A stretch of 64,000 bases of DNA from a virus (Duplodnaviria; Caudoviricetes). Location of the stretch: the IMG/VR virus record IMGVR_UViG_3300020177_000966; one strand, 5' to 3'. Numbering within the stretch: position 1 is the first letter of the stretch; each line of letters begins with the position of its first letter. The notes beneath the pieces were generated by a model. The model made no database searches. It saw only the letters and a list, made by a program, of their open reading frames with translations, and was not told the origin of the DNA. Positions 1 to 64,000 of the stretch are shown piece by piece. The position numbers and the translations under genes were made by a program.

Positions 1-1258
1 AACCACACTTGATGTATTAACTGGATCGTCAGCGAAATTTAAACAATCTAGTTTACACATGGCATCAGTGGGTAATTCAAACTTTACCGCAGGCTTTAAT
101 ACAAGTATTTTAAGTGGTAGCGAACATAGAGAATCGGCTCCAGCAATTCACATGAACACTGCCGCGAATCCTGCTACGCAGGCTGACGAAGCGACCAGTG
201 CAAGTACTGCAAGTACTGCCGCATCTGCCGCCCAACCAGTTCGCGTTCCGCAGAGAGAACCTTGGGACGGACATGAGAATTTAAATCCGGAAGGACACAC
301 TCCTGGGCTAAGTCAAGCTAGACTTCCGCCATCGAGACAAGGTAGAGATGCTCAATCACTAATTGATAGTCCTGCAAACCAACCACAGTATACTTCAACT
401 TCGGGACCTAATGTTGCTAACCAGTCAACAGTTATTGATCCTGAAACAGGACAACGAGTACCTGCACCACAAACAGTAATTCCAGGTCAAGCAGGACCAA
501 TAGGACAACAACCTGCAGAACCTGTAGATGTTAACGATATGCAACGTTATTTCTTACATGTATTAATACAAGAAATTGGATTAGATCCGGCTACTTGCCT
601 TAATCCTGCAAATCCAGAATTACTTGCTGTTGGCCAAACACCAGGAAATGCCGAAGCAATTGCATCAGCAATGGCACAGATTCAAAGAGAATGCACCTTT
701 GAACCACATAGCGAAAATTTAAATTATAGTGCTGGACGTTTAAGACAAGTATTTCCAAGTCGTGTTCGAAGCGATGAATTTGCACAACAACTTGCTGCCG
801 CAGGACCGGCAGCTATTGGTAACACATTATATGGCGGCCGTAACGGTAACGCAGAAGACGAAGGTTACAAATATCGCGGTAGAGGACTTATTCAGCTTAC
901 ATTTAAAGATAATTACAGACATTTTGGCGGCGCGGCAAGACATCCTGAAATTGTCGAAAATCCTGATCTTTTAAACGATCCAGAAATTGCTACAGCAGTT
1001 GCAGTTGCGTACTTAAAAGAAACCTTCCCTCAAAGAGGCGGCGGCAATTGGAACATGTATAATTTTAATCAATTAGGCCAGGCATTTGAAGATGCAGTTG
1101 GATACGGTAATGAAAGTGCAGAAACACCTCAACGTATTGCAAGTGCAAGAGGCTTTTTCTCTAGATTGAGAAACGGAGATATAGTTCCATTAGCATCATT
1201 AACACCGACTGTACCTATAGAATCGGGCCAATCAACAGTAGTTGATACAAGGACGTAA
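1..1258 (+). CDS. C-terminal part of a gp5-like baseplate hub/spike protein with a GH19 (chitinase/lysozyme) domain; 5'-truncated
   Basis: The frame is open from position 2 through the ATG at 59. GH19 motifs are present: AMAQIQREC..F...ENLNYS and YRGRGLIQLTFKDNY. It lies directly upstream of PAAR-, gp25- and gp6-like genes. Confidence 0.8.
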   Translation, partial: TTLDVLTGSSAKFKQSSLHMASVGNSNFTAGFNTSILSGSEHRESAPAIHMNTAANPATQADEATSASTASTAASAAQPVRVPQREPWDGHENLNPEGHTPGLSQARLPPSRQGRDAQSLIDSPANQPQYTSTSGPNVANQSTVIDPETGQRVPAPQTVIPGQAGPIGQQPAEPVDVNDMQRYFLHVLIQEIGLDPATCLNPANPELLAVGQTPGNAEAIASAMAQIQRECTFEPHSENLNYSAGRLRQVFPSRVRSDEFAQQLAAAGPAAIGNTLYGGRNGNAEDEGYKYRGRGLIQLTFKDNYRHFGGAARHPEIVENPDLLNDPEIATAVAVAYLKETFPQRGGGNWNMYNFNQLGQAFEDAVGYGNESAETPQRIASARGFFSRLRNGDIVPLASLTPTVPIESGQSTVVDTRT

Positions 1259-1260
1259 AC

Positions 1261-2232
1261 ATGCCAGCTATACACATAAACGGACATACTAGAAGTTGTG
1301 GAGCAACTACAGTTGTTTCCGGACAGAGCGATGTATATGTTGTAGGCGAATTAGTTTCAGTTGACGGTGATCCTAACAGCCATGGCGATGGCGCACTTTC
1401 AGCAGGTAGCAACGGAGTGTTTATAAATGGTAGAGCAGTAGTAAATCATTCTCCAGACGGTGCTGCCGCTGACGCATTATGTATTCCATTAGGAGGTGCT
1501 CATTGTGCACCTGAAACTGCACAAGGGGAATCTACAGTTATCGTAGGTGACGCCGCTGACGCAGTTGCTATAGCAATTGGAGCAACTAATTTTAGTAGAC
1601 CAGAAGAAGAAGCACTTGACATATTAGAAGGCAGAGCTGTTGAAGAAGCTAATGGTGTTGATCCTGATCAAAATGAAGCAACAGAATATGGTGATGGCGG
1701 AATTGCTACGCAATCCGGAGGCGATGCTAACCGCTACAGTAATACAAGTCCTGTCAATAATGTTTCAGGTCCACAAGATGCACAAGTAGTAAACGAACAA
1801 ACACCAAGTCCGCAACCTAGCAATGAAAACGGTCAATACATTCAATGGTTGTCGCATGTTGACACTAGAGTAAAGCCACAAGTAGTTGCAAATTTAGAAG
1901 GAGTATCTCAACAAGTAGGATACCAATTACAAATTACTAGCGGATATCGTTCGCCAGCATATAATGAAAGTGTCGGCGGAGCAAAAAGTAGTCAACATAT
2001 GCAAGGTAATGCAGTAGATGTTGTACAAACTGGTTTATCGAACGCACAACGACAAGAATTTATACAAGCGGCAATTGACAATGGATTTACTGCAATTGGC
2101 GTTTATAATACTTTTACACACATAGATATCCGCGGAGCAAAAGTTGCTTGGGGAAGCAATGGTAGTAGAACTACATTGCCAAATTATCCGTGGGCGTTAG
2201 AAACACTTCGCGCAAACGGGTATCCTTATTAA
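1261..2232 (+). CDS. PAAR-like spike-tip protein fused to a C-terminal peptidase M15 (Zn) domain
   Basis: The N-terminal ~97 aa are PAAR-like (GHTRSCG..VSGQSDVYV.G..VSVDGD...H...SNGVFINGRAV). The C-terminus carries M15 motifs ITSGYRSPAYN..VGGAKSSQHMQGNAVD and FTHIDIRG. Confidence 0.8.
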   Translation: MPAIHINGHTRSCGATTVVSGQSDVYVVGELVSVDGDPNSHGDGALSAGSNGVFINGRAVVNHSPDGAAADALCIPLGGAHCAPETAQGESTVIVGDAADAVAIAIGATNFSRPEEEALDILEGRAVEEANGVDPDQNEATEYGDGGIATQSGGDANRYSNTSPVNNVSGPQDAQVVNEQTPSPQPSNENGQYIQWLSHVDTRVKPQVVANLEGVSQQVGYQLQITSGYRSPAYNESVGGAKSSQHMQGNAVDVVQTGLSNAQRQEFIQAAIDNGFTAIGVYNTFTHIDIRGAKVAWGSNGSRTTLPNYPWALETLRANGYPY

Positions 2233-2235
2233 AGG

Positions 2236-2241
2236 TAAATA
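2236..2241 (+). promoter_or_regulatory. T4-like late promoter core TAAATA upstream of the gp25-like gene
   Basis: TAAATAC lies 5 nt before the ATG at 2247. The same core recurs before many genes in the window. Confidence 0.5.
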
Positions 2242-2246
2242 CTAGC

Positions 2247-2678
2247 ATGGCAGACTTATACAAACAAATTAAAATTAAATCGCAAAAAGCCCCAAAATCG
2301 CCTGTAAAACAAAAGGCATATAGGGGATTTAGTACAGTAAATCCTGAAGCAAATACGTTTCAGCTTTACGATTTTGAGTTGATTAAGCAAGACTTAATTA
2401 ATCATTTTAATATTAGACAAGGTGAAAAAATTTCTAATCCTACGTTTGGTTGTATTATATGGGATGCATTATATGAGCCTCTAACAGAAGAATTAAAAGA
2501 AGCCATTACCGCAAATGTTACTAATATTGTAAACTATGATCCAAGAACTTCAGCAGAAGCTGTACAAGTTTCAGAGTACGAACAAGGATTGCAAATCGAA
2601 TGTACAATATCTTACTTACAATATAATATTAGCGAAAATTTAAGATTACAGTTTGATAAAAATATTGGACTTCTGTGA
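2247..2678 (+). CDS. gp25-like baseplate wedge subunit
   Basis: DFELIKQDLINHFNIRQGEKISNPTFGCIIWDALYEPL...IVNYDPR is a typical gp25 pattern. The ATG at 2247 is preferred over the ORF-track start at 2190. Confidence 0.85.
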   Translation: MADLYKQIKIKSQKAPKSPVKQKAYRGFSTVNPEANTFQLYDFELIKQDLINHFNIRQGEKISNPTFGCIIWDALYEPLTEELKEAITANVTNIVNYDPRTSAEAVQVSEYEQGLQIECTISYLQYNISENLRLQFDKNIGLL

Positions 2679-2709
2679 CACAATTAAGTACCGCTATAAC
2701 CCAATATAA

Positions 2710-2715
2710 TAAATA
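2710..2715 (+). promoter_or_regulatory. T4-like late promoter core TAAATA upstream of the gp6-like gene
   Basis: aaTAAATAc sits in the intergenic gap before the RBS (GAGG) and the ATG at 2742. Confidence 0.55.
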
Positions 2716-2741
2716 CTGTAACAAAGAATTGAGGAACGCCG

Positions 2742-5700
2742 ATGTCATCAACCGACCGCCAAAATAGACTACTTCTTTCAGAAGATTGGAAAAAAGTATA
2801 TCAAAGTTATCGCAATGCGGAGTTCCGTAGCTACGACTTTGATACTTTAAGACGTTCTATGATTAACTATCTAAGAACAAATTATCCAGAAGATTTTAAT
2901 GATTATATTGATACTTCAGAATATCTTGCACTAATTGATACTATTGCATTTTTAGGTCAAAATATTAGTTATCGCGTTGATTTAAATGCACGTGAAAATT
3001 TCTTAGAACTAGCAGAGCGTCGCGATAGTGTATTACGTCTTGCACGTATGTTATCTTATAATCCTAAAAGAAACCAGGCGGCAAATGGATTAATTAAATT
3101 TGATACAGTATCAACTACTGAAGAAATTTTTGATAGTAATGGATTTAATTTAGCAGATCAAACTGTTATATGGAATGATCCGAGTAACTCAAACTGGCCA
3201 GAACAATTTAGAAGAGTTCTTAATGCGGCCTTACCGCAAAACAATACAATCGGAAAACCTACTAAAACTGCAAGCATTAATAGTGTATTAACTCAGCAAT
3301 ATAGATTTAAATCTAACAATGTAGATGTACCTGTATATGGGTTTAGTAAAGCAGTTAATGGATTAACTACACAATTTGAAGTGGTTTCTACTGATATCGA
3401 TTTAATTAATAGTAAATTAGTTGAAGAGCCTCCTATTCCTGGAAATAGTTTGGCATTTCTCTATAGAGAAGATGGTAGAGGAACAGCAAGTTCAAACACT
3501 GGCTATTTCCTACATTTTAGACAAGGATCATTAAGCTCGTCACAATTTACAGTTGACAATCCAAGTGCTAATCAAAAAATAGCAATTGAAGCTGAAAATA
3601 TTAATAACAGTGATATTTGGTTGTATCAAGTTAACTCAAGCGGAGTTCCAACATCACTTTGGACAAAGGTTAGCTCTATTGAAGGAAACAATGCAATTTA
3701 TAACAGCGTTTCTAAAGGCACTAGAAACTTTTATGTTGTACAAACTCGTGCTAATGATGAAATTAGTTTAATATTTGCTGACGGTACTTTTGGAAGTCTT
3801 CCAGGTGGAAACTTTAGAATATTCTACAGAACTAGTGCAAATAGATCAATGAAAATTAAGCCCGAAGAGCTTACAAGTATTAATATTAGTTTAGATTATA
3901 TTTCAAAAGCAGGAACTATTGAAACATTAACTATCGGACTTGAACTTAAAGAAAATGTTACTAACGCTACTACTAGTGAAAGTACACCATCTATTAGACA
4001 AAACGCACCACAGACATATTATACACAAAATAGAATGGTCACCGGTGAAGACTATAATATCATTCCACTAACTATTAATCAAGAAATTGTTAAAGTTAAA
4101 TCAACTAACAGAATTAGTAGCGGTATTAGTCGCTACTTTGATTTAAAAGATGTAACCGGAAAATATTCTAGTACAAATTTATTTGCATCAGACGGTATTA
4201 TTTATAGAGAAGAATTTGAAGACAAGCAATCCTTTACATTTAGTAATCAAACAGATATTGAAGGTACTATTGAAAATTTAATTTTACCTATTATTAAAAG
4301 CAGATCGATTAGTAATTTCTATTTTTCAAACTATGCAAAAATTATTGTTAGTGATTTGAATGCTACATGGGTTCAATCAACTAAAGGTACAAATATTAGT
4401 ACAGGATATCTTGTTAATACTTCTGATATTCCTTATCAAACAGGTACATTTACCGGCGGTTCATTAAAGTATTTAGAAGCAGGGGCATTACTTAAATTTA
4501 AGCCACCTGCAGGCTTTTACTTTTTAGGAGATGGACTAACCAGTAATGCCAATGCAAAAGGTGCAAGCACTTACAAGTGGGTAAAAGTTATTAGTGTTAA
4601 TGGCGCAGGAACATCGGTTGACAGTGTTACAGGAGTTGGACCAATTGTGTTTAATGAAATACTTCCAGCTAACAGTGTTCTTGAAGAAGTAAAACCAAAA
4701 CTAGTAAAAGATATTACAAGCGATGTTAGGTCACAAATTATTGATCAAGTATTTGCTTATAAAACGTTCGGTTTAAGATACGATCAAGTTAATAGAATTT
4801 GGCGTGTTATTATTAATGAAAACTTAAATGTTGCATCTACATTTAGCAACGGTAAGACCGGTGACGTTACTAATAACCAATTAGATGCTAGTTGGATTAT
4901 CCTTTTTCAAACCAACGGCGAAAAATATACAATTACTAATAGAGGATTAAAATACATATTTGAAAGCGACAAAGAATTATCTTTCTATTTTGACGGACAA
5001 AACAAAATTTATGATTCTGCAACAGGCCAGCTAGTTAAAGACAAAGTTTCAATTCTTAACTATAATACAAAACCTGATTCATTAAATGCTTTTAATAGTG
5101 ACATTCCTTGGGAAATTGTAAGCGAATATAGAAATCAAGACGGGTACGTTAACAGTAAAAAAGTTGAAGTAAGTTTCTTTGATGTAAACGAAGACGGAAG
5201 TGTAGACGATCCAGACATTTTTGATAATGTTGTTGCACCACAAGTATTACCTCTTACAAAATATATTTTCTTAAAACGTGTTGAAACAGATCAAGGTTTT
5301 TACAAATACAATTACTATGCCGACGGCGGCAATATTGATGTAGTTAACACAGAAATTGAAATTGGTTCTTTTGTAGATTATCCCGAAGGAAAAGTGTTTT
5401 ATATCGTAAACACAAAAAACTTTAAAGTTTTAACAAATGGTATATTAACATTAACGTCAGACTATCAAGCATATACAGGTAGAGATGATCTAAAATTCCA
5501 ATATGTTCATAGTGCAGATGAAAGTAATAGAATTGATCCTAGTGTTTCAAATATTATTGATGTACATATGTTAACTAGATCATATGATAATCTTTATAGA
5601 CAATATCTTGCAGGAACACTTGAGGAACAACCTTTGCCACCTAGCTCAGATGAACTATATCAAAATTATGGAGTATTGATTAATCAGTACAAATCAATTA

Positions 5701-6230
5701 GCGATGAAGTAATTTATCATCCAGTTAGATACAAGCCGTTATTTGGCTCTCATGCTCAACCATCCTTGCAAGCAACATTTAAAATTGTAAAAAACACAAG
5801 TGAAGTGGTAAACGATAACGATTTAAAATCAAGAATTATTGCATCAATTAATAAATTTTTTGCATTGTCTAATTGGGACTTTGGAGAAACATTTCATTTT
5901 TCCGAGTTAGTAACTTATGTAATGAATCAAAATGCGCCAGATATTTCAAACATGCTAATTGTTCCTAAACAAGGATCCCAAGCGTTTGGTAGTCTATACG
6001 AAATTAAATGCGAAAATGATGAATTATTTGTAAGTGATGCAACCGTAGATGATATAGAAATAATTGATTCAGTTACAGCATCTAAAATTCAAGCAAGTGG
6101 TGCAGTTGTTACTAGTACCGGTACAAACAATGTTGGAATACAAAGTCAACCGTTAACAAGCACAGCAACAAACAATTCGAGCTCAACTAGCTCAAGCGAT
6201 ACTAACAGCAGTGGAGGCAGTAGTTACTAA
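2742..6230 (+). CDS. gp6-like baseplate wedge protein (1162 aa)
   Basis: YDFDTLRRSM..YL...YPEDFNDY...SEYLALID.IAFLGQ..SYR.DLNARENFLELAERRDSVLRLARMLSYNPKR, and later SIRQNAP..Y.TQNRMVTGEDY. It follows the gp25-like gene. Confidence 0.85.
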   Translation: MSSTDRQNRLLLSEDWKKVYQSYRNAEFRSYDFDTLRRSMINYLRTNYPEDFNDYIDTSEYLALIDTIAFLGQNISYRVDLNARENFLELAERRDSVLRLARMLSYNPKRNQAANGLIKFDTVSTTEEIFDSNGFNLADQTVIWNDPSNSNWPEQFRRVLNAALPQNNTIGKPTKTASINSVLTQQYRFKSNNVDVPVYGFSKAVNGLTTQFEVVSTDIDLINSKLVEEPPIPGNSLAFLYREDGRGTASSNTGYFLHFRQGSLSSSQFTVDNPSANQKIAIEAENINNSDIWLYQVNSSGVPTSLWTKVSSIEGNNAIYNSVSKGTRNFYVVQTRANDEISLIFADGTFGSLPGGNFRIFYRTSANRSMKIKPEELTSINISLDYISKAGTIETLTIGLELKENVTNATTSESTPSIRQNAPQTYYTQNRMVTGEDYNIIPLTINQEIVKVKSTNRISSGISRYFDLKDVTGKYSSTNLFASDGIIYREEFEDKQSFTFSNQTDIEGTIENLILPIIKSRSISNFYFSNYAKIIVSDLNATWVQSTKGTNISTGYLVNTSDIPYQTGTFTGGSLKYLEAGALLKFKPPAGFYFLGDGLTSNANAKGASTYKWVKVISVNGAGTSVDSVTGVGPIVFNEILPANSVLEEVKPKLVKDITSDVRSQIIDQVFAYKTFGLRYDQVNRIWRVIINENLNVASTFSNGKTGDVTNNQLDASWIILFQTNGEKYTITNRGLKYIFESDKELSFYFDGQNKIYDSATGQLVKDKVSILNYNTKPDSLNAFNSDIPWEIVSEYRNQDGYVNSKKVEVSFFDVNEDGSVDDPDIFDNVVAPQVLPLTKYIFLKRVETDQGFYKYNYYADGGNIDVVNTEIEIGSFVDYPEGKVFYIVNTKNFKVLTNGILTLTSDYQAYTGRDDLKFQYVHSADESNRIDPSVSNIIDVHMLTRSYDNLYRQYLAGTLEEQPLPPSSDELYQNYGVLINQYKSISDEVIYHPVRYKPLFGSHAQPSLQATFKIVKNTSEVVNDNDLKSRIIASINKFFALSNWDFGETFHFSELVTYVMNQNAPDISNMLIVPKQGSQAFGSLYEIKCENDELFVSDATVDDIEIIDSVTASKIQASGAVVTSTGTNNVGIQSQPLTSTATNNSSSTSSSDTNSSGGSSY

Positions 6231-9200
6231 TGGCGCAAGATGAAAATGGTATTCCAATTGATGATGATTCTAAAAGACGCACCGCTGATATGTTGCCTCG
6301 CTATTTTAGAACAACAGCAAATAAAAAGTTTTTAAGTAGTACTTTAGATCAGTTAATGCAACCAGGTGTTGTACAAAAGACTGACGGATTTATCGGAAGA
6401 AAAAATGCAAAAGCCTTTAAGACAGGCGACAATTATATTGCAGAACTAGCAGGTGATAGACGTAACTATCAATTAGAACCAGTTGCATTGGTTGAAGATA
6501 CACTTGGAAATACTACTTTTTATAGAGATTATAGAGACTATGTAAATGCTAGTAAAATTAGAAACGGCGAAGTAGATAATCATAGCTTACTAAACAGTCA
6601 AGAATACTATGCTTGGAGTCCTCATATTGATTGGGATAAATTTGTAAACTTTCGTGAATATTATTGGCTACCAGCAGGTCCTAGTTCTATTCCTGTATAC
6701 GGAAGTTCAACAGAAATTGTTAGTACCTTTACAGTAGGAAAGCAAGACAATACTGATAATTTTGCATATACATTTAATCCAGATGTTCCGACTAGTAATC
6801 CTACACTAACATTGTATAGAGGACAAACATATACATTTGATATTAACACAGTTGATATGCCGTTGTCAATTAGAACAAGCAGATCAGTTAAAGACGATTC
6901 TAATCTCTATAATGTTGGAGTAAGTCAGCAAAGCGTAGAAACCGGACAATTTACATTTGTTGTAGATCTTGAATCTCCTGATTATCTGTATTATACAAAC
7001 GACAATGATATCGAAGCATCGGGTTTAATTATTATTAAAAATATTATTGATGCTACTGAAATTAATATTACTGCTGAAATTTTAGGCAAAAAAACATACA
7101 CCATGCAGAATGGATATGAACTATCTAACGGCATGAGAGTTAACTTTTACGGAAAAGTAACTCCTGAAATTTATGCAACTGGAACATGGTATGTTGAAGG
7201 AGTTGGAAATAGTATTAAATTAATTTCAGAATCAGATCTTGTTATTACAGCTGACTATCTATTAGATCAAGGCGTTGAATATGATATGCAAGGTTTTGCT
7301 GATCTACCATTTGATGAAGCAATTTCGTATGCTACTCTCAAAGATTATATTGTTATTAACAGAGCAGCCAAAGATAGAAATCAATGGTCTCGTTATAATA
7401 AATGGACACATAAAACTGTTATTGAAACTACTGCATTAATTAATAATGTACCGGCAGAACTTGATCAAACCTACAGAGCTACAAGACCTATTATTGAGTT
7501 TGAACCAGGTTTAAAACTTTTTAATTATGGTACTGAAGCAAAAGGTGCTGTTGACCTAGTTGATACTGTAACAACAGACGTATTTTCAGATATTGAAGGA
7601 CAAGTAGGTTATTTTGTCGACGGCATTGAACTTGTAAACGGTATGAGAGTATTGTTTACCGCAGATCCAGATTCATTAGTTAGCGGCAAGATTTATGAAG
7701 TTAAATTTATTTCTCATAATGGTAGCAGACAAATTACATTAATAGAAACTACTGATACTACACCATTAGAAAATGAAACAGTACTAGTTAAATCTGGTGA
7801 AAAATTTAAAGGTAAAGTTTTCTACTATACAGGAACAGTTTGGAAACAAGCACAAGATAAAACATCTGTAAATCAGCAACCTTTGTTTGATTTATATAAT
7901 GATCAAGGAATTGCGCTATCTACATTAGACGGAAGTTCTTTTGCTGGTAACAAAATTTTTAGTTATAAGGTAGGAACAGGAACTAATGATACTGAATTAG
8001 GATTCCCACTGTCATATAGAACTATTGAAAATAGTGGCGATATTGTATTTGATTTTAATTTATTATCAGACACTTACCAGTATGATGTTTTAACTGACGT
8101 ATTTAACGTAAGCACTGATACAGGACTATTAAGAAAATATACTGACAGAACAACTTATAGCAGTTTGTCAGGTTGGACCAAAGCGGCTACAAAATCAGTA
8201 CAGCCAGTTATTCAACAACCAACAGTTGATACTAGAACAAATAACTTTATTATCGATGTTTATGATAATAGTGCTACTATTGCTGATTTAGAAATTAAAG
8301 TTTACGTCAATAATAATCGCAAAAAAGAAAATACTGATTATCTAATTGATAGGTTTAATGGATACTGTTATATTAATTTCAATAATGATCTTACTGTAGG
8401 CGACAAGTTAGTTATTAAAACTTATACTAAGACTCCAAAGAATACTAGAGGATATTACGAGTTTCCGACTAACTTAGAAAAGAATCCACTAAACGAAAAT
8501 GTTGAATCATTTACATTAGGTGAAGTTTTAGATCATGTAGGTAGTATTGTTGATAATGCAAAAGATTTTAATGGAATATTTCCAGGATCGAGTAATTTAA
8601 AAGATCTAGGAGATGTTACTCCGTTAGGATTAAGATTTGTACAACATAGTGGCCCAATTAACCTTGCACTGTATAATATTACAAATAAAGATTTTGATGC
8701 AATTAGAGCTATTCGTTATTCTGGATTAGAGTACATTAAGTTTAAAAGAGAATTTTTGCGTGTAGCAAATGAGTTAGGTTTCGAAGGAGAAACTAAAGTA
8801 CACGTTGATAAGATTTTGCAATCTATTACTGAAGTACAAACTAATAAAGATCCATTTTATTTTAGTGATATGGTTCCGTTTGGTAGTGACACGTTAACTA
8901 GACATGTAATTGAAGATCAATCACAAACTGTATTTTCTTTAAAGCGTGGTATTGATTTTACAAAATTAAATCAGTATGCAGTTCTTCCGTATTTTAACGG
9001 AAGTTTGCTAGTTAAAGATAGAGATTATACTATAACTGTTGACGGCTTCTTAACACTTAATATAACAGTTACTAATAACGACATTTTAGATGTATATGAA
9101 TTTGAATCAACAGATGGTTGCTGGGTACCTCCAACTCCTACTAAGTTAGGATTGTATCCTAAATATACACCTGAAATATTTTTAGACGACACTTACATTA

Positions 9201-12200
9201 ATGTTGTAACCGAAGTTACTGGTCCTTATAAAGTATACGGACGAGACGAAACTACTACACAAAGTTTTAAAGGTAAAGTTGGTTGGTTCTATCCACTGTT
9301 TACATCTGAAGCAGATGCAATTGATTACGATACTGCCAACGGCGGCGCCGGAGTTGCACACGATCATGTATTTGCAGGTTGTAATCAGCTATTTTTTATG
9401 CCTTCGAGCTCTGCAAATCATGCAACAATCGATATTAATTCGTTTGAATCATGGCCAGGCGCACAACCAATGCTACAAGGACATGATGGGTCATTATGGA
9501 AATGTTATGGTGATTACAGAGATAGACTGCTATTAGACTTTGAAAGAAGAATTTATGATAACCTAAAACAGCAGTACAACGAAAATGTGTTTGATATTGC
9601 TGATTTTGTCGAAACAAGAACACGTAAAACAGGCTTCACACGTTATGGCACTGCTAGAACATTAATTTCTGAATTTAATAGATGGTTAGAAACAGTTGGA
9701 ACTCCTGACTATTCTGCAAACACCCGATTTGATAGAACTAACGGTTTTACATTTAGTTACAACAAATGGGCCGATGTTGAAAATAATTCTCTTCCAGGTT
9801 TTTGGAGAGCAATTTATAAGGACTTTTATAATACAGATAGACCGCACAGCCATCCTTGGGAAATTTTAGGACTAACTGAAAAACCTGATTGGTTTGATAC
9901 AGAGTACGGAACAGCACCATATACAAGAAATAATCTGTTGTTATGGAAAGACATGGCTAGTGGTATTGTTAGAGCACCAAATGAAAAAATTGTTTATAGA
10001 AACAAATTTAAAAATACTCTAATTTCTAAATACATTCCAACAGATGATCAAGGAAACTTGTTACCTCCTAATTTATCAGGAATAGCATTGTCTGGACTTG
10101 ATTCAAGTTATAGCGACGGATATGTATTCGGTGATGAAGGACCTGTTGAAACAGCATGGCGCCGTAGTTCACATTATCCATTTGCATTAATGGCATCTTG
10201 GGCAATTAATAATCCAGCACAGTTTTTTGGTATTGCATTTGATGTAAGTAGAATTAAGCGTAACGGAGCCGGAGAATTAGTTTATACTGAAACTAGTAAA
10301 AGAATTAGATTAGATAAATTAAAATTTCCAAATAGTGCTTCTGATAGTTCAAGAGTATTTACAGCAGGTATAATAAATTATATTCAAGGTTACTTGGCAC
10401 AAAATGAAACATTAAAATTTTCAACATATCAACAAGAACTAACTTCTTTACAAAATAAATTGGCATCTAAAATTGGTGGCTTTACTCAGAAGTCTAAATT
10501 TAGATTAATTCTTGATGCAAGAACTCCTACTAATGAAGGTAATGTTTTTGTACCGGACGAAAACTATAAAATTCAGTTAACAAAAAGTATACCAATTAAT
10601 GTATATTCATATAGTGGAATGATCATAGAAATTGTTCCGCAAGGTTATATAATTAGAGGATATGATAGAGATTTACCAATCTTTAAAACATATTCTGTCA
10701 TAAGAAAAAATAACGATAGATTAGTTCGTGTCGGCGGAGTGAGTGAATCTTTCTTAAATTGGGACACCGGTAAGTTTTATGAAGTTGGACAAATTGTAGA
10801 AAATAATAATGTATATTATCGAGTAAAAATTGGTCATACTTCTGGAACCTCATTTAATTTAGACAACTTCCAAAAATTAGCCGAACTTCCGGAAGAAGGC
10901 GGCGCACAGGCATTTTTCTCTAAGAATTTTGACACTAGAGAAGTTGTTGAAATTCCTTACGGAACACTAGTAAGCGATATTCAAGGAGTAGTTGATATTA
11001 TTCTTGGATATCAAAAATTCTTAGATAGTAACGGATTTAAGTTTGAACTTTTCAACCAAAATATTGAAGAAATTGAAAACTGGACATTATCTGCAAAAGA
11101 ATTTATGTTTTGGACTACACAAAACTGGGATACCGGTACTGTTATTACACTAAGTCCAAGTGCAAGACAGGTTATGTTCGCAGAGGCATATACTGTTGTT
11201 GACGACATTTATAATAATTTTTATGATTATAGTTTATTAAAAGCTGACGGCAAAAGATTACTTGCTGACTTTGCAACTACAGAAAGAGATACTACTAACT
11301 CTTTTGGTATCTATGTTAAAAATACTGAAGATGGAATATTCCATCTAAAAGTTCCTGTTGTACAACACGAACATGCAGTTATTATAGATAACAAAACAGT
11401 CTTTAATGATGTTATCTATAATAGAGCACAAGGATATAGACAAGAAAGAATTAAAGTTAAAGGTTATCGTTCAGACGAATGGAACGGATCTTATAATATT
11501 CCTGGATTTATATTCGATGATGCTAAAATTGAAGACTGGGCATCTTGGCAAGACTATTCTATTGGTGCATTGGTAAAGTACAAGCAATACTATTATGTTG
11601 CAAAAGTTAATGTTGTTGGTACAGAAACATTCAACGAAAGAAGTTTTGTTAGATTAAATGAAAAACCAGAACAGAAACTATTACCTAACTGGGACTATAA
11701 AGCAAAACAGTTTACTGATTTTTATGATCTTGATTCAGATAACTTTGACACAGAGCAACAGCGTTTAGCACAGCATTTAATTGGATATCAGAAACGTAGA
11801 TATTTAGAAAATATTATTAATGATGATGTAAGTCAGTATAAATTCTTCCAAGGCGCAATTCAAGATAAAGGAACAAAAAATGTACTTACTAAGTTGTTTG
11901 ATAAACTAGGTAGTGCAAATAAAGATAGCTTAGAATTTTTTGAAGAATGGGCAGTAAGAATTGGACGATACGGAGCAACAACAGGTGACGATCAGTTTGA
12001 TATAGTTTTTGATGAAGCTAGATACAGAATGGAACCACAAACTGTAGAGCTTGTCAATGAAATCGATCCGCAGGATACAAGTCTTGTTTATAGATTAACT
12101 AGAAATAATGTCTATGTAAAATCTCAAAATTATGACCATAAGCCGTTCCCTGTAAAATACTTTAATGATGATAACAGTTATACAAAAACAGCAGGATATG

Positions 12201-15200
12201 TAAACACAAATGATGTAAAATTATCATTACTAAACTATGATGATATATTAGATCAATCTATTTCAGCAATAAACACAGGTGAGTTTGTTTGGACAGCTAA
12301 TAATAAAAGTCAACAAACATGGAGTGTATACAAACACGCTACAACCGATTATGTAATTAAAAGTGTAACAGCAACATCAAATGGCACTTTTACTATTACT
12401 CTAAATCGCAAAACAAACTTTATTGTTGGTGACATTATTGGAGTTGTTGATACTAATGAAACCACAGACGGATTTTATAAAATTGCAGAGATTAATCTTA
12501 ATAAGATTACATTATCAACAACCGGTGAATCAACCGAGTTAGATGATATTAAAGGATATGTTACTTACTTTAAGCCAGTTAGATTGTCGAGATTATCAGA
12601 CGCAAATGCTATTATCGATGCACCTACTACGTTCTCATTAAGCGGTGATACATCTATCACTGACACTATTTGGGTAGATGACGACGATACAGGAAAATGG
12701 ATTGTATTAAAAAATAAACAAGTATACGAATTAAAACCAGACATTAAAAATGTTACAGCAGGTTTGTTAGATAGTACAGACAAAGATTTTGGTTCTGATA
12801 TCAGTGTTACAGAAAATAACAATACAATAGCAGTTTCGGCACCTAAAGACTTAAATGGTAGTGTTTATGTGTTTGCTAGACCTAGCGACAATACTGAATT
12901 TGGCCTTAGACAACAAATTGATGAATTTACAGGAATATTTGAATCCGGTGGCGGATTTGGATCAAGTGTTTCAATTTCACCAGACGGAGAATATCTTGCT
13001 ATAGGTTCTCCTAATGCATCTAATGTTAAGAGTAAATTTAGAGGCGATTATAAAAACACAGTAGCTTATAACATTAATGATATTGTATTGTACAGATCAC
13101 AGTTGTGGAAATCTAGAAAAGTTCAAGATGCTGACTCAATACAACAATTCTTAAGTCATGCATCAAACCAACAAAGTAAGATTGACGAATATGATAGCGA
13201 TGATCAATCTTATCCTGATGTTGAATATATGGTTAGAGGAAATTATACTATTAATGATGCGCCTGCTGATCATATTTTAATTAGAGCGCAAACTGAACAA
13301 TTTGAAGGAACTAAGCCCGGAGATGTACTTGAGCTAAAATGGAATAGATATACAACTACAACATCAGCAGGAATTGCACCGTTTAACGGAGACTCAGTTT
13401 TAAATGAAACATTTATTAACGGTAGTCATGAAATTGTTCATAAAGTAGAAGCTATTGTACATATTCAAAGTGCATTATCAATACCTGAGTCTGGAAGTGA
13501 TATTACTACTGATACTGCAAAAGCAACTATTGCTTATCGTTATGTAAACGATGAAAATCAAATGACTATCTATCTAAACAATCTAAACGGAGCATTTTTA
13601 GATACAGGGTCAATTTACCAAAACGGTGTGTTAGTTGGTGATTATGAAAGACAATTAAAAATTACAGACAATTATCATGCAGGATGGTGGCACATTAATG
13701 TAGGTTCAGAATTTAGTACAACTGAACTTGTAGAAACAAATGCTAACTTAGTAGTAACTGATATTAAATTAGAAAATGAAATAAGATCTAACTCACTCTT
13801 TACGAATATTTTAGATATTAAGAGATTAGCAAACACTACTACTCCTACATTTCCTTCAGAATTTGGCATACTGTCTCATAGACAAGGACAAACAGGAACG
13901 GTTATAATTGATGGCCGTTGGTGGTTTAGAACATCTACACAACATTATACTGATACATCAGTTAATGACGAAGTTAGTTTTTGGTTAAATCAAATTAGAG
14001 TAAACGGTAACGTACAAGATCCGCAACCTGTATTAGGATTAAGTTTTGATTATCTTAATAACTCAATCCATACCGTAGCTGATAAGTGGAACGGTTGGCT
14101 TGAAGTTAGATTAACAAACTTTGACTTATCAGGTAACCCATTTATTCCTTCTATTGGAACACAACTTATTGATAGTGCAACTGGTGAAACCGCAGAAGTT
14201 GCATGGATTGAACGAGCGTTTGGCGTAGCAAAAATTTATTTAAAAAATAAATCAGGACAGTGGGCGTTTGGTAGCGACTACGGACAAAACTCTACAGCAC
14301 AGTTTGTAGAAAACGATTCAACACTAAGAACAATTGGTCCTATTAATTCATGTCATCTTGAAAATGATATTAGTGGTGGATTAATTGTTATTGACACTAA
14401 TACTAACATTCCAGTTCCACCTAATCAAACATATCTAAGAGATTTAGAGTACTGGCACTACAGTTCAAACACAATTGACGGTATTTTAGAAACAGCAGAA
14501 ACACCGTCTTCATTAAACTTAGACTGGACAAGAGTTTACAATATTCCTGTAACAACATCAGGTTATGAAAGTGGAAACGATTCTGAAGGCACATTTGCAA
14601 TTTATAAAAAGACAGGATCTATATATCAACTTGTTAACTATTATACTGTTCCCAACTCTGATAATTTTAGAAAATTAGGAGCAAGTTGTAAGTTTGTACA
14701 GAAATCTTCAACATCTTACCGCTTGTTTGTTCTTGCTAAAGGAAATAATACCGAAGAAAATCAAGGTAGAATTTACTTCTTTGATAAAAACGAAACAGAA
14801 GATTGGAATTTAGGTATTGAACCGTTGTATAGAGGTATGCATAGTGTAAACGCTACTTACTTTGACGGCGAGTATGTAAGATTCGGAGATTCTATCTACG
14901 AAGCAAAAACTAATATAACACCTGGCGCATTTAATTTAGCAGAATGGGCAGAAATTAATTCAGGAGTAGACTTACTAGGGTATGTTCCTAATGATACAAA
15001 CTATTCTATTACAGAAAGTACATTAGAACAGCAATTCTTAGAAGAGATTGGCGAAGAGTTTGATACTAGCTCACTAGGAGAAGTCTTAGTATTAACTGCT
15101 AGATATACAAATCCTGATGATAGTAGTGTTCCTAACAGAAAAGTTGTAGTTTATAAGTTAGTAAATGATCAATATGTTTATAGTCAATTACTAGAACCAT

Positions 15201-18200
15201 TTAATTTAAGCGAAAATTACGGAAGTTCAATTGCAGTTTCTAACGATGGTAAAAAAATTGCAGTCGGCGCCCCTTATAATAGTGATATTTCACTTAATGG
15301 CGGAGCAGTATACGTTTATATTTTAAAAGACGGAGTATATACATTTACTCAAACACTTCGTCCTAAAGATTTAACAGATAATACACAATTTGGATTTAAA
15401 TTAGACTTCGATGGCAATACTCTTGCTATTACTTCTAAAGGTGGCGATATTATTAAGTATACTACATTTGATGTTGAGTTAACAACATTCGACGGCGATG
15501 CAACTAAACTTAATACTGTTGACAATGATAGTGGACTAGTGTCAATATACGAAACAATAAATGACACACTACTTTACGGACAAGACTTTTCATATGATAG
15601 AGATACTGAAAACTTTGGAAATATTATCAAAGTTAAAAATAATCACATATATTTAGGATTACCAGATCAAACAGTTACAACAAACAATACTGTTGATAAA
15701 GGTGTAGTTGCAGAATTTAGAAAGCCACTGAACTCAACGAGTTGGTCAATTGTAACATCGCCTGTACTACCTGCAGATCTTAGCAAGTTTAAAGGTGTGT
15801 ATCTTTATAACAAAACAAATAATGCACAAGTTGCATATCTCGACTATATTGATCCTATCCAAGGAAAAATTGCAGGTGTAGCTGAACAAGAAATATCTTT
15901 TAAAACTAGTTACGATCCTGCAAGATATACAATATCAACTGCTACAGGTGTAACACCGCAACCATTAGATTACACAAGTACAAAATGGGTTGGTAAATTA
16001 TGGTGGGATATTGATAGTGCTAGATTTATCAATCATCATCAGGGAGATATTACAGAATCAACTGCAACCTTTAATAAGTTGTACCCTGGTACTACAGTCG
16101 ATGTATATGAGTGGGTTGAGAGCAAATTAAGACCTAGTGAATGGGATACACAATCAGAAACAGAAGCAGGACTTGCTAAAGGTATTAGTGGTACATCAAA
16201 ATACGGTGATAGTGCATATTCTGTTAGACGCAAGTATAATAGTGCATCACAAACATTTACAACTTATTACTATTACTGGGTTAAGAATAAAGCAACAATC
16301 CCGGCAATTGAAACTAGAAAGTTATCAGCATTGTCTGTTTCAAGGATAATTAGTAATCCAGAAAATTCAAATATTAAGTTTGTTGCAATCTTAAGTAATA
16401 ATAGATTCGCAATTTATAACTGCGAATCTTTAATTAAAGATAAAGATATAGCGATCAGTTTTAACTGGTGGACAATAGATAACCAACAGCAAAATACACA
16501 TATTCAGTATCAGTTAATCAGTGACGGATTGGAAACTAGTCGTCCAAATAGTACAATTGAACAAAAATGGATTGATAGTTTAGTAGGATTTGACACTAAT
16601 GATAGACCGGTGCCTGATATTAATCTTCCAATTAAACAAAAATACGGATCTCTTAACGAACCTAGACAGAGTTGGTTTATTAATAAAACTGAAGCAAGAA
16701 AACAATTTGTTGAACGTGCAAATAAAATATTAGCAAACAATCTAATTGTTGACGAGTTTGATTTAACAAAATTAACAGATAGCGATCCTTTACCAACTAT
16801 CGCAACAGGTATATTTGATACAACTTCAGATTCATATGCAGAACTAAGATTTGTAAGTATTGCAAAAGTTAGACCTGCTACCTTACAACTTGAAATTGAA
16901 AACGGTGTTATCATTAATGTTTTAATTACAGACCCGGGACAAGGATATATCAACCCACCAACATACATTATTACAGATACACTAGGATCTGAAGGCGAGT
17001 TAGAGTTTACCCTAAACGCCAACGGAGGAATTAACAGTGTTAGGATTATTAATTCTGGTAAAAACTATACAAATAATGTTAAAATTTCTATTAGAAAATT
17101 TGCAGTATTGGTTAAGAGCGATGAGTCCATTAACGGTAAGTGGAGTGTATATCAATATGTATTAGGTGAATGGCAAAGAGTTCTTACTCAAAGCTATGAT
17201 GTAAATCTTTACTGGAAATACAAAGACTGGTATGATACAGGTTATAATCAATTTACATTAATCAATTATACACTTGAAGGCAGTTACCAAATTTATGGTC
17301 TTGCAGATAATATAGGTGATGTAATTAAAATTAGTAACGTTGGATCTGGCGGTTGGTTACTATTAGAAAAAATAGCTAACGAAGATACTGTTGATTATAG
17401 TGTTAACTATAAAACTATTGGTAGAGAAAGCGGTACAATTGAATTACTTGATTCTCTATACGATGTAACAAGTGACAATGTTGCATATGATGGCGCAAGT
17501 TTTGATAAAATATTTTATGATACAGAACCCGTTGCTGAATTTAGAAAAATAATTACTATCCTTAGAGATAACATTTTTATTGATCAATTACAGCTTCACT
17601 GGAATGAGATGTTCTTTGCAGGATTAAGATATGTATTCTCAGAACAACCAAATGTCGATTGGGCATTTAAAACAAGTTTTGTTAAGGCTAAACATAACAT
17701 CGGTGAACTAGAACAAAAAGTTACTTTCCAAAATGATAACTTATCTAGTTATGAAGATTATGTAGAAGAAATGAAACCTTATAAAACTAAAATTAGAGAA
17801 TACATTTCATCATATGAAAAAATTGATCCGGCTAATAATGTAGTTACTGATTTTGATCTAGCACCAGTGTATAATGAACAAGAAGGAAGAATTATTCCGC
17901 AGAGTGTTCAAGTTGTTAATAATGAAATTATTGCAGGTGTTGCTAATACTACAACATATCCTAGCAAACATTGGTTAGATAATGTTGGATTTGAATTAAC
18001 ACAAATTAACATTGCTGATGCTGGCAGTGGTTATACAAGTGCTCCTAAACTAGTAATTAGTGGCGGCGGCGGTACAGGTGCAACTGCTCAAGCATTTGTT
18101 GGTAACGGACAAATTACAAGTGTGCTAGTAACTAATTCAGGCAGTGGATACTTGTCTCAACCGACAATTGATATAATTGGATCATTAGAGGACGGCGGCA

Positions 18201-21193
18201 CAGAAGCAAGACTAAGTCCGGTACTAGGAAACGGTAAAGCAAGATCTACACATATTAGATGCAAATTTGACAGAGTAACAAAAACATATCTATTCCAAAC
18301 ACTGAGCGAAATAGAAACATTTGCGACAACATTAGATCAATTAGAAATTGATTTAAAATGGCCAATGCAATTAAAAACTACACAAGTTACAGTTACTATT
18401 GATGGTCTTGAATCGTTGCGTAGTGAATATACTTTCTCTAATGTTAAGGATACTACAAAAGGATATACAAGATACTTTGGTAGAATTTCATTTACAAATG
18501 CACTAGATGCTAATAAAGAAGTAATTGTAACATATAATAAAGCACCTGACTTATTGCAAGCACAAGATAGAATTAATTTATATTACAATCCAAACACAGG
18601 AATGTATGGAAATGATCTAGGACAACTTTTAGATGGAATTGATTACGGCGGAGTCGAAGTAACTAGCTTTGACTTTGGCGGCGGCTCTGGCTGGGATAGT
18701 GACGGGTGGTTTACTTCAACATACGATACATTTGATACAACATTCGAAGATGAAATTTTCCAATTTGGAGACGACAGTACAAGAATATTAACTTTTGGAT
18801 CTCCTCTAGAAGTAGGAGCAATTTATAACATCTATAGAAATGGTGTAAGAATTGATGATCCTAATTATCCAGATAATCCAACTAATCCAAATGCATTAAT
18901 TGCTAGTGTTACTGGAGCAGGACAAACAGGAATTGCTATAACAGATGACGGAGATATAGTAGAAGATACTATTATTGTGTTTGACGAAGATATTATACCG
19001 TTAAGTTCGGGCGACATTTTAGTATTTAGAAAAACAACTTCCGACGGAAGTTTCTTACCAGATCCTAGATCTTATGATACTATTTTAAGCGGTGGTGACT
19101 TACAGTTTAATACTGCAAGAGGATTTAATCCAGAAGAGATTATAGTAGACGGCGACGGATTTGTAACACCGACTACATCTAAAGGACCGGAAGAGCAAGT
19201 TCCAGGACAAATTTTAGATGCAGTTGATATTAGAGTATTCCATAGACCAGAAGCCGGCGGCAGTATTCTAACTAGTAATTCTTACAGAGCTAACGGAACT
19301 GAAATTGTATTTGAATTTGGAATTCAACCTCAAAATGATAAAGGTTTAATTGTAAAACTTGATTCTGTAATACAACCTTCAACTGTTTACGATGTAAATT
19401 ACAAAAATAAAACAGTTACATTTAAAACTGTACCTGCGAGTGGAACACTAATAAACATTGTAAGTATTAGCGGAAACGGACAAGATTTACTAGAAGAAGG
19501 TCAGTATGTTGCAGACGGAAGTACTAGTGCATTTACTACTAAAGCAAAATATTCTAAAGAATTAGATTTTTATGTAACAGTTGACGGCGGAGAAGTAGAA
19601 GCTGTACTTGTTGATGATAACGAAAAGGCGCAAATACTTTTTGGCTCTCCACCAAAAGATCAAAGTCTTGTTAGTTATTTTGTTTATAGTAAAACAGATG
19701 CGTTTAGTAAGATTGAAGTTGAAGAATTTGTAGGTGATGGAAGTACTAAGTTGTTTGATTTAACAAAAACTCCTTACAGTGCTATTCCGAATAGTCATAA
19801 TGTTATTGTCAAACAAGGAAACCGTTTGTTAAATCCTGGTTATAACCAGCAATTTGATGTAACTACTGCACAAAGAGAATATTTCTTAGAAATATGGCAA
19901 ACTCCAGTTGGTAGCTTTGATGCGTCAGATGTATTATTTGTTTTAAACGGCAAAGAATTAACAATTGCAGTTGAATATAATATTAGACCTTCAAATAGTA
20001 GCGTTATCCTAGAACCAGGTATTGGCAAAGACGGCGATATTTTAGAAGCATATATTGTCACTGACGGTGATTATGCGTTCGGAAGCATCCAACAAATCAA
20101 CAATCAAAATACTTGGGTTGACAGTGGTAAAACATTACAGCTTAAAGTTGCTCCTGAGATAGGAGAAACACTAACAGTTTATACATTTAACAAGCACGAT
20201 AGTATGGGATTTGAAAGAATTAATTACGATATTGTTGCAAGAGAAACATTGGTTGTTGGTACTGAAGACTATATTCAATTTAACCATATTAAAAATGGAT
20301 TAATTAAACTTAGATATCCTGCTGTAGAAGTGCAGTATGTTTGGTTAACAGTAAACGGAGTTTTACAAACACCTAGTGTTGATTATACATTAACTACAGA
20401 TAAACAGTATCTAAGATATAAACAAAGTTTTGTAGACAACGATGTTGTTGAGATAATACAGTTTAGTGCTGTTGGACAGATTACACCTAAGTTTGGATTT
20501 AGTCAGTTTAAAGATATTCTTAATAGAAACATCTATAAGCGTCTAGGCGATGTTCAACCTTATAAACTTGCAGAGCCGTTATATACATTTGATAAACAAA
20601 TTGTATTAGATAATGCAAATGGATTAAGTTCACCGGATAAGAATAGCAAGACTCCAGGAATTATTTTTGTTAACGGAGAACGAATTGAATATCTAATCAA
20701 GGATGGCAATACATTAAAACAAATTCAAAGAGGTACATTAGGTACAGGAGTTCCAACAGAACACTTAATAGGTAGTGATGTATACAATGCAAATCAGATG
20801 CAAACAGCACCGTATGCTGATAAAACTATTGTTGATGAAATTGTAGCAGACGGTACATCTAGTGTGTTTGAACTTGGATTTACGCCAATAAGCATTAACG
20901 AGTTTGAAGTATTTGTAGGCGGCCGCAGACTACGTAAGAATGCAATACAGAGTTTTGATTATACACTTAATCAAGATAGTCCAGAAGCAGATGTTACATT
21001 AGCGGCAGAATTTAGTGTAGACGGTACAACACCATTCGTAAGTCTGTTAAATACACCAGCAGAAGGAATTAAAATTCAAATTGTAAGACGTCAAGGTACT
21101 CTTTGGACAGAAACACCAGGAATTACACTATTTGATTCGGAAACTTTAGTAGCACGTTTCTTTAAGGCAGAAAAGGTGGAGCTACCCAAATAA
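6230..21193 (+). CDS. Giant (4987 aa) baseplate/tail-associated structural protein with FG-GAP-like propeller repeats, CBM5/12-like repeats and Ig-like repeats
   Basis: An uninterrupted 15-kb ORF, translationally coupled to the gp6-like gene. Repeats include FGSSVSISPDGEYLAIGSP, YGSSIAVSNDGKKIAVGAP, W....Y..G..V.Y..Y, and [FY].[GA]DGST..F. It also has the GSGYTSAPKLVISGGGGTGATA motif common in large marine myovirus structural proteins. Confidence 0.75.
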   Translation: MAQDENGIPIDDDSKRRTADMLPRYFRTTANKKFLSSTLDQLMQPGVVQKTDGFIGRKNAKAFKTGDNYIAELAGDRRNYQLEPVALVEDTLGNTTFYRDYRDYVNASKIRNGEVDNHSLLNSQEYYAWSPHIDWDKFVNFREYYWLPAGPSSIPVYGSSTEIVSTFTVGKQDNTDNFAYTFNPDVPTSNPTLTLYRGQTYTFDINTVDMPLSIRTSRSVKDDSNLYNVGVSQQSVETGQFTFVVDLESPDYLYYTNDNDIEASGLIIIKNIIDATEINITAEILGKKTYTMQNGYELSNGMRVNFYGKVTPEIYATGTWYVEGVGNSIKLISESDLVITADYLLDQGVEYDMQGFADLPFDEAISYATLKDYIVINRAAKDRNQWSRYNKWTHKTVIETTALINNVPAELDQTYRATRPIIEFEPGLKLFNYGTEAKGAVDLVDTVTTDVFSDIEGQVGYFVDGIELVNGMRVLFTADPDSLVSGKIYEVKFISHNGSRQITLIETTDTTPLENETVLVKSGEKFKGKVFYYTGTVWKQAQDKTSVNQQPLFDLYNDQGIALSTLDGSSFAGNKIFSYKVGTGTNDTELGFPLSYRTIENSGDIVFDFNLLSDTYQYDVLTDVFNVSTDTGLLRKYTDRTTYSSLSGWTKAATKSVQPVIQQPTVDTRTNNFIIDVYDNSATIADLEIKVYVNNNRKKENTDYLIDRFNGYCYINFNNDLTVGDKLVIKTYTKTPKNTRGYYEFPTNLEKNPLNENVESFTLGEVLDHVGSIVDNAKDFNGIFPGSSNLKDLGDVTPLGLRFVQHSGPINLALYNITNKDFDAIRAIRYSGLEYIKFKREFLRVANELGFEGETKVHVDKILQSITEVQTNKDPFYFSDMVPFGSDTLTRHVIEDQSQTVFSLKRGIDFTKLNQYAVLPYFNGSLLVKDRDYTITVDGFLTLNITVTNNDILDVYEFESTDGCWVPPTPTKLGLYPKYTPEIFLDDTYINVVTEVTGPYKVYGRDETTTQSFKGKVGWFYPLFTSEADAIDYDTANGGAGVAHDHVFAGCNQLFFMPSSSANHATIDINSFESWPGAQPMLQGHDGSLWKCYGDYRDRLLLDFERRIYDNLKQQYNENVFDIADFVETRTRKTGFTRYGTARTLISEFNRWLETVGTPDYSANTRFDRTNGFTFSYNKWADVENNSLPGFWRAIYKDFYNTDRPHSHPWEILGLTEKPDWFDTEYGTAPYTRNNLLLWKDMASGIVRAPNEKIVYRNKFKNTLISKYIPTDDQGNLLPPNLSGIALSGLDSSYSDGYVFGDEGPVETAWRRSSHYPFALMASWAINNPAQFFGIAFDVSRIKRNGAGELVYTETSKRIRLDKLKFPNSASDSSRVFTAGIINYIQGYLAQNETLKFSTYQQELTSLQNKLASKIGGFTQKSKFRLILDARTPTNEGNVFVPDENYKIQLTKSIPINVYSYSGMIIEIVPQGYIIRGYDRDLPIFKTYSVIRKNNDRLVRVGGVSESFLNWDTGKFYEVGQIVENNNVYYRVKIGHTSGTSFNLDNFQKLAELPEEGGAQAFFSKNFDTREVVEIPYGTLVSDIQGVVDIILGYQKFLDSNGFKFELFNQNIEEIENWTLSAKEFMFWTTQNWDTGTVITLSPSARQVMFAEAYTVVDDIYNNFYDYSLLKADGKRLLADFATTERDTTNSFGIYVKNTEDGIFHLKVPVVQHEHAVIIDNKTVFNDVIYNRAQGYRQERIKVKGYRSDEWNGSYNIPGFIFDDAKIEDWASWQDYSIGALVKYKQYYYVAKVNVVGTETFNERSFVRLNEKPEQKLLPNWDYKAKQFTDFYDLDSDNFDTEQQRLAQHLIGYQKRRYLENIINDDVSQYKFFQGAIQDKGTKNVLTKLFDKLGSANKDSLEFFEEWAVRIGRYGATTGDDQFDIVFDEARYRMEPQTVELVNEIDPQDTSLVYRLTRNNVYVKSQNYDHKPFPVKYFNDDNSYTKTAGYVNTNDVKLSLLNYDDILDQSISAINTGEFVWTANNKSQQTWSVYKHATTDYVIKSVTATSNGTFTITLNRKTNFIVGDIIGVVDTNETTDGFYKIAEINLNKITLSTTGESTELDDIKGYVTYFKPVRLSRLSDANAIIDAPTTFSLSGDTSITDTIWVDDDDTGKWIVLKNKQVYELKPDIKNVTAGLLDSTDKDFGSDISVTENNNTIAVSAPKDLNGSVYVFARPSDNTEFGLRQQIDEFTGIFESGGGFGSSVSISPDGEYLAIGSPNASNVKSKFRGDYKNTVAYNINDIVLYRSQLWKSRKVQDADSIQQFLSHASNQQSKIDEYDSDDQSYPDVEYMVRGNYTINDAPADHILIRAQTEQFEGTKPGDVLELKWNRYTTTTSAGIAPFNGDSVLNETFINGSHEIVHKVEAIVHIQSALSIPESGSDITTDTAKATIAYRYVNDENQMTIYLNNLNGAFLDTGSIYQNGVLVGDYERQLKITDNYHAGWWHINVGSEFSTTELVETNANLVVTDIKLENEIRSNSLFTNILDIKRLANTTTPTFPSEFGILSHRQGQTGTVIIDGRWWFRTSTQHYTDTSVNDEVSFWLNQIRVNGNVQDPQPVLGLSFDYLNNSIHTVADKWNGWLEVRLTNFDLSGNPFIPSIGTQLIDSATGETAEVAWIERAFGVAKIYLKNKSGQWAFGSDYGQNSTAQFVENDSTLRTIGPINSCHLENDISGGLIVIDTNTNIPVPPNQTYLRDLEYWHYSSNTIDGILETAETPSSLNLDWTRVYNIPVTTSGYESGNDSEGTFAIYKKTGSIYQLVNYYTVPNSDNFRKLGASCKFVQKSSTSYRLFVLAKGNNTEENQGRIYFFDKNETEDWNLGIEPLYRGMHSVNATYFDGEYVRFGDSIYEAKTNITPGAFNLAEWAEINSGVDLLGYVPNDTNYSITESTLEQQFLEEIGEEFDTSSLGEVLVLTARYTNPDDSSVPNRKVVVYKLVNDQYVYSQLLEPFNLSENYGSSIAVSNDGKKIAVGAPYNSDISLNGGAVYVYILKDGVYTFTQTLRPKDLTDNTQFGFKLDFDGNTLAITSKGGDIIKYTTFDVELTTFDGDATKLNTVDNDSGLVSIYETINDTLLYGQDFSYDRDTENFGNIIKVKNNHIYLGLPDQTVTTNNTVDKGVVAEFRKPLNSTSWSIVTSPVLPADLSKFKGVYLYNKTNNAQVAYLDYIDPIQGKIAGVAEQEISFKTSYDPARYTISTATGVTPQPLDYTSTKWVGKLWWDIDSARFINHHQGDITESTATFNKLYPGTTVDVYEWVESKLRPSEWDTQSETEAGLAKGISGTSKYGDSAYSVRRKYNSASQTFTTYYYYWVKNKATIPAIETRKLSALSVSRIISNPENSNIKFVAILSNNRFAIYNCESLIKDKDIAISFNWWTIDNQQQNTHIQYQLISDGLETSRPNSTIEQKWIDSLVGFDTNDRPVPDINLPIKQKYGSLNEPRQSWFINKTEARKQFVERANKILANNLIVDEFDLTKLTDSDPLPTIATGIFDTTSDSYAELRFVSIAKVRPATLQLEIENGVIINVLITDPGQGYINPPTYIITDTLGSEGELEFTLNANGGINSVRIINSGKNYTNNVKISIRKFAVLVKSDESINGKWSVYQYVLGEWQRVLTQSYDVNLYWKYKDWYDTGYNQFTLINYTLEGSYQIYGLADNIGDVIKISNVGSGGWLLLEKIANEDTVDYSVNYKTIGRESGTIELLDSLYDVTSDNVAYDGASFDKIFYDTEPVAEFRKIITILRDNIFIDQLQLHWNEMFFAGLRYVFSEQPNVDWAFKTSFVKAKHNIGELEQKVTFQNDNLSSYEDYVEEMKPYKTKIREYISSYEKIDPANNVVTDFDLAPVYNEQEGRIIPQSVQVVNNEIIAGVANTTTYPSKHWLDNVGFELTQINIADAGSGYTSAPKLVISGGGGTGATAQAFVGNGQITSVLVTNSGSGYLSQPTIDIIGSLEDGGTEARLSPVLGNGKARSTHIRCKFDRVTKTYLFQTLSEIETFATTLDQLEIDLKWPMQLKTTQVTVTIDGLESLRSEYTFSNVKDTTKGYTRYFGRISFTNALDANKEVIVTYNKAPDLLQAQDRINLYYNPNTGMYGNDLGQLLDGIDYGGVEVTSFDFGGGSGWDSDGWFTSTYDTFDTTFEDEIFQFGDDSTRILTFGSPLEVGAIYNIYRNGVRIDDPNYPDNPTNPNALIASVTGAGQTGIAITDDGDIVEDTIIVFDEDIIPLSSGDILVFRKTTSDGSFLPDPRSYDTILSGGDLQFNTARGFNPEEIIVDGDGFVTPTTSKGPEEQVPGQILDAVDIRVFHRPEAGGSILTSNSYRANGTEIVFEFGIQPQNDKGLIVKLDSVIQPSTVYDVNYKNKTVTFKTVPASGTLINIVSISGNGQDLLEEGQYVADGSTSAFTTKAKYSKELDFYVTVDGGEVEAVLVDDNEKAQILFGSPPKDQSLVSYFVYSKTDAFSKIEVEEFVGDGSTKLFDLTKTPYSAIPNSHNVIVKQGNRLLNPGYNQQFDVTTAQREYFLEIWQTPVGSFDASDVLFVLNGKELTIAVEYNIRPSNSSVILEPGIGKDGDILEAYIVTDGDYAFGSIQQINNQNTWVDSGKTLQLKVAPEIGETLTVYTFNKHDSMGFERINYDIVARETLVVGTEDYIQFNHIKNGLIKLRYPAVEVQYVWLTVNGVLQTPSVDYTLTTDKQYLRYKQSFVDNDVVEIIQFSAVGQITPKFGFSQFKDILNRNIYKRLGDVQPYKLAEPLYTFDKQIVLDNANGLSSPDKNSKTPGIIFVNGERIEYLIKDGNTLKQIQRGTLGTGVPTEHLIGSDVYNANQMQTAPYADKTIVDEIVADGTSSVFELGFTPISINEFEVFVGGRRLRKNAIQSFDYTLNQDSPEADVTLAAEFSVDGTTPFVSLLNTPAEGIKIQIVRRQGTLWTETPGITLFDSETLVARFFKAEKVELPK

Positions 21194-21196
21194 ATA
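21191..21196 (+). promoter_or_regulatory. T4-like late promoter core TAAATA
   Basis: aaTAAATAc overlaps the stop of the giant ORF, upstream of 21214. Confidence 0.5.
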
Positions 21197-21213
21197 CAGT
21201 ATAGGAAAAAGGT

Positions 21214-21825
21214 ATGATGGATAACATAAAAGAAGAAAACGGAGTTATGCTCCAAGGACACATTAAAATTTCTAATCCAGAAACGGGCGAAGTTATTGTA
21301 GATAAACGTAATGCAATACATTACGAGAACATGAGTATCTCACTTGCAGAAAGTTTAGCTAACGCAGGACAAGGCTTTATATATCAAATGGCATTTGGTA
21401 ATGGAGGCACAAGCATTGACCCAACTGGAATTATTACATACCTTACACCTAACAGTACGGGTACTAATGCTAGTCTTTATAACCAAACATTTATTAAAGT
21501 AGTTGACGATAGAAGTGTAAACAACACCGACCCTGCTCGTAACAAAATTGAATCAAGACACGTTAGTGGTACAAATTATACAGATATTCTTGTAACTTGT
21601 TTACTTGACTATGGTGAACCAAGTGGCCAAGATGCTGTAGACAACGCTACTAATGCAGATAGTTTATATGTATTTGACGAATTAGGATTAGTAAGTTATA
21701 GTCCTTCAGGTCAAGGTAGACTATTAACACATGTTATTTTCCACCCAGTACAAAAAAGTTTGAATAGACTTATTCAAATCGATTACACTGTGCGTGTACA
21801 AAGTTTATCGGGGTTTAATGAATAA
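21214..21825 (+). CDS. Baseplate/tail structural protein (203 aa)
   Basis: Lies between the giant baseplate protein and the fibres. The G.IKI....GE.IVDKRNAI, MAFGNGG and FDELGL patterns are typical of phage baseplate/fibre-attachment proteins. Confidence 0.55.
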   Translation: MMDNIKEENGVMLQGHIKISNPETGEVIVDKRNAIHYENMSISLAESLANAGQGFIYQMAFGNGGTSIDPTGIITYLTPNSTGTNASLYNQTFIKVVDDRSVNNTDPARNKIESRHVSGTNYTDILVTCLLDYGEPSGQDAVDNATNADSLYVFDELGLVSYSPSGQGRLLTHVIFHPVQKSLNRLIQIDYTVRVQSLSGFNE

Positions 21826-23906
21826 TGGCATATACAATTAACTATTCAGACAGCAACAAAGGTACTATTTCAATTGAAGATAGTACAATTAATCAGCAAA
21901 CTAGTTTAGATCTTCCAGGACGTAATACAACTAGCTACGGTTCTGTTATTTCAGAAAACTTTTTAAAACTACTAGAAAACTTTGCAAATGCAAACGAGCC
22001 AAGAAGTCCAATTCAAGGACAGCTATGGTACGACACTTCAGTGGGTATTGATACCCTTAAAATTTATGATGGTACTGGATGGGTTAATGCAAGTGGTTTG
22101 AAAAAAGGAAATACTGCTCCAGATGTTGCAAATGCATTAACTGGCGACTTATGGTCAGATACTGATAACAATCAGCTTTACATTTTTACAGGTTCAGGAT
22201 GGACACTAGTTGGACCAGAATATAGTGACGGTTTGCTAACAGGTGCAAAGCCAGTAGTAGTAACGGGTAAAGACGAAGTACTATATACCATCTTGCAAAT
22301 TGAAGTAGCAGGACAACCTGTAGCAATTTACAGTACTAAAACATTCCAGCCAAAGAGTACAATTGCAGGATTTACAATTATTCAACCAGGACTTAATCTT
22401 TCAACTGCAAATATTGGTGGTAGCGGTATTAGCAAATATTTAGGTACAAGTGAAAAAGCTGAAAATCTTATTGTAAGCGGTGAAATAGTTAGTGCTACTA
22501 AATTTTTAAGAAGTGACAAAACAAGTACTTCCGATCAACAGATTATTATTAGTAACAACAAAGGACTACAAGTTGGACAAACTGCAAGTGTAACATTCGA
22601 CGTTCAAGGAACTTCAGGCGTTATTACTAACTTAACCTCAGGAGCACCAATTGACTTTAAAGTTAATAACTTAGGATTGCAAAAAAACGTAATTAGAATT
22701 GACTCTACAGAAAAAGTAGGTATTAACACATTAAGTCCAGCAGAAGCATTAGACGTATTAGGCTCAATTCAAACAAGCGCAAACTTAATTGTGCAAGGTA
22801 CTACTGACAGTGCTAGTATTGGAACAGGCGCTGTTAAGATTAGCGGCGGCGTTGGTATTGCTAAGAAACTATTTGTTGGAACAGACTTAAATGTTGCCGG
22901 TAATAGCACAACAGGATCAATTTTACCTAATGCAACACAAACATATTCACTAGGTAGTTCCGAAAAACGTTGGGCAACTGTAAATGCTGTTGAATTTAGA
23001 GGAAACTTAATTGGTAACATTACCGGTACAGTAACAGGTGGTGCTACAAACGCAAACAAGTTAACCAGTGCGACAACCTTCCAAATTTCCGGCGATGTTA
23101 GTTCAAACCAAATTACCTTTGACGGACAAGTAGGTGGAACATCTAAGACATTTACAACATCAATTAGTAACACATTTATTGCTAACAAACAATTAACAAC
23201 AGTACCAAATAATGATGACGAAATTATTATTAACAGAATCTCCGGCGACAATACCGGCGTGTTTAAAATTAGTCAACAAGCACTTGTAAGTAGTGTTCCA
23301 GTTATTCCTATTGCTACTATTATACCTTATGCAGGTATTAATATTCCTCCAGGATGGTTGTTATGTGACGGTACAGAATATAGAATTTCAGATTATCTTA
23401 CATTGTATAACACAATTTTATATCAGTTTAAAGACCAAAGCCAGGTACAATCAGGTTTCTTTGGTGTACCTGATCTAAGAGGTAGATTCCCACTAGGTGC
23501 TGACAATATGGGCGGTACAAGTGCTAATAGAGTTTCAGATGTTAACGCTGATACAGTTGGTCTTGGTTCGGGTGTTGAAAGTAGAGCAATTGACGTTAAA
23601 AACTTGCCAGAACACGAACACGATTTAAGATCACCAAAAGGTGCTCAATTCTATGTAATACTTGACGATAGTGGTGTACAGCAAGATGCTGATACTATTC
23701 CATATGATGCTCCAACAGGTTCAGGAGCAGGACAAGCACGTACAAGTTCAGGCGGAGTTCTAAATAGAAGAAATATTACTTATAATGCAAATACAGGACT
23801 TGAAGAATACGAGACATTTGATGTTACTGAGTTAGGTACGCCATACAATGTTATGAACCCGTTCTTAACAGTCAAATATATTATCTATACAGGAGTTGGG
23901 GGCTAA
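21825..23906 (+). CDS. Tail fibre protein with a C-terminal tail-collar domain
   Basis: Collar motif PIATIIPYAG..IPPGWLLCDG..Y....Y..LY......FGVPDLRGRFPLG. The N-terminal domain is shared with the next two ORFs. Confidence 0.85.
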   Translation: MAYTINYSDSNKGTISIEDSTINQQTSLDLPGRNTTSYGSVISENFLKLLENFANANEPRSPIQGQLWYDTSVGIDTLKIYDGTGWVNASGLKKGNTAPDVANALTGDLWSDTDNNQLYIFTGSGWTLVGPEYSDGLLTGAKPVVVTGKDEVLYTILQIEVAGQPVAIYSTKTFQPKSTIAGFTIIQPGLNLSTANIGGSGISKYLGTSEKAENLIVSGEIVSATKFLRSDKTSTSDQQIIISNNKGLQVGQTASVTFDVQGTSGVITNLTSGAPIDFKVNNLGLQKNVIRIDSTEKVGINTLSPAEALDVLGSIQTSANLIVQGTTDSASIGTGAVKISGGVGIAKKLFVGTDLNVAGNSTTGSILPNATQTYSLGSSEKRWATVNAVEFRGNLIGNITGTVTGGATNANKLTSATTFQISGDVSSNQITFDGQVGGTSKTFTTSISNTFIANKQLTTVPNNDDEIIINRISGDNTGVFKISQQALVSSVPVIPIATIIPYAGINIPPGWLLCDGTEYRISDYLTLYNTILYQFKDQSQVQSGFFGVPDLRGRFPLGADNMGGTSANRVSDVNADTVGLGSGVESRAIDVKNLPEHEHDLRSPKGAQFYVILDDSGVQQDADTIPYDAPTGSGAGQARTSSGGVLNRRNITYNANTGLEEYETFDVTELGTPYNVMNPFLTVKYIIYTGVGG

Positions 23907-23909
23907 TAA

Positions 23910-25745
23910 ATGGCATATCAAATTAATAAAACAAACGGAGCATTATTAGTTAATCTCGCAGATGGACAAATTGACGCTTCAACTACTGATATTACACTAG
24001 TAGGAAAAGGATATTCGGGTTTTGGTGAAGCATTTAACGAAAACTTTATAAGACTGCTAGAAAACTTTTCAGGTTCATCAGCACCAGCTAATCCTTTATC
24101 AGGGCAAATTTGGTGGGATTCATCAGTATCAAGATTAAAAGTTTACACTGGAACTAACTGGACAACTGGCGGAGGCCCAATTGTGCAACCTACACAGCCA
24201 GTAATGGTTGCAGGTGATCTTTGGATTAACAACGATTCTAATCAACTTTACTTTTTTGACGGCACTGATTTAGAATTAGCAGGACCTATTTATAATGCGT
24301 TCCAAGGACGCTCGGGCCCACAAGTTATTACTGTGCTTGATAGTACAGGTACAAGTAGAACTATTGTTAAGTATTGGGTTGGCGGCTCTTTAGTTGGCTT
24401 ATGGAGTAAAATTGGATTCACTCCACAGAATGTAGATACAATTCCAGGTTTTACTGGAGATGTAGTTAAAGGATTTAACGTTGTTGACAGTGATTTTATT
24501 TTTGCTGGAACAGCAAACAATACTAGAAAGCTAGTTGATGATGCTGGAGTAGAGCGAGGAGCCGGACAGTTCCTAGCAAGTGATAGTGACGATACAACTA
24601 CTGGTGCATTAATTGTTAGAAACAACGGCGGACTTACAGTAGGATTATCTGAGAACCATGTTTTAAAAGTAACTAGTCAAGGCGTTGTTGCTCTAAACGA
24701 AATTTCAAATCAAAATTATACTATTCAAATGCGTAATAGTTCTGGTATTCAAAATGCACTAAGTATTAAATCGCAGAATAGCCGTGTTGGAATTTATAAT
24801 GATAATCCATCATACACATTAGATGTTGGCGGCGATTTAAGAGTTACAGGAAGTCTTATAGTAGATGGTGATACTGTTACTATTGGAACTGAAGAACTTG
24901 TTGTTAAAGATAAAAGTATTACTCTTGCTGATGCAGGAGATAGTACATTATTAACAGATGCACAAGTTGATGAATCTGGTATTATTGTTAAGTCGGCAAA
25001 CGGCAACAAAGAATTTTTATGGCGAAATGTAACTAATGCGTGGACATCAAATACAAGCATTAATATTACAGGATCAGGATCACTTAAATTCAATGGGGTT
25101 GATATTATTACAGGCTCTAATGCAAGTGGTATTACACAGTTAGGTACACTGACATCGGCAGCTATTGGCAATATTAGTTTTCCAGGCGGTATTTCTGTTG
25201 TTACTAATGCTGTTGACGGAAGCGGCAACGGATTAAATGCAACACTTGCTGGTGATTTAAATTTTGTTACTAGTAGAAAAATTAGAAATGTATTAGATCC
25301 AGTTGCTCCTCAAGATGTTGCTACAAAAAATTATGTTGACAGTCAGATTAATTTAGAAGTAATTCCTTTAACTCTTGATGTTACAGGGTTAGGAACCGGC
25401 GCACAACTTAATACTAATGTTGGCATTATTTTAAATGACATTGTTCCATCAGGAAATAAACAAGATAATACAGAAGCAAGAATACATTGCACAACTACAA
25501 CAGGTGCTACAGCTACGCTAACAGGTTCTGCACTAGACACTGCGTTTAATGAATCAACAACTATTGTACAAGCATTAGATATCAGCGGTAATGACAACGG
25601 ATCTGTAAGTGTAATTAACAGTGCTACATTTAATAACGCTACTGGTTCGATTAGTTCAACCGTACAACGTTCGTTAAAACTGTATAGAGTAGTAGGAGGA
25701 GTATGGACATATGTGCAAGACCTAACTCCGGGCGTTTTAGTATAA
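23910..25745 (+). CDS. Tail fibre protein (paralog 2)
   Basis: The N-terminus (GKGY.GFGE..NENF..LLENF.....P..P..GQ.W.D) is shared with its neighbours. The body is G/T/N-rich and fibre-like (RVGIYNDNPSYTLDVGG). Confidence 0.75.
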   Translation: MAYQINKTNGALLVNLADGQIDASTTDITLVGKGYSGFGEAFNENFIRLLENFSGSSAPANPLSGQIWWDSSVSRLKVYTGTNWTTGGGPIVQPTQPVMVAGDLWINNDSNQLYFFDGTDLELAGPIYNAFQGRSGPQVITVLDSTGTSRTIVKYWVGGSLVGLWSKIGFTPQNVDTIPGFTGDVVKGFNVVDSDFIFAGTANNTRKLVDDAGVERGAGQFLASDSDDTTTGALIVRNNGGLTVGLSENHVLKVTSQGVVALNEISNQNYTIQMRNSSGIQNALSIKSQNSRVGIYNDNPSYTLDVGGDLRVTGSLIVDGDTVTIGTEELVVKDKSITLADAGDSTLLTDAQVDESGIIVKSANGNKEFLWRNVTNAWTSNTSINITGSGSLKFNGVDIITGSNASGITQLGTLTSAAIGNISFPGGISVVTNAVDGSGNGLNATLAGDLNFVTSRKIRNVLDPVAPQDVATKNYVDSQINLEVIPLTLDVTGLGTGAQLNTNVGIILNDIVPSGNKQDNTEARIHCTTTTGATATLTGSALDTAFNESTTIVQALDISGNDNGSVSVINSATFNNATGSISSTVQRSLKLYRVVGGVWTYVQDLTPGVLV

Positions 25746-25748
25746 ATA
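25741..25748 (+). promoter_or_regulatory. T4 late promoter consensus TATAAATA
   Basis: Exact TATAAATA, 29 nt upstream of the ATG at 25777. Confidence 0.7.
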
Positions 25749-25776
25749 CATATAACACAATTAGGGGTATTAGTAA

Positions 25777-27255
25777 ATGGCATATATAATTAATTTAACA
25801 AATGGACAACAGTTAGCCACTGTCGAGGACGGAACCATTGACCAAAGTACTACTATTAAGTTAGTAGGTAAAAACTATGCCGGTTATGGTGAAATTCAAA
25901 ACGAAAACTTTGTACATTTACTTGAAAACTTCTCTAGCGGCAATTCACCTGCTAACCCATTAAGCGGTCAGATTTGGTTTGATAGTAGCTTAAAGAAGCT
26001 CAAGTTTTATGACGGCACAAAATTTAGAACAACAGGCGGAGCTGAAGTATCCGGCACACAACCAGTTGGATTAACTACTGGTGATTTTTGGTGGGATACA
26101 TCAAATAACCAACTGTATGCACAAAATAGCGACGGTGGATTTGTCCTAATTGGTCCACAATCTATTGGTGATACAGTAACAGCTATGGTTACTTCGCAAG
26201 TAAGAGATACTACCCTAACAAATAGAACTATTATTAAAGGTACAGTCGAAGACGGCGTACAATTTATTATTAGTAATGCCGAATTTACTATTGACCAAAC
26301 AGATCCTTCGAATGTAATTACAGGTTTTGATGTAATTAGACAAGGTGTTACCTTACGAAACACAGGATCAACAGGTGTTACATCAAGTACTCATAGATTT
26401 TGGGGAACTGCAACTGATTCAGACCGATTAAACGGTCAACTAGCTTCGGCATATGCACTTTCAGGTAACGCAAATTTTACTAGTGTTGTTAGATTTGGCG
26501 ATGTTGGATTTACAGTCGGCGCGGCAAACGACTTAGCAGTATATATTGACCAAGCAGGAACTGGTGACGAAGGTGTTATTGAGAATACTACTGGACAAAA
26601 GATTAGGTTTAGAGTTAAATCTGTTGGAGGCGTAACAACTGAACCATTCCATGTTTCGGCTGTTGGACTAATTCCAACATCTACGACAACATACGACGTT
26701 GGCACTTCAAACTTTAAGTTTAGAAACATGTACGCAACTACATTTAACGGTCTTGCTACAAATGCAACTAACCTACAAGTTGGTGCAAACTTTAGAACAG
26801 GTGATGTAAACGCAACAAATAATACTGTAGCAGTTAGAGATAGTTCAGGTAACTTATCTGCTAATGTGTTTAATGGTATTTCAACTAGTGCTAGATATGC
26901 TGACTTAGCAGAAAAATATTCAACAAACGAAGAATTACCATTTGGTACAGTAGTAGCAGTTTGCGATCATCCTGATCACGAAGTAGAACCTACAAAAGTA
27001 GGTGATATAGCAATTGGTGTTGTATCGACTGATCCTGCATTTATGATGAATTCAGAAGCAGACGGACAGTACATTGCACTAAAAGGTCGTGTTCCTGTAA
27101 GAGTAACAGGTTCAGTTAAAAAAGGACAGGCAGTATATGTTGGAGACAACGGTACAGCAAATACAGTAATCAATGGCGGAAATTTAGTTGGTATTGCATT
27201 GGAATCAAACACTGAAGAGTCAGAAAAATTAGTTGAGTGCGTACTTAAAGTATAA
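25777..27255 (+). CDS. Tail fibre protein (paralog 3) with a C-terminal intramolecular-chaperone/peptidase G2-like domain
   Basis: Shared N-terminal domain. The C-terminus reads YADLAEKY....LPFGTVV...IGVVSTDPAFMMN...IALKGRVPVRVTGSVKKGQ. Confidence 0.75.
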   Translation: MAYIINLTNGQQLATVEDGTIDQSTTIKLVGKNYAGYGEIQNENFVHLLENFSSGNSPANPLSGQIWFDSSLKKLKFYDGTKFRTTGGAEVSGTQPVGLTTGDFWWDTSNNQLYAQNSDGGFVLIGPQSIGDTVTAMVTSQVRDTTLTNRTIIKGTVEDGVQFIISNAEFTIDQTDPSNVITGFDVIRQGVTLRNTGSTGVTSSTHRFWGTATDSDRLNGQLASAYALSGNANFTSVVRFGDVGFTVGAANDLAVYIDQAGTGDEGVIENTTGQKIRFRVKSVGGVTTEPFHVSAVGLIPTSTTTYDVGTSNFKFRNMYATTFNGLATNATNLQVGANFRTGDVNATNNTVAVRDSSGNLSANVFNGISTSARYADLAEKYSTNEELPFGTVVAVCDHPDHEVEPTKVGDIAIGVVSTDPAFMMNSEADGQYIALKGRVPVRVTGSVKKGQAVYVGDNGTANTVINGGNLVGIALESNTEESEKLVECVLKV

Positions 27256-27276
27256 GTATAGAAGAGGAAACATATT

Positions 27277-28191
27277 ATGGCAGTAGGCGATACAATTACC
27301 GCGGCAAGGTACAACATTATTCGAGCAAGAATTGCCGCAGTCTTAGGGCTCGGTTCCGGAGACGAAGGATACGGACAAGCAGTTGAAAGTGCTACAATTT
27401 CTTCAGGCGCAACAGTGCAAGCTGCCGACATGGTCAAACTTTACAATGACATGTATAGAATTAGACTACACCAAACTGGTGCAGTACCTACAGAAATTGC
27501 ACAACCATCAGTAGGCGATACTGTTGAGGAAAGCAATACTATATCAAAAGAAGGATATGTACAGTACGAATCCTTGAGTATTACATGTCAAGGCGCAAGA
27601 CTCAATGTTAATGCAAACCAAACAGGATTGCAGGCAGGAACATCAAGTCAAAGAACTGCAAGTTGGTCAACTGATATTAACCACATATTTACAGTAACGT
27701 TCCCCGGTTATGCTGTAACAAACGGCGACGGTTCTACAACTACAATTAGTGGTGCAGAACATATGCGTGTATTTTTTAACGCAGGCGGAACTATTAACCT
27801 AAGTGGTACTATTGGTTCAGGAAATACTCCAATTAACAACGACTGGAGAAATTTGATGACTAGCGTAGGAACTGTAGTATTTGGCAGAAGTACAACAAGC
27901 AACGGTTCAACTGGCACTAATTATGGATATTCAAACTTACCTGGCTCTTATACAGCAGTGTTTAACAAGACAGCAAGTGCGTACGGAGCCAATGATTACT
28001 TAGTTGAAGCACAGAAAAATGGTGCAGTACTAACGTTCCGTGTTACATTCAATGAAGATAAAGGCCCTAATCCCAACTTTGACGAAGCAGTAACGGCTAC
28101 AACAACAAGTACAATACAACAAAGAAGACCAAATAACGCAAGTAGTGTTAACGTTCCAGCGCCAACTTTCAATACAACTGACAACCTCTAA
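27277..28191 (+). CDS. Putative virion structural protein (304 aa)
   Basis: T/S/G/N-rich protein at the end of the fibre operon, with a GAGG RBS. No catalytic motif is seen. Confidence 0.55.
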   Translation: MAVGDTITAARYNIIRARIAAVLGLGSGDEGYGQAVESATISSGATVQAADMVKLYNDMYRIRLHQTGAVPTEIAQPSVGDTVEESNTISKEGYVQYESLSITCQGARLNVNANQTGLQAGTSSQRTASWSTDINHIFTVTFPGYAVTNGDGSTTTISGAEHMRVFFNAGGTINLSGTIGSGNTPINNDWRNLMTSVGTVVFGRSTTSNGSTGTNYGYSNLPGSYTAVFNKTASAYGANDYLVEAQKNGAVLTFRVTFNEDKGPNPNFDEAVTATTTSTIQQRRPNNASSVNVPAPTFNTTDNL

Positions 28192-28194
28192 GAT

Positions 28195-28224
28195 TAAATA
28201 GTTTATACTTAACTAGGAGTATAA
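28195..28224 (+). promoter_or_regulatory. Late promoter core TAAATA followed by an RBS-sequestering hairpin
   Basis: TAAATA at 28195-28200. TTATACT (28203-09) pairs with AGTATAA (28218-24), overlapping the AGGAG RBS (28215-19) of the ATG at 28227. Confidence 0.6.
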
Positions 28225-28226
28225 CT

Positions 28227-28574
28227 ATGGATAACGATCTAAAGAAAGCATTAGAGTTTGCTAATTTTTCTGCGACACTTAGTACACAAAAGCGACTATT
28301 GCAACAAAAATATCAAGAAGACTTAGTACTGTATCACTTAGGCGGAAGATTCACTGTTTCAAAAGAGTTATTTTCTTTTGTTTCTAATCTACTAATGCTC
28401 GATGTTAAGAAAACAGTAATTACAGATGATAACGACACCCCAGTATTAGTCGAAGATCTAAAACAGTTTGTTAATTTAGCAAAACAGCAATATGTTACAG
28501 CATCTAATAGATACTATTCTGAATACACAATCCTTACAGCTAAAAGAAATGTTGAAGGCTTAGTTAATGAGTAA
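28227..28574 (+). CDS. Hypothetical protein (115 aa), first gene of the glycosyltransferase/radical-SAM block
   Basis: Strong RBS; overlaps the start of the next gene. No recognised motif. Confidence 0.6.
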   Translation: MDNDLKKALEFANFSATLSTQKRLLQQKYQEDLVLYHLGGRFTVSKELFSFVSNLLMLDVKKTVITDDNDTPVLVEDLKQFVNLAKQQYVTASNRYYSEYTILTAKRNVEGLVNE

Positions 28575-29397
28575 AGGTGTATTATGCTTTGCAAATAATA
28601 ATGGTGAAATTGATTATGTAAAGCAAGCAGTTTTGCTTGCTAATCGAATTCGCAAGCATTTAAACTTGCCCACTACGGTTGTAACTTCAACTCCAGATGC
28701 AATTAATAGCAGTTATAGAAAAATATTTGATAACGTTATTACTATCAGCGACTCAGATAATAATTTTAAACGATATCGAAACGGCCAAGAAACTTATAAA
28801 ACTTTATATTTTAAAAATTTTGGTAGGTCTAACAGTTATGAGTTAACTCCTTATAATCAGACCTTAGTATTAGACACTGATATTATTATTTGTAATGATA
28901 CATTGAAACACGCATTTGATAGCATCCATGAATTTCAAATCTATAAAGAATGTATTGATGTAGCATCATGGCGCAAGCATAAAGAATTTGATTATATTAA
29001 TGATAAGGGTATTCCATTTTATTGGGCTTCAATATTTTATTTTAAAAAAACGCCAGAAATTAAAACATTCTTTACTATATTAAATTATGTAGTAAACAAT
29101 TGGGAACATTATCAATATGTTTATGATCTAGGATCTCGTAACTTTAGAAATGATCATGCGTTTAGTATTGCAATACACATACTGAACGGATTTAAAGATT
29201 TAGACTGGGCTAAATCGTTGCCTGGAAAGTTATATTATTCTCTAGATAGAGATATTTTACATAAGCTACACGATGAACAATTAACATTTCTTCTTGAAAA
29301 GGAGAATATTCATGGCGAGTATACATTAGCATCAACAAATAATATGAATGTACACGTAATGAATAAATTTAGTTTGGATAAGTTAATAAATGTCTAA
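28567..29397 (+). CDS. GT-A-fold glycosyltransferase-like protein
   Basis: DxD motif in QTLVLDTDII, plus the SYELTPY and RNDHAFSIA patterns. Paralogous to 29390. Confidence 0.65.
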   Translation: MSKGVLCFANNNGEIDYVKQAVLLANRIRKHLNLPTTVVTSTPDAINSSYRKIFDNVITISDSDNNFKRYRNGQETYKTLYFKNFGRSNSYELTPYNQTLVLDTDIIICNDTLKHAFDSIHEFQIYKECIDVASWRKHKEFDYINDKGIPFYWASIFYFKKTPEIKTFFTILNYVVNNWEHYQYVYDLGSRNFRNDHAFSIAIHILNGFKDLDWAKSLPGKLYYSLDRDILHKLHDEQLTFLLEKENIHGEYTLASTNNMNVHVMNKFSLDKLINV

Positions 29398-30190
29398 AGG
29401 ATATGTAATGATGGCTTCAGGCAAAGATTATGTGAAACAGGCATATCTTTGCGCATTGAGTATTAAGAAAACACAAGAAATTAATAGTGTTTCTATTATT
29501 ACTAATGATAAACTTCCAGATGAGTATCGTAATGTATTTGATAATGTAATTGCTATACCTTGGCAATCTGGCACCGACTTTTATCGTACTGAAGATCGTT
29601 GGAAAATCTTTCATGTAACTCCCTATACAGAAACTATTGTTTTAGATACTGACATGATATTTTTATCTAATATAGACCATGTTTGGACCTATTTAGAAAA
29701 ATATGACGTATGCTTTACTACAAATGTTCAAACATATAAAGGTACTATAGTTAAAGATAATTATTATAGACAAGCATTTATAAAAAATAACTTACCAAAC
29801 GTGTATTGTGCATTTCATTATTTTAAAAAGAACGATATTGGATTACAATATTATAAACATCTAGAATTAGTTTGTAAAAATCATGAGGAATTTTACAATA
29901 TTTACTTAAAGAAATTAAAGCCTAGGTTAAGTAGTATGGATATCAATCATGCAATAGCAGTTTTAAATACTAATTTAGAAAAATACTCTTGCAACTTATT
30001 ATCATTTACTCACATGAAATCAAAAGTACAAGACTGGAGTAATCCAAGTGATAATTGGTTAGATGACATTCCGTATTATATGGATGATGAATGTAACTTA
30101 AAAATAGGAAATTATAGTCAGTTAGGTGTATTTCATTATACAGAAGATAAATTTTGTAATCAAATTATGGAGAAATACAATGTATGCTAA
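29390..30190 (+). CDS. GT-A-fold glycosyltransferase-like protein (paralog)
   Basis: ETIVLDTDMIF (DxD), IFHVTPY, C-terminal FTHMK and FHYT. Aligns by eye with 28567. Confidence 0.65.
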   Translation: MSKGYVMMASGKDYVKQAYLCALSIKKTQEINSVSIITNDKLPDEYRNVFDNVIAIPWQSGTDFYRTEDRWKIFHVTPYTETIVLDTDMIFLSNIDHVWTYLEKYDVCFTTNVQTYKGTIVKDNYYRQAFIKNNLPNVYCAFHYFKKNDIGLQYYKHLELVCKNHEEFYNIYLKKLKPRLSSMDINHAIAVLNTNLEKYSCNLLSFTHMKSKVQDWSNPSDNWLDDIPYYMDDECNLKIGNYSQLGVFHYTEDKFCNQIMEKYNVC

Positions 30191-30701
30191 TTGGGATAGA
30201 AAACAGTATGCATGTTTTGTTAAAGAAACAGGCGAACTGTTTAGTGTAGGGGCTTCCATTGAAGATGGCTACGAATATATTGAAGTTACCGAAAGAGAAA
30301 TAGCACCAATACAGTCCTATGAAGATAAAATGGAAGATTACAGAGTTCTGTTTGACATTATAACTAAAACTTATAAGTTAAAAAAGAACATATCTATAAA
30401 TGATAAATTTGTTTTCAATAAAGTATTGCATATATCTGATGATAGTTTGCATGATCTAATATTTACAGTTGACAAGCAACATAATTTATGTTATATTAGT
30501 ACAAATCAGAGTCTTGTAGACTCTAAGTTAGAAGAAGAAATACTGTTTAGTGTAACAAAAAAAGAAGATCCGCATTTTTTGTATAAGTCAGTTAAGTTCA
30601 ATTTAAGTGACACACAACATGTAGATTTAAACGTACCAGATGAATACAGCATTTATTCAAATAGCAAAATAACTAGATGCGTGTATGAGGAAAAGAAATG
30701 A
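30180..30701 (+). CDS. Hypothetical protein (173 aa)
   Basis: The ATG at 30180 overlaps the upstream gene end and is preferred over 30126. No motif recognised. Confidence 0.55.
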   Translation: MYANWDRKQYACFVKETGELFSVGASIEDGYEYIEVTEREIAPIQSYEDKMEDYRVLFDIITKTYKLKKNISINDKFVFNKVLHISDDSLHDLIFTVDKQHNLCYISTNQSLVDSKLEEEILFSVTKKEDPHFLYKSVKFNLSDTQHVDLNVPDEYSIYSNSKITRCVYEEKK

Positions 30702-31618
30702 AGTTAAAGATTGCAGAACAAGATATTATATATTTGAGTTATGATGAACCTAATGCAGAAGAAAATTATGCTGACTTGCTTACTAAGGCACCTTGGGCTA
30801 AACGTGTGCATGGCGTAGAAGGTAGTGATGCCGCACATAAAGCATGTGCTGAATTAAGTGAAACGGATCGATTTATTACAGTTGATGGCGATAATAAAAT
30901 TCGTCCAGATTTTATTAATCAAGTATTAGACTTTGACGAACATACAGATTTAGAAAATAGTGTTATTAGCTGGTGTGGTAAAAATGCTATTAATGGACTT
31001 ATGTACGGCAACGGCGGTTTAAAATGTTGGCCTAAAGAGTATGTGCTTAATATGCGTACACACGAAAACGCCGATCCAGATAATAAGTCTGCCCAAGTAG
31101 ATTTTTGTTGGGACTTGCAATACATTCAACAGAACAGTTGCTATAGTGATGTGTATAATAACGCCACGCCACATCAAGCATGGCGAGCTGGATTTCGTGA
31201 AGGTGTAAAGATGGCATTAGACCGAGGTGTTAAACCTACTAAAGAAAATTTCCTTTCTGGCCATTGGAAAAATTTACACAGACTGTGGATTTGGTTAATG
31301 GTTGGTTCTGATACTCCAAATGGAAACTGGGCAATTTATGGAGCACGTGAAGGTCTAGTTGCTACAATGTTAGATGATTGGGATTATGTAAATGTAAGAG
31401 ATTTTAAATATTTAAACGATCTATGGGCCGGCCGAGATGCGTTGCCACTAGAAGTATTACATGACGAAATTTTTATACATGGCGCACGCCTAGTAAATGA
31501 ACTAGAATGTCCAATTGCTATTCAGCCATTTACTGAAGAACAAAGTGCTTTTTTTAAAACAGTTTATCAAAATCCTAGTAGAAATAGTGCCCAGCAGTTT
31601 ATTATAGACAAGGAATAA
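30698..31618 (+). CDS. Glycosyltransferase-like protein (second family)
   Basis: IIYLSYDEPNAE..., RVHGVEGSDAAHKACA...FITVDGDN (DxD) and AWRAGFREGVK. Paralogous to 32954. Confidence 0.55.
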   Translation: MKLKIAEQDIIYLSYDEPNAEENYADLLTKAPWAKRVHGVEGSDAAHKACAELSETDRFITVDGDNKIRPDFINQVLDFDEHTDLENSVISWCGKNAINGLMYGNGGLKCWPKEYVLNMRTHENADPDNKSAQVDFCWDLQYIQQNSCYSDVYNNATPHQAWRAGFREGVKMALDRGVKPTKENFLSGHWKNLHRLWIWLMVGSDTPNGNWAIYGAREGLVATMLDDWDYVNVRDFKYLNDLWAGRDALPLEVLHDEIFIHGARLVNELECPIAIQPFTEEQSAFFKTVYQNPSRNSAQQFIIDKE

Positions 31619-31619
31619 A

Positions 31620-32966
31620 ATGGAATTAACAGATCCTAAAAAAGTTAAAGAAAAGTTAAATCAAGTAGGATGCGGATTCTGTTTGGCTAAATGGACACAG
31701 GTTACTATACACTTAGGATCAGGATTAAATCATAGTTGTCATCATGTAAAGGCACATACAATTCCAATTAACGAAGTTGAAGAAAATCCGCAATTACTAC
31801 ATAATACAATGTTTAAAAAGAATACACGCCAACAGATGAAAAGCGGTGAAAGACCTAGTGAATGTGATTACTGTTGGCGCATTGAAGATAACACGGATCA
31901 TTATAGTGATAGAATATGGAAAAGTAGAAATTATTGGAGTTGGCCAGATTATCACAAAATTGTAAATTCTAACGCATATGATGATTTTTATCCTAGATAT
32001 GTTGAAGTAAGTTTTTCTAATGTATGCAATTTTAAGTGTAGTTATTGTGGACCAGCATTTAGTAGTAAATGGACTGAAGAAATTAAAGAACACGGTCATT
32101 ATAAGTTTAGTACGATCAATTGGTTTTACAATCAACTAGATGAATATCAAAAGCAAATTCCTGAAAGAGAAGATAACCCGTATATTAACGCATTTTGGAA
32201 ATGGTTTCCTGAAGCAGTTAAACATATGCACACTTTTCGTATTACAGGAGGTGAACCTCTTTTAAGTAAACATACTGATAAAGTATTGCAACATTTAATA
32301 GATAATCCTCAACCTCAGTTAGAATTTTCTATTAATACAAATGCATGTCCCCCAGGAAAGCTATGGAATAAGTTTATTAAAAAAATACAGCATCTTGAAA
32401 ATAATAATTGTATTAAAGGATTTACCTTACATGTAAGTGCTGAAAGTAAAGGAGCGCAAGCAGAGTATAGTAGAACAGGAATGAATTGGCAACAATTCTA
32501 TGATAATGTATTATTGTATCTAAAAAATACTAACGGAAAACTAAGTTTTATGTCAGCATTTAATATTTTAAGTTTTCCTACATTTAGACCGTTTCTTGGA
32601 ATTGTGTTAAGACTACGTAATAGTTTTAAAAACAGAGTGAGAATTGCAATTCCATATGTAAGAAATCCTGGATTTCTTGATGCAATGATTGCAACTGAAG
32701 ACATGATTGAAACATATTTAATTCCTTGTATAAAGTTTATGGAAGAAAATTTTGACGAGCATGAAACAAATGATTTAAAAAGAATTGTGCAAGATTTAGA
32801 TAAACGATTTAAAAATCCAGAAGAGTTTGGCAGTCTTGCTAAAGAACGTAGATTTATGTTTTATGAATTTATTACTCAGTTTGACAAACGCCGAGGCACC
32901 GATTTCTTAACTGTATTTCCTGAATTAAAGAATTTTTACAAGGAGTGCAAACAATGTACGACATAG
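31620..32966 (+). CDS. Radical SAM protein with an N-terminal twitch-like Cys domain
   Basis: N-terminal FCLAKW...SCHH...ECDYCW, then the core CNFKCSYC, ITGGEPL and INTN. Confidence 0.85.
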   Translation: MELTDPKKVKEKLNQVGCGFCLAKWTQVTIHLGSGLNHSCHHVKAHTIPINEVEENPQLLHNTMFKKNTRQQMKSGERPSECDYCWRIEDNTDHYSDRIWKSRNYWSWPDYHKIVNSNAYDDFYPRYVEVSFSNVCNFKCSYCGPAFSSKWTEEIKEHGHYKFSTINWFYNQLDEYQKQIPEREDNPYINAFWKWFPEAVKHMHTFRITGGEPLLSKHTDKVLQHLIDNPQPQLEFSINTNACPPGKLWNKFIKKIQHLENNNCIKGFTLHVSAESKGAQAEYSRTGMNWQQFYDNVLLYLKNTNGKLSFMSAFNILSFPTFRPFLGIVLRLRNSFKNRVRIAIPYVRNPGFLDAMIATEDMIETYLIPCIKFMEENFDEHETNDLKRIVQDLDKRFKNPEEFGSLAKERRFMFYEFITQFDKRRGTDFLTVFPELKNFYKECKQCTT

Positions 32967-33643
32967 TGTTTATAAGTTATCATGAACCAAATGCAGAACA
33001 AAATTTTGACGATTTATATAGTAGATTTAATACAGTTGGAATCTTTGGTGATGACAGAGTAAAGCGAGTTAGTAATGTAAAAGGGATCCACAATGCTCAT
33101 ATTGAAGCGGCTAAGTTATCAACTACTAATTACTTTTTTGTTGTAGACGGCGACGCAGTAATTGTTGATGAATTTGATTTTAATTACTATACAACCGAAT
33201 CTGATACAGTGCATGTTTATAGAAGCATGAATCCTATTAATAATTTAATTTATGGGTATGGCGGCGTAAAGTTATTTCCAACTGAATTAACTAAGCAAAT
33301 GGATACAAGTACAACAGATATGACAACTAGTATTAGTGATAAATTTAAAGTAATTAATGAGATATCTAATATTACAGCATTTAATACAGATCCGTTTAAC
33401 ACATGGAAAAGTGCTTTTAGAGAATGTGCTAAATTAGCAAGTAAAACAATTGATAGACAACATGAGGATGAAACAAATGAAAGACTCAAAACTTGGACAA
33501 CCTTGGGACACGATAGAGAGTTTGGTGAGTATGCGTTGGGAGGTGCTAGGGCTGGTATGCAGTTTGGCCTTTCTAACAGCAATGATATTAAATTAATAAA
33601 CGACTTTGATTGGTTAAAGGAGCAATTTGATGCAAACTCATGA
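32954..33643 (+). CDS. Glycosyltransferase-like protein (paralog of 30698)
   Basis: IVFISYHEPNAE..., VKGIHNAHIEAA...FFVVDGDA and TWKSAFREC. AGGAG RBS 8 nt before the ATG at 32954. Confidence 0.55.
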   Translation: MYDIVFISYHEPNAEQNFDDLYSRFNTVGIFGDDRVKRVSNVKGIHNAHIEAAKLSTTNYFFVVDGDAVIVDEFDFNYYTTESDTVHVYRSMNPINNLIYGYGGVKLFPTELTKQMDTSTTDMTTSISDKFKVINEISNITAFNTDPFNTWKSAFRECAKLASKTIDRQHEDETNERLKTWTTLGHDREFGEYALGGARAGMQFGLSNSNDIKLINDFDWLKEQFDANS

Positions 33644-34463
33644 AATTTTAGATAGATTAGAACTATTATATCCCACTAGTAGCAAACTATCAGATCTACG
33701 TAGAGCATATATTGACAAAGATCTTAATAGTATTTTTAGAATTGTTACAGATGACAATAAAGATGATTTACGTAAAGCATTGTTACAGGATAACGTATGG
33801 AGTTTATTTCGTGCAATTAAACAGATGAAAGATACACCTTTTATTGAAGGGATCCGTAAATTACAAAAAAACGAAAACTTTGATCCAGACTGTATTAGTC
33901 GAGGTCAGATAAAAAGTAAACAGTGGCTAGTATCAGAACTAAAAAAATTAAATCTTGATCTAGGTGTTGTATTTTTATGTGCTGGTTGGTATGCTACACT
34001 TGCTACTATGATGTTTGAAAACAATTTAAAAATTGAAAAATTTAGAAGTTTTGACATCGATGATACTTGCAGAGAAGTAGCAGAAGCATTTAATAAAAAC
34101 TGGGTGCTAGACGGCTGGAAATTTAAATCATGTACTAAAGATATTAAAGAGATAAATTACGAAAATGCAATATACACAGTATTACGTGCTAATGGAACAA
34201 CCGTTGATTTAGGAGATATTCCTAATACTATTATTAATACAAGTTGTGAACACATTAAAAATTTTAGTGAGTGGTATGATTTAATTCCAGCAGGAAGATT
34301 AGTTGTATTACAAAGTAACGATTTCTATGAAGTTGAAGAACACGTTAACTGTACTACTAGCATGCACGATTTTGCTAGAATGGCTCCTATGACAACATTA
34401 TTGTATGAAGGAGAATTAGATCTTGAAAAATATACGAGGTATATGCGCATTGGATACAAGTAA
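33630..34463 (+). CDS. Class I SAM-dependent methyltransferase-like protein
   Basis: GQIKSKQWL, VFLCAGWY (motif-I-like), RSFDID and INTSCEH. Confidence 0.6.
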   Translation: MQTHEILDRLELLYPTSSKLSDLRRAYIDKDLNSIFRIVTDDNKDDLRKALLQDNVWSLFRAIKQMKDTPFIEGIRKLQKNENFDPDCISRGQIKSKQWLVSELKKLNLDLGVVFLCAGWYATLATMMFENNLKIEKFRSFDIDDTCREVAEAFNKNWVLDGWKFKSCTKDIKEINYENAIYTVLRANGTTVDLGDIPNTIINTSCEHIKNFSEWYDLIPAGRLVVLQSNDFYEVEEHVNCTTSMHDFARMAPMTTLLYEGELDLEKYTRYMRIGYK

Positions 34464-34674
34464 TTTATCACTTAGACAACTGCAAACTGAAAGTGCTAGA
34501 GCATTAAGTACAATGCAAGCAACTAACAACAATATTTGGCAGTTTAATAAACAAGCACACCACGATAGTCAAAACTGGTATCGTGCAGTTATTAAGTGGT
34601 ATGTAGATCAATACGGTGACTTGCCTAGTAAAGTTGGACCGGGTAAAGATATAAAGTTGGTAATAGATGTATAA
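34450..34674 (+). CDS. Small hypothetical protein (~74 aa)
   Basis: Fills the gap between the methyltransferase and a radical SAM gene, overlapping both. The probable TTG start at 34450 is uncertain. Confidence 0.5.
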   Translation: MDTSNLSLRQLQTESARALSTMQATNNNIWQFNKQAHHDSQNWYRAVIKWYVDQYGDLPSKVGPGKDIKLVIDV

Positions 34675-35734
34675 TTATAGCGACATACGATCAATTCATT
34701 TAGAAGTTACACAAAACTGTCAAGCCAGTTGTCCTATGTGTGACCGTAATATGAATGGCGAAGGAATTAATCCTCATATTAATCTAGATGAACTTACATT
34801 AGAAGATTGTAAAAAAATATTCTCCCCAGAGTTTATTGCACAGCTTAATACTATGTATATGTGTGGTAACTTAGGTGATCCTATTGTTGCTCGTGACACA
34901 TTAGAAATATTCAAATACTTTCGTGAACATAACCCAACGATGTGGTTAAGCATGAATACAAATGCAGGAGCAAAAAATGTTGAATGGTGGAATGAATTGG
35001 CCTATGTCTTTGGAAGAATGGGGGCTGTTATTTTTAGTGTCGATGGTCTTCGCGATACGAATCATATTTACAGACAAGGGGTAAATTGGGACAACGTAGA
35101 ACGCAACATGCGAGCGTTTATCGATGCTGGCGGTAGAGCACGTTGGGACTTTCTTATATTTGAACACAATCAGCATCAAGTCGAAGAAGCTGAACAGTTA
35201 GCTAATGCATGGGGATGTGAGAAGTTTATAAAAAAGAAAACAGGAAGATTTGTAGATGCAAAGACAAACAAAAAAGAAAAGCATCAGGCCAAAGACCGTA
35301 AAGGCAAAGATACAGCAGAGCTCAAAAAGCCGGACGCACAATACCAAAACAAAGCTCTTACAAAACAAGAAGCCATTATCAAGAAATATGGCAGTATGGA
35401 TGCTTATTTTAACGCGGCTCCTATCGTATGTAAAGTTAAAAAAGAAGGTAGCCTCTTTATTACAGCAGAAGGACTAGCATTGCCTTGTTGCTGGACTGCT
35501 GGTCGTATGTATAAATGGTGGCACAAAGATCCTAAAGTAGAACAGATATGGGATTTTATTCCTGATAAAAATGCACTAGACGCACGTAATGGTCTTGATA
35601 AAGTTTTTGCTACAGGTATATTTAATGAAATACAAGATAGTTGGAATAAACCTAGTTGTGATGCCGGCAAACTAAAAGTATGTGCTACAAAGTGCGGCGC
35701 CGAGTTTGATCCTTTCACTGAACAGTTTAAATAA
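34667..35734 (+). CDS. Radical SAM protein with a C-terminal SPASM/twitch-like domain (subfamily A)
   Basis: CQASCPMC; CGNLGDP; C-terminal CKVK..LFITAEG..LPCCW...CATKC. Confidence 0.9.
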   Translation: MYNYSDIRSIHLEVTQNCQASCPMCDRNMNGEGINPHINLDELTLEDCKKIFSPEFIAQLNTMYMCGNLGDPIVARDTLEIFKYFREHNPTMWLSMNTNAGAKNVEWWNELAYVFGRMGAVIFSVDGLRDTNHIYRQGVNWDNVERNMRAFIDAGGRARWDFLIFEHNQHQVEEAEQLANAWGCEKFIKKKTGRFVDAKTNKKEKHQAKDRKGKDTAELKKPDAQYQNKALTKQEAIIKKYGSMDAYFNAAPIVCKVKKEGSLFITAEGLALPCCWTAGRMYKWWHKDPKVEQIWDFIPDKNALDARNGLDKVFATGIFNEIQDSWNKPSCDAGKLKVCATKCGAEFDPFTEQFK

Positions 35735-35745
35735 GTACATATATA

Positions 35746-36813
35746 ATGATAAACATAAATGACATACACAAAATCGAACTGGAAATTACAAGTGATTGTA
35801 ATGCCGCATGCCCAGGTTGTGCAAGAACACTTAACCGAGACATCTTAGAAGTAACAAGTTTTTCACTTGATGACTTAAAAAGAATATTACCAGACGAGGC
35901 ACATTTAAAAGATAAAGATATTAGGCTATGCGGCGTACTAGGAGATCCTGCAATTCACCCACAGTTTGTTGAAATTGTAGAATACTTATTAGAAGGCGGC
36001 GCATATGTTACAATTAGTACTAATGGCGGCGTTGCACCTAAAGCAAGTTGGTATAGACTAGGTGAACTAAGCAAACAATACGGAAGAGACTTAATTATGA
36101 TGTTCTGTATTGACGGACATCGAGAAACTAATCACATTTATCGTGTAAACACAAAGTTTGATATAGTAAAACGTAATATCGAAGCGTTCGCAGAAAATTC
36201 TTATAAAGGTGATGATACAAGATCTAAGTGGGTTTTTATTGTATTTGATCATAACGAACACGAAATTGAAGTTGCTAAAGCACATGCTAAAAGTTTGGGA
36301 CTAAAATTTGTAATTAGAACAGGCATGCGTAATAGCTTAAATCAATGGACTGCCCAAATTGCAAAAAAAGAAGGCCGCGGAAACGTTACTAAAGAAGTAA
36401 AAACTATTACTACTACTGGTAGCAAAGAACATGCACGTAAAGACGAAGTATTAGAGTTGATGAATAAAATTCAAACTAATCAAGTAGATGAAGAAGTTGT
36501 AAAATCTATTGTTTGTAAGTATGTTCATGAAGGCGAAATTTTTATTAATGCAAACCAAGAGATGTGGCCTTGTTGTTTTTTGTGGGATAGTGCGTTTAAG
36601 AACAAAGAAAACATTTTAGAAAAATTATCTGAATATTCTACAGGATGGAATAGTTTAAAAAAACATAGCATTGAAGAAGTTATGAAACATCCTTGGTATA
36701 CTAAGGTTTTAGAAGAAAGCTGGAATCCGTCACACAATAAACATATGAAACGGTGTGTTGCTAGTTGTGGCTTTAATAAAGCCTATCAAAATGTTATGGT
36801 GGAACAAGAATGA
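35746..36813 (+). CDS. Radical SAM protein with a C-terminal SPASM/twitch-like domain (subfamily A)
   Basis: CNAACPGC; CGVLGDP; C-terminal CKYV..IFINAN..WPCCF...CVASC. Confidence 0.9.
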   Translation: MININDIHKIELEITSDCNAACPGCARTLNRDILEVTSFSLDDLKRILPDEAHLKDKDIRLCGVLGDPAIHPQFVEIVEYLLEGGAYVTISTNGGVAPKASWYRLGELSKQYGRDLIMMFCIDGHRETNHIYRVNTKFDIVKRNIEAFAENSYKGDDTRSKWVFIVFDHNEHEIEVAKAHAKSLGLKFVIRTGMRNSLNQWTAQIAKKEGRGNVTKEVKTITTTGSKEHARKDEVLELMNKIQTNQVDEEVVKSIVCKYVHEGEIFINANQEMWPCCFLWDSAFKNKENILEKLSEYSTGWNSLKKHSIEEVMKHPWYTKVLEESWNPSHNKHMKRCVASCGFNKAYQNVMVEQE

Positions 36814-37811
36814 GTTGGCAAGTACCAGTAGAAAGACAAACTAAACTGCAAATTGAAATGTCAAATTATTGCAACGCGGCATGTCCTGCCTGTGCTCGTG
36901 CATTTATTAATGATAAACTTATTGATATGGATTATCACTTTGATGTGAATAGTATGTATGTAAGTTTAGAACAATTTAAAAGTTGGGTATCTAAAGATAA
37001 ATGGACTGATTTGCGCCTAATCCATATGTGTGGTAACTACGACGAAGCAACTACTAATCCTGATTTAATTGAAATTGTTAAATGGATTTTATCTAATGAT
37101 GAATTGTTTACTAGCAAACCTAAGATTTCTATTGCTACTAACGGCGGAACACGTAATGATGAGTTTTGGACAACGTTGGGAGAAATTTCAAAAGAGTCAA
37201 ATGGTCGTGTTAGAGTAAATTGGGGATTAGATGGATTAGAAGATACTAACCATATTTATAGAGTAAATGTTGATTGGCAAAAAGTACAAAGAAATTTTAG
37301 AAATTATATTGCTGCCGGCGGCGACGCTGTATGGCAATTCATATATTTTTCGCATAACGAACATCAAGCTCATCTTATAGAAGATATTGCAGCCAAAGAA
37401 GGATTTAGTAGAGTAAAATTTATCGGAAGCCCAAGAGCAGACTTAGGTAAAAACTCTCAGCATAAAAGTGACCCTAAAGTTGAGAAAAAACAAGAAGTTC
37501 CAACAGTTATTCCAAGATGTATTAGTTCTAAAATAGAAGATCAAGGACTATATGTTACACATCATGGATATGTTGTTCCGTGTTGCTGGTGGGGAACTAA
37601 GAGTGGATTTAGAGGTCTATGGCAACATTACAGTAAAGATCACGGAACTGAACATCATAGACTAAATGGACATAATAGTATACAGGATATTTTTGATAGT
37701 GAATGGTATACTAATTTATATACAGGAATTAAAAACGGTATTTTTCCAAAGTGTATAGAAAACTGTAAACAAAACAAAGTTGCAACGCAACGATTTGAGG
37801 CATTAAAATGA
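36810..37811 (+). CDS. Radical SAM protein with a C-terminal SPASM/twitch-like domain (subfamily A)
   Basis: CNAACPAC; CGNYDE; C-terminal PRC...YVTHHG..VPCCWW...CIENC. Confidence 0.9.
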   Translation: MSWQVPVERQTKLQIEMSNYCNAACPACARAFINDKLIDMDYHFDVNSMYVSLEQFKSWVSKDKWTDLRLIHMCGNYDEATTNPDLIEIVKWILSNDELFTSKPKISIATNGGTRNDEFWTTLGEISKESNGRVRVNWGLDGLEDTNHIYRVNVDWQKVQRNFRNYIAAGGDAVWQFIYFSHNEHQAHLIEDIAAKEGFSRVKFIGSPRADLGKNSQHKSDPKVEKKQEVPTVIPRCISSKIEDQGLYVTHHGYVVPCCWWGTKSGFRGLWQHYSKDHGTEHHRLNGHNSIQDIFDSEWYTNLYTGIKNGIFPKCIENCKQNKVATQRFEALK

Positions 37812-39220
37812 CAGAAAAACCTAAGTATCCATCAGAAACATTTTGTTTATTACCATGGGTGCATCTAAGCACAAGACCCGACGGCAGTATGCGTGTATGT
37901 TGTACAGCAAATGCAAGTAGCGTTGGTCCAACGAATGATAAAGAATATGGCGGACAAGTAGGTATACTTAAAGATGAAGAAGGTCGTCCTAATAATTTAA
38001 ATGTTACTGACCTTAATACAGCATGGAATAGTACGTATATGAAGAATGTACGTAAACAAATGCTTGCAGGTGAAAAGCCTCCTAGCTGTATGAAATGTTT
38101 CCGAGAAGAAGAAAATGGACATAGAAGTAAGCGTCAATGGGAAACAGCATATTGGAGTCAGCGTGTTGATCTAGATCAAATTTTACAAGAAACACAACCG
38201 GATGGTAGTGTTCCTCCGCAATTGGCATACATTGATTTGCGTTTTGGAACCAAGTGTCAGTTAGCATGTGTTATGTGTAGTCCGCATGATAGTTCGGGTT
38301 GGATTAAAGATTACAAAGCAATTTTTCCAGAAGTTAAAAATGAATCACTTAAAGAGATTATGCAATGGGATAACAAAGGTAGTACCAATGGTAGTAGTTA
38401 TAACTGGCATAAGCAAAATCCTGTATTTTGGGAACAGTTCTATGAACAGATGAAACACATGAAGCAAATTTATTTTGCCGGCGGCGAAAGTCTTATTATC
38501 GAAGAACACTACGAAATACTTGAGGAAGCAATACGCCAAGGACTTGCACCAGAATTAGAACTACGTTATAATTCAAATGGTGTTGAATGGCGTGACGATT
38601 TATTTGAATTATGGAGTCATTTTAAACTTGTTAGATTCCATTACAGCGTAGACAGCATTGAGCAAATGAATGAATACATTCGTTATCCTAGTAAATGGGA
38701 TAGAACAAAAGAAGTGTTTCATATTTTAGATAAAGAAACTACAGATAATGTTGAAGTTACAATTGCTTGTGCAGTACAAGCATTAAACATTTATTATCTT
38801 CCTGATTTTATCAAATGGAAATTACAAGAAGGATTTAAAAAGATTAACATGTATCCATTTGGAGCGGGTACAGTAAACTTTCATTTTGTATATTGGCCGG
38901 CACATCTTAACGTTAGATCTTTGCCTAAATGGTTTAAAGAACAGTGCCGTAAAAAATATGAAGAATTTTATCCGTGGTTAGAAGCTAATTGGGAATTATG
39001 TATTCCTAGTTGGCATAAAGGTAAAGTTACATATGACCAGTGGCGAGAAGCAGAATATGGTATTAAACGTCTTGACGGTATGTTACAATTTATGGAAAGC
39101 GAAGACTGGAGTCAACGTCTACCTGAAATGAAAGAATTCTTAGGACTGTGTGATAAACAGCGTGGAATTTCATTCGATGAAACTTTTCCAGAAATGAAGG
39201 ACATATTTAAAGATGTCTAA
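37808..39220 (+). CDS. Radical SAM protein with an N-terminal twitch-like domain
   Basis: FCLLPW......DG..RVCC...PSCMKC, then CQLACVMC and YFAGGES. Confidence 0.9.
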   Translation: MTEKPKYPSETFCLLPWVHLSTRPDGSMRVCCTANASSVGPTNDKEYGGQVGILKDEEGRPNNLNVTDLNTAWNSTYMKNVRKQMLAGEKPPSCMKCFREEENGHRSKRQWETAYWSQRVDLDQILQETQPDGSVPPQLAYIDLRFGTKCQLACVMCSPHDSSGWIKDYKAIFPEVKNESLKEIMQWDNKGSTNGSSYNWHKQNPVFWEQFYEQMKHMKQIYFAGGESLIIEEHYEILEEAIRQGLAPELELRYNSNGVEWRDDLFELWSHFKLVRFHYSVDSIEQMNEYIRYPSKWDRTKEVFHILDKETTDNVEVTIACAVQALNIYYLPDFIKWKLQEGFKKINMYPFGAGTVNFHFVYWPAHLNVRSLPKWFKEQCRKKYEEFYPWLEANWELCIPSWHKGKVTYDQWREAEYGIKRLDGMLQFMESEDWSQRLPEMKEFLGLCDKQRGISFDETFPEMKDIFKDV

Positions 39221-39851
39221 ACGTATACACATTTTTGGTTGCAGTTTTGTTGAAGGACAAATTAGAGAAACTGAATGTTTGACTGGCAGATCTAATTTTC
39301 CTGAATATCTGTCGTTACTTGCACCTAATTTAAAAATTTATAATTGGGGTGTATCTGGTACAAGTATAAATTATCATCTATATCTTTCATCAAAAGTTAA
39401 ACAATTTTACAATACTTTAGATGATGTGTATATTTTAAAGTGTACTACTCCGGGCAGATTAACATCGTGGAAAGTACTAGAAGATCATTATTTTGAATCT
39501 CCTAAAGAAATAACATCAAATTATCATTACCAACACGTGCCTAGAAAAAAGTTTAAGGTACATAATCTTCGCCAAGAAACTCCTGACCAATTAGCAAATT
39601 ATTATTTTCTTAACTTAGAATGGAAGCAATTAGACTTTGAATATACTGTTAGCTTAGGTTATGCAGAAAATAATTTTGATTTTGTATACTCACATCATGA
39701 AGGAACCAAGGTTCCTTGCATTAGAAAAATTTTAGGAAAAGAAAAATATCAAAAATATATCAAAGACGATGGAAGACATTTTGGAGATGATGGTAATAAA
39801 TGGGAAGCACAATGGCTTTTTAAAAAATTAACTGAGAAAGAATTAGTATGA
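39213..39851 (+). CDS. SGNH/GDSL-like hydrolase or acyltransferase
   Basis: Block I HIFGCSF, block II NWGVSGTS, and a C-terminal DGRH (DxxH). Confidence 0.55.
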   Translation: MSKRIHIFGCSFVEGQIRETECLTGRSNFPEYLSLLAPNLKIYNWGVSGTSINYHLYLSSKVKQFYNTLDDVYILKCTTPGRLTSWKVLEDHYFESPKEITSNYHYQHVPRKKFKVHNLRQETPDQLANYYFLNLEWKQLDFEYTVSLGYAENNFDFVYSHHEGTKVPCIRKILGKEKYQKYIKDDGRHFGDDGNKWEAQWLFKKLTEKELV

Positions 39852-41026
39852 GTTTTGACACTATAGATTTATTATCAGGAAATATTTTCCAAATTACTTG
39901 GGATTTAGGCCGACGTTGCAATTATGATTGTAGTTATTGCCCTGCTCATAGGCATGACAATTTTAGTCCTCACGCATCATTAGACGATCTTAAATCTAAT
40001 ACTGACTTTTTGTTTGAATATATTGATACCTATATGCAGTATAGAAATAATAAATTAGCAAGTATTAGTTTTACAGGCGGCGAACCTACAGTAAATCCTA
40101 ATTTTATTCCTTTTGTAAAATATTTAAATGACGAATATTATAAAAAGTATTCTCATAAATGGGATGCCAATATAGGATTAACTACTAACGGGGCTATGAG
40201 TGAAAAAATGGCTGAAGCAGTTATCGAAAATATACAACATGTAACAGTTAGCTATCATACTGAATCGGATGATAAATTACGACAGCAAGTTAAGGATAGA
40301 ATTAAACAATTTCGTGAAGCAGAAATAAAATATCCTAAAGACTTTCGAATGAATGTTAATGTTATGTTTCATGCTCAACAATTTGACGAATGTAAAGAAT
40401 TGTGCAAATGGTTAGACACACTTGGTTGTAAATATGTTCCAAGGGTTATTGGAGAAGAACCTGACAGTAAAGCAACTTTTGCTCATGAGTACACACCAGA
40501 TCAATTAGATTACATTAAAAATTATTGGAAATATAAAAATGCTAAACTAAATGATGAAGAAGAAGTATCAAAAGTATTAAGTGCCGCAGGCGAAAAGAAA
40601 AATGAAGCAACAAAAGTTTTAGGAAGTAGTATCGGAAGACCATGTTGTGGTATGCGAGAGATGTGTCTAAGTAGTGCTGGCGGCGAAAGTCGCAAAAGTA
40701 CCTTTGTTAACATGCGAGAGTTTAAAGGTTGGCATTGTAGTGTAAATTGGTTTTTCCTACATTTAGAACAACAGACAGATCAGGTATTCCATCATCAAAC
40801 ATGTCAAGCACGATTTGATGGTACAAGAGGTCCAATAGGTAAAATAAGTGAAGGTAAAAAGATTATTGCAGATCTTAAAGAAAAGTTATCAATGAATAAA
40901 ATGCCAACAATTGTTTGTCCTAAACAAACATGTAGTTGTGGATTATGTGCACCTAAAAGTAAATTTAAAGACAGTTACAAAGACACACTACAGAATCATT
41001 TTAATGTGGAAATCTTAGATGTCTGA
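39848..41026 (+). CDS. Radical SAM protein (subfamily B)
   Basis: WDLGRRCNYDCSYC; FTGGEP; VSYHTE; C-terminal CSVN...CQ...CPKQTCSCGLC. Confidence 0.9.
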   Translation: MSFDTIDLLSGNIFQITWDLGRRCNYDCSYCPAHRHDNFSPHASLDDLKSNTDFLFEYIDTYMQYRNNKLASISFTGGEPTVNPNFIPFVKYLNDEYYKKYSHKWDANIGLTTNGAMSEKMAEAVIENIQHVTVSYHTESDDKLRQQVKDRIKQFREAEIKYPKDFRMNVNVMFHAQQFDECKELCKWLDTLGCKYVPRVIGEEPDSKATFAHEYTPDQLDYIKNYWKYKNAKLNDEEEVSKVLSAAGEKKNEATKVLGSSIGRPCCGMREMCLSSAGGESRKSTFVNMREFKGWHCSVNWFFLHLEQQTDQVFHHQTCQARFDGTRGPIGKISEGKKIIADLKEKLSMNKMPTIVCPKQTCSCGLCAPKSKFKDSYKDTLQNHFNVEILDV

Positions 41027-42083
41027 TTATAAGTGTTTAGAATCACTAAACAGCATTTATGTAGATAAACGGAGTAGCGGATATCTTATTTCGCCATGTT
41101 GCCTTTTTAAGCAAACAGAATATAATGCAGTAAAAAACATTCAAGAACTAGTTGATAATCCTATTATTAAAAATATACAACAAGGATTTAAGGATGATTG
41201 GAAACGTCCTGAATGCCAAAGTTGTATATCTAAAGAAATAATAGGCTTACAAAGTAAGAGGCAAAAAAGTTTATTAAGAGGATCTCCTGGAAAACTTTTA
41301 AGATGGGACCTTAGACCAGGATTCACATGTAATTTAAAATGTGCAATGTGTAATCCTTACAATAGCTCTAAGTGGGGAGAAGACTTAGAAATTTTTGAAA
41401 AGTATAATGGAAAAGTTTATTTAGAACAAAATGATAGAGAAGGGCTAGACTGGGACTGGATTTATGATAATTGTATCAACGTTGCTGAAGAAATCTATAT
41501 TGCAGGCGGCGAACCTTTCTATATGAAAGCAGTTCAAACATTTCTTACTAAATTATCAGAACACCCTTGGAATTGTAACAATACAGTGATTGTAGTTCAA
41601 ACTAATGCAGTGAGTAATACACCAAAGTTATTAAAGATATTAAAACGCTTTAAAAAACTAAACTTTGGAATTAGTATAGACGGATGGGGAACAGTTAATG
41701 AAATCATTAGGTATCCTACAAAGCACGAAACTTTTGTTAAGAATGTTAAAGAGCTAACTAGTATTACTAAAGATTTTTATTTTAATATAACAGTTCAAGC
41801 AATGAATCTTCCAAATGTAGATAAAACAGTCAACAAAGTATCAAATTGGGGTCGATGGGAAATACATAAACTTAATACGCCTTCTCATTTAAGTATTAAT
41901 AGTTTAAAACCATCAGTAGTTGAAAGAGTTAAAGATACAACGTCGATAGATTTATTAAAAGAATTTTTAAAAGATTATAAATTTGACAACGAAAAGAATA
42001 TTAAAATGCAAAACTATCTATTGGAACTTGATAATGCAAGAGGAACTGATAGTAAAACAACCTTACCGTGGTGCTTTGAATAA
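41019..42083 (+). CDS. Radical SAM protein with an N-terminal twitch-like domain
   Basis: N-terminal KCLE...ISPCC...PECQSC, then CNLKCAMC and IAGGEPF. Confidence 0.88.
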   Translation: MSDYKCLESLNSIYVDKRSSGYLISPCCLFKQTEYNAVKNIQELVDNPIIKNIQQGFKDDWKRPECQSCISKEIIGLQSKRQKSLLRGSPGKLLRWDLRPGFTCNLKCAMCNPYNSSKWGEDLEIFEKYNGKVYLEQNDREGLDWDWIYDNCINVAEEIYIAGGEPFYMKAVQTFLTKLSEHPWNCNNTVIVVQTNAVSNTPKLLKILKRFKKLNFGISIDGWGTVNEIIRYPTKHETFVKNVKELTSITKDFYFNITVQAMNLPNVDKTVNKVSNWGRWEIHKLNTPSHLSINSLKPSVVERVKDTTSIDLLKEFLKDYKFDNEKNIKMQNYLLELDNARGTDSKTTLPWCFE

Positions 42084-43024
42084 TGTGGACAACTGATACA
42101 CTAGAATGGATTGATATTGAACTTACTAGCTTTTGTAATATTAAGTGCAAAGGTTGTTTTAGAGTGATATCTAAACATGCAGATCAAATTTTAAATAAAA
42201 CTTATTTAGATCTTGAAGTTATTAAGCAAAGATTTCAAAAGGAAATGTTTCCTAATATTAAGATTATCAATTTTTGTGGCAGTGTGGACGAACCTTGCAG
42301 TCATCCTCAGTTTCATGAAATAGTAGAACACTTTGCAGAATGGGGATGTCATATTAATGTTGCAACCAATGGTAGTTTGCGTACGACACAATGGTGGGAA
42401 AAACTAGCAAAGATTATGCCGCCGAGCCATAAGGTAACATGGGGCATTGATGGTAGCGACGAACTAAGTGAAGTTTATAGAGAAGGCTCTAATTTTAAAA
42501 AAGTACAGCAAAATTATAGAGCATTTATTGGAGCAGGCGGCAAAGCCAATTGGCAGTTTATTGTATTTGAACACAATGAACACCAACTAGAAGTTGCAAA
42601 ACAAATGGCAACAAATGAAGGCTTTAAAGAATTTAAAACGATCATTAGTCATAGAAAAGATACTGGCGGAGTAAAACATAAAAAAGTTGAAGTAGAAGAG
42701 TCTAATTGTATCAGTTGCAAGTACGGTAATCAAAAACGTATTTTTGTAAATCATATGGGAAATGTAATTCCATGCTGTCATTTAAATGCAAAGATGTTAG
42801 AATATTCTGTATCTTCTATTCCAAAGGATAGATTTGAAGACATACTAGAACAACAAGATTATCTAACAGATATTAATTTAAAAAATGTTAGCTTAGAGCA
42901 AGCAATTAACGGAAAAGTTTGGACTGATATTAAAAACAGTTGGACGTCAGACAATAAAATTCCAAGATGTGAGCAAGTATGTAAAGAAAACAAAAGAGAT
43001 AAGTTTATAAAGGATAAACTATAA
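42083..43024 (+). CDS. Radical SAM protein with a C-terminal SPASM/twitch-like domain (subfamily A)
   Basis: CNIKCKGC; CGSVDEP; C-terminal SCKY..IFVNHMG.VIPCCH...CEQVC. Confidence 0.9.
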   Translation: MWTTDTLEWIDIELTSFCNIKCKGCFRVISKHADQILNKTYLDLEVIKQRFQKEMFPNIKIINFCGSVDEPCSHPQFHEIVEHFAEWGCHINVATNGSLRTTQWWEKLAKIMPPSHKVTWGIDGSDELSEVYREGSNFKKVQQNYRAFIGAGGKANWQFIVFEHNEHQLEVAKQMATNEGFKEFKTIISHRKDTGGVKHKKVEVEESNCISCKYGNQKRIFVNHMGNVIPCCHLNAKMLEYSVSSIPKDRFEDILEQQDYLTDINLKNVSLEQAINGKVWTDIKNSWTSDNKIPRCEQVCKENKRDKFIKDKL

Positions 43025-44208
43025 TGGAACCAGTAGCAAGTTATTTTAAATTTAATCCAACTGGCGCATTTAGTGTCGATTGGTATATTGGAAAAAGATG
43101 TAATTATGATTGCAGTTATTGTGTAGATTATTTGCACGATAATCATAGTCCACACGTTCCGTTAGAAAACATGAAGCGTCTTGTTGATGTAGTTTATGAA
43201 GAACATGGCACTAATGTATTTTGGAGTTTGACAGGTGGAGAGCCTACTGTGAATCCAAAGTTTATGGAGTTGTGTAAGTACATTAAAGAAGAAAAAGGTG
43301 CAAGATTTATTAGTATTACTACTAATGGAAGTAGAACTGCAAAATATTTAAAAGAGCTATTCCGATATCTAGACAGTATTACAGTTAGTTTTCATTTTGA
43401 ACACATGGCAGATAAGGTTGATGAATTTATTGAAAAGTTTATTGAACTGGATGATTGGCGTGTGGCATGGAATAAAGAACAAGAAGAAAAAGGACTTAAT
43501 CATAAAGACTTTAAAAACGGTTATACTCGAAAAAATTTAATATTAAGATTTATGGTTTATCCTGAGCAGTTTAATAATATTGAAAAAATGGAAACTGCAT
43601 TTAGGAATCATGGCATTACTAATATTGAACATAGATATATACGTCCACCAGGCGGCAATAGTAATGAACTATTACCTAGAACAAAACTAGACTTTGAAAA
43701 AAATAATGATACAATGGATCCTAAAATACTATTGTCTACGGACGACGAAGTAGAAATTAAGGTAATTGAAACTAGAGAAAAGAAATTTTATAAAGAAGGC
43801 GAAGAAGATAAAATTAAGAGAATTTATGAAAGCACTGTTACTCCAGATAAACGTAAATTAAAGTTTTGGTTCCAAGATGAAGAAAAACAATACAAAGATA
43901 TTGACTTTCATTACAACGAACTTAATTTTGACAAGAAAAATAATTATGAAGGCTGGCTATGTTGGGCAGGTGTAAAACATTTAAAAGTAACTCCTCCGGG
44001 AGACATTTATATTGGCAGTTGTCACGTTGGAGGAAAGAGAGGAAACATTTATGATAAAGACTCAATTGATCTTCCTTTAGAACCTATTAGATGTCCTAAG
44101 TGGAGATGTACAGATAATTTAGATTTAAAAGTTCCTAAGATTAAAGACTGGGAACATTATCATTTAATTAAAGATATGATTGAATGGAAGGTTGACAAAG
44201 ATCAATAA
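43024..44208 (+). CDS. Radical SAM protein (subfamily B)
   Basis: WYIGKRCNYDCSYC; LTGGEP; VSFHFE; C-terminal CWAG...SC...CPKWRC. Confidence 0.9.
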   Translation: MEPVASYFKFNPTGAFSVDWYIGKRCNYDCSYCVDYLHDNHSPHVPLENMKRLVDVVYEEHGTNVFWSLTGGEPTVNPKFMELCKYIKEEKGARFISITTNGSRTAKYLKELFRYLDSITVSFHFEHMADKVDEFIEKFIELDDWRVAWNKEQEEKGLNHKDFKNGYTRKNLILRFMVYPEQFNNIEKMETAFRNHGITNIEHRYIRPPGGNSNELLPRTKLDFEKNNDTMDPKILLSTDDEVEIKVIETREKKFYKEGEEDKIKRIYESTVTPDKRKLKFWFQDEEKQYKDIDFHYNELNFDKKNNYEGWLCWAGVKHLKVTPPGDIYIGSCHVGGKRGNIYDKDSIDLPLEPIRCPKWRCTDNLDLKVPKIKDWEHYHLIKDMIEWKVDKDQ

Positions 44209-44220
44209 GTGTGTTAGTAT
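44192..44220 (+). promoter_or_regulatory. Sigma70-type promoter TTGACA-N17-TAGTAT
   Basis: Perfect -35 at 44192-97, a 17-nt spacer, and -10 TAGTAT at 44215-20, 6 nt before the ATG at 44227. Confidence 0.6.
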
Positions 44221-44226
44221 AGTATT

Positions 44227-45351
44227 ATGACTGAAGACCTAAAATGGAGCAATTATGATTTTACTAAAATTCCTCTTGAGGATATTGTCTCTGTGGGGCA
44301 AAGAACTCTACTCTATAGGGATCTTTTTACTGTTAGTTGGTTGCTCGGCCGTTTTTGTAATTATAAATGCTCTTACTGCTGGCCGTACGCTCGCAGTGAC
44401 AGAAAAGATCATAGACCAACTGTATTATGTCTACGAACAGTGGACGAAATAAAAAGACAAGCAAGAGATAATGGTTTTAACAGCTTCCACTTCTCCTTGT
44501 CGGGAGGAGAGCCTACTTTCCATCCTGGATACTTGGACATTCTCAAACATCTTGCAGAAGATGTAGAAAACACAAACTATACAAGTATACACATGACTTC
44601 AAATTGTAGTAGAAATATGAAGTGGTTTGAAACTTATGTTGATTATGCAAAGCCCTTTCATAGGGCAAGTATTACAGCAAGTCTGCATACAGAACATGTA
44701 AACACAAAGGAGAAGATGCAGGAGTTCGCAGACAAATTAATCCTGTGTCAAGAAAACGATGTACAAATTACAATTAATCAAGTTATGGTTCCTGAATGGT
44801 TTGAAAGAGATTGGGAAAACGCTCTGTTCTTCCACGAGCAAGGTATCAATGTCACTCTTAAGCCTCAGTCCGATCCAACTGCCTCAAGAGTGGTTGATGG
44901 ATATACAGAAGAACAACTTAAAAAACTCTACAACGGAATGCCGCAAAGGGCATACACAGAAAGTAAACGAAAATGGGACGGCAGGCCTAAACCGTCATTC
45001 GAAATACCTAAAGGAATAAATGGCACCAACGACGCTAGTGTACCTTGGCATATGCAAGTAGAATTTGAGGATAAAAATGGAAAAAAATGGTACATGGATC
45101 AAGCTGAGCGTTTTAATGCTTTTAATTTTAATAACTTTAAAGGTTGGAATTGCAATGCCGGATACCAAGGAATCATTATTAGAGAGCCCGACGGTTCCGT
45201 TAAGCGATCCTATTCCTGTCACGATGTGCCGCTTGGAAATATTGAAACAGGATTTAAACTCTTTGATACCCCTATGCCCTGCATTACAAACTCCTGTGTC
45301 TCAAGTGCAGATTCAAAAATACCAAAAAGGAAAGTAGTGTGCCCGGAATAA
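44227..45351 (+). CDS. Radical SAM protein (subfamily B)
   Basis: WLLGRFCNYKCSYC; LSGGEP; ASLHTE; C-terminal CNAG...SC...CITNSC. Confidence 0.9.
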   Translation: MTEDLKWSNYDFTKIPLEDIVSVGQRTLLYRDLFTVSWLLGRFCNYKCSYCWPYARSDRKDHRPTVLCLRTVDEIKRQARDNGFNSFHFSLSGGEPTFHPGYLDILKHLAEDVENTNYTSIHMTSNCSRNMKWFETYVDYAKPFHRASITASLHTEHVNTKEKMQEFADKLILCQENDVQITINQVMVPEWFERDWENALFFHEQGINVTLKPQSDPTASRVVDGYTEEQLKKLYNGMPQRAYTESKRKWDGRPKPSFEIPKGINGTNDASVPWHMQVEFEDKNGKKWYMDQAERFNAFNFNNFKGWNCNAGYQGIIIREPDGSVKRSYSCHDVPLGNIETGFKLFDTPMPCITNSCVSSADSKIPKRKVVCPE

Positions 45352-45962
45352 TTCATATTGAACCAACTTCAAGATGTCCATTACAATGTCCTTTGTGTCC
45401 AAGAACAATATATTCAGATAAAATACAAAATACAGATTGTGATATTGAGCACTATAGTGATTTAACATCTACGTTTGACGAAATTATTATTTGTGGAAAC
45501 CACGGCGATCCAATATATCATAAAGATTTTATCGGATTAATACGTAAGATTAAAGAAAAGAACAACACTGCTAAATTAATTTTACATACTAACGGAAGTT
45601 ATAGAAGTAAAGATTGGTGGAGTAAATTAGCAAAAGTGTTTGATGCCAACGACGAAATTAATTTTAGTATTGATGGTATTGAAAGTAATAATCACATGTA
45701 CCGAGTAAATTCTAAGTGGGATTTAATTGTAAAGGGTATAGAAGCATTTAGAAAAAATAATAGTTCAACTAAGTTAATATGGAAACATATACTTTTTAAA
45801 TATAATCAAAATACTATTACACAAGCATTAGTAATAGCTAAACAATTAAATTTTGATCAGTTTATGATAGTACAAAGTAATCGCAATAGTGATAAATTTA
45901 ATCCTACAATAACAATTAATCAACTTGAAGAAAATATAAAAAATGATCTATCCACGATGTAA
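45339..45962 (+). CDS. Radical SAM core domain (subfamily A) lacking its C-terminal Cys domain
   Basis: CPLQCPLC; CGNHGDP; FSIDG...N..YRVN..W. It ends where its paralogs continue into the SPASM-like domain. Confidence 0.85.
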   Translation: MPGIIHIEPTSRCPLQCPLCPRTIYSDKIQNTDCDIEHYSDLTSTFDEIIICGNHGDPIYHKDFIGLIRKIKEKNNTAKLILHTNGSYRSKDWWSKLAKVFDANDEINFSIDGIESNNHMYRVNSKWDLIVKGIEAFRKNNSSTKLIWKHILFKYNQNTITQALVIAKQLNFDQFMIVQSNRNSDKFNPTITINQLEENIKNDLSTM

Positions 45963-46266
45963 GATTAATAAAGCCGCAGAATATATTGATAGTGATGGTT
46001 ATTATTATCCATGCTGTTGGATAGCTAATCAACCTTATGTTGATGATCTAAAAGAATTTCTCGGAGAAGATCTAAAAGACTTGCATACACAAAATAAATC
46101 CATACAGGATTTAAGGGAAAGTAAAGCATTAACTAAATTAGAAAATAGTTGGAATAAATCAGATTGCTTCTATGCTTGTAAGAAATTTTGTAGTAAAAAT
46201 CCTGCTGACATAAAAAATGAAGGCGGCGCTCACACAATTAACGAACACATTATTTTTAATCTTTAA
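45943..46266 (+). CDS. Stand-alone SPASM/twitch-like Fe-S domain (C-terminal half of the 45339 enzyme)
   Basis: PRC....YIDSDG..YPCCW...ACKKFC matches the C-terminal domain of subfamily A. Confidence 0.75.
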   Translation: MIYPRCKINKAAEYIDSDGYYYPCCWIANQPYVDDLKEFLGEDLKDLHTQNKSIQDLRESKALTKLENSWNKSDCFYACKKFCSKNPADIKNEGGAHTINEHIIFNL

Positions 46267-47437
46267 TAGTTACAAATATATCTGAAAATTGTGGATAACT
46301 TTCAAAAAAGTTTTGTCCTCTATGCTTATCTGTAATTTCTATATATCGTTTAAGATTAGGAAGTAAATAACTATCATCCTTGCTATTCATAAAATTTTTA
46401 ATATAATCTAAATTTTTATTAATTTTTGGGTTAGTACAAGTTTTTTGATAGTTGTTAAATTTTTCTGTAACACGTTTTTTGATATGTTCAGGCAATGATG
46501 TTACACAGAGTTTCTCAGGATATGTTAAGTGTGTTGGATTCATAACTTTAAATCCGTGATCGTTTTCCCACCACCATTCTAAACTTTCAGGCATATTCCA
46601 CACATTGAGTATGCTAATAGTACTACGCAATAGTACATCAAATCCGTGACTCTTTTTAAGTTCTAAAAAACGTTTAGTAACTGCTTCTGTAGTTTCGTAC
46701 TTAGCAGGCCAGCGAATGTATTCACTTTCTGATGGATTAGCACTATCAAAACTAAGAGCAAATTCTACTTTTTTAAATTTACTCCATTTTTCAATCCAGC
46801 TGTCTTTTGGCATAATAGTACAGTTAGTACTATAGTTTAAAAATATTTCACTGCAATCTCTTTCAGCAAGCATTTTATCTACAAGTACCCATTGGTCTTT
46901 AGTCATCAATGGCTCGCCGCCTGTAAATTTTACATGAACTAAATCATTAATAAACGGATATATGTTAGTAATATCACTTTTACTTTTTTCTACTTCATTA
47001 AACGATTTTCCGTAGATTAACTTTTCTTCATTAAACCATTTCCAACTGTATCTACTATCGCACATACGACATGCAAGATTACAGTCATTACTAATAGCAA
47101 GTTCGATCCAACCTATTTTTGGATTTTCAATATCAACTAACTGATCAATTGGCAATGCTTCGTTATCAAGATAGCGTTCACGTAAGCTCTTTTTTCCAGA
47201 CTCTTCTTCTTGATAGCAACGTACACACCCGTCTACTTGTTCACCAGCAAGCATCTTACGACGGATTTCTTCCATCCAGTCACCATAAAATATTTCACTT
47301 AATGTTTTATCGTTTAGGTTATGATCCTTTGGTCTAAACTTTTCAGCAAACCTACAACATGGTTTTACTCGTGCAGTAGGATCAATAAACTGATGATCCC
47401 ATGCCATACTGCAAAATGTTTTACTTGGAATTTTCAT
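46256..47437 (-). CDS. Radical SAM protein with an N-terminal twitch-like domain (opposite strand)
   Basis: FCSMAW......P..RVKPCC...DGCVRC, then CNLACRMC and FTGGEPL. The ATG at 47437 is preferred over the TTG at 47443. Confidence 0.9.
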   Translation of the reverse strand: MKIPSKTFCSMAWDHQFIDPTARVKPCCRFAEKFRPKDHNLNDKTLSEIFYGDWMEEIRRKMLAGEQVDGCVRCYQEEESGKKSLRERYLDNEALPIDQLVDIENPKIGWIELAISNDCNLACRMCDSRYSWKWFNEEKLIYGKSFNEVEKSKSDITNIYPFINDLVHVKFTGGEPLMTKDQWVLVDKMLAERDCSEIFLNYSTNCTIMPKDSWIEKWSKFKKVEFALSFDSANPSESEYIRWPAKYETTEAVTKRFLELKKSHGFDVLLRSTISILNVWNMPESLEWWWENDHGFKVMNPTHLTYPEKLCVTSLPEHIKKRVTEKFNNYQKTCTNPKINKNLDYIKNFMNSKDDSYLLPNLKRYIEITDKHRGQNFFESYPQFSDIFVTIKD

Positions 47438-48218
47438 CTTCAAATTTCTTTACAGGTGTAGGATCTTGAATATTATTTTGACTAAGTCCGTATGCTCGTT
47501 CGTAGCACCACCAACATTGACCACAAGGGATATCTAATTTTTTCGCAATAATTTGATCTCTCCAGTTATCACATGAACATGTTAACGTCATTAATTCGTC
47601 GATTAGATTATATTTTTTATACAGGCTTACAACATCTGCTTTATCTAAGTGAGAAAGCGGTGAAGCATTATATGGTCCTGTGTAAATGTCAAGTGTTCGG
47701 TCTCTATTCTTTTGTCTAAATTCATCATTTGGAAAATGTTTTCTAAACTCAACAGGTGGATTTTTTGTATTTCCGTTAACTTCAAAATTAACAACTTTAG
47801 ACATTAACATTTCTCTAATTTTAAGTATAATAAATTCTTTCTTGCCAACCCCTGACATAGTTGCTTCTTTTGTACACTGTTCTAAAGGAATAGCGTATTC
47901 TATAATATCTCCAAATTTAAAGTCTAATAATTCTTCTACTTTTTTTATAATAGCAAGAGGTTGTACAGGTAACTTAGTAGGGATATCAAAATGTATAGGT
48001 CTTACGTTGATAGTATAATTATTATCTTTTACTGTCTTTGCTACTAGATAGAGTAACAAGGCACTATCCATACCTCCACTTATTTGAACTCCCATGTTCT
48101 CCCATTCGGGATTGATAGGCACTATAGCATCTAATCCGCTTTTAGCTTTATACGTATGTTCTATTATTTTTTGATTCTTAGGAGGATATGAACCTTTGCT
48201 TCTGTATACATATGCCAT
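47421..48218 (-). CDS. QueC-like PP-loop ATPase (adenylating enzyme) with a C-terminal Zn-binding Cys cluster
   Basis: PP-loop ISGGMDSALL; C-terminal TCSC...PCGQCWWCYER. Confidence 0.7.
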   Translation of the reverse strand: MAYVYRSKGSYPPKNQKIIEHTYKAKSGLDAIVPINPEWENMGVQISGGMDSALLLYLVAKTVKDNNYTINVRPIHFDIPTKLPVQPLAIIKKVEELLDFKFGDIIEYAIPLEQCTKEATMSGVGKKEFIILKIREMLMSKVVNFEVNGNTKNPPVEFRKHFPNDEFRQKNRDRTLDIYTGPYNASPLSHLDKADVVSLYKKYNLIDELMTLTCSCDNWRDQIIAKKLDIPCGQCWWCYERAYGLSQNNIQDPTPVKKFEDENSK

Positions 48219-48224
48219 ATTGTA

Positions 48225-48264
48225 ATGTGTATCCTTTTTTTCTTATTAAATACACATATATTTA
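48225..48264 (-). promoter_or_regulatory. Late promoter core plus hairpin upstream of the QueC-like gene
   Basis: Minus-strand TAAATA at 48264-59. The 8-bp arms ATGTGTAT/ATACACAT (48225-32 and 48250-57) flank the AAGGA RBS. Confidence 0.55.
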
Positions 48265-48292
48265 CTAAAAGATATCGAATGGATTAGCGAAA

Positions 48293-48925
48293 GTGATTAA
48301 CCTCTACAACCATTTAACAGCATACGGAACAGTGTTTAAATTAAATCTTGTTCTAAATGATGTTAATAAGTTCCTTAACCTTACTGAACAAGACTTTGAG
48401 TATGTACCTTACAACCCAAGGAAGTCTGTTAATAGGTACGGATTAAGTATTACAAGTCTTGATGGAGGCGTCTCTGGTATTCCTGATCTAGATAGTTTAA
48501 TTGAATACAATAAAGATAATAATACAGACTATAGTGAAAGAGATTTTAAAACGTACACAGATGTGTATAATAAATCTCCTGAATTACAAGCATGTCTAGC
48601 ACCACTAAAGCAACATATTTTTAGAACTCATATTTTAAAACTCGACCCCGGCGGATATTTTCCTCCTCATAGAGATAATAAGACTACAAAAATAGATAGT
48701 TTTAGATTACTAATTCCGTTACGCAATGTTAACCCACCAAATTTTAGTTTTATAATTGATGGTAAGATTGAGCATTGGGATAATGGATGTGTGTACTTTG
48801 TAGATACTCTTAAAACACATTACCTATTTAATACTAGTTTTAAACCTTCATATATGATAGTTGTAAATGTAGACCTTAATGAAGAAACTGTAAATATTAT
48901 TTCAGATAATTTGAGTTACCTATGA
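48293..48925 (+). CDS. Fe(II)/2-oxoglutarate oxygenase, Asp/Asn beta-hydroxylase-like
   Basis: ILKLDPGGYFPPHRD (HxD)...RLLIPL...VDTLKTHYLFN (distal His). GTG start. Confidence 0.75.
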   Translation: MINLYNHLTAYGTVFKLNLVLNDVNKFLNLTEQDFEYVPYNPRKSVNRYGLSITSLDGGVSGIPDLDSLIEYNKDNNTDYSERDFKTYTDVYNKSPELQACLAPLKQHIFRTHILKLDPGGYFPPHRDNKTTKIDSFRLLIPLRNVNPPNFSFIIDGKIEHWDNGCVYFVDTLKTHYLFNTSFKPSYMIVVNVDLNEETVNIISDNLSYL

Positions 48926-49479
48926 TTGTTACAACAATTACTGATGAACACATACCTAAGTTAGAAATATTTTGCTCTAAAGCAAAGCAACTAGGCTACG
49001 AAAATAATTCAAGTTTAAAAGCAATGAAGTTTGATTGGTGCAAAGAACACGGTGAATTTTTTTGCGCAATTAAAGATAGTGAAATAGTGGCAGTAGCAGG
49101 ATGTCATCCTTTGCCTGAAGTTGGTGATACAGCATGGCGCATTATGTTTAGAGGCTGTGAGTTACCTCAAACTGATACCTTTCGGGGACTAGGTAAAGGA
49201 GATTGGAACAGTATTACACAACGTGAAATGATTCCTCGTTTTATAGAATGGTGCCCTACTGATCAACTATATATTAGCACAAACATACATCATGAACATT
49301 CTAATGGTAAAGCCGCTCGTAATCACAAGTTGATGGGATTATTGGCAAAACAGAAAATACTTGACAAACATAGTGAAATGATGTTATATTACACTGAGCA
49401 AACTGTCTGGAAATTAAATATTAATGAATACACTAGACGTAGAAGTTTGCTGAAAGGAGACTATGTGGTACAATCCTAA
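48922..49479 (+). CDS. Hypothetical protein, possibly GNAT-fold
   Basis: The FFCAIKDSEIVAVAG...WRIMFRG pattern is reminiscent of GNAT beta strands; the match is weak. Confidence 0.35.
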   Translation: MIVTTITDEHIPKLEIFCSKAKQLGYENNSSLKAMKFDWCKEHGEFFCAIKDSEIVAVAGCHPLPEVGDTAWRIMFRGCELPQTDTFRGLGKGDWNSITQREMIPRFIEWCPTDQLYISTNIHHEHSNGKAARNHKLMGLLAKQKILDKHSEMMLYYTEQTVWKLNINEYTRRRSLLKGDYVVQS

Positions 49480-49720
49480 ACACTTAGACGAAGCAAAGAA
49501 TAAAGCCGGTAAGCCTGATGCGGGCTATTGGTGGCACTTTCGTTTAGCAATGAACGAATTTTTCTTTTTATTAGCAGTAACTATAGGAAGTTTGATTCAC
49601 GCTATTTTTCCTTGGGTATTAGATTTTAAACTCCTTGAATGGAGAATTAATCGTTTAAAAGTCCTCAAAGAAAAATTGCCTGATGATCCTCAATTAAAGA
49701 AGGTACATTTTGATGACTAA
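49463..49720 (+). CDS. Small hydrophobic protein, DUF6356-like
   Basis: YWWHFRLAM...SLIHAIFPW resembles the Y.EH..FA...HA.FP pattern. Confidence 0.45.
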   Translation: MWYNPKHLDEAKNKAGKPDAGYWWHFRLAMNEFFFLLAVTIGSLIHAIFPWVLDFKLLEWRINRLKVLKEKLPDDPQLKKVHFDD

Positions 49721-50549
49721 CGTATTAGACTTATTAGCATATAAAAACGGTGAATACAAACCGTTAGGAGAGATTGGACCAAGTATACTTGACTTTGGTT
49801 TCATTCATTGTGATGCTACATATGATGTTATGCCAGTATACAACGGCAAAGCATTTTGTTATGAAAGACACTTGCAAAGATTCCGTAATAGTGCAGAACG
49901 CTACGGACTAACTATTCCAGACGTCGATCCTCTAGAGATTATTAAAGAATTAGCAAAGCGTAATCCAATTGATAATGCATTTGTATGGTTTATAATCTGG
50001 AGAGGATTTCCGCCTAGTGGTAATCCTAGAGACTTAGAAAACTGTCCTGTAAATTTTGCAATGTATATTAAACCAAGTTATCCTATAGCAAGTACACCGA
50101 TGGTAAAACTGTATTTGGACAAAAATACAAATAGAGTTAACGATGATTACTATGGACAAGAATATAAAAACATGGCTTGGATAGATTTAACACTTAGTCA
50201 ACGTAAAACTCCTGCCGGCTTTGATACTACAGTATTAGTTGATGTAGACGGATTTGTTACAGAAGGTCCAGGGTTTAATGTTGGAATTGTTAAAGACGGA
50301 GTAATTAAAACATCAGATAAGAATGTTCTTAAAGGTATTACTATGAGTGTTGTAGAAGATATTGCTAAAGAAAACAATATTACTTTTAAGCGTATGCCAA
50401 TTACACAACAAATGTTTTTATCAGCAGACGAAGTTTTTATTACAAGTTCAAGTGGAGGTGTGACACCAACGACTATCACAGGTTCGGTTACTGATCTATT
50501 AATACAAAAGTACGAGGATAAGAAAACACAGTATGGAACTGAACTTTGA
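49713..50549 (+). CDS. Class IV PLP aminotransferase, (R)-selective amine transaminase-like
   Basis: GFIHCDATYDV, HLQRF..SA, YKNMAWIDL, TEGPGFNV, VLKGIT and ADEVFITSSSGG. Confidence 0.85.
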   Translation: MTNVLDLLAYKNGEYKPLGEIGPSILDFGFIHCDATYDVMPVYNGKAFCYERHLQRFRNSAERYGLTIPDVDPLEIIKELAKRNPIDNAFVWFIIWRGFPPSGNPRDLENCPVNFAMYIKPSYPIASTPMVKLYLDKNTNRVNDDYYGQEYKNMAWIDLTLSQRKTPAGFDTTVLVDVDGFVTEGPGFNVGIVKDGVIKTSDKNVLKGITMSVVEDIAKENNITFKRMPITQQMFLSADEVFITSSSGGVTPTTITGSVTDLLIQKYEDKKTQYGTEL

Positions 50550-51210
50550 CACTATCTTAAAACAAGGATGTAATATAAGTTCTAGTGGTACTACAGGTAC
50601 ACCTAAGCAAATTTATAGAGATCCTGAAAATCTAAAACACTGCATTAATACTGCAATTACTGCTCAAAAACTAACCAAAAATAGTAGTGTATACACAGTT
50701 ACTAGAATGACTCATGCAGGTGGGTTATTACTTCAAAGTTTGCCAGCATATACATTAGGGTGTGATATAACTATTGAAAAGTTCAACGCATATACCTTTT
50801 TAAAGCGTTTTAAGCGTCATACACACACGTTTATTGCTCCTGCTATGTGCGAAGCACTACTAAGCACTAAGGGCTTTAAAACAGCTGATTTGACGGGTAA
50901 ATTTGTTGCAATGGGCAGTGATCCAATTCCTAAACATCACATACAAGCATTTATAGATCAAGGTGCTACAGTTTTAGCAAATTGGGGTATGAGTGAAATT
51001 GGACCATGTGTAATTAATAAGTTGTACAAGCCTGGAGACACAGCAGAAGATAATATTTTGGGCAATACATTTTGGTGCAATTATAAAGTTAAAGAAAATC
51101 AATTATATGTAAAAAGTCCAATGTGTATATATGACGATTGGTTTGCAACAGGCGATCTTGTAACATATAAGAATAAAGGATTATATTATTTAGGAAGACT
51201 TGATGTATAA
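50533..51210 (+). CDS. Minimal adenylate-forming (ANL/AMP-binding) enzyme
   Basis: SSSGTTGTPK, WGMSEIG and FATGDL....YYLGR, in only 225 aa. Confidence 0.8.
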   Translation: MELNFDTILKQGCNISSSGTTGTPKQIYRDPENLKHCINTAITAQKLTKNSSVYTVTRMTHAGGLLLQSLPAYTLGCDITIEKFNAYTFLKRFKRHTHTFIAPAMCEALLSTKGFKTADLTGKFVAMGSDPIPKHHIQAFIDQGATVLANWGMSEIGPCVINKLYKPGDTAEDNILGNTFWCNYKVKENQLYVKSPMCIYDDWFATGDLVTYKNKGLYYLGRLDV

Positions 51211-51928
51211 TAATTCAATTACAGTTAATTTTCCTATGGGATCTGGTGGACATATTGCAGGAAGAATTATTTCTAGTTGTAATAATGTCAGTTGGTATGA
51301 TCATATACAAAACGGAATCAATCCTTGGGAACCGTTTGATATTATGCACGATTCTAATTTTTCAAGATTACATTTCAATAAAAGATTTAAAGGTGCTTTA
51401 GGTAAAGGAGTATGTGACAAAACTATTCCTCCTGTGTTAGATATGGCCGAAAAGCAAGGTAGAGAATATTCACAAGACGAAATTAAAAAATGGAAACAAC
51501 ATCTTTATCCTAACAATTTTGTATATACACTGCACTCAGATTTAGATAGAGTAAAGAATTTTTTTAATCCGGCAAAACATTTTGTAATCATTCCTGAAGA
51601 TATAGAACTATTATATACTAGGTGGATGAATAGTACATGTCATTATTATGTAGATCCAAAAAATAGAAATTATCTTTTTAAAGATTTATATACTGATAAA
51701 GCAAACGAACACGGAATAACATTTAAAGAATGTTTAATTAACGACCTTACTATGCAGATAAACGGTTACAAACAAAAGGCAGATGATAAAGATTTTATTA
51801 TTAAAGAAGTTTCTCAATTATACGATAAAGAATTTTTCTTAACATTATGTAACAAGTTTGATCTTAAATTTAACGAAACAGCTTTTATCAAAACAGTAGA
51901 GTTTGCTAAAGCCGTGTCACATCTTTAA
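51200..51928 (+). CDS. Hypothetical protein (242 aa); weak sulfotransferase-like N-terminus
   Basis: N-terminal VNFPMGSGGHI loop; otherwise unrecognised. Confidence 0.35.
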   Translation: MMYNNSITVNFPMGSGGHIAGRIISSCNNVSWYDHIQNGINPWEPFDIMHDSNFSRLHFNKRFKGALGKGVCDKTIPPVLDMAEKQGREYSQDEIKKWKQHLYPNNFVYTLHSDLDRVKNFFNPAKHFVIIPEDIELLYTRWMNSTCHYYVDPKNRNYLFKDLYTDKANEHGITFKECLINDLTMQINGYKQKADDKDFIIKEVSQLYDKEFFLTLCNKFDLKFNETAFIKTVEFAKAVSHL

Positions 51929-52642
51929 TAATTCAAAATATATTCTTGTATTATCTTTTTTGTACTGTTCTAAATTACAATTATATTCTTTAGCAAGTTT
52001 GTAAGCGAATTCGAAGGTCCATGGGAATATATCTACATATGGTCCTTTTGGCCATAGTATTCCCGGATTAACTCTAAAGTACATTCTACCGTTAGTGTCT
52101 AATAAATTATATAACTTATCAAATCTTATACGGATATCATTTTCGTCACCAAAATTTAAACTGCCAAACACAATCATGTGATCATATTTTTCATCTACAT
52201 TAAACTCTAAAATATCTACCATATAGTCTGCGTTATCGTTAAATGGATCAATGCCTGTTAGATTTTTAATACGTGGTTTAAATTGATTATATCCGCATCC
52301 AAAGTCTAATACATTACGTGGATTCTGTTTGTTTATTCGTTCCACAATATTCCAACCACTGTAAGTATGATTGTCAGTATTAGGTTTCCAAATTTCTCCA
52401 AAGAATCTTTTCATATAAAAGGTATCTAACGATTGTACAAATTGTTCAATAGTACCAGTTAAGTCTAAATGTTCAATATCTAACTCGTGCATGATGTTTT
52501 GTGCAAACTTTTCTTTACGCACAGGAGTAAACGGTAGGTCGTCTACTATACTATCCTTGTTTAATTGTAAACCTTTGTACTTAGATAAATTAAAGGTTTC
52601 TTCTAAATTTTTCATAACTAGCGAAAAAATTCGTGTATTCAT
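51917..52642 (-). CDS. Class I SAM methyltransferase with an N-terminal ACP-like helical domain
   Basis: VLDFGCG, LTGIDPF and YDHMIVFGSL. A GGAG RBS precedes the ATG at 52642. The ACP resemblance is tentative. Confidence 0.65.
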   Translation of the reverse strand: MNTRIFSLVMKNLEETFNLSKYKGLQLNKDSIVDDLPFTPVRKEKFAQNIMHELDIEHLDLTGTIEQFVQSLDTFYMKRFFGEIWKPNTDNHTYSGWNIVERINKQNPRNVLDFGCGYNQFKPRIKNLTGIDPFNDNADYMVDILEFNVDEKYDHMIVFGSLNFGDENDIRIRFDKLYNLLDTNGRMYFRVNPGILWPKGPYVDIFPWTFEFAYKLAKEYNCNLEQYKKDNTRIYFELLKM

Positions 52643-52672
52643 AATTTTTCTCCACATTTTTTCAAAAAAATG

Positions 52673-52706
52673 TTCTCCTGATATAATTAATTATATACAA
52701 GGAGAA
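52673..52706. promoter_or_regulatory. Inverted repeat between divergent genes with a central 16-bp perfect palindrome
   Basis: ATATAATTAATTATAT (52681-96) is self-complementary. The flanking TTCTCCT/AGGAGAA pair covers the tctA RBS. Confidence 0.6.
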
Positions 52707-52710
52707 AATA

Positions 52711-54144
52711 TTGGCTTCGATATTGGCACTACTCGCAGGAACATTTTATGGATTAATAATTGGTATTCTGCCAGGTGCAGGAGCAACTACAGGTTTAATA
52801 TTTGTATTTTCATTTATTACTTTATTTCCAGATCCGTATCTAGCAGTTATATTTGTTATGGCAGTTGTAGCCGCAAGCACAACAGGTGATACTTATACAG
52901 GTGTACTGTTAGGAATACCTGGTGCAAACTCAGCCGCGGCAACTATGGTAGACGGCTTTCCATTAGCACTACAGGGTAAAGCAACATATGCTATTAGCGC
53001 CGCAGTAACTACAAGTACATTGAACGGATTAATATGGGGGTCACTTACATTCTTCTTGTTACCTTATTATACTGATCTAATAATGATATTTGGTGTTCCA
53101 GAATTATGGGCATTTACAATGTTAGCGTTAGTATGCGTAACATTTATAACAAATAAGTTTTGGGTTAGAAGTGTAATTGCATTGTGCTTTGGTATGTTTA
53201 TAGGATTAATAGGAGTTGATCCTACAACTAATGTAGACCGATGGACCGGCGGTTGGGAATATCTTGGCGCAGGCGTACAATTAATGCCGTTAGTTGCCGG
53301 ATTGTTTGCTATTCCAGAATTATTAAGCGGTCTTAAATATCGTACAAATACTAGCAATCCAGCATTTGCAAATGGTACACAAACTAAAGAAGGAATACTT
53401 GCTGTCTGGAATAATAAACGTGATGCATTGCGTGGAGGAATCATTGGCGCATTTGTCGGCTTATTGCCCGGATTAGGCGGCGCAGTTGCAGATTGGATGG
53501 CATACAGTTCGACAGTTGCAAGTCATCCTAAAGACAAGTTTGGTAATGGAAATATCAAAGGTGTTATAGGACCAGAAGGTGCTAACAATGCACAAAAAGC
53601 AACCAGCATGATTCCTACAGTACTGTTTGGTATTCCAGGCGCACCCTTTGCTGCCATTGTAATGGCCTTGTTTGCATATTTAAATTTTGAATTAGGTACC
53701 TTAGAGCTTGCAAATGACACTAAATTCTTTGATAGTATGTTATACGGCTTTATGCTTGCAACAGTGCTTGTAGGCGCTGTATGCTTGTTTACGACGCCAT
53801 TTATAGCCCGAATAGCACAAATACCCTACAAATACTACTTTCCGTTGCTATTAGGCTTTATAGTACTTGCTTGTGTACAATATACAGGCGGTTGGGAAGA
53901 TTACTTTATACTTGCTATATGTAGTGTGGTAGGACTATTAGCAAAGAAATACAAATTTAGCAGACCTGCACTGCTATTTGCCTTTATTCTATCTGACAGA
54001 ATAGAGGCTCTTACAATTCAAATGTCAGGACTTTATACATTTGATAAACTGTTAGATAAACCAATATTCTTAGGATTAGTTTTTATAATAATTGTAACAC
54101 TAATTTGGGCATTAAAATCAAAAAGGAGAATAGATTATGCGTAA
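52711..54144 (+). CDS. tctA: Tripartite tricarboxylate transporter permease, TctA family
   Basis: GILPGAGAT, LLGIPGANSAAATMVDGFPLALQGKA, GPEGANNA, IPTVLFGIPG and FSRPALL; many hydrophobic segments. TTG start with an AGGAG RBS. Confidence 0.9.
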   Translation: MASILALLAGTFYGLIIGILPGAGATTGLIFVFSFITLFPDPYLAVIFVMAVVAASTTGDTYTGVLLGIPGANSAAATMVDGFPLALQGKATYAISAAVTTSTLNGLIWGSLTFFLLPYYTDLIMIFGVPELWAFTMLALVCVTFITNKFWVRSVIALCFGMFIGLIGVDPTTNVDRWTGGWEYLGAGVQLMPLVAGLFAIPELLSGLKYRTNTSNPAFANGTQTKEGILAVWNNKRDALRGGIIGAFVGLLPGLGGAVADWMAYSSTVASHPKDKFGNGNIKGVIGPEGANNAQKATSMIPTVLFGIPGAPFAAIVMALFAYLNFELGTLELANDTKFFDSMLYGFMLATVLVGAVCLFTTPFIARIAQIPYKYYFPLLLGFIVLACVQYTGGWEDYFILAICSVVGLLAKKYKFSRPALLFAFILSDRIEALTIQMSGLYTFDKLLDKPIFLGLVFIIIVTLIWALKSKRRIDYA

Positions 54145-55189
54145 GTTAATTATGAGTTTAGTATTAGTAATGTTTGCTACTGTAGCAAATGCAGATTATA
54201 CGATGGTAGTACCACAAAAACCAGGAGATGGTACAAGTGTTTGGGCAGAAATCGTTGCTAAAGAATTAGAAAAATATCTCAATGAAGATATTAATATTGT
54301 ACATATTCCTGGCGCTCGAGACATTCCAGGATTTGATACATTTCATAACGAAATGCAATATGACAATGATGTAATTATGGTAAGTCATGGTGGTAACGGT
54401 GTAAGTTTCCTACAAGAAGAAGTTGATTATAACTATGCCGAATACGAAAGTATTGGACTTATGAACTTGAATATTATTGTAGGCAAGAATCGTGCTATTG
54501 ATTTAGACTATGGTGGTATTAGATTTGCGGCAGGTTCAGGTATGGTTCCAGAAGCATTCGCAATGACACTTCTACTATGTGGACCAGACAAAACAGTTGA
54601 TGAATATATCGCTTGTTTTAAAGAGAACGTAACATGGGTTAAAGGCATGAGCGGTGGCGAACGTCGACTAGCATTTAAACGTGGTGAACTAAACGCTACT
54701 AGAGAAAATCCAGCGGCATATAAAAAGCATGTTGAATCAGATGATAATTCAGAAATTTGGTTTCATCATGGTATTCTAAACAGTGAAACAGGAGATCATG
54801 GAGATGATCCAAACTATCCTGGATACCAACTTGAAATACTATTTGAAAAACGTTGGGGTGTTAAGCCAAGCGGAGATTTCTATGATTCATATAAACTTGT
54901 AAAAAGTTTTCGCGACGGTATGCAAAAAGCATTGTGGGTACGCAAAGGCAATCCAAATACTGCCAAATTACAGCAAGCATTATATGATATGTCTTTAAAT
55001 AAAGATAGTAAGAAAATTATAGAAAACAAAGTTGGCGTTTATAATTGGAAAATTGGCGCTGACGGAAATGCACATAGAGATACATTAATGAGTCTTGTAA
55101 CACTAGATGCATTAACAAATCTTGTTAAATTCAATAAAGAAGCATTAGGATTAGCTAGTGTACTTAAACCAGGAATAATTAAAAAGTGA
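54137..55189 (+). CDS. tctC: Tripartite tricarboxylate transporter substrate-binding protein, TctC/Bug-like (divergent)
   Basis: Signal peptide, then YTMVVPQKPGDGTSVWAEIVAKEL, equivalent to the Bug-family I.lvVP..pGG..D motif. Adjacent to tctA. Confidence 0.75.
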   Translation: MRKLIMSLVLVMFATVANADYTMVVPQKPGDGTSVWAEIVAKELEKYLNEDINIVHIPGARDIPGFDTFHNEMQYDNDVIMVSHGGNGVSFLQEEVDYNYAEYESIGLMNLNIIVGKNRAIDLDYGGIRFAAGSGMVPEAFAMTLLLCGPDKTVDEYIACFKENVTWVKGMSGGERRLAFKRGELNATRENPAAYKKHVESDDNSEIWFHHGILNSETGDHGDDPNYPGYQLEILFEKRWGVKPSGDFYDSYKLVKSFRDGMQKALWVRKGNPNTAKLQQALYDMSLNKDSKKIIENKVGVYNWKIGADGNAHRDTLMSLVTLDALTNLVKFNKEALGLASVLKPGIIKK

Positions 55190-56349
55190 ACAATATAATA
55201 CTTTCTTTCGAGAATGGTGATACATATACAAAAGAACAATTTGATTCTTTAGCACAAAGTTATGCTAAAGAATTAATTGATGCAGGATACGATAAAACTT
55301 GTAGATTAGGAGTATACAGTAATTGTACTAATCTAATGAAAATATACGGAGTAATGAGTGTATGCAGTGTTGTAGTAATGGACTACAAAGCAACAGAGAT
55401 CGAACGTAAGTATTATGATGTTGATATATGGGACGATGTATTACCAGAGCCTAGATATAATCAATGTAATGATGACGAGATAACAGCGTTTGTATCAAGC
55501 GGTAGTACTGATGCACTTAGATTAATACCACTAACAAGAGATGATCATGACACTGAAGGTTTAGATACAAACATACAAATACATGCTAATATTACAAATA
55601 AAGATTCTACTGTAAATTGTATTCCACTTTGGGCTTGTATAGGCTTTCAATTATTCTCAATTTGTTATAGAACTGGTGCAACATATTATGTTTTAGATAA
55701 CGTATGGGAATCATGGCCTAAAGTTAAACCTACGTTCTTTGTAGCTAATCCTAGTATTTTATTAAAATTAATGAAGTATTGCAAAGTACCGTACGAAACT
55801 ATGAGTGTACGACACATTCGTACAGTCGGAGCACCTATGTACAAAGATTTTAAATATGAAGTACAAAATTATTTTAATTGTATTACAACTGATTCATATG
55901 GGCTAAATGAAACAGGAACAATTAGTATTATGCATTATCCTCAAAAACATGGTAGCGTTGGATTTGTGTTACCAAATAAAACTGTAACATTTGATAATGG
56001 TGAAATTGTAGTTGATGGTTATCATACTGGAGACTTAGGATATATCGACGATGAAGGATTTTTGTTTATTACTGGTAGAGTTAAAGATGTAATTAACCAA
56101 GAAGGTATTAAAATTATGCCTTACGAAGTAGAAGAAGCATTAATTAAATGTGGAGCAATAGATTGTGTAGTGTTTGGCTACGATAGTGTTTATGCAGTAG
56201 TTGTTGGTCAAATAGATACAGAACAATTATCTAAAGAAATTGCATGGTATAAAATACCTAAGAAGGTCTTTTACGTAGAAAGTATTCCACGTAAAGGACA
56301 AGGTAAAATAAGTAGAAAAGAATTACTTAAACAGTATAACTTAGACTAA
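55186..56349 (+). CDS. Adenylate-forming (acyl-CoA synthetase-like) enzyme
   Basis: SSGST (degenerate P-loop), DSYGLNETG, TGDLGYIDDEGFLFITGRVKDVI, PYEVEEAL and IPRKGQGKISRK. Confidence 0.85.
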   Translation: MNNIILSFENGDTYTKEQFDSLAQSYAKELIDAGYDKTCRLGVYSNCTNLMKIYGVMSVCSVVVMDYKATEIERKYYDVDIWDDVLPEPRYNQCNDDEITAFVSSGSTDALRLIPLTRDDHDTEGLDTNIQIHANITNKDSTVNCIPLWACIGFQLFSICYRTGATYYVLDNVWESWPKVKPTFFVANPSILLKLMKYCKVPYETMSVRHIRTVGAPMYKDFKYEVQNYFNCITTDSYGLNETGTISIMHYPQKHGSVGFVLPNKTVTFDNGEIVVDGYHTGDLGYIDDEGFLFITGRVKDVINQEGIKIMPYEVEEALIKCGAIDCVVFGYDSVYAVVVGQIDTEQLSKEIAWYKIPKKVFYVESIPRKGQGKISRKELLKQYNLD

Positions 56350-57504
56350 GTTAACCCATGATCCGTTTTCGCGGCCTTGGAATTTTTCAGTATCTGAATT
56401 ATAAATAACCATTCCGTTAACTGGAGTAAGTGCATCACGTTCAATAGTAGTCAAACTAGCAAACTGATGATATCCAGTGTTAATACTGTTGTTTATTGTT
56501 GCTGTACCTTGTACTTCAAGGTCAGTAGTAATTTTTGCATCGCCTGCTACGTGTAATACGTTATCAGGTCTGTTAGTACCTAAGCCAAGTCTGCCTTTAC
56601 TATTCCAAGTCATAACTTGTGCAAGTGTAACATTGCCCGTTTGGTTTGATGGTAGGAATAATATTCTTCCAGGTATAATACCGTCTGACACTGTTTCGTC
56701 TAGATCAACTGCAATTTTAATTTGTCCAGCTAATGTTTGTTGAGTTCCGTCCCAACCAAAACCGTGAATATCTGTAAGTGCGTCACCTGTAGTGCCACCA
56801 ATTACAGCTAACGGATTGTCAAGAGTACCACGTGAACCTTCAGTTCTAATTTTTGGTCCTGTTGCACCATCTGCAGAATGTGCTTGAATTAAGAGACTGT
56901 TAACTGGAGCAGGTGCGTCTTGTCTAATTGTAAGAGTTGTTTCAGTTAGAATAGGTCCAACAATAAAACCTTTAATACCGTCTACTAGTAGTCCGCTATC
57001 ATCACCAAACACACTACCTTTAGTATCACCTGTATGGAATCCAGTAGTATTACCAAAGTGTGTACCTGTACTGTCACCAATTACGTTACCAGTGTGTGTA
57101 CCTGTAGTATCGCCAATTACATCACCTACAATATTGCCACTACTAATAACAGAAGTAGTTTCAATAGGTCCAACAATTTTGCCGTTAATTGCATCAACTA
57201 GGAGCGTTGAATCGTCACCGTAAATATTACCACGAATGTCTAGTGCTGGGTTATCCGTCGCCGCCCAGTTTGCACCATTATAAACTAAGATTTGATCTTT
57301 TTGTGCGGCTAATGCTTGTACATTGCCTAGATCTTCTAAGTTTTGCGTTGATACTGATACTGGAATACCACCTTGTGTGGCTCCGTCACCTACAAAGACT
57401 TCTTTGCTATCTGTTGTATAAACGAGTTCACCTTCAGCTGGCGTATAACCAGGACTGCTTTGAAGTGCAGTCTTAGTGCCTCGTTTTAATCGTAAAGTAC
57501 CCAT
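56341..57504 (-). CDS. Tail-fibre-like structural protein with an Mtd/hyaluronidase-type N-terminal motif
   Basis: LRLKRGT....PAEGELVYTTDSKEVFVGDG; duplicated G..YGDDS.LLVD.I.G.IVGPI; RLGLGT.RPD..LHV.G; C-terminal GMVIYNSDT.KFQG. Confidence 0.7.
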   Translation of the reverse strand: MGTLRLKRGTKTALQSSPGYTPAEGELVYTTDSKEVFVGDGATQGGIPVSVSTQNLEDLGNVQALAAQKDQILVYNGANWAATDNPALDIRGNIYGDDSTLLVDAINGKIVGPIETTSVISSGNIVGDVIGDTTGTHTGNVIGDSTGTHFGNTTGFHTGDTKGSVFGDDSGLLVDGIKGFIVGPILTETTLTIRQDAPAPVNSLLIQAHSADGATGPKIRTEGSRGTLDNPLAVIGGTTGDALTDIHGFGWDGTQQTLAGQIKIAVDLDETVSDGIIPGRILFLPSNQTGNVTLAQVMTWNSKGRLGLGTNRPDNVLHVAGDAKITTDLEVQGTATINNSINTGYHQFASLTTIERDALTPVNGMVIYNSDTEKFQGRENGSWVNLV

Positions 57505-57537
57505 GTAATGCTCCTAATTCATTGTTACATGTATTTA
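57502..57537 (-). promoter_or_regulatory. Late promoter core plus a hairpin covering the start codon
   Basis: Minus-strand TAAATA at 57537-32. The 7-bp arms CATGTAA/TTACATG (57531-25 and 57508-02) enclose AGGAG, and the 3' arm contains the ATG. Confidence 0.6.
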
Positions 57538-57545
57538 TGCCAAAT

Positions 57546-57860
57546 TCACGATTTCCGTTTAGTTGGATTCTTAAGAAATGCTCTAGTATTCTTCTGTACA
57601 TCTCGTTTAATTTTAGCACTATTAAGACGAAAGTCAACATTTTCAATACCGTCGCCATATTCATCAAAGAGATCCCCTAGGACATCTTCTAAGTTAGAGC
57701 CAGTAGTTCTTTTACCATTGCAGTCAATTTCCCAAATTTTACCAGTTTTAAATTCAATTCGAATGGTACTAATATAGTTAATGGGTATAGTGTGAATGTC
57801 AATATCTTTAAAAACTTCAGGCCAATGTTTAATTATATCATCAGGAAGTTTCTTTGACAC
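57546..57860 (-). CDS. Hypothetical protein (104 aa)
   Basis: ORF in a tightly packed minus-strand operon. Confidence 0.55.
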   Translation of the reverse strand: MSKKLPDDIIKHWPEVFKDIDIHTIPINYISTIRIEFKTGKIWEIDCNGKRTTGSNLEDVLGDLFDEYGDGIENVDFRLNSAKIKRDVQKNTRAFLKNPTKRKS

Positions 57861-58497
57861 TCTTATTCTTCTTTACAGTCGGGACAAGTTCTTCGGCTTG
57901 TGCTCTAAGTGCCTTTGCTTCTTTATATAATCTATCAGCATCACTACGATATTTAGCGGCTAAATCTGCATCTGAAAGTACACCATCAGTTGGTGCTTGA
58001 ATATTAGCAACTTGTGATTCAGCAACTACAGTATCACTTGGAGGAGCCATTTCATTAACAGAGCCTGCTTCAGTAATACTTTCGCCTGGCTTGCGTGAAT
58101 TAGGATCTTTTAAAGCAAGATCAGAAATAGCAACACCTCGCTGTTGTGCAATGATTTTATTAAGCTCATCTAATCCAATTTTTGTTGTTGTATTAGGTGT
58201 CATATCAATAGCAGACATTTTAACTCTTTGTAGTTTACCTGTTGTATGAAAACGTGCAAGCATGTTGCTACCGTCACTTAAAGAAGTTCTTGCCATAACT
58301 TCAGCAAATTCAAATGCTGTTTGTCCTGCATTGCTTTCAACTGCTCTAATTAAAACTTCATGATCAGCATCAGTTAGTGACGCAGTATCAATTACAATTG
58401 CATTTTCAGCAGGTTGTTCTCCAGGAATTACTCTGTATGCTACAACAACTTTTCTTTTGTTGTCCTTTAACACACCAACATGTTTAATTTCAGCCAT
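57841..58497 (-). CDS. Hypothetical protein (218 aa)
   Basis: GAGG RBS; coupled to its neighbours. Confidence 0.6.
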   Translation of the reverse strand: MAEIKHVGVLKDNKRKVVVAYRVIPGEQPAENAIVIDTASLTDADHEVLIRAVESNAGQTAFEFAEVMARTSLSDGSNMLARFHTTGKLQRVKMSAIDMTPNTTTKIGLDELNKIIAQQRGVAISDLALKDPNSRKPGESITEAGSVNEMAPPSDTVVAESQVANIQAPTDGVLSDADLAAKYRSDADRLYKEAKALRAQAEELVPTVKKNKSVKETS

Positions 58498-58745
58498 TAC
58501 TTACCTCCTTCGGTAGTTTCCTTTTTAGCGGCTTCAGCGGCATCAGCCTCTGCCTTTTGTACAGTTTGTAGGAAGTTATCAAGTTTATTAAATGTTTTAC
58601 CAACAGCTTCCATCTCGTTTGCTTTAAAAGCACCACGCTGACTAGCAACATCGATGATTGATCTAATAACACCTAGGTCTTGAACGGTTAGTTCTACTGG
58701 TGCTGTTGCTTGTGCTTCTTGCGTAGCAGTAGTTTCTTGTGACAT
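58497..58745 (-). CDS. Hypothetical protein (82 aa)
   Basis: AAGGAG RBS, with a minus-strand TAAATA at 58782-77 upstream. Confidence 0.6.
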   Translation of the reverse strand: MSQETTATQEAQATAPVELTVQDLGVIRSIIDVASQRGAFKANEMEAVGKTFNKLDNFLQTVQKAEADAAEAAKKETTEGGK

Positions 58746-58779
58746 ATTATGCTCCTTTTTAGTTATATGCGTATATTAT

Positions 58780-59058
58780 TTAGTTGTACTTTAATAGTGG
58801 ACATGCAAGAACGAAATAAGAAAGTTCTTTTGCATCTTCAAATCCGACTCTCATAACAGTATCTATTTTATTCTCTTTAGTAATACCTATTGTTTTGGCT
58901 AGGTAATAACGATGCTTCAAATTTTGTTGAATCCATTTTACCATTGCTTTTTCTGTGTTGTATGTAAATTTTAAATCAATGCAAGATAAATGAGGAGATT
59001 GATGTTCTAATCTCCTTGTATTAAAATAATCATGTGCTGATATCTTATTCTTTATCAT
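58780..59058 (-). CDS. Hypothetical protein (92 aa)
   Basis: ATGA overlap with the vWA gene. Confidence 0.55.
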   Translation of the reverse strand: MIKNKISAHDYFNTRRLEHQSPHLSCIDLKFTYNTEKAMVKWIQQNLKHRYYLAKTIGITKENKIDTVMRVGFEDAKELSYFVLACPLLKYN

Positions 59059-60326
59059 GCCGCTTCATCGTAATGCGCCGTCATACCAAACGGTGCTTTT
59101 AAATTTTTATCGTGATGACTATGAACTACAAATACTGTATCACAGTAATCGTCTTCGCCCCAGCTACCAAACGGATACCCGTCTGTAAACATCAAAAACT
59201 TCTTAGGCTGGATATCATTGTCTTTCATATATTTCCAGTTACAATCAAAGCTGGTTCCGCCGCCGCCCATAATTTCGTAGTCTAGCAAATCTTCACCGCT
59301 ATCTGCTGTAAAGTCTTGTTCATTATATACATCAGTATCAAAGCACCAAATCTTAATCTTGTAGTCTTTGTATTCGTCCATAATGCCTTTGACTTCACCT
59401 AAGAAGTCAGCCGCCTGTGCATTACCAATTGAACCGCTCATATCTAATGCAATGCAGATATCAATTGTTTCATCAAAATTCATACCGGGCAAAATAGCAC
59501 CAGTATGCCAGCCTTTGCGGCTAGGGCGACTAAATGTATAATCGTTTTTAATAGTACTTTGAATCTGTTGACGAAGCAATTCACGCCAATTCATTTTAGG
59601 TTCTGTAAGCTCTTTGATCATACGCTGTACAGCGCCTGGAACGTTGCCTGCACCAGCGGCTTGTGCCGCAGACATCATACTTTCTTTAATTTCATCCTTA
59701 ATCTTCTTCATTTCTTCTTTTGAATAAGTTGGATGACTTTTATTTTTTCCTTCTTCTGAATTATTATCGCCTGGACCTTCTTCCCAGTCAATGTGTTCGT
59801 CTAGCAATTCACCTAGTTGTTTTAAAAATTCTTGACCGTTTTCTTCTGCCTTTTTAAATAGATCATCGTATACTTCTTCAGAAGTCCAACCTTCATATTT
59901 GAAGTCTTGATAACATTGTACGATTGAAACCATTTCTCCAATACGATCACGCACTAGTGTATTATTTACGATATAGTCTGCGGCAATGTTATGTAATACA
60001 GGATTACGATCTTCTCTACGTGACATATGATCAAATACACAATGCAGAATCTCGTGTGCAATTACAAACTCAATTTCTTTATTTGAAAGTGCATTAAAAA
60101 ATTGAGTGTTAAAATATAAATGGCGGCCGTCAGTTGCCGCAGTAGGACACCAGTCATCACATGCTTCTACTTTAAGTCTAGTAGCCATGTTACCGAAGAA
60201 AGGATGGCGCAATAATAGGCCTACACGAGCTACAATAACCCTATCAAGAACTTCTTCTCGCATTACTTTAAGTTCTTCTGGAGTAATATCTGGATTAGGT
60301 GCGTAACCTTTAGTATCGATGCTCAT
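59055..60326 (-). CDS. vWA-domain protein with an N-terminal HExxH metallopeptidase-like domain (DUF2201-type)
   Basis: TAATDG..LYFN, AHEILH, NIAADYIVN, MIDAS DMSGS, and GGGGTSF. Confidence 0.85.
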   Translation of the reverse strand: MSIDTKGYAPNPDITPEELKVMREEVLDRVIVARVGLLLRHPFFGNMATRLKVEACDDWCPTAATDGRHLYFNTQFFNALSNKEIEFVIAHEILHCVFDHMSRREDRNPVLHNIAADYIVNNTLVRDRIGEMVSIVQCYQDFKYEGWTSEEVYDDLFKKAEENGQEFLKQLGELLDEHIDWEEGPGDNNSEEGKNKSHPTYSKEEMKKIKDEIKESMMSAAQAAGAGNVPGAVQRMIKELTEPKMNWRELLRQQIQSTIKNDYTFSRPSRKGWHTGAILPGMNFDETIDICIALDMSGSIGNAQAADFLGEVKGIMDEYKDYKIKIWCFDTDVYNEQDFTADSGEDLLDYEIMGGGGTSFDCNWKYMKDNDIQPKKFLMFTDGYPFGSWGEDDYCDTVFVVHSHHDKNLKAPFGMTAHYDEAA

Positions 60327-60358
60327 TTTGTTTCTCCTTTTCCCTAACTGTTATATAC

Positions 60359-60387
60359 AGTATACATGTATTTACTGTTGAAGTCAA
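60359..60387 (-). promoter_or_regulatory. Sigma70-type promoter TTGACT-N17-TATACT upstream of the vWA gene
   Basis: -35 at 60387-82, -10 at 60364-59, 17-nt spacer. The spacer also contains TAAATAC. Confidence 0.7.
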
Positions 60388-60391
60388 GCTG

Positions 60392-60422
60392 AAAAGGACG
60401 TTTTTATACAAAGAGAACGTCC
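60392..60422 (-). terminator. Probable intrinsic terminator after the MoxR gene
   Basis: GGACGTT/AACGTCC 7-bp stem with a 13-nt loop, followed by TTTT on the minus strand. Confidence 0.5.
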
Positions 60423-60437
60423 AAACTCTGTAGCCAT

Positions 60438-61529
60438 TTACGCGGCCTGCGCGGCTTTAATATACTTGCTGTAACGCTCGTGCCATTCGTCGAAGCATTC
60501 TACTTCGTCCGGATCAATGGGCAATTGGTACTGAGTAAGAGCAAGGCGAATAGCCATTACAACTAGCTCAGTATCAAAATTATCCATTGTAAAACGTAGG
60601 AAGTTATTAACTTTATCGTTAAACTTCTTATCGTTTTTGTCACATGCGTCTTTCAGTTCATAGCACAGTGAGACTGTCAAGGAATACATGGCACTGATTT
60701 CTTTAGTCTCAAGCTCTTTAACCTTACCTGTCAAAATGTCAGTTGGGTTAGGGAGTTTTGACGCAACCTTACGGTGTGCCATAAACTTAACAGCAAGTCC
60801 TTCGCCAATTGCACCACTTACCAAATCAGTAGTAGTGCTTTCATCGTCGTCGTCTTCAAGTAGTTCAGAAACAAACGACCATGAACGCGGTGTTGCAAAA
60901 GAACGGCTTGGCGACTTAGGATCAAAGTCGTACAAGTCTTTCTTAGCAAAAGTCAAATAACCGATAACATCTTTATGAATTTTATTTTCTACTGCCCACG
61001 CAAAGTAATCATCCCAATTAACAGCAAGTTCCAAGTGAACAAAACGGTTAGCCAACGGAGCAGGCATACGATAAGTAACACCTTTGTCTGCTTCGCGGTT
61101 ACCTGCCGCAACAATAAGAACATTGTCTGGCAATTTGTAAGTACCAACTCGGCGATTTAGAATCAACTGATAGGCTGCCGCTTGTACAGCTGGTGCCGCA
61201 GAGTTCATTTCATCTAGAAACAATACAATATTGTCGTATTGCGCCGCAAATTCTTCTGTTGGAAGTTCTGCTGGAGGCGCCCAAACCATTGTACTAGAGT
61301 TGCTGTCAAAATATGGAATACCTTTAATATCTGTAGGTTCCCAAAGTGATAGTCGGATATCAATAAGAAATGAATTAGTTAATACATTATTTGTAATTTG
61401 CGCAATGATATCTGATTTACCAATACCTGGAGGTCCCCAAAGGAACAGCGGACGCTTTTTAGCAAAAGCACGTACAATGCTTTTCTTTGCGCTGTTAGGT
61501 CCTACAGTACGAAGTGCGATATTTTCCAT
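60438..61529 (-). CDS. MoxR-family AAA+ ATPase
   Basis: Walker A WGPPGIGKS, Walker B LFLDE, AAYQLIL.R.VG, AAGNR, P.LANRF and TPRSW. A GAGG RBS favours the ATG at 61529. Confidence 0.9.
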   Translation of the reverse strand: MENIALRTVGPNSAKKSIVRAFAKKRPLFLWGPPGIGKSDIIAQITNNVLTNSFLIDIRLSLWEPTDIKGIPYFDSNSSTMVWAPPAELPTEEFAAQYDNIVLFLDEMNSAAPAVQAAAYQLILNRRVGTYKLPDNVLIVAAGNREADKGVTYRMPAPLANRFVHLELAVNWDDYFAWAVENKIHKDVIGYLTFAKKDLYDFDPKSPSRSFATPRSWSFVSELLEDDDDESTTTDLVSGAIGEGLAVKFMAHRKVASKLPNPTDILTGKVKELETKEISAMYSLTVSLCYELKDACDKNDKKFNDKVNNFLRFTMDNFDTELVVMAIRLALTQYQLPIDPDEVECFDEWHERYSKYIKAAQAA

Positions 61530-61586
61530 TTTATATTCCTCTTGTGTTTCAGTCAATGCCATAACTTAGTTTCTAAGTATGTATAT

Positions 61587-61615
61587 ATAATAACACCAGT
61601 ATGAGAAAGAGTCAA
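61587..61615 (-). promoter_or_regulatory. Sigma70-type promoter TTGACT-N17-TATTAT upstream of the MoxR gene
   Basis: -35 at 61615-10, -10 at 61592-87, 17-nt spacer. Confidence 0.65.
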
Positions 61616-61631
61616 CCTCTTTCTTACCAAT

Positions 61632-62018
61632 TTATTCAGAATTTGATCTTGAAATTGCTTTAGTTAAGCCGTATTTTCTTAGGTCACCGCTAAAAAGATG
61701 CAGTTCCATGGCTTTCTTTTCGTCCGTTACATAGATACTTTTTGAAGTTATATAGTATGGACACGTAATAAATTGGTCTAAAAAAATAACAGTTTGAGTA
61801 GTCATTTTGAAGTCTCTTGGAAATGGAACTTCGTAAGTTTGTAGATCTAATGTATTTGTAATAAATTCAAAACCTTCATCAGTAAGACGCAATCCGCCTT
61901 CTGATTTTTCTCTAGTGTTTTGCCACCATTCAGAACGATAATGTTTTAAATTTGCTTCGCTAATAGCAATATCAGATTGCTTTAGAAAGATCTTAGTATA
62001 TGTCTCTTTCCAGTTCAT
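61632..62018 (-). CDS. Hypothetical protein (128 aa)
   Basis: ORF in a minus-strand operon, overlapping the upstream gene. Confidence 0.55.
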   Translation of the reverse strand: MNWKETYTKIFLKQSDIAISEANLKHYRSEWWQNTREKSEGGLRLTDEGFEFITNTLDLQTYEVPFPRDFKMTTQTVIFLDQFITCPYYITSKSIYVTDEKKAMELHLFSGDLRKYGLTKAISRSNSE

Positions 62019-62305
62019 TCTTCTATAACAACATCGCCTTGTACAAGTCTATGTACTTTAAAGCCGTCAGTTTTGAACATTTCGTTGAGTTTTTTTGCTA
62101 GATTATGTGCATGTCCGGGATTACTAAAAGAAACCTTTTTATATTTAGGACCTGGATAGTTAGTTATTGCATTGGACGTTTTAAGGTTAAACGGTTCACC
62201 ATTATAAAATACAGCCCAAATAGCTTCAGATTTAAGTACTTGTTCGCACTTATATGTTGCTTTATCTACATATTCTAAAATGATTGTTGGTTTTGGTCTA
62301 CTCAT
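62015..62305 (-). CDS. Hypothetical protein (96 aa)
   Basis: AAGGA RBS, preceded by TAAATA and a hairpin. Confidence 0.6.
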   Translation of the reverse strand: MSRPKPTIILEYVDKATYKCEQVLKSEAIWAVFYNGEPFNLKTSNAITNYPGPKYKKVSFSNPGHAHNLAKKLNEMFKTDGFKVHRLVQGDVVIEE

Positions 62306-62342
62306 ATACGTAATCCTTTAAAATTAACTACGTATATATTTA
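62304..62342 (-). promoter_or_regulatory. Late promoter core plus a hairpin covering the start codon
   Basis: Minus-strand TAAATA at 62342-37. The 9-bp arms ATATACGTA/TACGTATAT (62337-29 and 62312-04) enclose the RBS in a 16-nt loop. Confidence 0.6.
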
Positions 62343-62369
62343 TCTTTTTTTGATAGAAAAACTAGTACT

Positions 62370-62615
62370 TTATTTCCATCCGGAACCACCGTCCATGCTA
62401 ATAGTTACAACTTCTTCAGCATTACCTGCATTTTCTATAACTAATCGTTCTAGTCTGCCTTGATGATTAGCTAAAATAGTTGTAAGTGTATATACAAGAT
62501 TTTTAGCTTGTGCTAACGGAATTCTAATTTCTTTTTGATTTCCTTGTTCTGCACTTTTAACAATTTGAACAAATTGTTGTATAGGTGCAGGATTAATCGG
62601 TTCGTTTGTTTGCAT
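62370..62615 (-). CDS. Hypothetical protein (81 aa)
   Basis: ORF in a minus-strand operon. Confidence 0.5.
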   Translation of the reverse strand: MQTNEPINPAPIQQFVQIVKSAEQGNQKEIRIPLAQAKNLVYTLTTILANHQGRLERLVIENAGNAEEVVTISMDGGSGWK

Positions 62616-63069
62616 TACTTAATTCCTGTCTCATTGTAAAGTCTGTTTTAAACGGACCTTTGTATTCATACTTTTCAAGTGTAACTAACTTAGGGCAAAA
62701 ACTTCTTACCCATCCTTTGTCAAATTTAATAATGTAATAACCTGCCGCATATAAACTTTTAGACTTTTTACTTTTTGTAAAAAGTGGTAACTTTTTTTGT
62801 ACATTATACATTACATTATACGGTGTTCCGCTTGTAGCAAAACCATGAATTTCTCTATCGATTTTACTACCGTCTGAAATACTTGTCTTATCCCAGCTCG
62901 CACCTCCAATGTAGCTGTTAAAAGATTTAGTATCGCTAAAGTATTCTGTCCCTGTTGAACAACTGTACATATATCTTTTATCTTCTTCTTTAGATAGTGT
63001 ACCAATACGTTCGCCATTAGATTCAATAATCCAAAACTTATTTTTTAGCACTGGTTTTGCTTTAATCAT
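62593..63069 (-). CDS. Hypothetical protein (158 aa)
   Basis: Overlaps the RNase H stop region; operonic. Confidence 0.55.
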   Translation of the reverse strand: MIKAKPVLKNKFWIIESNGERIGTLSKEEDKRYMYSCSTGTEYFSDTKSFNSYIGGASWDKTSISDGSKIDREIHGFATSGTPYNVMYNVQKKLPLFTKSKKSKSLYAAGYYIIKFDKGWVRSFCPKLVTLEKYEYKGPFKTDFTMRQELSNANKRTD

Positions 63070-64000
63070 ATATTGGCTCCATTATATTATATTTTGCATT
63101 CAGTGCATCTGCATATAATTGAATATTATCTGCAATACGTTGCATATCATGCTTTGCACAGAATTTCATAAGATGCAACCCAACTTGAGATACTTGTTTA
63201 GGCTTTGCATTTTCGGCAATAGTCTTATTTATTATTTCTCTAATCTCTGCAGGTTGTGCAGTCAAATCGCATAGTACAACATTACGATTGTAATCATCTA
63301 ATACACGATGTTCAACACCGTTATGATCTACCCAACGCTGTAACATCATGTTATTCCAATTGTAGCCTTTTGTACTCTTATCTTCAAATGCTTCTGTAAG
63401 CCCAACCTTATTCTTAGTGCCTTTTGTACGTACACCAGGATATGCACTAAACACATTGTCACTAGTGTCACCTCGCATACATTTCTCAAACAGCATAAAC
63501 GCAGGATTAGGTGCAGGCTTAGGCTCTTTTGTTTTCTTATCTACAACAGGCTTGCCCTTGTCGTCAAAGTAACCTTCGTGTGTAATAGTTGTATTAGACA
63601 CACCGTTGTACTGTTTTACGTTAGGAGCAATAAGTTGTGCAAAGTCACCATCTGTACTAATAATAATATGATTGTCATTAGGGTGTGCTTGTACCCAACC
63701 TGCAATCAAATCATCTGCTTCTAGTTGCGGATGTTGCATTACTGTACAGTTAGTCTTTACTGTAACAAAATTCTTAAACTCGTCGAACATCTCCCAAAAG
63801 ATTGTATCTTCTTCTTGCTGTGCAGGAGTTAATGCATCACGTGTTTCTTGTCTATTACGTTTGTAAGGTTCGTAATAGTCTTTACGCCAACTACGTCCTT
63901 CTAAACAAAAGATAACATGATCTCCGTTAAAGTCATTCCATGCTTTCTTAATACTGTTTAGCGTGATATGAAATGCCATACCTACTTTCGTATCGATATC
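63062..64000 (-). CDS. rnh: T4 RNase H-like 5'-3' exonuclease; 5' end lies beyond the window
   Basis: SWRKDYY..YKRNR, LEADDLIA, STDGDFAQL and GDTSDNV. The frame stays open from 63979 to the window edge. Confidence 0.88.
   Translation of the reverse strand, partial: DIDTKVGMAFHITLNSIKKAWNDFNGDHVIFCLEGRSWRKDYYEPYKRNRQETRDALTPAQQEEDTIFWEMFDEFKNFVTVKTNCTVMQHPQLEADDLIAGWVQAHPNDNHIIISTDGDFAQLIAPNVKQYNGVSNTTITHEGYFDDKGKPVVDKKTKEPKPAPNPAFMLFEKCMRGDTSDNVFSAYPGVRTKGTKNKVGLTEAFEDKSTKGYNWNNMMLQRWVDHNGVEHRVLDDYNRNVVLCDLTAQPAEIREIINKTIAENAKPKQVSQVGLHLMKFCAKHDMQRIADNIQLYADALNAKYNIMEPIYD

What the first reader, a model, noticed from the sequence alone, without database searches (positions are those of the whole stretch)
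28227..47437. Phage-encoded array of 12 radical-SAM enzymes with four glycosyltransferase-like genes, directly behind the tail-fibre operon
Seen: 12 CxxxCxxC radical-SAM cores in about 16 kb (31620, 34667, 35746, 36810, 37808, 39848, 41019, 42083, 43024, 44227, 45339, 46256). All carry or sit beside extra Cys-rich domains. They are interleaved with four DxD glycosyltransferase-like genes, a methyltransferase and an SGNH enzyme. Most genes overlap or abut, and the block begins 36 nt after the last structural gene. Established: twitch-type radical SAM enzymes include sugar/aminocyclitol tailoring enzymes (BtrN, NeoN), and virion glycosylation by phage GTs has been shown in some mycobacteriophages. 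Inference: this is a glycan-building and radical-tailoring pathway, most plausibly decorating tail fibres or the virion, or else the infected cell surface. I know of no characterised phage pathway with this composition. This is the best candidate for a new system in the window.
Basis: partly seen in the sequence, partly recalled or inferred. Interest (0 to 1): 0.95.

Follow-up and report, generated by a model that had tools for sequence, protein, structure and literature searches.

The report
Phage radical-SAM array in glycosyltransferase cassette
An uncultured salt-marsh jumbo phage carries, right behind its tail-fibre genes, 12 intact radical-SAM enzymes joined to four sugar-transferase-fold genes; the same core is found in hundreds of phage contigs, in predatory Bdellovibrio-type bacteria and, in a one-radical-SAM form, in a culturable Ralstonia phage, so it most likely builds and edits a sugar decoration by chemistry nobody has tested.

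Summary
There are 12 intact radical SAM (rSAM) genes between 31.6 and 47.4 kb. They fall into three old paralog families: four N-terminal-twitch NF033640 members, five with a C-terminal SPASM/twitch-like domain (one split into two ORFs), and three 'CNY[DK]CSYC' enzymes.

The four "GT-like" genes are supported at fold level. Two are GT2-like GT-A folds and two are GT8/glycogenin-like. The methyltransferase and the SGNH enzyme remain leads only.

New here:
- A five-gene core (one rSAM of each family, a GT-A and the MT-like gene) recurs in most of 50 full-length viral loci and in Bdellovibrionota chromosomes. There its neighbours include GT2, GT-C, carbamoyltransferase and SDR genes.
- GT, GT and MT are fused into one protein in relatives.
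- The supposed "last structural gene" (27277-28191) belongs to the cassette.
- The isolated Ralstonia phage RsoM2USA carries a collinear minimal cassette with a single rSAM, which offers an experimental handle.

Best reading (about 0.5): a cytoplasmic pathway that builds a glycan and edits it by radical chemistry, probably on the co-encoded fibre-like protein. The target and the chemistry are untested.

Two papers had already noted such rSAM cassettes. This scan had also found the same kind of island on at least eight other genomes.

The parts
27277..28191 (+). Fibre-like protein (3 N-terminal helices plus a beta-sandwich). It is the first gene of the conserved cassette and the candidate glycan acceptor.
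   Evidence: AF2 pLDDT 88, no significant PDB match. Homologs lead the cassette in Bdellovibrionales L107/L162 (28% identity). In RsoM2USA ORF355 the homolog is fused to the fibre N-terminal module. At least 385 homologs in metagenomes.
28227..28574 (+). 115-aa protein of unknown function; conserved cassette member.
   Evidence: Homologs at the same position in L162 (31%) and RsoM2USA (27%). No family hit.
28567..29397 (+). GT8/glycogenin-like GT-A glycosyltransferase-fold protein 1.
   Evidence: The Atlas model aligns to a Nucleotid_trans/Glyco_transf_8 cluster at TM 0.60/0.71. The family profile hits glycogenin in PDB at E 1e-3. Invariant D103xD105.
29390..30190 (+). GT8-like GT-A protein 2 (paralog of 28567).
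   Evidence: Cross-hits with the 28567 family. Aligned in A6. phrog_1903.
30126..30701 (+). 191-aa ORF of unknown function.
   Evidence: An ORF of 157-184 aa sits at the same position in L162, RsoM2USA, L022 and L072, but no sequence similarity was detected.
30698..31618 (+). GT-A (GT2-like fold) glycosyltransferase-fold protein; paralog of 32945.
   Evidence: 32% identity to 32945 in A2. 46-62% orthologs in RsoM2USA, L162 and L022.
31620..32966 (+). N-terminal-twitch rSAM (family A).
   Evidence: NF033640 298 bits, cut-off 170. CNFKCSYC motif. 40% ortholog is the only clear rSAM of RsoM2USA.
32945..33643 (+). GT-A (GT2-like fold) glycosyltransferase-fold protein; core gene.
   Evidence: AF2 pLDDT 91. 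54 PDB matches with E<=1e-3; the 50 listed are GT-A-fold sugar (nucleotidyl)transferases, nearly all glycosyltransferases. Conserved D68xD70. Fused with 30698-like and 33627-like domains in relatives.
33627..34463 (+). Methyltransferase-like protein (lead only); core gene.
   Evidence: Language-model neighbours include Methyltransf_31 clusters. No PDB sequence hit. Present in 42/50 viral loci and 18/37 bacterial loci.
34450..34674 (+). Conserved 74-aa protein (TTG start), translationally coupled to the core rSAM; found only in phage versions.
   Evidence: About 75% identity along its whole length in 42/50 viral loci. Not found in Bdellovibrionota clusters by HMM.
34667..35734 (+). rSAM family B (C-terminal Cys-rich SPASM/twitch-like); core gene.
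   Evidence: PF04055 31 bits. 43-49% orthologs in Bdellovibrionota.
35746..36813 (+). rSAM family B.
   Evidence: PF04055 35.7 bits; SPASM sub-threshold. Best PDB sequence hit is BlsE at E 9e-5.
36810..37811 (+). rSAM family B.
   Evidence: PF04055 35.8 bits. Paralogy shown.
37808..39220 (+). N-terminal-twitch rSAM (family A); core gene.
   Evidence: NF033640 426 bits. About 80% identity in more than 2000 metagenome proteins. 56-63% orthologs in Bdellovibrionota.
39213..39851 (+). SGNH/GDSL-like hydrolase (motif level).
   Evidence: Invariant G-C-S, G49 and DxxH in A7. Lipase_GDSL E 0.036. PDB GDSL E 0.077.
39848..41026 (+). rSAM family C (CNYDCSYC).
   Evidence: PF04055 52.9 bits. Present in 33/50 viral loci.
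41019..42083 (+). N-terminal-twitch rSAM (family A).
   Evidence: NF033640 192 bits.
42083..43024 (+). rSAM family B with a SPASM domain.
   Evidence: PF04055 35.9 bits and SPASM 29.6 bits.
43024..44208 (+). rSAM family C.
   Evidence: PF04055 62.8 bits. 49% ortholog in the Bdellovibrionales MAG contig L083, beside a GT2.
44227..45351 (+). rSAM family C; the most conserved core gene.
   Evidence: PF04055 51.8 bits. 72-88% identity in phage relatives. 57-68% in Bdellovibrionota chromosomes. Found in 15 of 301 genomes sampled from the phylum.
45339..45962 (+). rSAM family B; ORF holding the core only.
   Evidence: PF04055 38.6 bits.
45943..46266 (+). Separate Cys-rich SPASM-like ORF that completes 45339.
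   Evidence: SPASM 16.9 bits, sub-threshold. The same two-ORF layout occurs in relatives at 24-38% identity with different junctions.
46256..47443 (-). N-terminal-twitch rSAM (family A), convergent with the rest of the array.
   Evidence: NF033640 302 bits.
47421..48218 (-). QueC-like PP-loop ATPase (SGGxDS motif plus C-terminal Cys cluster); probable accessory gene.
   Evidence: PF06508 29.6 bits, C-terminal part only. Paralogs lie inside the arrays of 35/50 viral loci.

Best explanation
The block is a cytoplasmic pathway that builds a glycan and then edits it by radical chemistry.

Shown:
- Four soluble GT-A-fold proteins (two GT8/glycogenin-like, two GT2-like), an MT-like protein and 12 intact rSAM enzymes with auxiliary Cys-rich (twitch/SPASM-type) modules form one tightly packed gene string.
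- A five-gene core (one rSAM of each of three families, a GT-A and the MT-like gene) is conserved across phages and Bdellovibrionota.
- GT, GT and MT occur fused in one polypeptide in relatives.
- Homologous clusters contain sugar-specific enzymes.

Inferred:
- The GTs assemble a short, methylated oligosaccharide from nucleotide sugars on a soluble acceptor. The most likely acceptor is the fibre-like protein 27277-28191, which leads the cassette in three independent contexts.
- The rSAMs cleave SAM to the 5'-deoxyadenosyl radical and abstract H from sugar carbons. They would then epimerise, oxidise, deoxygenate, decarboxylate or cross-link residues, with the auxiliary [4Fe-4S] cluster taking the electron, as in BtrN or BlsE.
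- The SGNH-like and QueC-like enzymes would remove acyl groups and amidate carboxylates.
- The array is modular. The GT/MT scaffold is constant, while the number of rSAMs ranges from 1 (RsoM2USA) to 12 or more. This would diversify the decoration.
For: - rSAM identity and families.
- GT-A fold of 32945, with the listed structural neighbours GT-A-fold sugar (nucleotidyl)transferases, nearly all GTs. Conserved DxD.
- GT8 link of 28567/29390.
- GT-GT-MT fusion in L022/L072 and tandem GT domains in L003, L034 and L060.
- Co-occurrence in 50 full-length viral loci (GT 41, MT 42, core rSAMs 35-50).
- The same core in Bdellovibrionota chromosomes next to housekeeping genes.
- Sugar enzymes in homologous clusters: UDP-glucose/GDP-mannose dehydrogenase; GT2 and SDR; NodU-type carbamoyltransferase; GT2/GT21 and a weak PMT_2 (GT-C) hit.
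- The family B rSAM's best solved relative by sequence is the sugar-nucleoside decarboxylase BlsE.
- All block proteins lack predicted membrane helices, and there is no flippase or polymerase.
- The fibre-like protein heads the cassette in the window, in L107/L162 and in RsoM2USA, where it carries the fibre N-terminal module.
- The cassette follows the baseplate, giant-protein and fibre genes both here and in RsoM2USA.
Against: - No Pfam or NCBIfam GT model reaches significance on the four GT-like ORFs.
- TM-scores to solved GTs are modest, 0.35-0.5.
- No nucleotide-sugar synthesis gene lies in this window's block.
- Most characterised SPASM enzymes act on peptides.
- In phages, a uniformly conserved 74-aa protein sits just upstream of the core rSAM.
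- In most Bdellovibrionota loci the core has no 27277 homolog nearby, so the acceptor cannot be that protein everywhere.
- 27277 is well conserved (73-87% identity in many metagenome proteins). That is not what one expects of a diversifying receptor-binding tip.
- Nothing here measures a glycan.
Confidence: 0.5

Rival explanations
1. Same glycan chemistry, different target. The product is not put on the virion. It either remodels the infected cell's envelope glycans (LPS/capsule serotype conversion, superinfection exclusion) or is a free glyco-metabolite.
For: - In Bdellovibrionota the core sits with GT2 and an ArnT/PMT-like GT-C, enzymes typical of surface-glycan or lipid A modification, and without fibre genes.
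- The pelagimyophage paper proposed O-chain modification for HRC glycosyltransferases (PMC7029224).
- A relative carries a Trp-halogenase and an AMP-binding enzyme next to the array.
Against: - The phage block encodes no membrane protein, flippase, polyprenyl-phosphate GT or exporter.
- In phages the cassette is consistently placed after fibre genes and led by a fibre-like protein.
Confidence: 0.2
2. RiPP-like or protein-maturation system. The twitch/SPASM rSAMs cross-link, epimerise or otherwise modify a ribosomal peptide or protein: the conserved 74-aa protein, the fibre-like protein or the neighbouring fibres. The GTs and MT then decorate it, as in glycocins or glycosylated, methylated mycofactocin.
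For: - Weak NCBIfam similarities to peptide maturases (SkfB, PapB, YhhB, MftC, PqqE).
- The 74-aa protein is rich in W/Y/H/N/K, overlaps the start of the core rSAM and is conserved at about 75%.
- SunS (an S-glycosyltransferase of a glycocin) and the PBCV-1 capsid GT are among the structural neighbours of 32945.
- Asp/Asn beta-hydroxylase-like genes flank the arrays.
Against: - The 74-aa protein shows no leader/core pattern of conservation. It is absent from the bacterial clusters that keep the three core rSAMs at 43-68% identity.
- No PqqD/RRE family was detected.
- Family B and C rSAMs start directly with the rSAM core.
- 27277 has a single Cys, so thioether chemistry on it is unlikely.
- Sugar-specific accessory enzymes are hard to explain on this reading.
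Confidence: 0.15
3. Nucleotide or DNA hypermodification pathway: modified bases or nucleosides, for example 7-deazapurine-type or glycosylated bases, made to evade host defences.
For: - The N-terminal halves of family C resemble viperin and MoaA, enzymes with nucleoside-triphosphate substrates.
- QueC-like PP-loop genes lie in and beside the arrays.
- The BlsE hit is to an enzyme with a nucleoside substrate.
Against: - No TGT/DpdA match in the 146-kb contig, which is incomplete.
- All viperin, MoaA and QueC/QueE scores are far below the family cut-offs.
- The block lies in the fibre/baseplate region on the structural strand, not with replication genes.
- The cassette is led by a fibre-like protein.
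Confidence: 0.05

Closest known systems
NCBIfam NF033640, N_Twi_rSAM ('twitch domain-containing radical SAM protein')
   Same: Four of the 12 enzymes (31620, 37808, 41019, 46256) score 192-426 bits over the full model, against a cut-off of 170. They have four conserved Cys ahead of the CX3CX2C core.
   Different: The family is only a catalogue entry with no tested function. The other eight rSAMs belong to two other families that fit no curated equivalog.
Host recognition cluster (HRC) of pelagimyophages/cyanomyophages (PMC7029224), and the T4-like marine genome with 12 rSAM genes (PMC5332604)
   Same: A large variable region with tail-fibre genes, GT8-type glycosyltransferases and rSAM gene cassettes that come and go between relatives.
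   Different: Those papers only counted or annotated the genes. They did not define the conserved rSAM/GT/MT core, the GT-GT-MT fusions, the Bdellovibrionota counterpart or the RsoM2USA mini-cassette. This phage's baseplate is closest to Atu_ph07/Rak2-type jumbo phages, at 34-37% identity.
Twitch/SPASM rSAM enzymes of carbohydrate tailoring (BtrN, BlsE; NeoN and HygY from my own knowledge)
   Same: An rSAM core plus an auxiliary Fe-S module, embedded among GT and MT genes. BlsE is the best solved sequence relative of family B, at E 9e-5.
   Different: Similarity covers only the N-terminal core at very low scores. No equivalog cut-off is met. Known pathways use one or two such enzymes, not 12, and are not encoded by phages.
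Virus-encoded virion glycosylation (chlorovirus PBCV-1 A64R; mycobacteriophage virion glycosylation, from my own knowledge)
   Same: Soluble virus-encoded GT-A enzymes that could act on structural proteins in the cytoplasm. PBCV-1 A64R is among the structural neighbours of 32945, at E 9e-4.
   Different: Those systems contain no rSAM enzymes. Glycosylation of this phage's proteins has not been shown.
Mycofactocin pathway (MftC rSAM-SPASM, MftF GT2, MftM methyltransferase; from my own knowledge)
   Same: The combination of an rSAM-SPASM enzyme, a GT2-fold enzyme and a methyltransferase beside a small protein. There are weak MftC hits at E 1e-6 to 1e-8.
   Different: Scores are far below the 265-bit cut-off. 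No MftA/MftB/MftD/MftE analogues were found. The small protein is absent from the bacterial clusters.

Membership tests
Radical SAM superfamily (PF04055) | CX3CX2C motif that binds the SAM-cleaving [4Fe-4S] cluster | tested here: met
   One motif in each of the 12 proteins.
Radical SAM superfamily (PF04055) | Profile score above the curated cut-off (29.5 bits) | tested here: met
   11 of 12 are above it. 31620 scores 25.8 bits as a single protein, but 29.7 in the genome search and 298 bits on NF033640.
Radical SAM superfamily (PF04055) | Reductive cleavage of SAM to 5'-deoxyadenosine | not testable with these tools
   Needs anaerobic reconstitution.
NF033640 N_Twi_rSAM | Full-length score of at least 170 bits | tested here: met
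   31620: 298 bits; 37808: 426; 41019: 192; 46256: 302. The other eight score 25-52 bits and are not members.
NF033640 N_Twi_rSAM | Cys-rich twitch module on the N-terminal side of the rSAM core | tested here: met
   Invariant C13, C32, C94 and C97 lie before C150/C154/C157 in the four-way alignment. Pfam SPASM matches residues 13-97 of 37808 and 11-76 of 46256.
SPASM/twitch domain (PF13186), families B and C | Profile score above 21.5 bits | tested here: inconclusive
   Met by 42083 (29.6). Sub-threshold for 35746 (17.6) and 45943 (16.9). There is no match for the others, although all have Cys-rich C-termini.
GT-A glycosyltransferase (GT2-like), 32945 and 30698 | GT-A Rossmann-like fold | tested here: met
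   AF2 pLDDT 91. 54 PDB matches at E<=1e-3; the 50 listed are GT-A-fold sugar (nucleotidyl)transferases, nearly all GTs. The top 30 Swiss-Prot models are GTs or unnamed proteins. TM 0.35-0.51.
GT-A glycosyltransferase (GT2-like), 32945 and 30698 | Conserved DxD metal/nucleotide-sugar motif | tested here: met
   D70 is invariant and D68 is at least 90% conserved in 48 sequences.
GT-A glycosyltransferase (GT2-like), 32945 and 30698 | Significant match to a curated GT family model | tested here: not met
   No Pfam or NCBIfam hit for the window proteins. Only a weak Glyco_tranf_2_3 hit (E 0.0026) in the fused relative L034, and a 'faint' Glycos_transf_2 hit in L162.
GT8 (glycogenin-like), 28567 and 29390 | Sequence or fold relation to GT8 with a conserved DxD | tested here: inconclusive
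   The family profile hits 19 glycogenin entries, but only at E 1e-3 to 1e-2. The Atlas model aligns at TM 0.60/0.71 to a Nucleotid_trans/GT8 cluster. D103 and D105 are invariant. No Pfam hit.
Class I SAM-dependent methyltransferase, 33627 | Rossmann MTase fold with a SAM-binding motif | tested here: inconclusive
   Language-model neighbours at 0.95 include a cluster in which 21% of members carry Methyltransf_31. No Pfam hit and no PDB profile hit. The protein was not folded.
SGNH/GDSL hydrolase, 39213 | Blocks I (GxS), II (G) and V (DxxH) | tested here: inconclusive
   Invariant G9-C10-S11, G49, D185 and H189, with D186-x-x-H189 in the window protein. Lipase_GDSL E 0.036, below the cut-off. 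PDB GDSL E 0.077.
RiPP biosynthetic cluster | Precursor peptide with a conserved leader and a distinct core, plus an RRE/PqqD-type recognition element | tested here: inconclusive
   The only small-protein candidate is evenly conserved along its length and is absent from the bacterial clusters. No PqqD or RRE family was detected. Distant RREs can escape Pfam.
7-deazaguanine (QueC/QueE/DpdA) DNA modification | QueC equivalog together with a TGT/DpdA transglycosylase | tested here: not met
   47421 scores 23 bits on TIGR00364, whose cut-off is 150. No TGT match in the contig, which is incomplete.
Phage host recognition cluster (HRC, PMC7029224) | Variable region that joins tail-fibre genes with GT and rSAM cassettes | tested here: met
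   Fibre genes lie at 21825-27255, followed by the block. rSAM content varies from 6 to 11 per 21-kb locus. The description comes from the paper.

The most novel reading that the evidence does not exclude
Phages and predatory bacteria share an expandable 'radical glycan editor'. A fixed GT/GT/MT scaffold would build a protein-linked oligosaccharide on a fibre-type protein. A fast-changing array of twitch-type rSAM enzymes, including the untested N-terminal-twitch family, would then rewrite its sugars by radical chemistry not yet described. This would generate variable surface glycans that tune prey or host recognition, or evade it.
Probability: 0.3. Interest if true: 0.85.

Novelty: new variant of a known kind. 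Interest (0 to 1): 0.66.

Why it matters
rSAM enzymes with auxiliary clusters perform some of the hardest reactions in sugar and peptide chemistry. Here, three uncharacterised families sit in one operon, kept at 57-88% identity across phages and bacteria of very different GC content.

If the product is a virion or cell-surface glycan, this would be the first phage glycosylation pathway with radical tailoring. It would also link phage fibres with the surface biology of Bdellovibrionota.

The one-rSAM cassette in the culturable phage RsoM2USA makes the question directly testable. It gives the NF033640 family its first tractable substrate hunt.

Tried and rejected
- Complex prediction of the 74-aa protein with rSAM 34667 gave 'no answer' (score 0.00; partner pLDDT 38-39). 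This says nothing either way.
- Megablast of the block against 50,697 phage records: no match.
- tblastn of 27277 and 44227 against phages: no match. 37808 hit only two Vibrio phages, at 22%.
- The N-twitch alignment A1 was too divergent for a collection scan. The genome-contig scan with 46256 found no relative.
- PDB sequence or profile searches with rSAMs gave only remote core matches: SkfB, viperin, BlsE, anSME.
- PDB, BFVD, VIA-wide and AFDB searches with the 27277 model gave no significant known fold. The best were Z 6.8 and Foldseek E 0.014, plus unnamed viral and MAG homologs.
- Sigma-70-type promoters, terminators and the T4 late motif TATAAATA are not enriched. Co-transcription with the fibre genes is therefore inferred from gene packing only.
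- No tRNA genes.
- The look-up of encoding contigs found no record for the window's own aminotransferase or for the L097 protein.
- L083's genome is not held.
- Metatranscriptome assemblies of four salt-marsh studies cover nearly all of 25-45 kb at 99% identity or more, and bridge 27277 into 28567. These are contigs, DNA carry-over was not excluded, and the depth dips at 28.3-30.3 kb carry no meaning.
- The 7-deazaguanine idea was rejected for lack of TGT and because family scores are sub-threshold.
- Most accessory ORFs of related clusters have no Pfam family.

Full report
**Setting.** The window is part of a 146-kb IMG/VR viral contig that CheckV rates about 40% complete. Upstream of the finding lie:
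- endolysin/peptidase-like and PAAR-like genes;
- a 1162-aa baseplate wedge protein (phrog_10646, E 7e-293), whose best relatives are jumbo myoviruses of the Atu_ph07/Rak2 type at 34-37% identity;
- a 4987-aa ORF;
- three fibre-like genes that share an N-terminal module.

Related contigs reach 236-342 kb. Salt-marsh metagenomes hold the stretch almost word for word.

**Observation.**
- Pfam Radical_SAM is matched by all 12, and 11 are above the gathering score. The twelfth (31620) scores 298 bits on NCBIfam NF033640.
- These are the only rSAM matches in the contig.
- Pairwise comparison sorts them into three old families at 20-35% identity:
  - Family A: N-terminal-twitch enzymes 31620, 37808, 41019 and 46256(-). 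All are above the NF033640 cut-off, with four invariant Cys ahead of the core.
  - Family B: 34667, 35746, 36810, 42083 and 45339, with a C-terminal Cys-rich SPASM/twitch-like part.
  - Family C: 39848, 43024 and 44227, with CNY[DK]CSYC and an N-terminal half faintly like viperin/MoaA.
- None reaches the cut-off of any functionally defined equivalog.
- Solved structures are related only through the core: SkfB E 4e-4, viperin 1e-7, BlsE 9e-5.
- Genes overlap or abut throughout.

**The non-rSAM genes.** No curated model hits them.
- *32945.* An AlphaFold model built with 48 homologs has pLDDT 91 and finds GT-A-fold neighbours, nearly all glycosyltransferases: WrtF, RmlT, ArnC, GtrB, ppGalNAc-T, SunS, PBCV-1 A64R. 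There are 54 matches at E<=1e-3, with TM 0.35-0.5. Its DxD is conserved.
- *30698.* This is its paralog.
- *28567.* It has an Atlas model (pTM 0.89) that aligns to a Nucleotid_trans/GT8 cluster at TM 0.60/0.71.
- *28567/29390 family.* A profile hits glycogenin and the Skp1 galactosyltransferase in the PDB, the best at E 1e-3. D103xD105 is invariant.
- *33627.* The MTase assignment is only a language-model lead; a PDB profile search found nothing.
- *39213.* It keeps G-C-S, G and DxxH blocks and has weak GDSL matches.
- No block protein has a predicted membrane helix.

**Relatives.** The N-twitch enzyme 37808 has more than 2000 homologs at about 80% identity in aquatic metagenomes. I fetched 80 viral loci. 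In the 50 loci with full flanks:
- there are 6-11 rSAM ORFs per 21 kb;
- a recurring core is present: GT-A 41/50, MT-like 42/50, the 74-aa protein 42/50, family B 34667 47/50, family A 37808 50/50, family C 44227 35/50;
- QueC-like paralogs lie inside 35/50 arrays;
- the remaining rSAMs change from locus to locus.

In L022 and L072 the 30698-like, 32945-like and 33627-like units are fused into one protein of 848-1058 aa. Other relatives carry up to five tandem GT-A domains. This is a Rosetta-stone argument that GT, GT and MT act together. One relative embeds a UDP-glucose/GDP-mannose dehydrogenase between rSAM genes. Another has a Trp-halogenase and an AMP-binding enzyme next to the array.

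**Bacterial counterpart.** A scan with the 44227 family found orthologs at 57-68% identity in Bdellovibrionota MAGs and complete chromosomes with GC 30-58%.
- The ortholog is present in 15 of 301 sampled genomes of the phylum.
- In 37 such loci the same core recurs: 44227-type 35, 34667-type 32, 37808-type 32, MT-like 18, GT-A 17. Further rSAM paralogs are also present.
- Arrays of 10 or more rSAM genes exist there as well.
- Neighbours are housekeeping genes (pheST, rplS, trmD, serS), so these are cellular loci.
- Accessory genes include bona fide GT2, a NodU-type carbamoyltransferase, an SDR, a FAD amine-oxidase-like enzyme, a B12-rSAM, and a GT2/GT21 with a weak PMT_2 (ArnT-like) hit.

**The left half is a unit.** In the Bdellovibrionales locus L107/L162 the order 27277-like, 28227-like, 28567-like, 29390-like, small ORF, 30698-like, then rSAMs, is collinear with the window.

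The only isolate among 50,697 phage records with any of these genes is Ralstonia jumbo phage RsoM2USA. Its ORFs 355-347 read as follows:
- a protein whose first ~65 residues match the N-terminal module of the window's fibres (33-40% identity) and whose remainder matches 27277 (24% over 310 aa);
- then 28227-like, GT8-like, GT8-like and a 184-aa ORF;
- then GT-A (46%), an N-twitch rSAM (40% to 31620), GT-A (41%) and MT-like (29%).

That rSAM is the only clear one in the 344-kb genome. The cassette lies downstream of the baseplate wedge, a 2541-aa structural protein and the MS-confirmed virion protein ORF356. ORFs 347-355 themselves are unannotated and were not examined (PMC8504454).

The number of rSAMs on a constant GT/MT scaffold ranges from 1 to 12 or more. 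The model of 27277 (pLDDT 88) is a three-helix N-terminal part plus a beta-sandwich with no significant known fold.

**Interpretation.**
- *What the evidence supports.* It favours a carbohydrate-directed pathway. The reasons are four GT-A folds, the fused GT-GT-MT, sugar-specific accessory enzymes in homologous clusters, soluble enzymes only, and core rSAMs conserved at levels that suggest a constant small chemical substrate rather than a variable peptide.
- *What is inferred.* That the acceptor is the co-encoded fibre-like protein is an inference from its position in three contexts. It cannot hold for most Bdellovibrionota loci, which lack it nearby.
- *Peptide/protein rival.* It keeps weight because of the SPASM/twitch precedent and the conserved 74-aa protein. 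However, that protein is evenly conserved along its length and is missing from the bacterial clusters.
- *DNA-modification rival.* It is weak.
- *Expression.* Metatranscriptome assemblies contain the region, which fits expression but does not prove it.

**Prior knowledge.** A T4-like marine genome with 12 rSAM genes was reported in 2017. rSAM cassettes with GT8 genes in the pelagimyophage host recognition cluster were reported in 2020. Neither paper assigned a function.

After my own searches, the scan's notebook showed that follow-ups on at least eight other genomes reached the same general reading, including the link to Bdellovibrio-type bacteria. As far as those short notes show, this report adds:
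- the explicit five-gene core;
- the fusion evidence;
- the reassignment of 27277 to the cassette;
- the conserved split rSAM/Cys-domain pair;
- the RsoM2USA mini-cassette as an experimental entry point.

Noticed in passing
window 45339-46266: An rSAM core ORF (207 aa) is followed by a separate 107-aa Cys-rich SPASM-like ORF in the +1 frame, across an A6 run. The same two-ORF layout, each with its own ATG overlapping the upstream stop, recurs in relatives at only 24-38% identity and with unrelated junction sequences. It therefore looks like a genuine two-polypeptide arrangement rather than a recent frameshift.
   Followed up: partly
window 21825-27255; L165 2775-3944: Three consecutive fibre-like genes (21825, 23910, 25777) share an N-terminal module of about 90 aa (MAY.IN...ENF..LLENF...GQ.W.D). 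In RsoM2USA the same module is fused to a 27277-like body.
   Followed up: partly
window 6230-21193: A single 4987-aa ORF lies between the baseplate wedge gene and the fibre genes. RsoM2USA has a 2541-aa structural protein at the equivalent place. It was not analysed.
   Followed up: no
window 48293-50549: The right flank of the array holds an Asp/Asn beta-hydroxylase-family gene (48293-48925), a weak GNAT-like ORF (48922-49479) and a clear class IV aminotransferase (49710-50549, E 3e-35). Hydroxylase homologs also lie beside the arrays of relatives (L041).
   Followed up: no
L081 19763-21413: In a 322-kb relative, a flavin Trp-halogenase and an AMP-binding enzyme follow the rSAM array. This hints that some versions act on non-sugar moieties.
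   Followed up: no
L082 323-12281 and 17145-18743: A 485-kb contig has ten rSAM genes in a row only about 5 kb from a large terminase gene, so the array is not always next to fibre genes.
   Followed up: no
window 27277-28191: The closest AlphaFold-DB cluster model (34% identity, TM 0.87) bears the automatic name 'Flagellin N-terminal domain-containing protein'. Pfam gave no flagellin hit for the window protein at E<=0.01. It may be worth a check, because flagellins are classic targets of O-glycosylation islands.
   Followed up: no
window 25001-45000: Contigs from four salt-marsh metatranscriptome studies cover nearly the whole stretch at 99% identity or more, and bridge the fibre-like gene into the first GT8-like gene. 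DNA carry-over was not controlled.
   Followed up: partly
L016 4390-5616: A UDP-glucose/GDP-mannose dehydrogenase homolog is embedded between rSAM genes in a 251-kb relative. Together with the QueC-like PP-loop paralogs, this suggests uronic acid/uronamide chemistry.
   Followed up: no

Follow-up and report, generated by a model that had tools for sequence, protein, structure and literature searches.

The ten genes at positions 48293-56349 of the uncultured marine giant phage IMGVR_UViG_3300020177_000966 might constitute a phage-borne module for the uptake and reworking of a small molecule, a reading that we advance tentatively, at a little less than an even chance. Part of this gene set travels together in distant phages, and infected cells therefore probably import and rework one compound. 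Within the 64,000-nucleotide stretch of DNA analysed here (the window), the ten open reading frames tile the block with stops and starts that overlap or abut, and overlapping stop/start codons run from ORF1 to ORF6 and again from ORF8 to ORF10, giving an operon-like structure. As homologues of every block gene are kept across many phage contigs, ORF1-ORF10 are real genes and not chance reading frames. The initial annotation had described ten contiguous genes here, all of which are present (Table 1), and its assignments to the Fe/2OG oxygenase, class IV transaminase, methyltransferase, TctA, TctC and ANL families hold by Pfam, motifs and structure matches.

Table 1. Genes of the block and its flank, with the main evidence for each assignment
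Feature	Coordinates	Strand	Evidence
QueC-like PP-loop ATPase, flanking, divergent from ORF1	47421..48218	-	Pfam QueC E 6e-7, C-terminal part only
ORF1 Fe(II)/2-oxoglutarate-type cupin hydroxylase, Asp/Arg beta-hydroxylase family	48293..48925	+	PF05118, HxD...H triad
ORF2 GNAT-like protein, probably acyltransferase	48922..49479	+	Atlas features, fusion homologues
ORF3 small DUF6356-like protein, single hydrophobic segment	49463..49720	+	PF19883 E 9e-5
ORF4 fold-type IV PLP transaminase	49710..50549	+	PF01063 E 3e-35
ORF5 truncated ANL core, motifs A3 to A8	50533..51210	+	PF00501 partial match, motifs
ORF6 sulfotransferase-like (P-loop) fold protein	51200..51928	+	AF2 model + Foldseek
ORF7 class I SAM-dependent methyltransferase	51917..52657	-	invariant motif I
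ORF8 TctA-family permease	52711..54144	+	PF01970 E 2e-93
ORF9 secreted TctC/Bug-fold solute-binding protein	54137..55189	+	signal peptide, AF2 model + Foldseek
ORF10 short (387 aa) ANL adenylate-forming enzyme	55186..56349	+	PF00501 56.9 bits

The importer is the best-defined part of the block. ORF8 is a full-length TctA that covers profile positions 1-422 of 423, has at least 10 hydrophobic segments and is preceded by an AGGAG ribosome-binding site 7 nt upstream; its end overlaps the start of ORF9 by 8 bases. ORF9 carries a signal peptide that terminates between VANA and DY and has no Pfam match, being too divergent for the Pfam TctC threshold, while remote relatives match PF03401 weakly. The AlphaFold (AF2) model of ORF9 is confident (pLDDT 94), and its top 16 Foldseek matches in the PDB are all Bug/TctC proteins (BugE, MatC, TphC, BugD, AdpC, Bug27; E 3e-9 to 2e-7, TM up to 0.67). 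On the strength of this model, ORF9 is predicted to be a secreted solute-binding protein of TctC/Bug fold, and its N-terminal VVPxxxGGxT aligns with BugD and TctC, although it belongs to a large phage-specific clade. The juxtaposition of a full TctA and a signal-peptide-bearing binding protein resembles the TTT transporters (TC 2.A.80; TctCBA of Salmonella). Unlike these, the genes described here lie in phages of several morphotypes, and TctB (PF07331) was not found in the virus record (146 kb, about 40% complete); nor does any spare ORF that could be TctB adjoin TctA or TctC. TctB is present in one locus with a cellular-type TctA relative (L072), and the small membrane proteins DUF6356 and DUF6552, neither of which is TctB, recur near TctA/TctC. 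ORF3 of the block matches DUF6356 slightly below the cut-off (a sister-locus homologue reaches 2.5e-10), and its single hydrophobic stretch covers residues 33-53.

TctA relatives occur on at least 38 viral contigs, those of jumbo-phage loci being 65-93% identical to ORF8 and those of more remote loci 32-49%, and a synteny map of 36 distinct phage TctA loci has methyltransferase-TctA-TctC as the core in most of them. The methyltransferase (ORF7 family) is the most constant neighbour of the pair, even at 32-45% TctA identity (L064, L068), and HxD..H cupin proteins (the ORF1-like family, f19) also recur beside it. A second recurrent group is the trio of ORF5, ORF6 and ORF2: all 16 ORF6-seeded loci lie on contigs with TctA/TctC, and in every locus examined the trio adjoins the pair, which in L078 stands in inverted orientation. 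This holds in a distant phage with different surroundings (L089/L090), where the order is mini-ANL, a fusion of ORF6 and ORF2, f24, TctA (47%), TctC-like protein (49%), f19 cupin and methyltransferase, next to the nucleotide-metabolism genes ThyX, PTPS and UvdE. Islands beside tail-fibre genes gather accessory genes that have nothing to do with one another, and mere adjacency is therefore weak evidence. As to whether these genes are scattered and independently acquired in relatives, the island is mosaic and ORF4 appears to have been exchanged recently, but the recurring gene order supports treating the importer and a subset of the enzymes as a single genetic module.

The pair might nevertheless be a free-standing nutrient uptake system, bringing in TCA-cycle-type acids as fuel or as 2-oxoglutarate co-substrate, with the surrounding enzymes being unrelated island genes. 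A virus-encoded nutrient-uptake auxiliary gene is familiar from cyanophages in the phosphate-binding protein PstS. For tctA itself, the one mention that we found in the literature lists it, as a gene of unknown role, among the auxiliary metabolic genes of SUP05 viral contigs (Roux et al. 2014, PMC4164917). Such a role would suit the Bug/TctC ligands named in PDB entry titles, which include malate, aspartate, glutamate and adipate, as well as an SU10-like podovirus in which the pair sits alone within the structural module with no recognisable tailoring enzyme nearby, and the change of the pair's partners elsewhere in a mosaic island with cassette exchange. We nonetheless consider simple nutrition distinctly unlikely, for the methyltransferase and cupins stay beside the pair at 32-49% TctA identity with their orders rearranged, the ORF5/ORF6/ORF2 trio was never seen apart from it in the loci examined, and ORF10 seems to be translationally coupled to ORF9, its start overlapping the ORF9 stop. 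As in the viral uptake genes above, a phage-supplied binding protein and/or transporter would alter host uptake; unlike in those cases, permease and binding protein occur together here and are genetically linked to ANL enzymes, a methyltransferase, hydroxylases and a GNAT-like/sulfotransferase-like pair, a combination which suggests that the cargo is chemically converted and does not merely serve nutrition.

The two ANL genes, both described initially as adenylating enzymes, differ in completeness, and only ORF10 has the complete motif set. Its AMP-binding match (E 2e-15) lies well above the cut-off of 29.9 bits, both the N- and C-terminal ANL domains are present, the former shortened, and the motifs read YGLNETG (A5), HTGD (A7), GRVKD (A8) and GKISR with its lysine (A10). 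Among solved structures, it comes closest to the oxalate-, 4-coumarate-, o-succinylbenzoate- and malonate-CoA ligases (E 1e-21 to 1e-15). ORF10 shares A5, A7, A8 and the A10 lysine with oxalate-CoA ligase, 4-coumarate-CoA ligase, MenE and malonyl-CoA synthetase but is about 120 aa shorter, and its A3 P-loop is a variant, SSGSTDxxR, off consensus but conserved across the ORF10 family. About 39 phage-type clusters score well against ORF10 before cellular ANLs drop to E 1e-21, and by these scores it is a member of a phage-specific ANL clade without close cellular relatives. ORF5, the "minimal ANL", matches only profile positions 170-352 of PF00501 (E 9e-16), the middle of full-length ANL models. 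It contains SSSGTTGTPK (16-25), HAGG, GMSEIG and ATGD, and the chain stops at GRLD, at residue 224 of 225. Motifs A3 to A8 are thus like those of other ANL enzymes, but about 170 aa at the N-terminus and the entire C-terminal domain with the A10 catalytic lysine are missing; 8 homologues keep these motifs and the same truncated length. ANL enzymes need the C-terminal domain for adenylation.

The proposed coupling of uptake to activation stands in part. Wherever there is enough upstream sequence, ORF10 relatives lie directly 3' of the binding protein (L052 excepted), and the trio with its ANL core adjoins TctA/TctC; on the other hand, the short ORF10-type ANL after TctC is restricted to one sublineage, and the pair is widespread without either ANL enzyme. 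Uptake is therefore independent of ANL activation, and the importer, found without ANL and, in the SU10-like podovirus, without recognisable tailoring enzymes, would be usable or selected alone.

The remaining enzymes suggest several kinds of group transfer. One of them is ORF6, previously an unknown ORF. Its AF2 model, of moderate confidence (pLDDT 68), is closest in the PDB to sulfotransferase domains (4gox, 4gbm; E 5e-4, 2e-3; TM 0.45-0.49), its AFDB matches are mainly sulfotransferases, and Atlas leads point to Sulfotransfer_1/3, so that we predict a sulfotransferase-like fold, although the model also matches P-loop kinases and tyrosyl-protein sulfotransferases. Compared with the sulfotransferase hallmarks (5'-PSB and 3'-PB motifs and a catalytic His), the loop FPxGxxGH lacks the usual lysine, and the invariant H112 and R141 might be equivalents. 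ORF6 always lies directly 3' of ORF5, and it is also tied to ORF2, since 417-aa fusion proteins of the two occur in other phages, with ORF2 aligning at 31-35% identity to their C-terminal half. The earlier suggestion that ORF2 is a GNAT finds no support in Pfam or PDB sequence matches, but language-model features place it with N-acetyltransferase clusters in the Atlas; on this sole GNAT evidence, ORF2 is probably a GNAT-like acyltransferase.

ORF1 matches Asp_Arg_Hydrox with E 5e-6 (26.8 bits against a cut-off of 22.6), and its iron triad H126, D128 and H176 is invariant in 22 distinct homologues. ORF7 itself has no Pfam match; one homologue matches Methyltransf_23, and PDB profile matches to SAM methyltransferases are weak (E 0.014-0.02), while in 31 homologues neither motif I, LDFGCG (117-122; LDxGCG in the family), nor the acidic residues of motif II/III vary. 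ORF4, an Aminotran_4 protein whose K153 aligns with the template catalytic lysine, seems closest to (R)-selective amine transaminases: its leading PDB matches are named as, or grouped with, such enzymes (best 1e-35), whereas canonical BCATs follow from 3e-27 and DAATs from 5e-22. It shares HxDxTYDV, the KNxxW lysine and TEG(S/P)GFN with the Aspergillus-type enzymes (6fte, 4ce5, 4chi), but its second motif reads FVW where the best templates have FVE, and the following loop differs. Since the margin over BCATs is modest, the substrate class of ORF4 is not assignable. The gene is found only in the lineages of the window and L016 and of L017/L024, and is 92% identical to its counterpart in a distant lineage but only 73% to that of the nearest relative, a pattern that marks it as an accessory cassette, apparently recently exchanged. 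Sister loci have a Trp-halogenase-family gene in place of ORF4/ORF3.

The setting of the block raises the question of where a product might go. In the window, about 13 radical-SAM/SPASM genes directly adjoin the block, which sits between tail-fibre genes, and several further lineages (L021, L006, L061/L062, L064, L070) have radical-SAM genes no more than a few kb away from TctA/TctC. In addition, a GT4 glycosyltransferase lies 5' of the methyltransferase-TctA-TctC core in L010/L015, and a family found upstream in L026/L030 (f27) has motifs that resemble, by eye only, a DegT-type sugar aminotransferase. These neighbours would suit a scheme in which the activated acid is attached to a glycan or virion component of the adjacent glycosyltransferase/radical-SAM array, the block being the supply arm of a decoration pathway. 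We regard such a scheme as rather unlikely: the trio module of L089 sits beside nucleotide-metabolism genes with no radical-SAM or glycosyltransferase match within 10 kb in the precomputed Pfam annotations, in which many genes are unannotated, the SU10-like podovirus has TctA/TctC without such enzymes, and the Pfam scan of 48293-56349 revealed no carrier protein or recognisable acyl-to-sugar transferase. Co-occurrence with the array across phage contigs, as first proposed, was thus seen in several lineages but not in L089, where no radical-SAM annotation was present, and the link is therefore frequent and not obligatory.

The enzymes could also modify a macromolecule directly, either tail-fibre proteins in a RiPP-like manner or DNA bases, with the transporter being incidental. 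Radical SAM/SPASM, Asp/Asn-hydroxylase family and methyltransferase genes resemble peptide-modifying sets, with which the Trp-halogenase and nitroreductase families of sister loci are also compatible, the ORF6 model matches tyrosyl-protein sulfotransferases and P-loop kinases, and a QueC-like gene flanks the block. The latter may belong to the module, and a QueC/ATP_bind_3 gene is located directly 3' of TctA in L062, a distant T4-like phage contig. Family resemblance is, however, the sole basis for this explanation, which gives no account of why the enzymes should be linked so tightly and repeatedly to a solute importer; nor could any gene of the block be identified as encoding a precursor peptide or a DNA transferase. 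We consider it very improbable.

In the uptake-and-reworking module that we tentatively favour, ORF9 would be exported to the host periplasm during infection, where it would capture an organic acid and pass it to TctA for import. The imported carboxylate might then be activated in the cytoplasm by ORF10, which we propose as the activator on account of its complete motif set and of its nearest solved relatives, the di-acid/aryl-acid CoA ligases; the ORF5 core may share in this activation. Acyl transfer (ORF2), sulfo- or phosphoryl-type transfer (ORF6), methylation (ORF7) and hydroxylation (ORF1) could follow, with transamination by ORF4 in this lineage only, and the product would be a free metabolite or a substituent handed to the neighbouring radical-SAM/glycosyltransferase pathway. 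With more reserve, we also put forward as a possible but doubtful extension that several groups of uncultured marine phages carry a self-contained small-molecule pathway with a dedicated importer, which would turn one specific dissolved organic acid into a new, phage-serving metabolite through adenylation, acyl transfer, sulfo/phosphoryl transfer, methylation and hydroxylation. On this reading, an aromatic or heteroaromatic acid is suggested as a possibility by the accessory families of sister loci (Trp-halogenase, nitroreductase, Amidohydro_2 and OMP-decarboxylase).

The usual view of a transporter encoded by a virus is that it simply boosts nutrient supply, but here a binding-protein-dependent importer is inherited with putative cargo-activating and cargo-modifying enzymes, and a combination of uptake and tailoring is supported. 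The setting is that of very abundant ocean phages, given that the binding protein family alone comprises at least 1653 90%-identity clusters in metagenomes, with at least 457 50%-identity representatives. The ligand of one soluble protein, ORF9, is the key that would make the whole question testable. If the proposed module is real, its TctB-less TTT system, 387-aa ANL clade and domain-less ANL core would be a source of enzyme chemistry, and these phages would alter their hosts' uptake of dissolved organic matter and also turn it into something new, which would represent a new kind of viral auxiliary metabolism.

The block between the radical-SAM array and the Mtd_N-type fibre gene is filled by ten ORFs, and the gene list of the initial annotation proved correct, with three refinements; homologues of all ten occur in many phage contigs, which marks them as real genes. 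The GC content is about 33%. Genes for lysis, baseplate and tail fibres lie upstream, and a single ORF encoding 4987 aa sits there between a baseplate gp25-like gene and tail-collar fibre genes. Downstream, the minus strand carries replication genes as well as the fibre gene and a DUF2201/AAA pair, the latter kept at 69-92% identity beside the island in related jumbo-phage contigs. Promoter and terminator scans gave counts no higher than chance; TctA is preceded by an AGGAG sequence and by a site resembling a promoter, both taken as sequence features only.

Coordinates of the block, its surroundings and the compared features in other phage loci
Locus	Feature	Coordinates	Strand	Remarks
Window	4987-aa ORF	6230-21193	plus	
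Window	About 13 radical-SAM/SPASM genes	31620-47443		After lysis, baseplate and tail-fibre genes
Window	Block	48293-56349		Tiled by ten ORFs in three units
Window	Unit 1, ORF1-ORF6		plus	Every start overlaps or abuts the preceding stop
Window	ORF4	49710-50549	plus	Transaminase
Window	Unit 2, ORF7		minus	
Window	Unit 3, ORF8-ORF10		plus	Overlapping
Window	Fibre-like protein	56341-57504	minus	Directly past the block; Mtd_N (major tropism determinant N-terminal) domain, internal GDxTGxH-type repeats
Window	DUF2201 metallopeptidase/VWA-like protein and MoxR-type AAA ATPase	59055-61562	minus	Pair
L047	f22 Trp-halogenase-family gene	3425-4495		Homologues in L046, L003, L027, L004, L042, L023
L065	Binding protein (SBP)	10001-11077		Pair with TctA between adaptor/unknown genes and Gly_rich_2 protein
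L065	TctA	11081-12589		
L070/L071	Region with OMP-decarboxylase-family gene (218 aa)	507-3717		Between TctA and TctC-like gene
L089	Amidohydro_2-family gene	17484-18395		Inside distant version of module

The block encodes a predicted transporter. ORF8 is a complete TctA (Pfam, E 2e-93), and ORF9, a protein bearing a Sec-type signal peptide and unmatched in Pfam, carries an N-terminal VVPxxxGGxT motif that aligns with BugD and TctC, while its remote relatives match Pfam TctC weakly. The best 16 PDB structure matches of an ORF9 model built from a 43-sequence alignment (pLDDT 94) were to BugE, MatC, TphC, BugD, the terephthalate-binding protein, Polaromonas TctC, AdpC and Bug27. Compared with TTT systems, the phage transporter has two of three gene-content features; the third, TctB, was not recovered by a family search of the parent virus record (145,946 bp, completeness put at about 40%). 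A related binding protein of cellular type has TctB beside TctA. The phage pair is predicted to work like a TTT importer, as a two-gene variant. A scan of genome contigs with the binding-protein profile returned three MAG contigs (5.5, 11.3 and 61 kb; 64-70% identity), which look like mis-binned phage DNA. Among deposited phage genomes, the block had no megablast match and TctA had only 24-30% tblastn matches in dubious or unannotated records, and it appears that no cultured phage carries this TctA/TctC system and that deposited genomes contain no close TctA. In the literature searched, viral tctA was mentioned only in a review table (PMC6359870) and as a domain match on SUP05 viral contigs (PMC4164917), its role unknown.

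Around this transporter lie candidate tailoring enzymes. ORF1 belongs to the Asp/Arg beta-hydroxylase family (above the Pfam threshold), with a triad, H126-x-D128...H176, that is invariant among 22 distinct homologues, and ORF7 has methyltransferase motifs that are invariant across homologues, and profile searches match it weakly to SAM methyltransferases. The transaminase ORF4 is of fold type IV (Pfam, E 3e-35), and among solved structures (R)-selective amine transaminases match it best (best 1e-35), against 3e-27 onwards for canonical BCATs and 5e-22 onwards for D-amino-acid transaminases; it shares the HxDxTYDV, KNxxW (lysine K153) and TEGPGFN motifs of the (R)-amine enzymes, and its second motif reads FVW against FVE in the best templates. 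The small ORF3 protein resembles DUF6356 and contains a single hydrophobic segment. ORF2 had no Pfam match and chance-level matches in a PDB profile search, and was grouped with N-acetyltransferase clusters by feature search alone. For ORF6, a PDB profile search likewise gave chance-level matches only; in structure searches its model (pLDDT 68, moderate) most closely resembles sulfotransferases, both in the PDB (domains) and in the AlphaFold DB (families), with P-loop kinases ranking lower, and a feature search also led to sulfotransferases.

The block contains two ANL-type proteins. ORF5 retains the A3 (SSSGTTGTPK), HAGG, A5 (GMSEIG) and A7 (ATGD) motifs and ends at the A8 hinge (GRLD), and thus, compared with a normal ANL enzyme, is missing the first ~170 residues and the entire C-terminal domain. 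Its homologues keep the truncated form and the motifs at 43-77% identity, so that a decaying fragment or pseudogene was rejected. The lack of detectable similarity between ORF5 and ORF10 speaks against one enzyme split in two and against a paralogous pair. ORF10, of 387 aa, has A5, A7, A8 and the A10 lysine, with a P-loop in the conserved variant form SSGSTDxxR, and among solved structures it comes closest to oxalate-, 4-coumarate-, o-succinylbenzoate- and malonate-CoA ligases. Its relatives were found by alignment-based search, the single sequence retrieving near-identical contigs only; some 39 clusters of phage type (374-391 aa) have good scores, and after a gap ordinary cellular ANLs set in at E 1e-21. 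We infer the order in which the enzymes would act, a role for ORF5 without its C-terminal domain, and sulfate or phosphate transfer by ORF6.

TctA relatives were found on at least 38 viral loci. Seeding with ORF10, ORF6 and distant binding proteins added further loci, and the comparison then covered 36 distinct TctA loci. Their core consists of methyltransferase, TctA and binding protein, and the methyltransferase adjoins TctA in most of them, including two rearranged loci (L064 and L068) at 32-45% TctA identity. HxD..H cupins, namely members of the ORF1 family and of family f19 (221 aa, triad invariant), recur beside the core, as do the small membrane proteins DUF6356 and DUF6552 and a P-loop-motif family (f24); the latter was not adopted as a sulfotransferase, since profile-profile comparison showed no relationship to ORF6 and a PDB profile search had no match. 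ORF2, ORF5 and ORF6 occur together, ORF6 and ORF2 forming a single 417-aa protein in other phages, and all 16 ORF6-seeded loci carry TctA/TctC on the same contig, with the pair inverted in one (L078). ORF10 relatives, confined to jumbo-phage sublineages among the loci compared, lie directly downstream of the binding protein, at times past an alpha/beta-hydrolase-like gene, with L052 the sole exception. The phage block is a variation on TTT importers and viral auxiliary transporters, unusual in its genetic coupling to a putative small tailoring pathway.

The pair also travels in other company. An SU10-like podovirus (L065/L066/L067) has it within the structural module, with no recognisable tailoring enzyme nearby; elsewhere it adjoins T4-type neck genes together with QueC-like, GNAT and radical-SAM genes, and in another locus it comes with a 2OG oxygenase. 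Such settings would suit a free-standing nutrient AMG within a hypervariable island, a reading that we consider unlikely. In the loci examined, the importer is seen without the enzymes and the enzymes never without the importer. This one-way nesting is expected if the enzymes act on the importer's cargo and hence favours import followed by activation and tailoring; that the enzymes instead act directly on a macromolecule seems very improbable. Based on synteny, the predicted importer is an autonomous, mobile and strongly conserved phage cassette, onto which nested enzyme sets would have been layered. Nearly all loci would have gained the methyltransferase and cupin hydroxylases, some lineages the trio (mini-ANL with the sulfotransferase-like and GNAT-like proteins), and fewer the short ANL and a transaminase or halogenase.

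The initial annotation had proposed that the phage imports an organic acid, activates it and aminates or hydroxylates it, possibly feeding the upstream GT/radical-SAM pathway. The first part gains from the linkage of importer and enzymes and from their nesting, and loses from the importer's occurrence without enzymes, the truncation of ORF5 and the recent exchange of ORF4. It is partly supported, and we tentatively favour import, activation and tailoring of an organic acid. Delivery of the product to the adjoining GT/radical-SAM pathway would match the position of the block, and seems somewhat unlikely in view of a distant version of the module (L089/L090). There, mini-ANL, the ORF6::ORF2 fusion, f24, TctA (47% identity), binding protein (49%), f19 cupin, Amidohydro_2 and methyltransferase follow one another among ThyX, PTPS and UvdE genes, with no radical-SAM match among the precomputed Pfam annotations around the module; co-occurrence with the radical-SAM array is therefore not a requirement. 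This context is the strongest evidence that importer and trio are one co-moving unit, independent of the array.

Among the loci compared, ORF4 and ORF3 are present only in the lineages of the window with L016 and of L017/L024. The window ORF4 is 92% identical to that of L017, a distant lineage whose ORF6, ORF7 and TctA are at 43-75%, and 73% identical to that of L001, the nearest relative, which is otherwise 88-100% identical to the window; this pattern points to recent cassette exchange inside the operon, and ORF4 appears as a clear recombination patch. The same slot in sister loci holds a Trp-halogenase-family flavoenzyme (PF04820, E 4e-58), preceded by a nitroreductase-family gene and an SGNH-like gene. 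Most substrates of the Trp-halogenase, nitroreductase, decarboxylase-type Amidohydro_2 and OMP-decarboxylase families are aromatic or heteroaromatic acids, and Amidohydro_2 includes aromatic-acid and iso-orotate decarboxylases. These accessory families might thus offer a weak lead to the cargo, and the OMP-decarboxylase-family gene of L070/L071 possibly hints at a heteroaromatic carboxylate, e.g. an orotate-like one; terephthalate is among the ligands of solved Bug/TctC proteins according to PDB entry titles.

This analysis contributes the two ANL proteins, the fusion of ORF6 with ORF2, the setting of the module in L089 and the exchange of the ORF4 cassette. The family to which the block belongs is undescribed and abundant in marine metagenomes, and identifying a single ligand could make it accessible.
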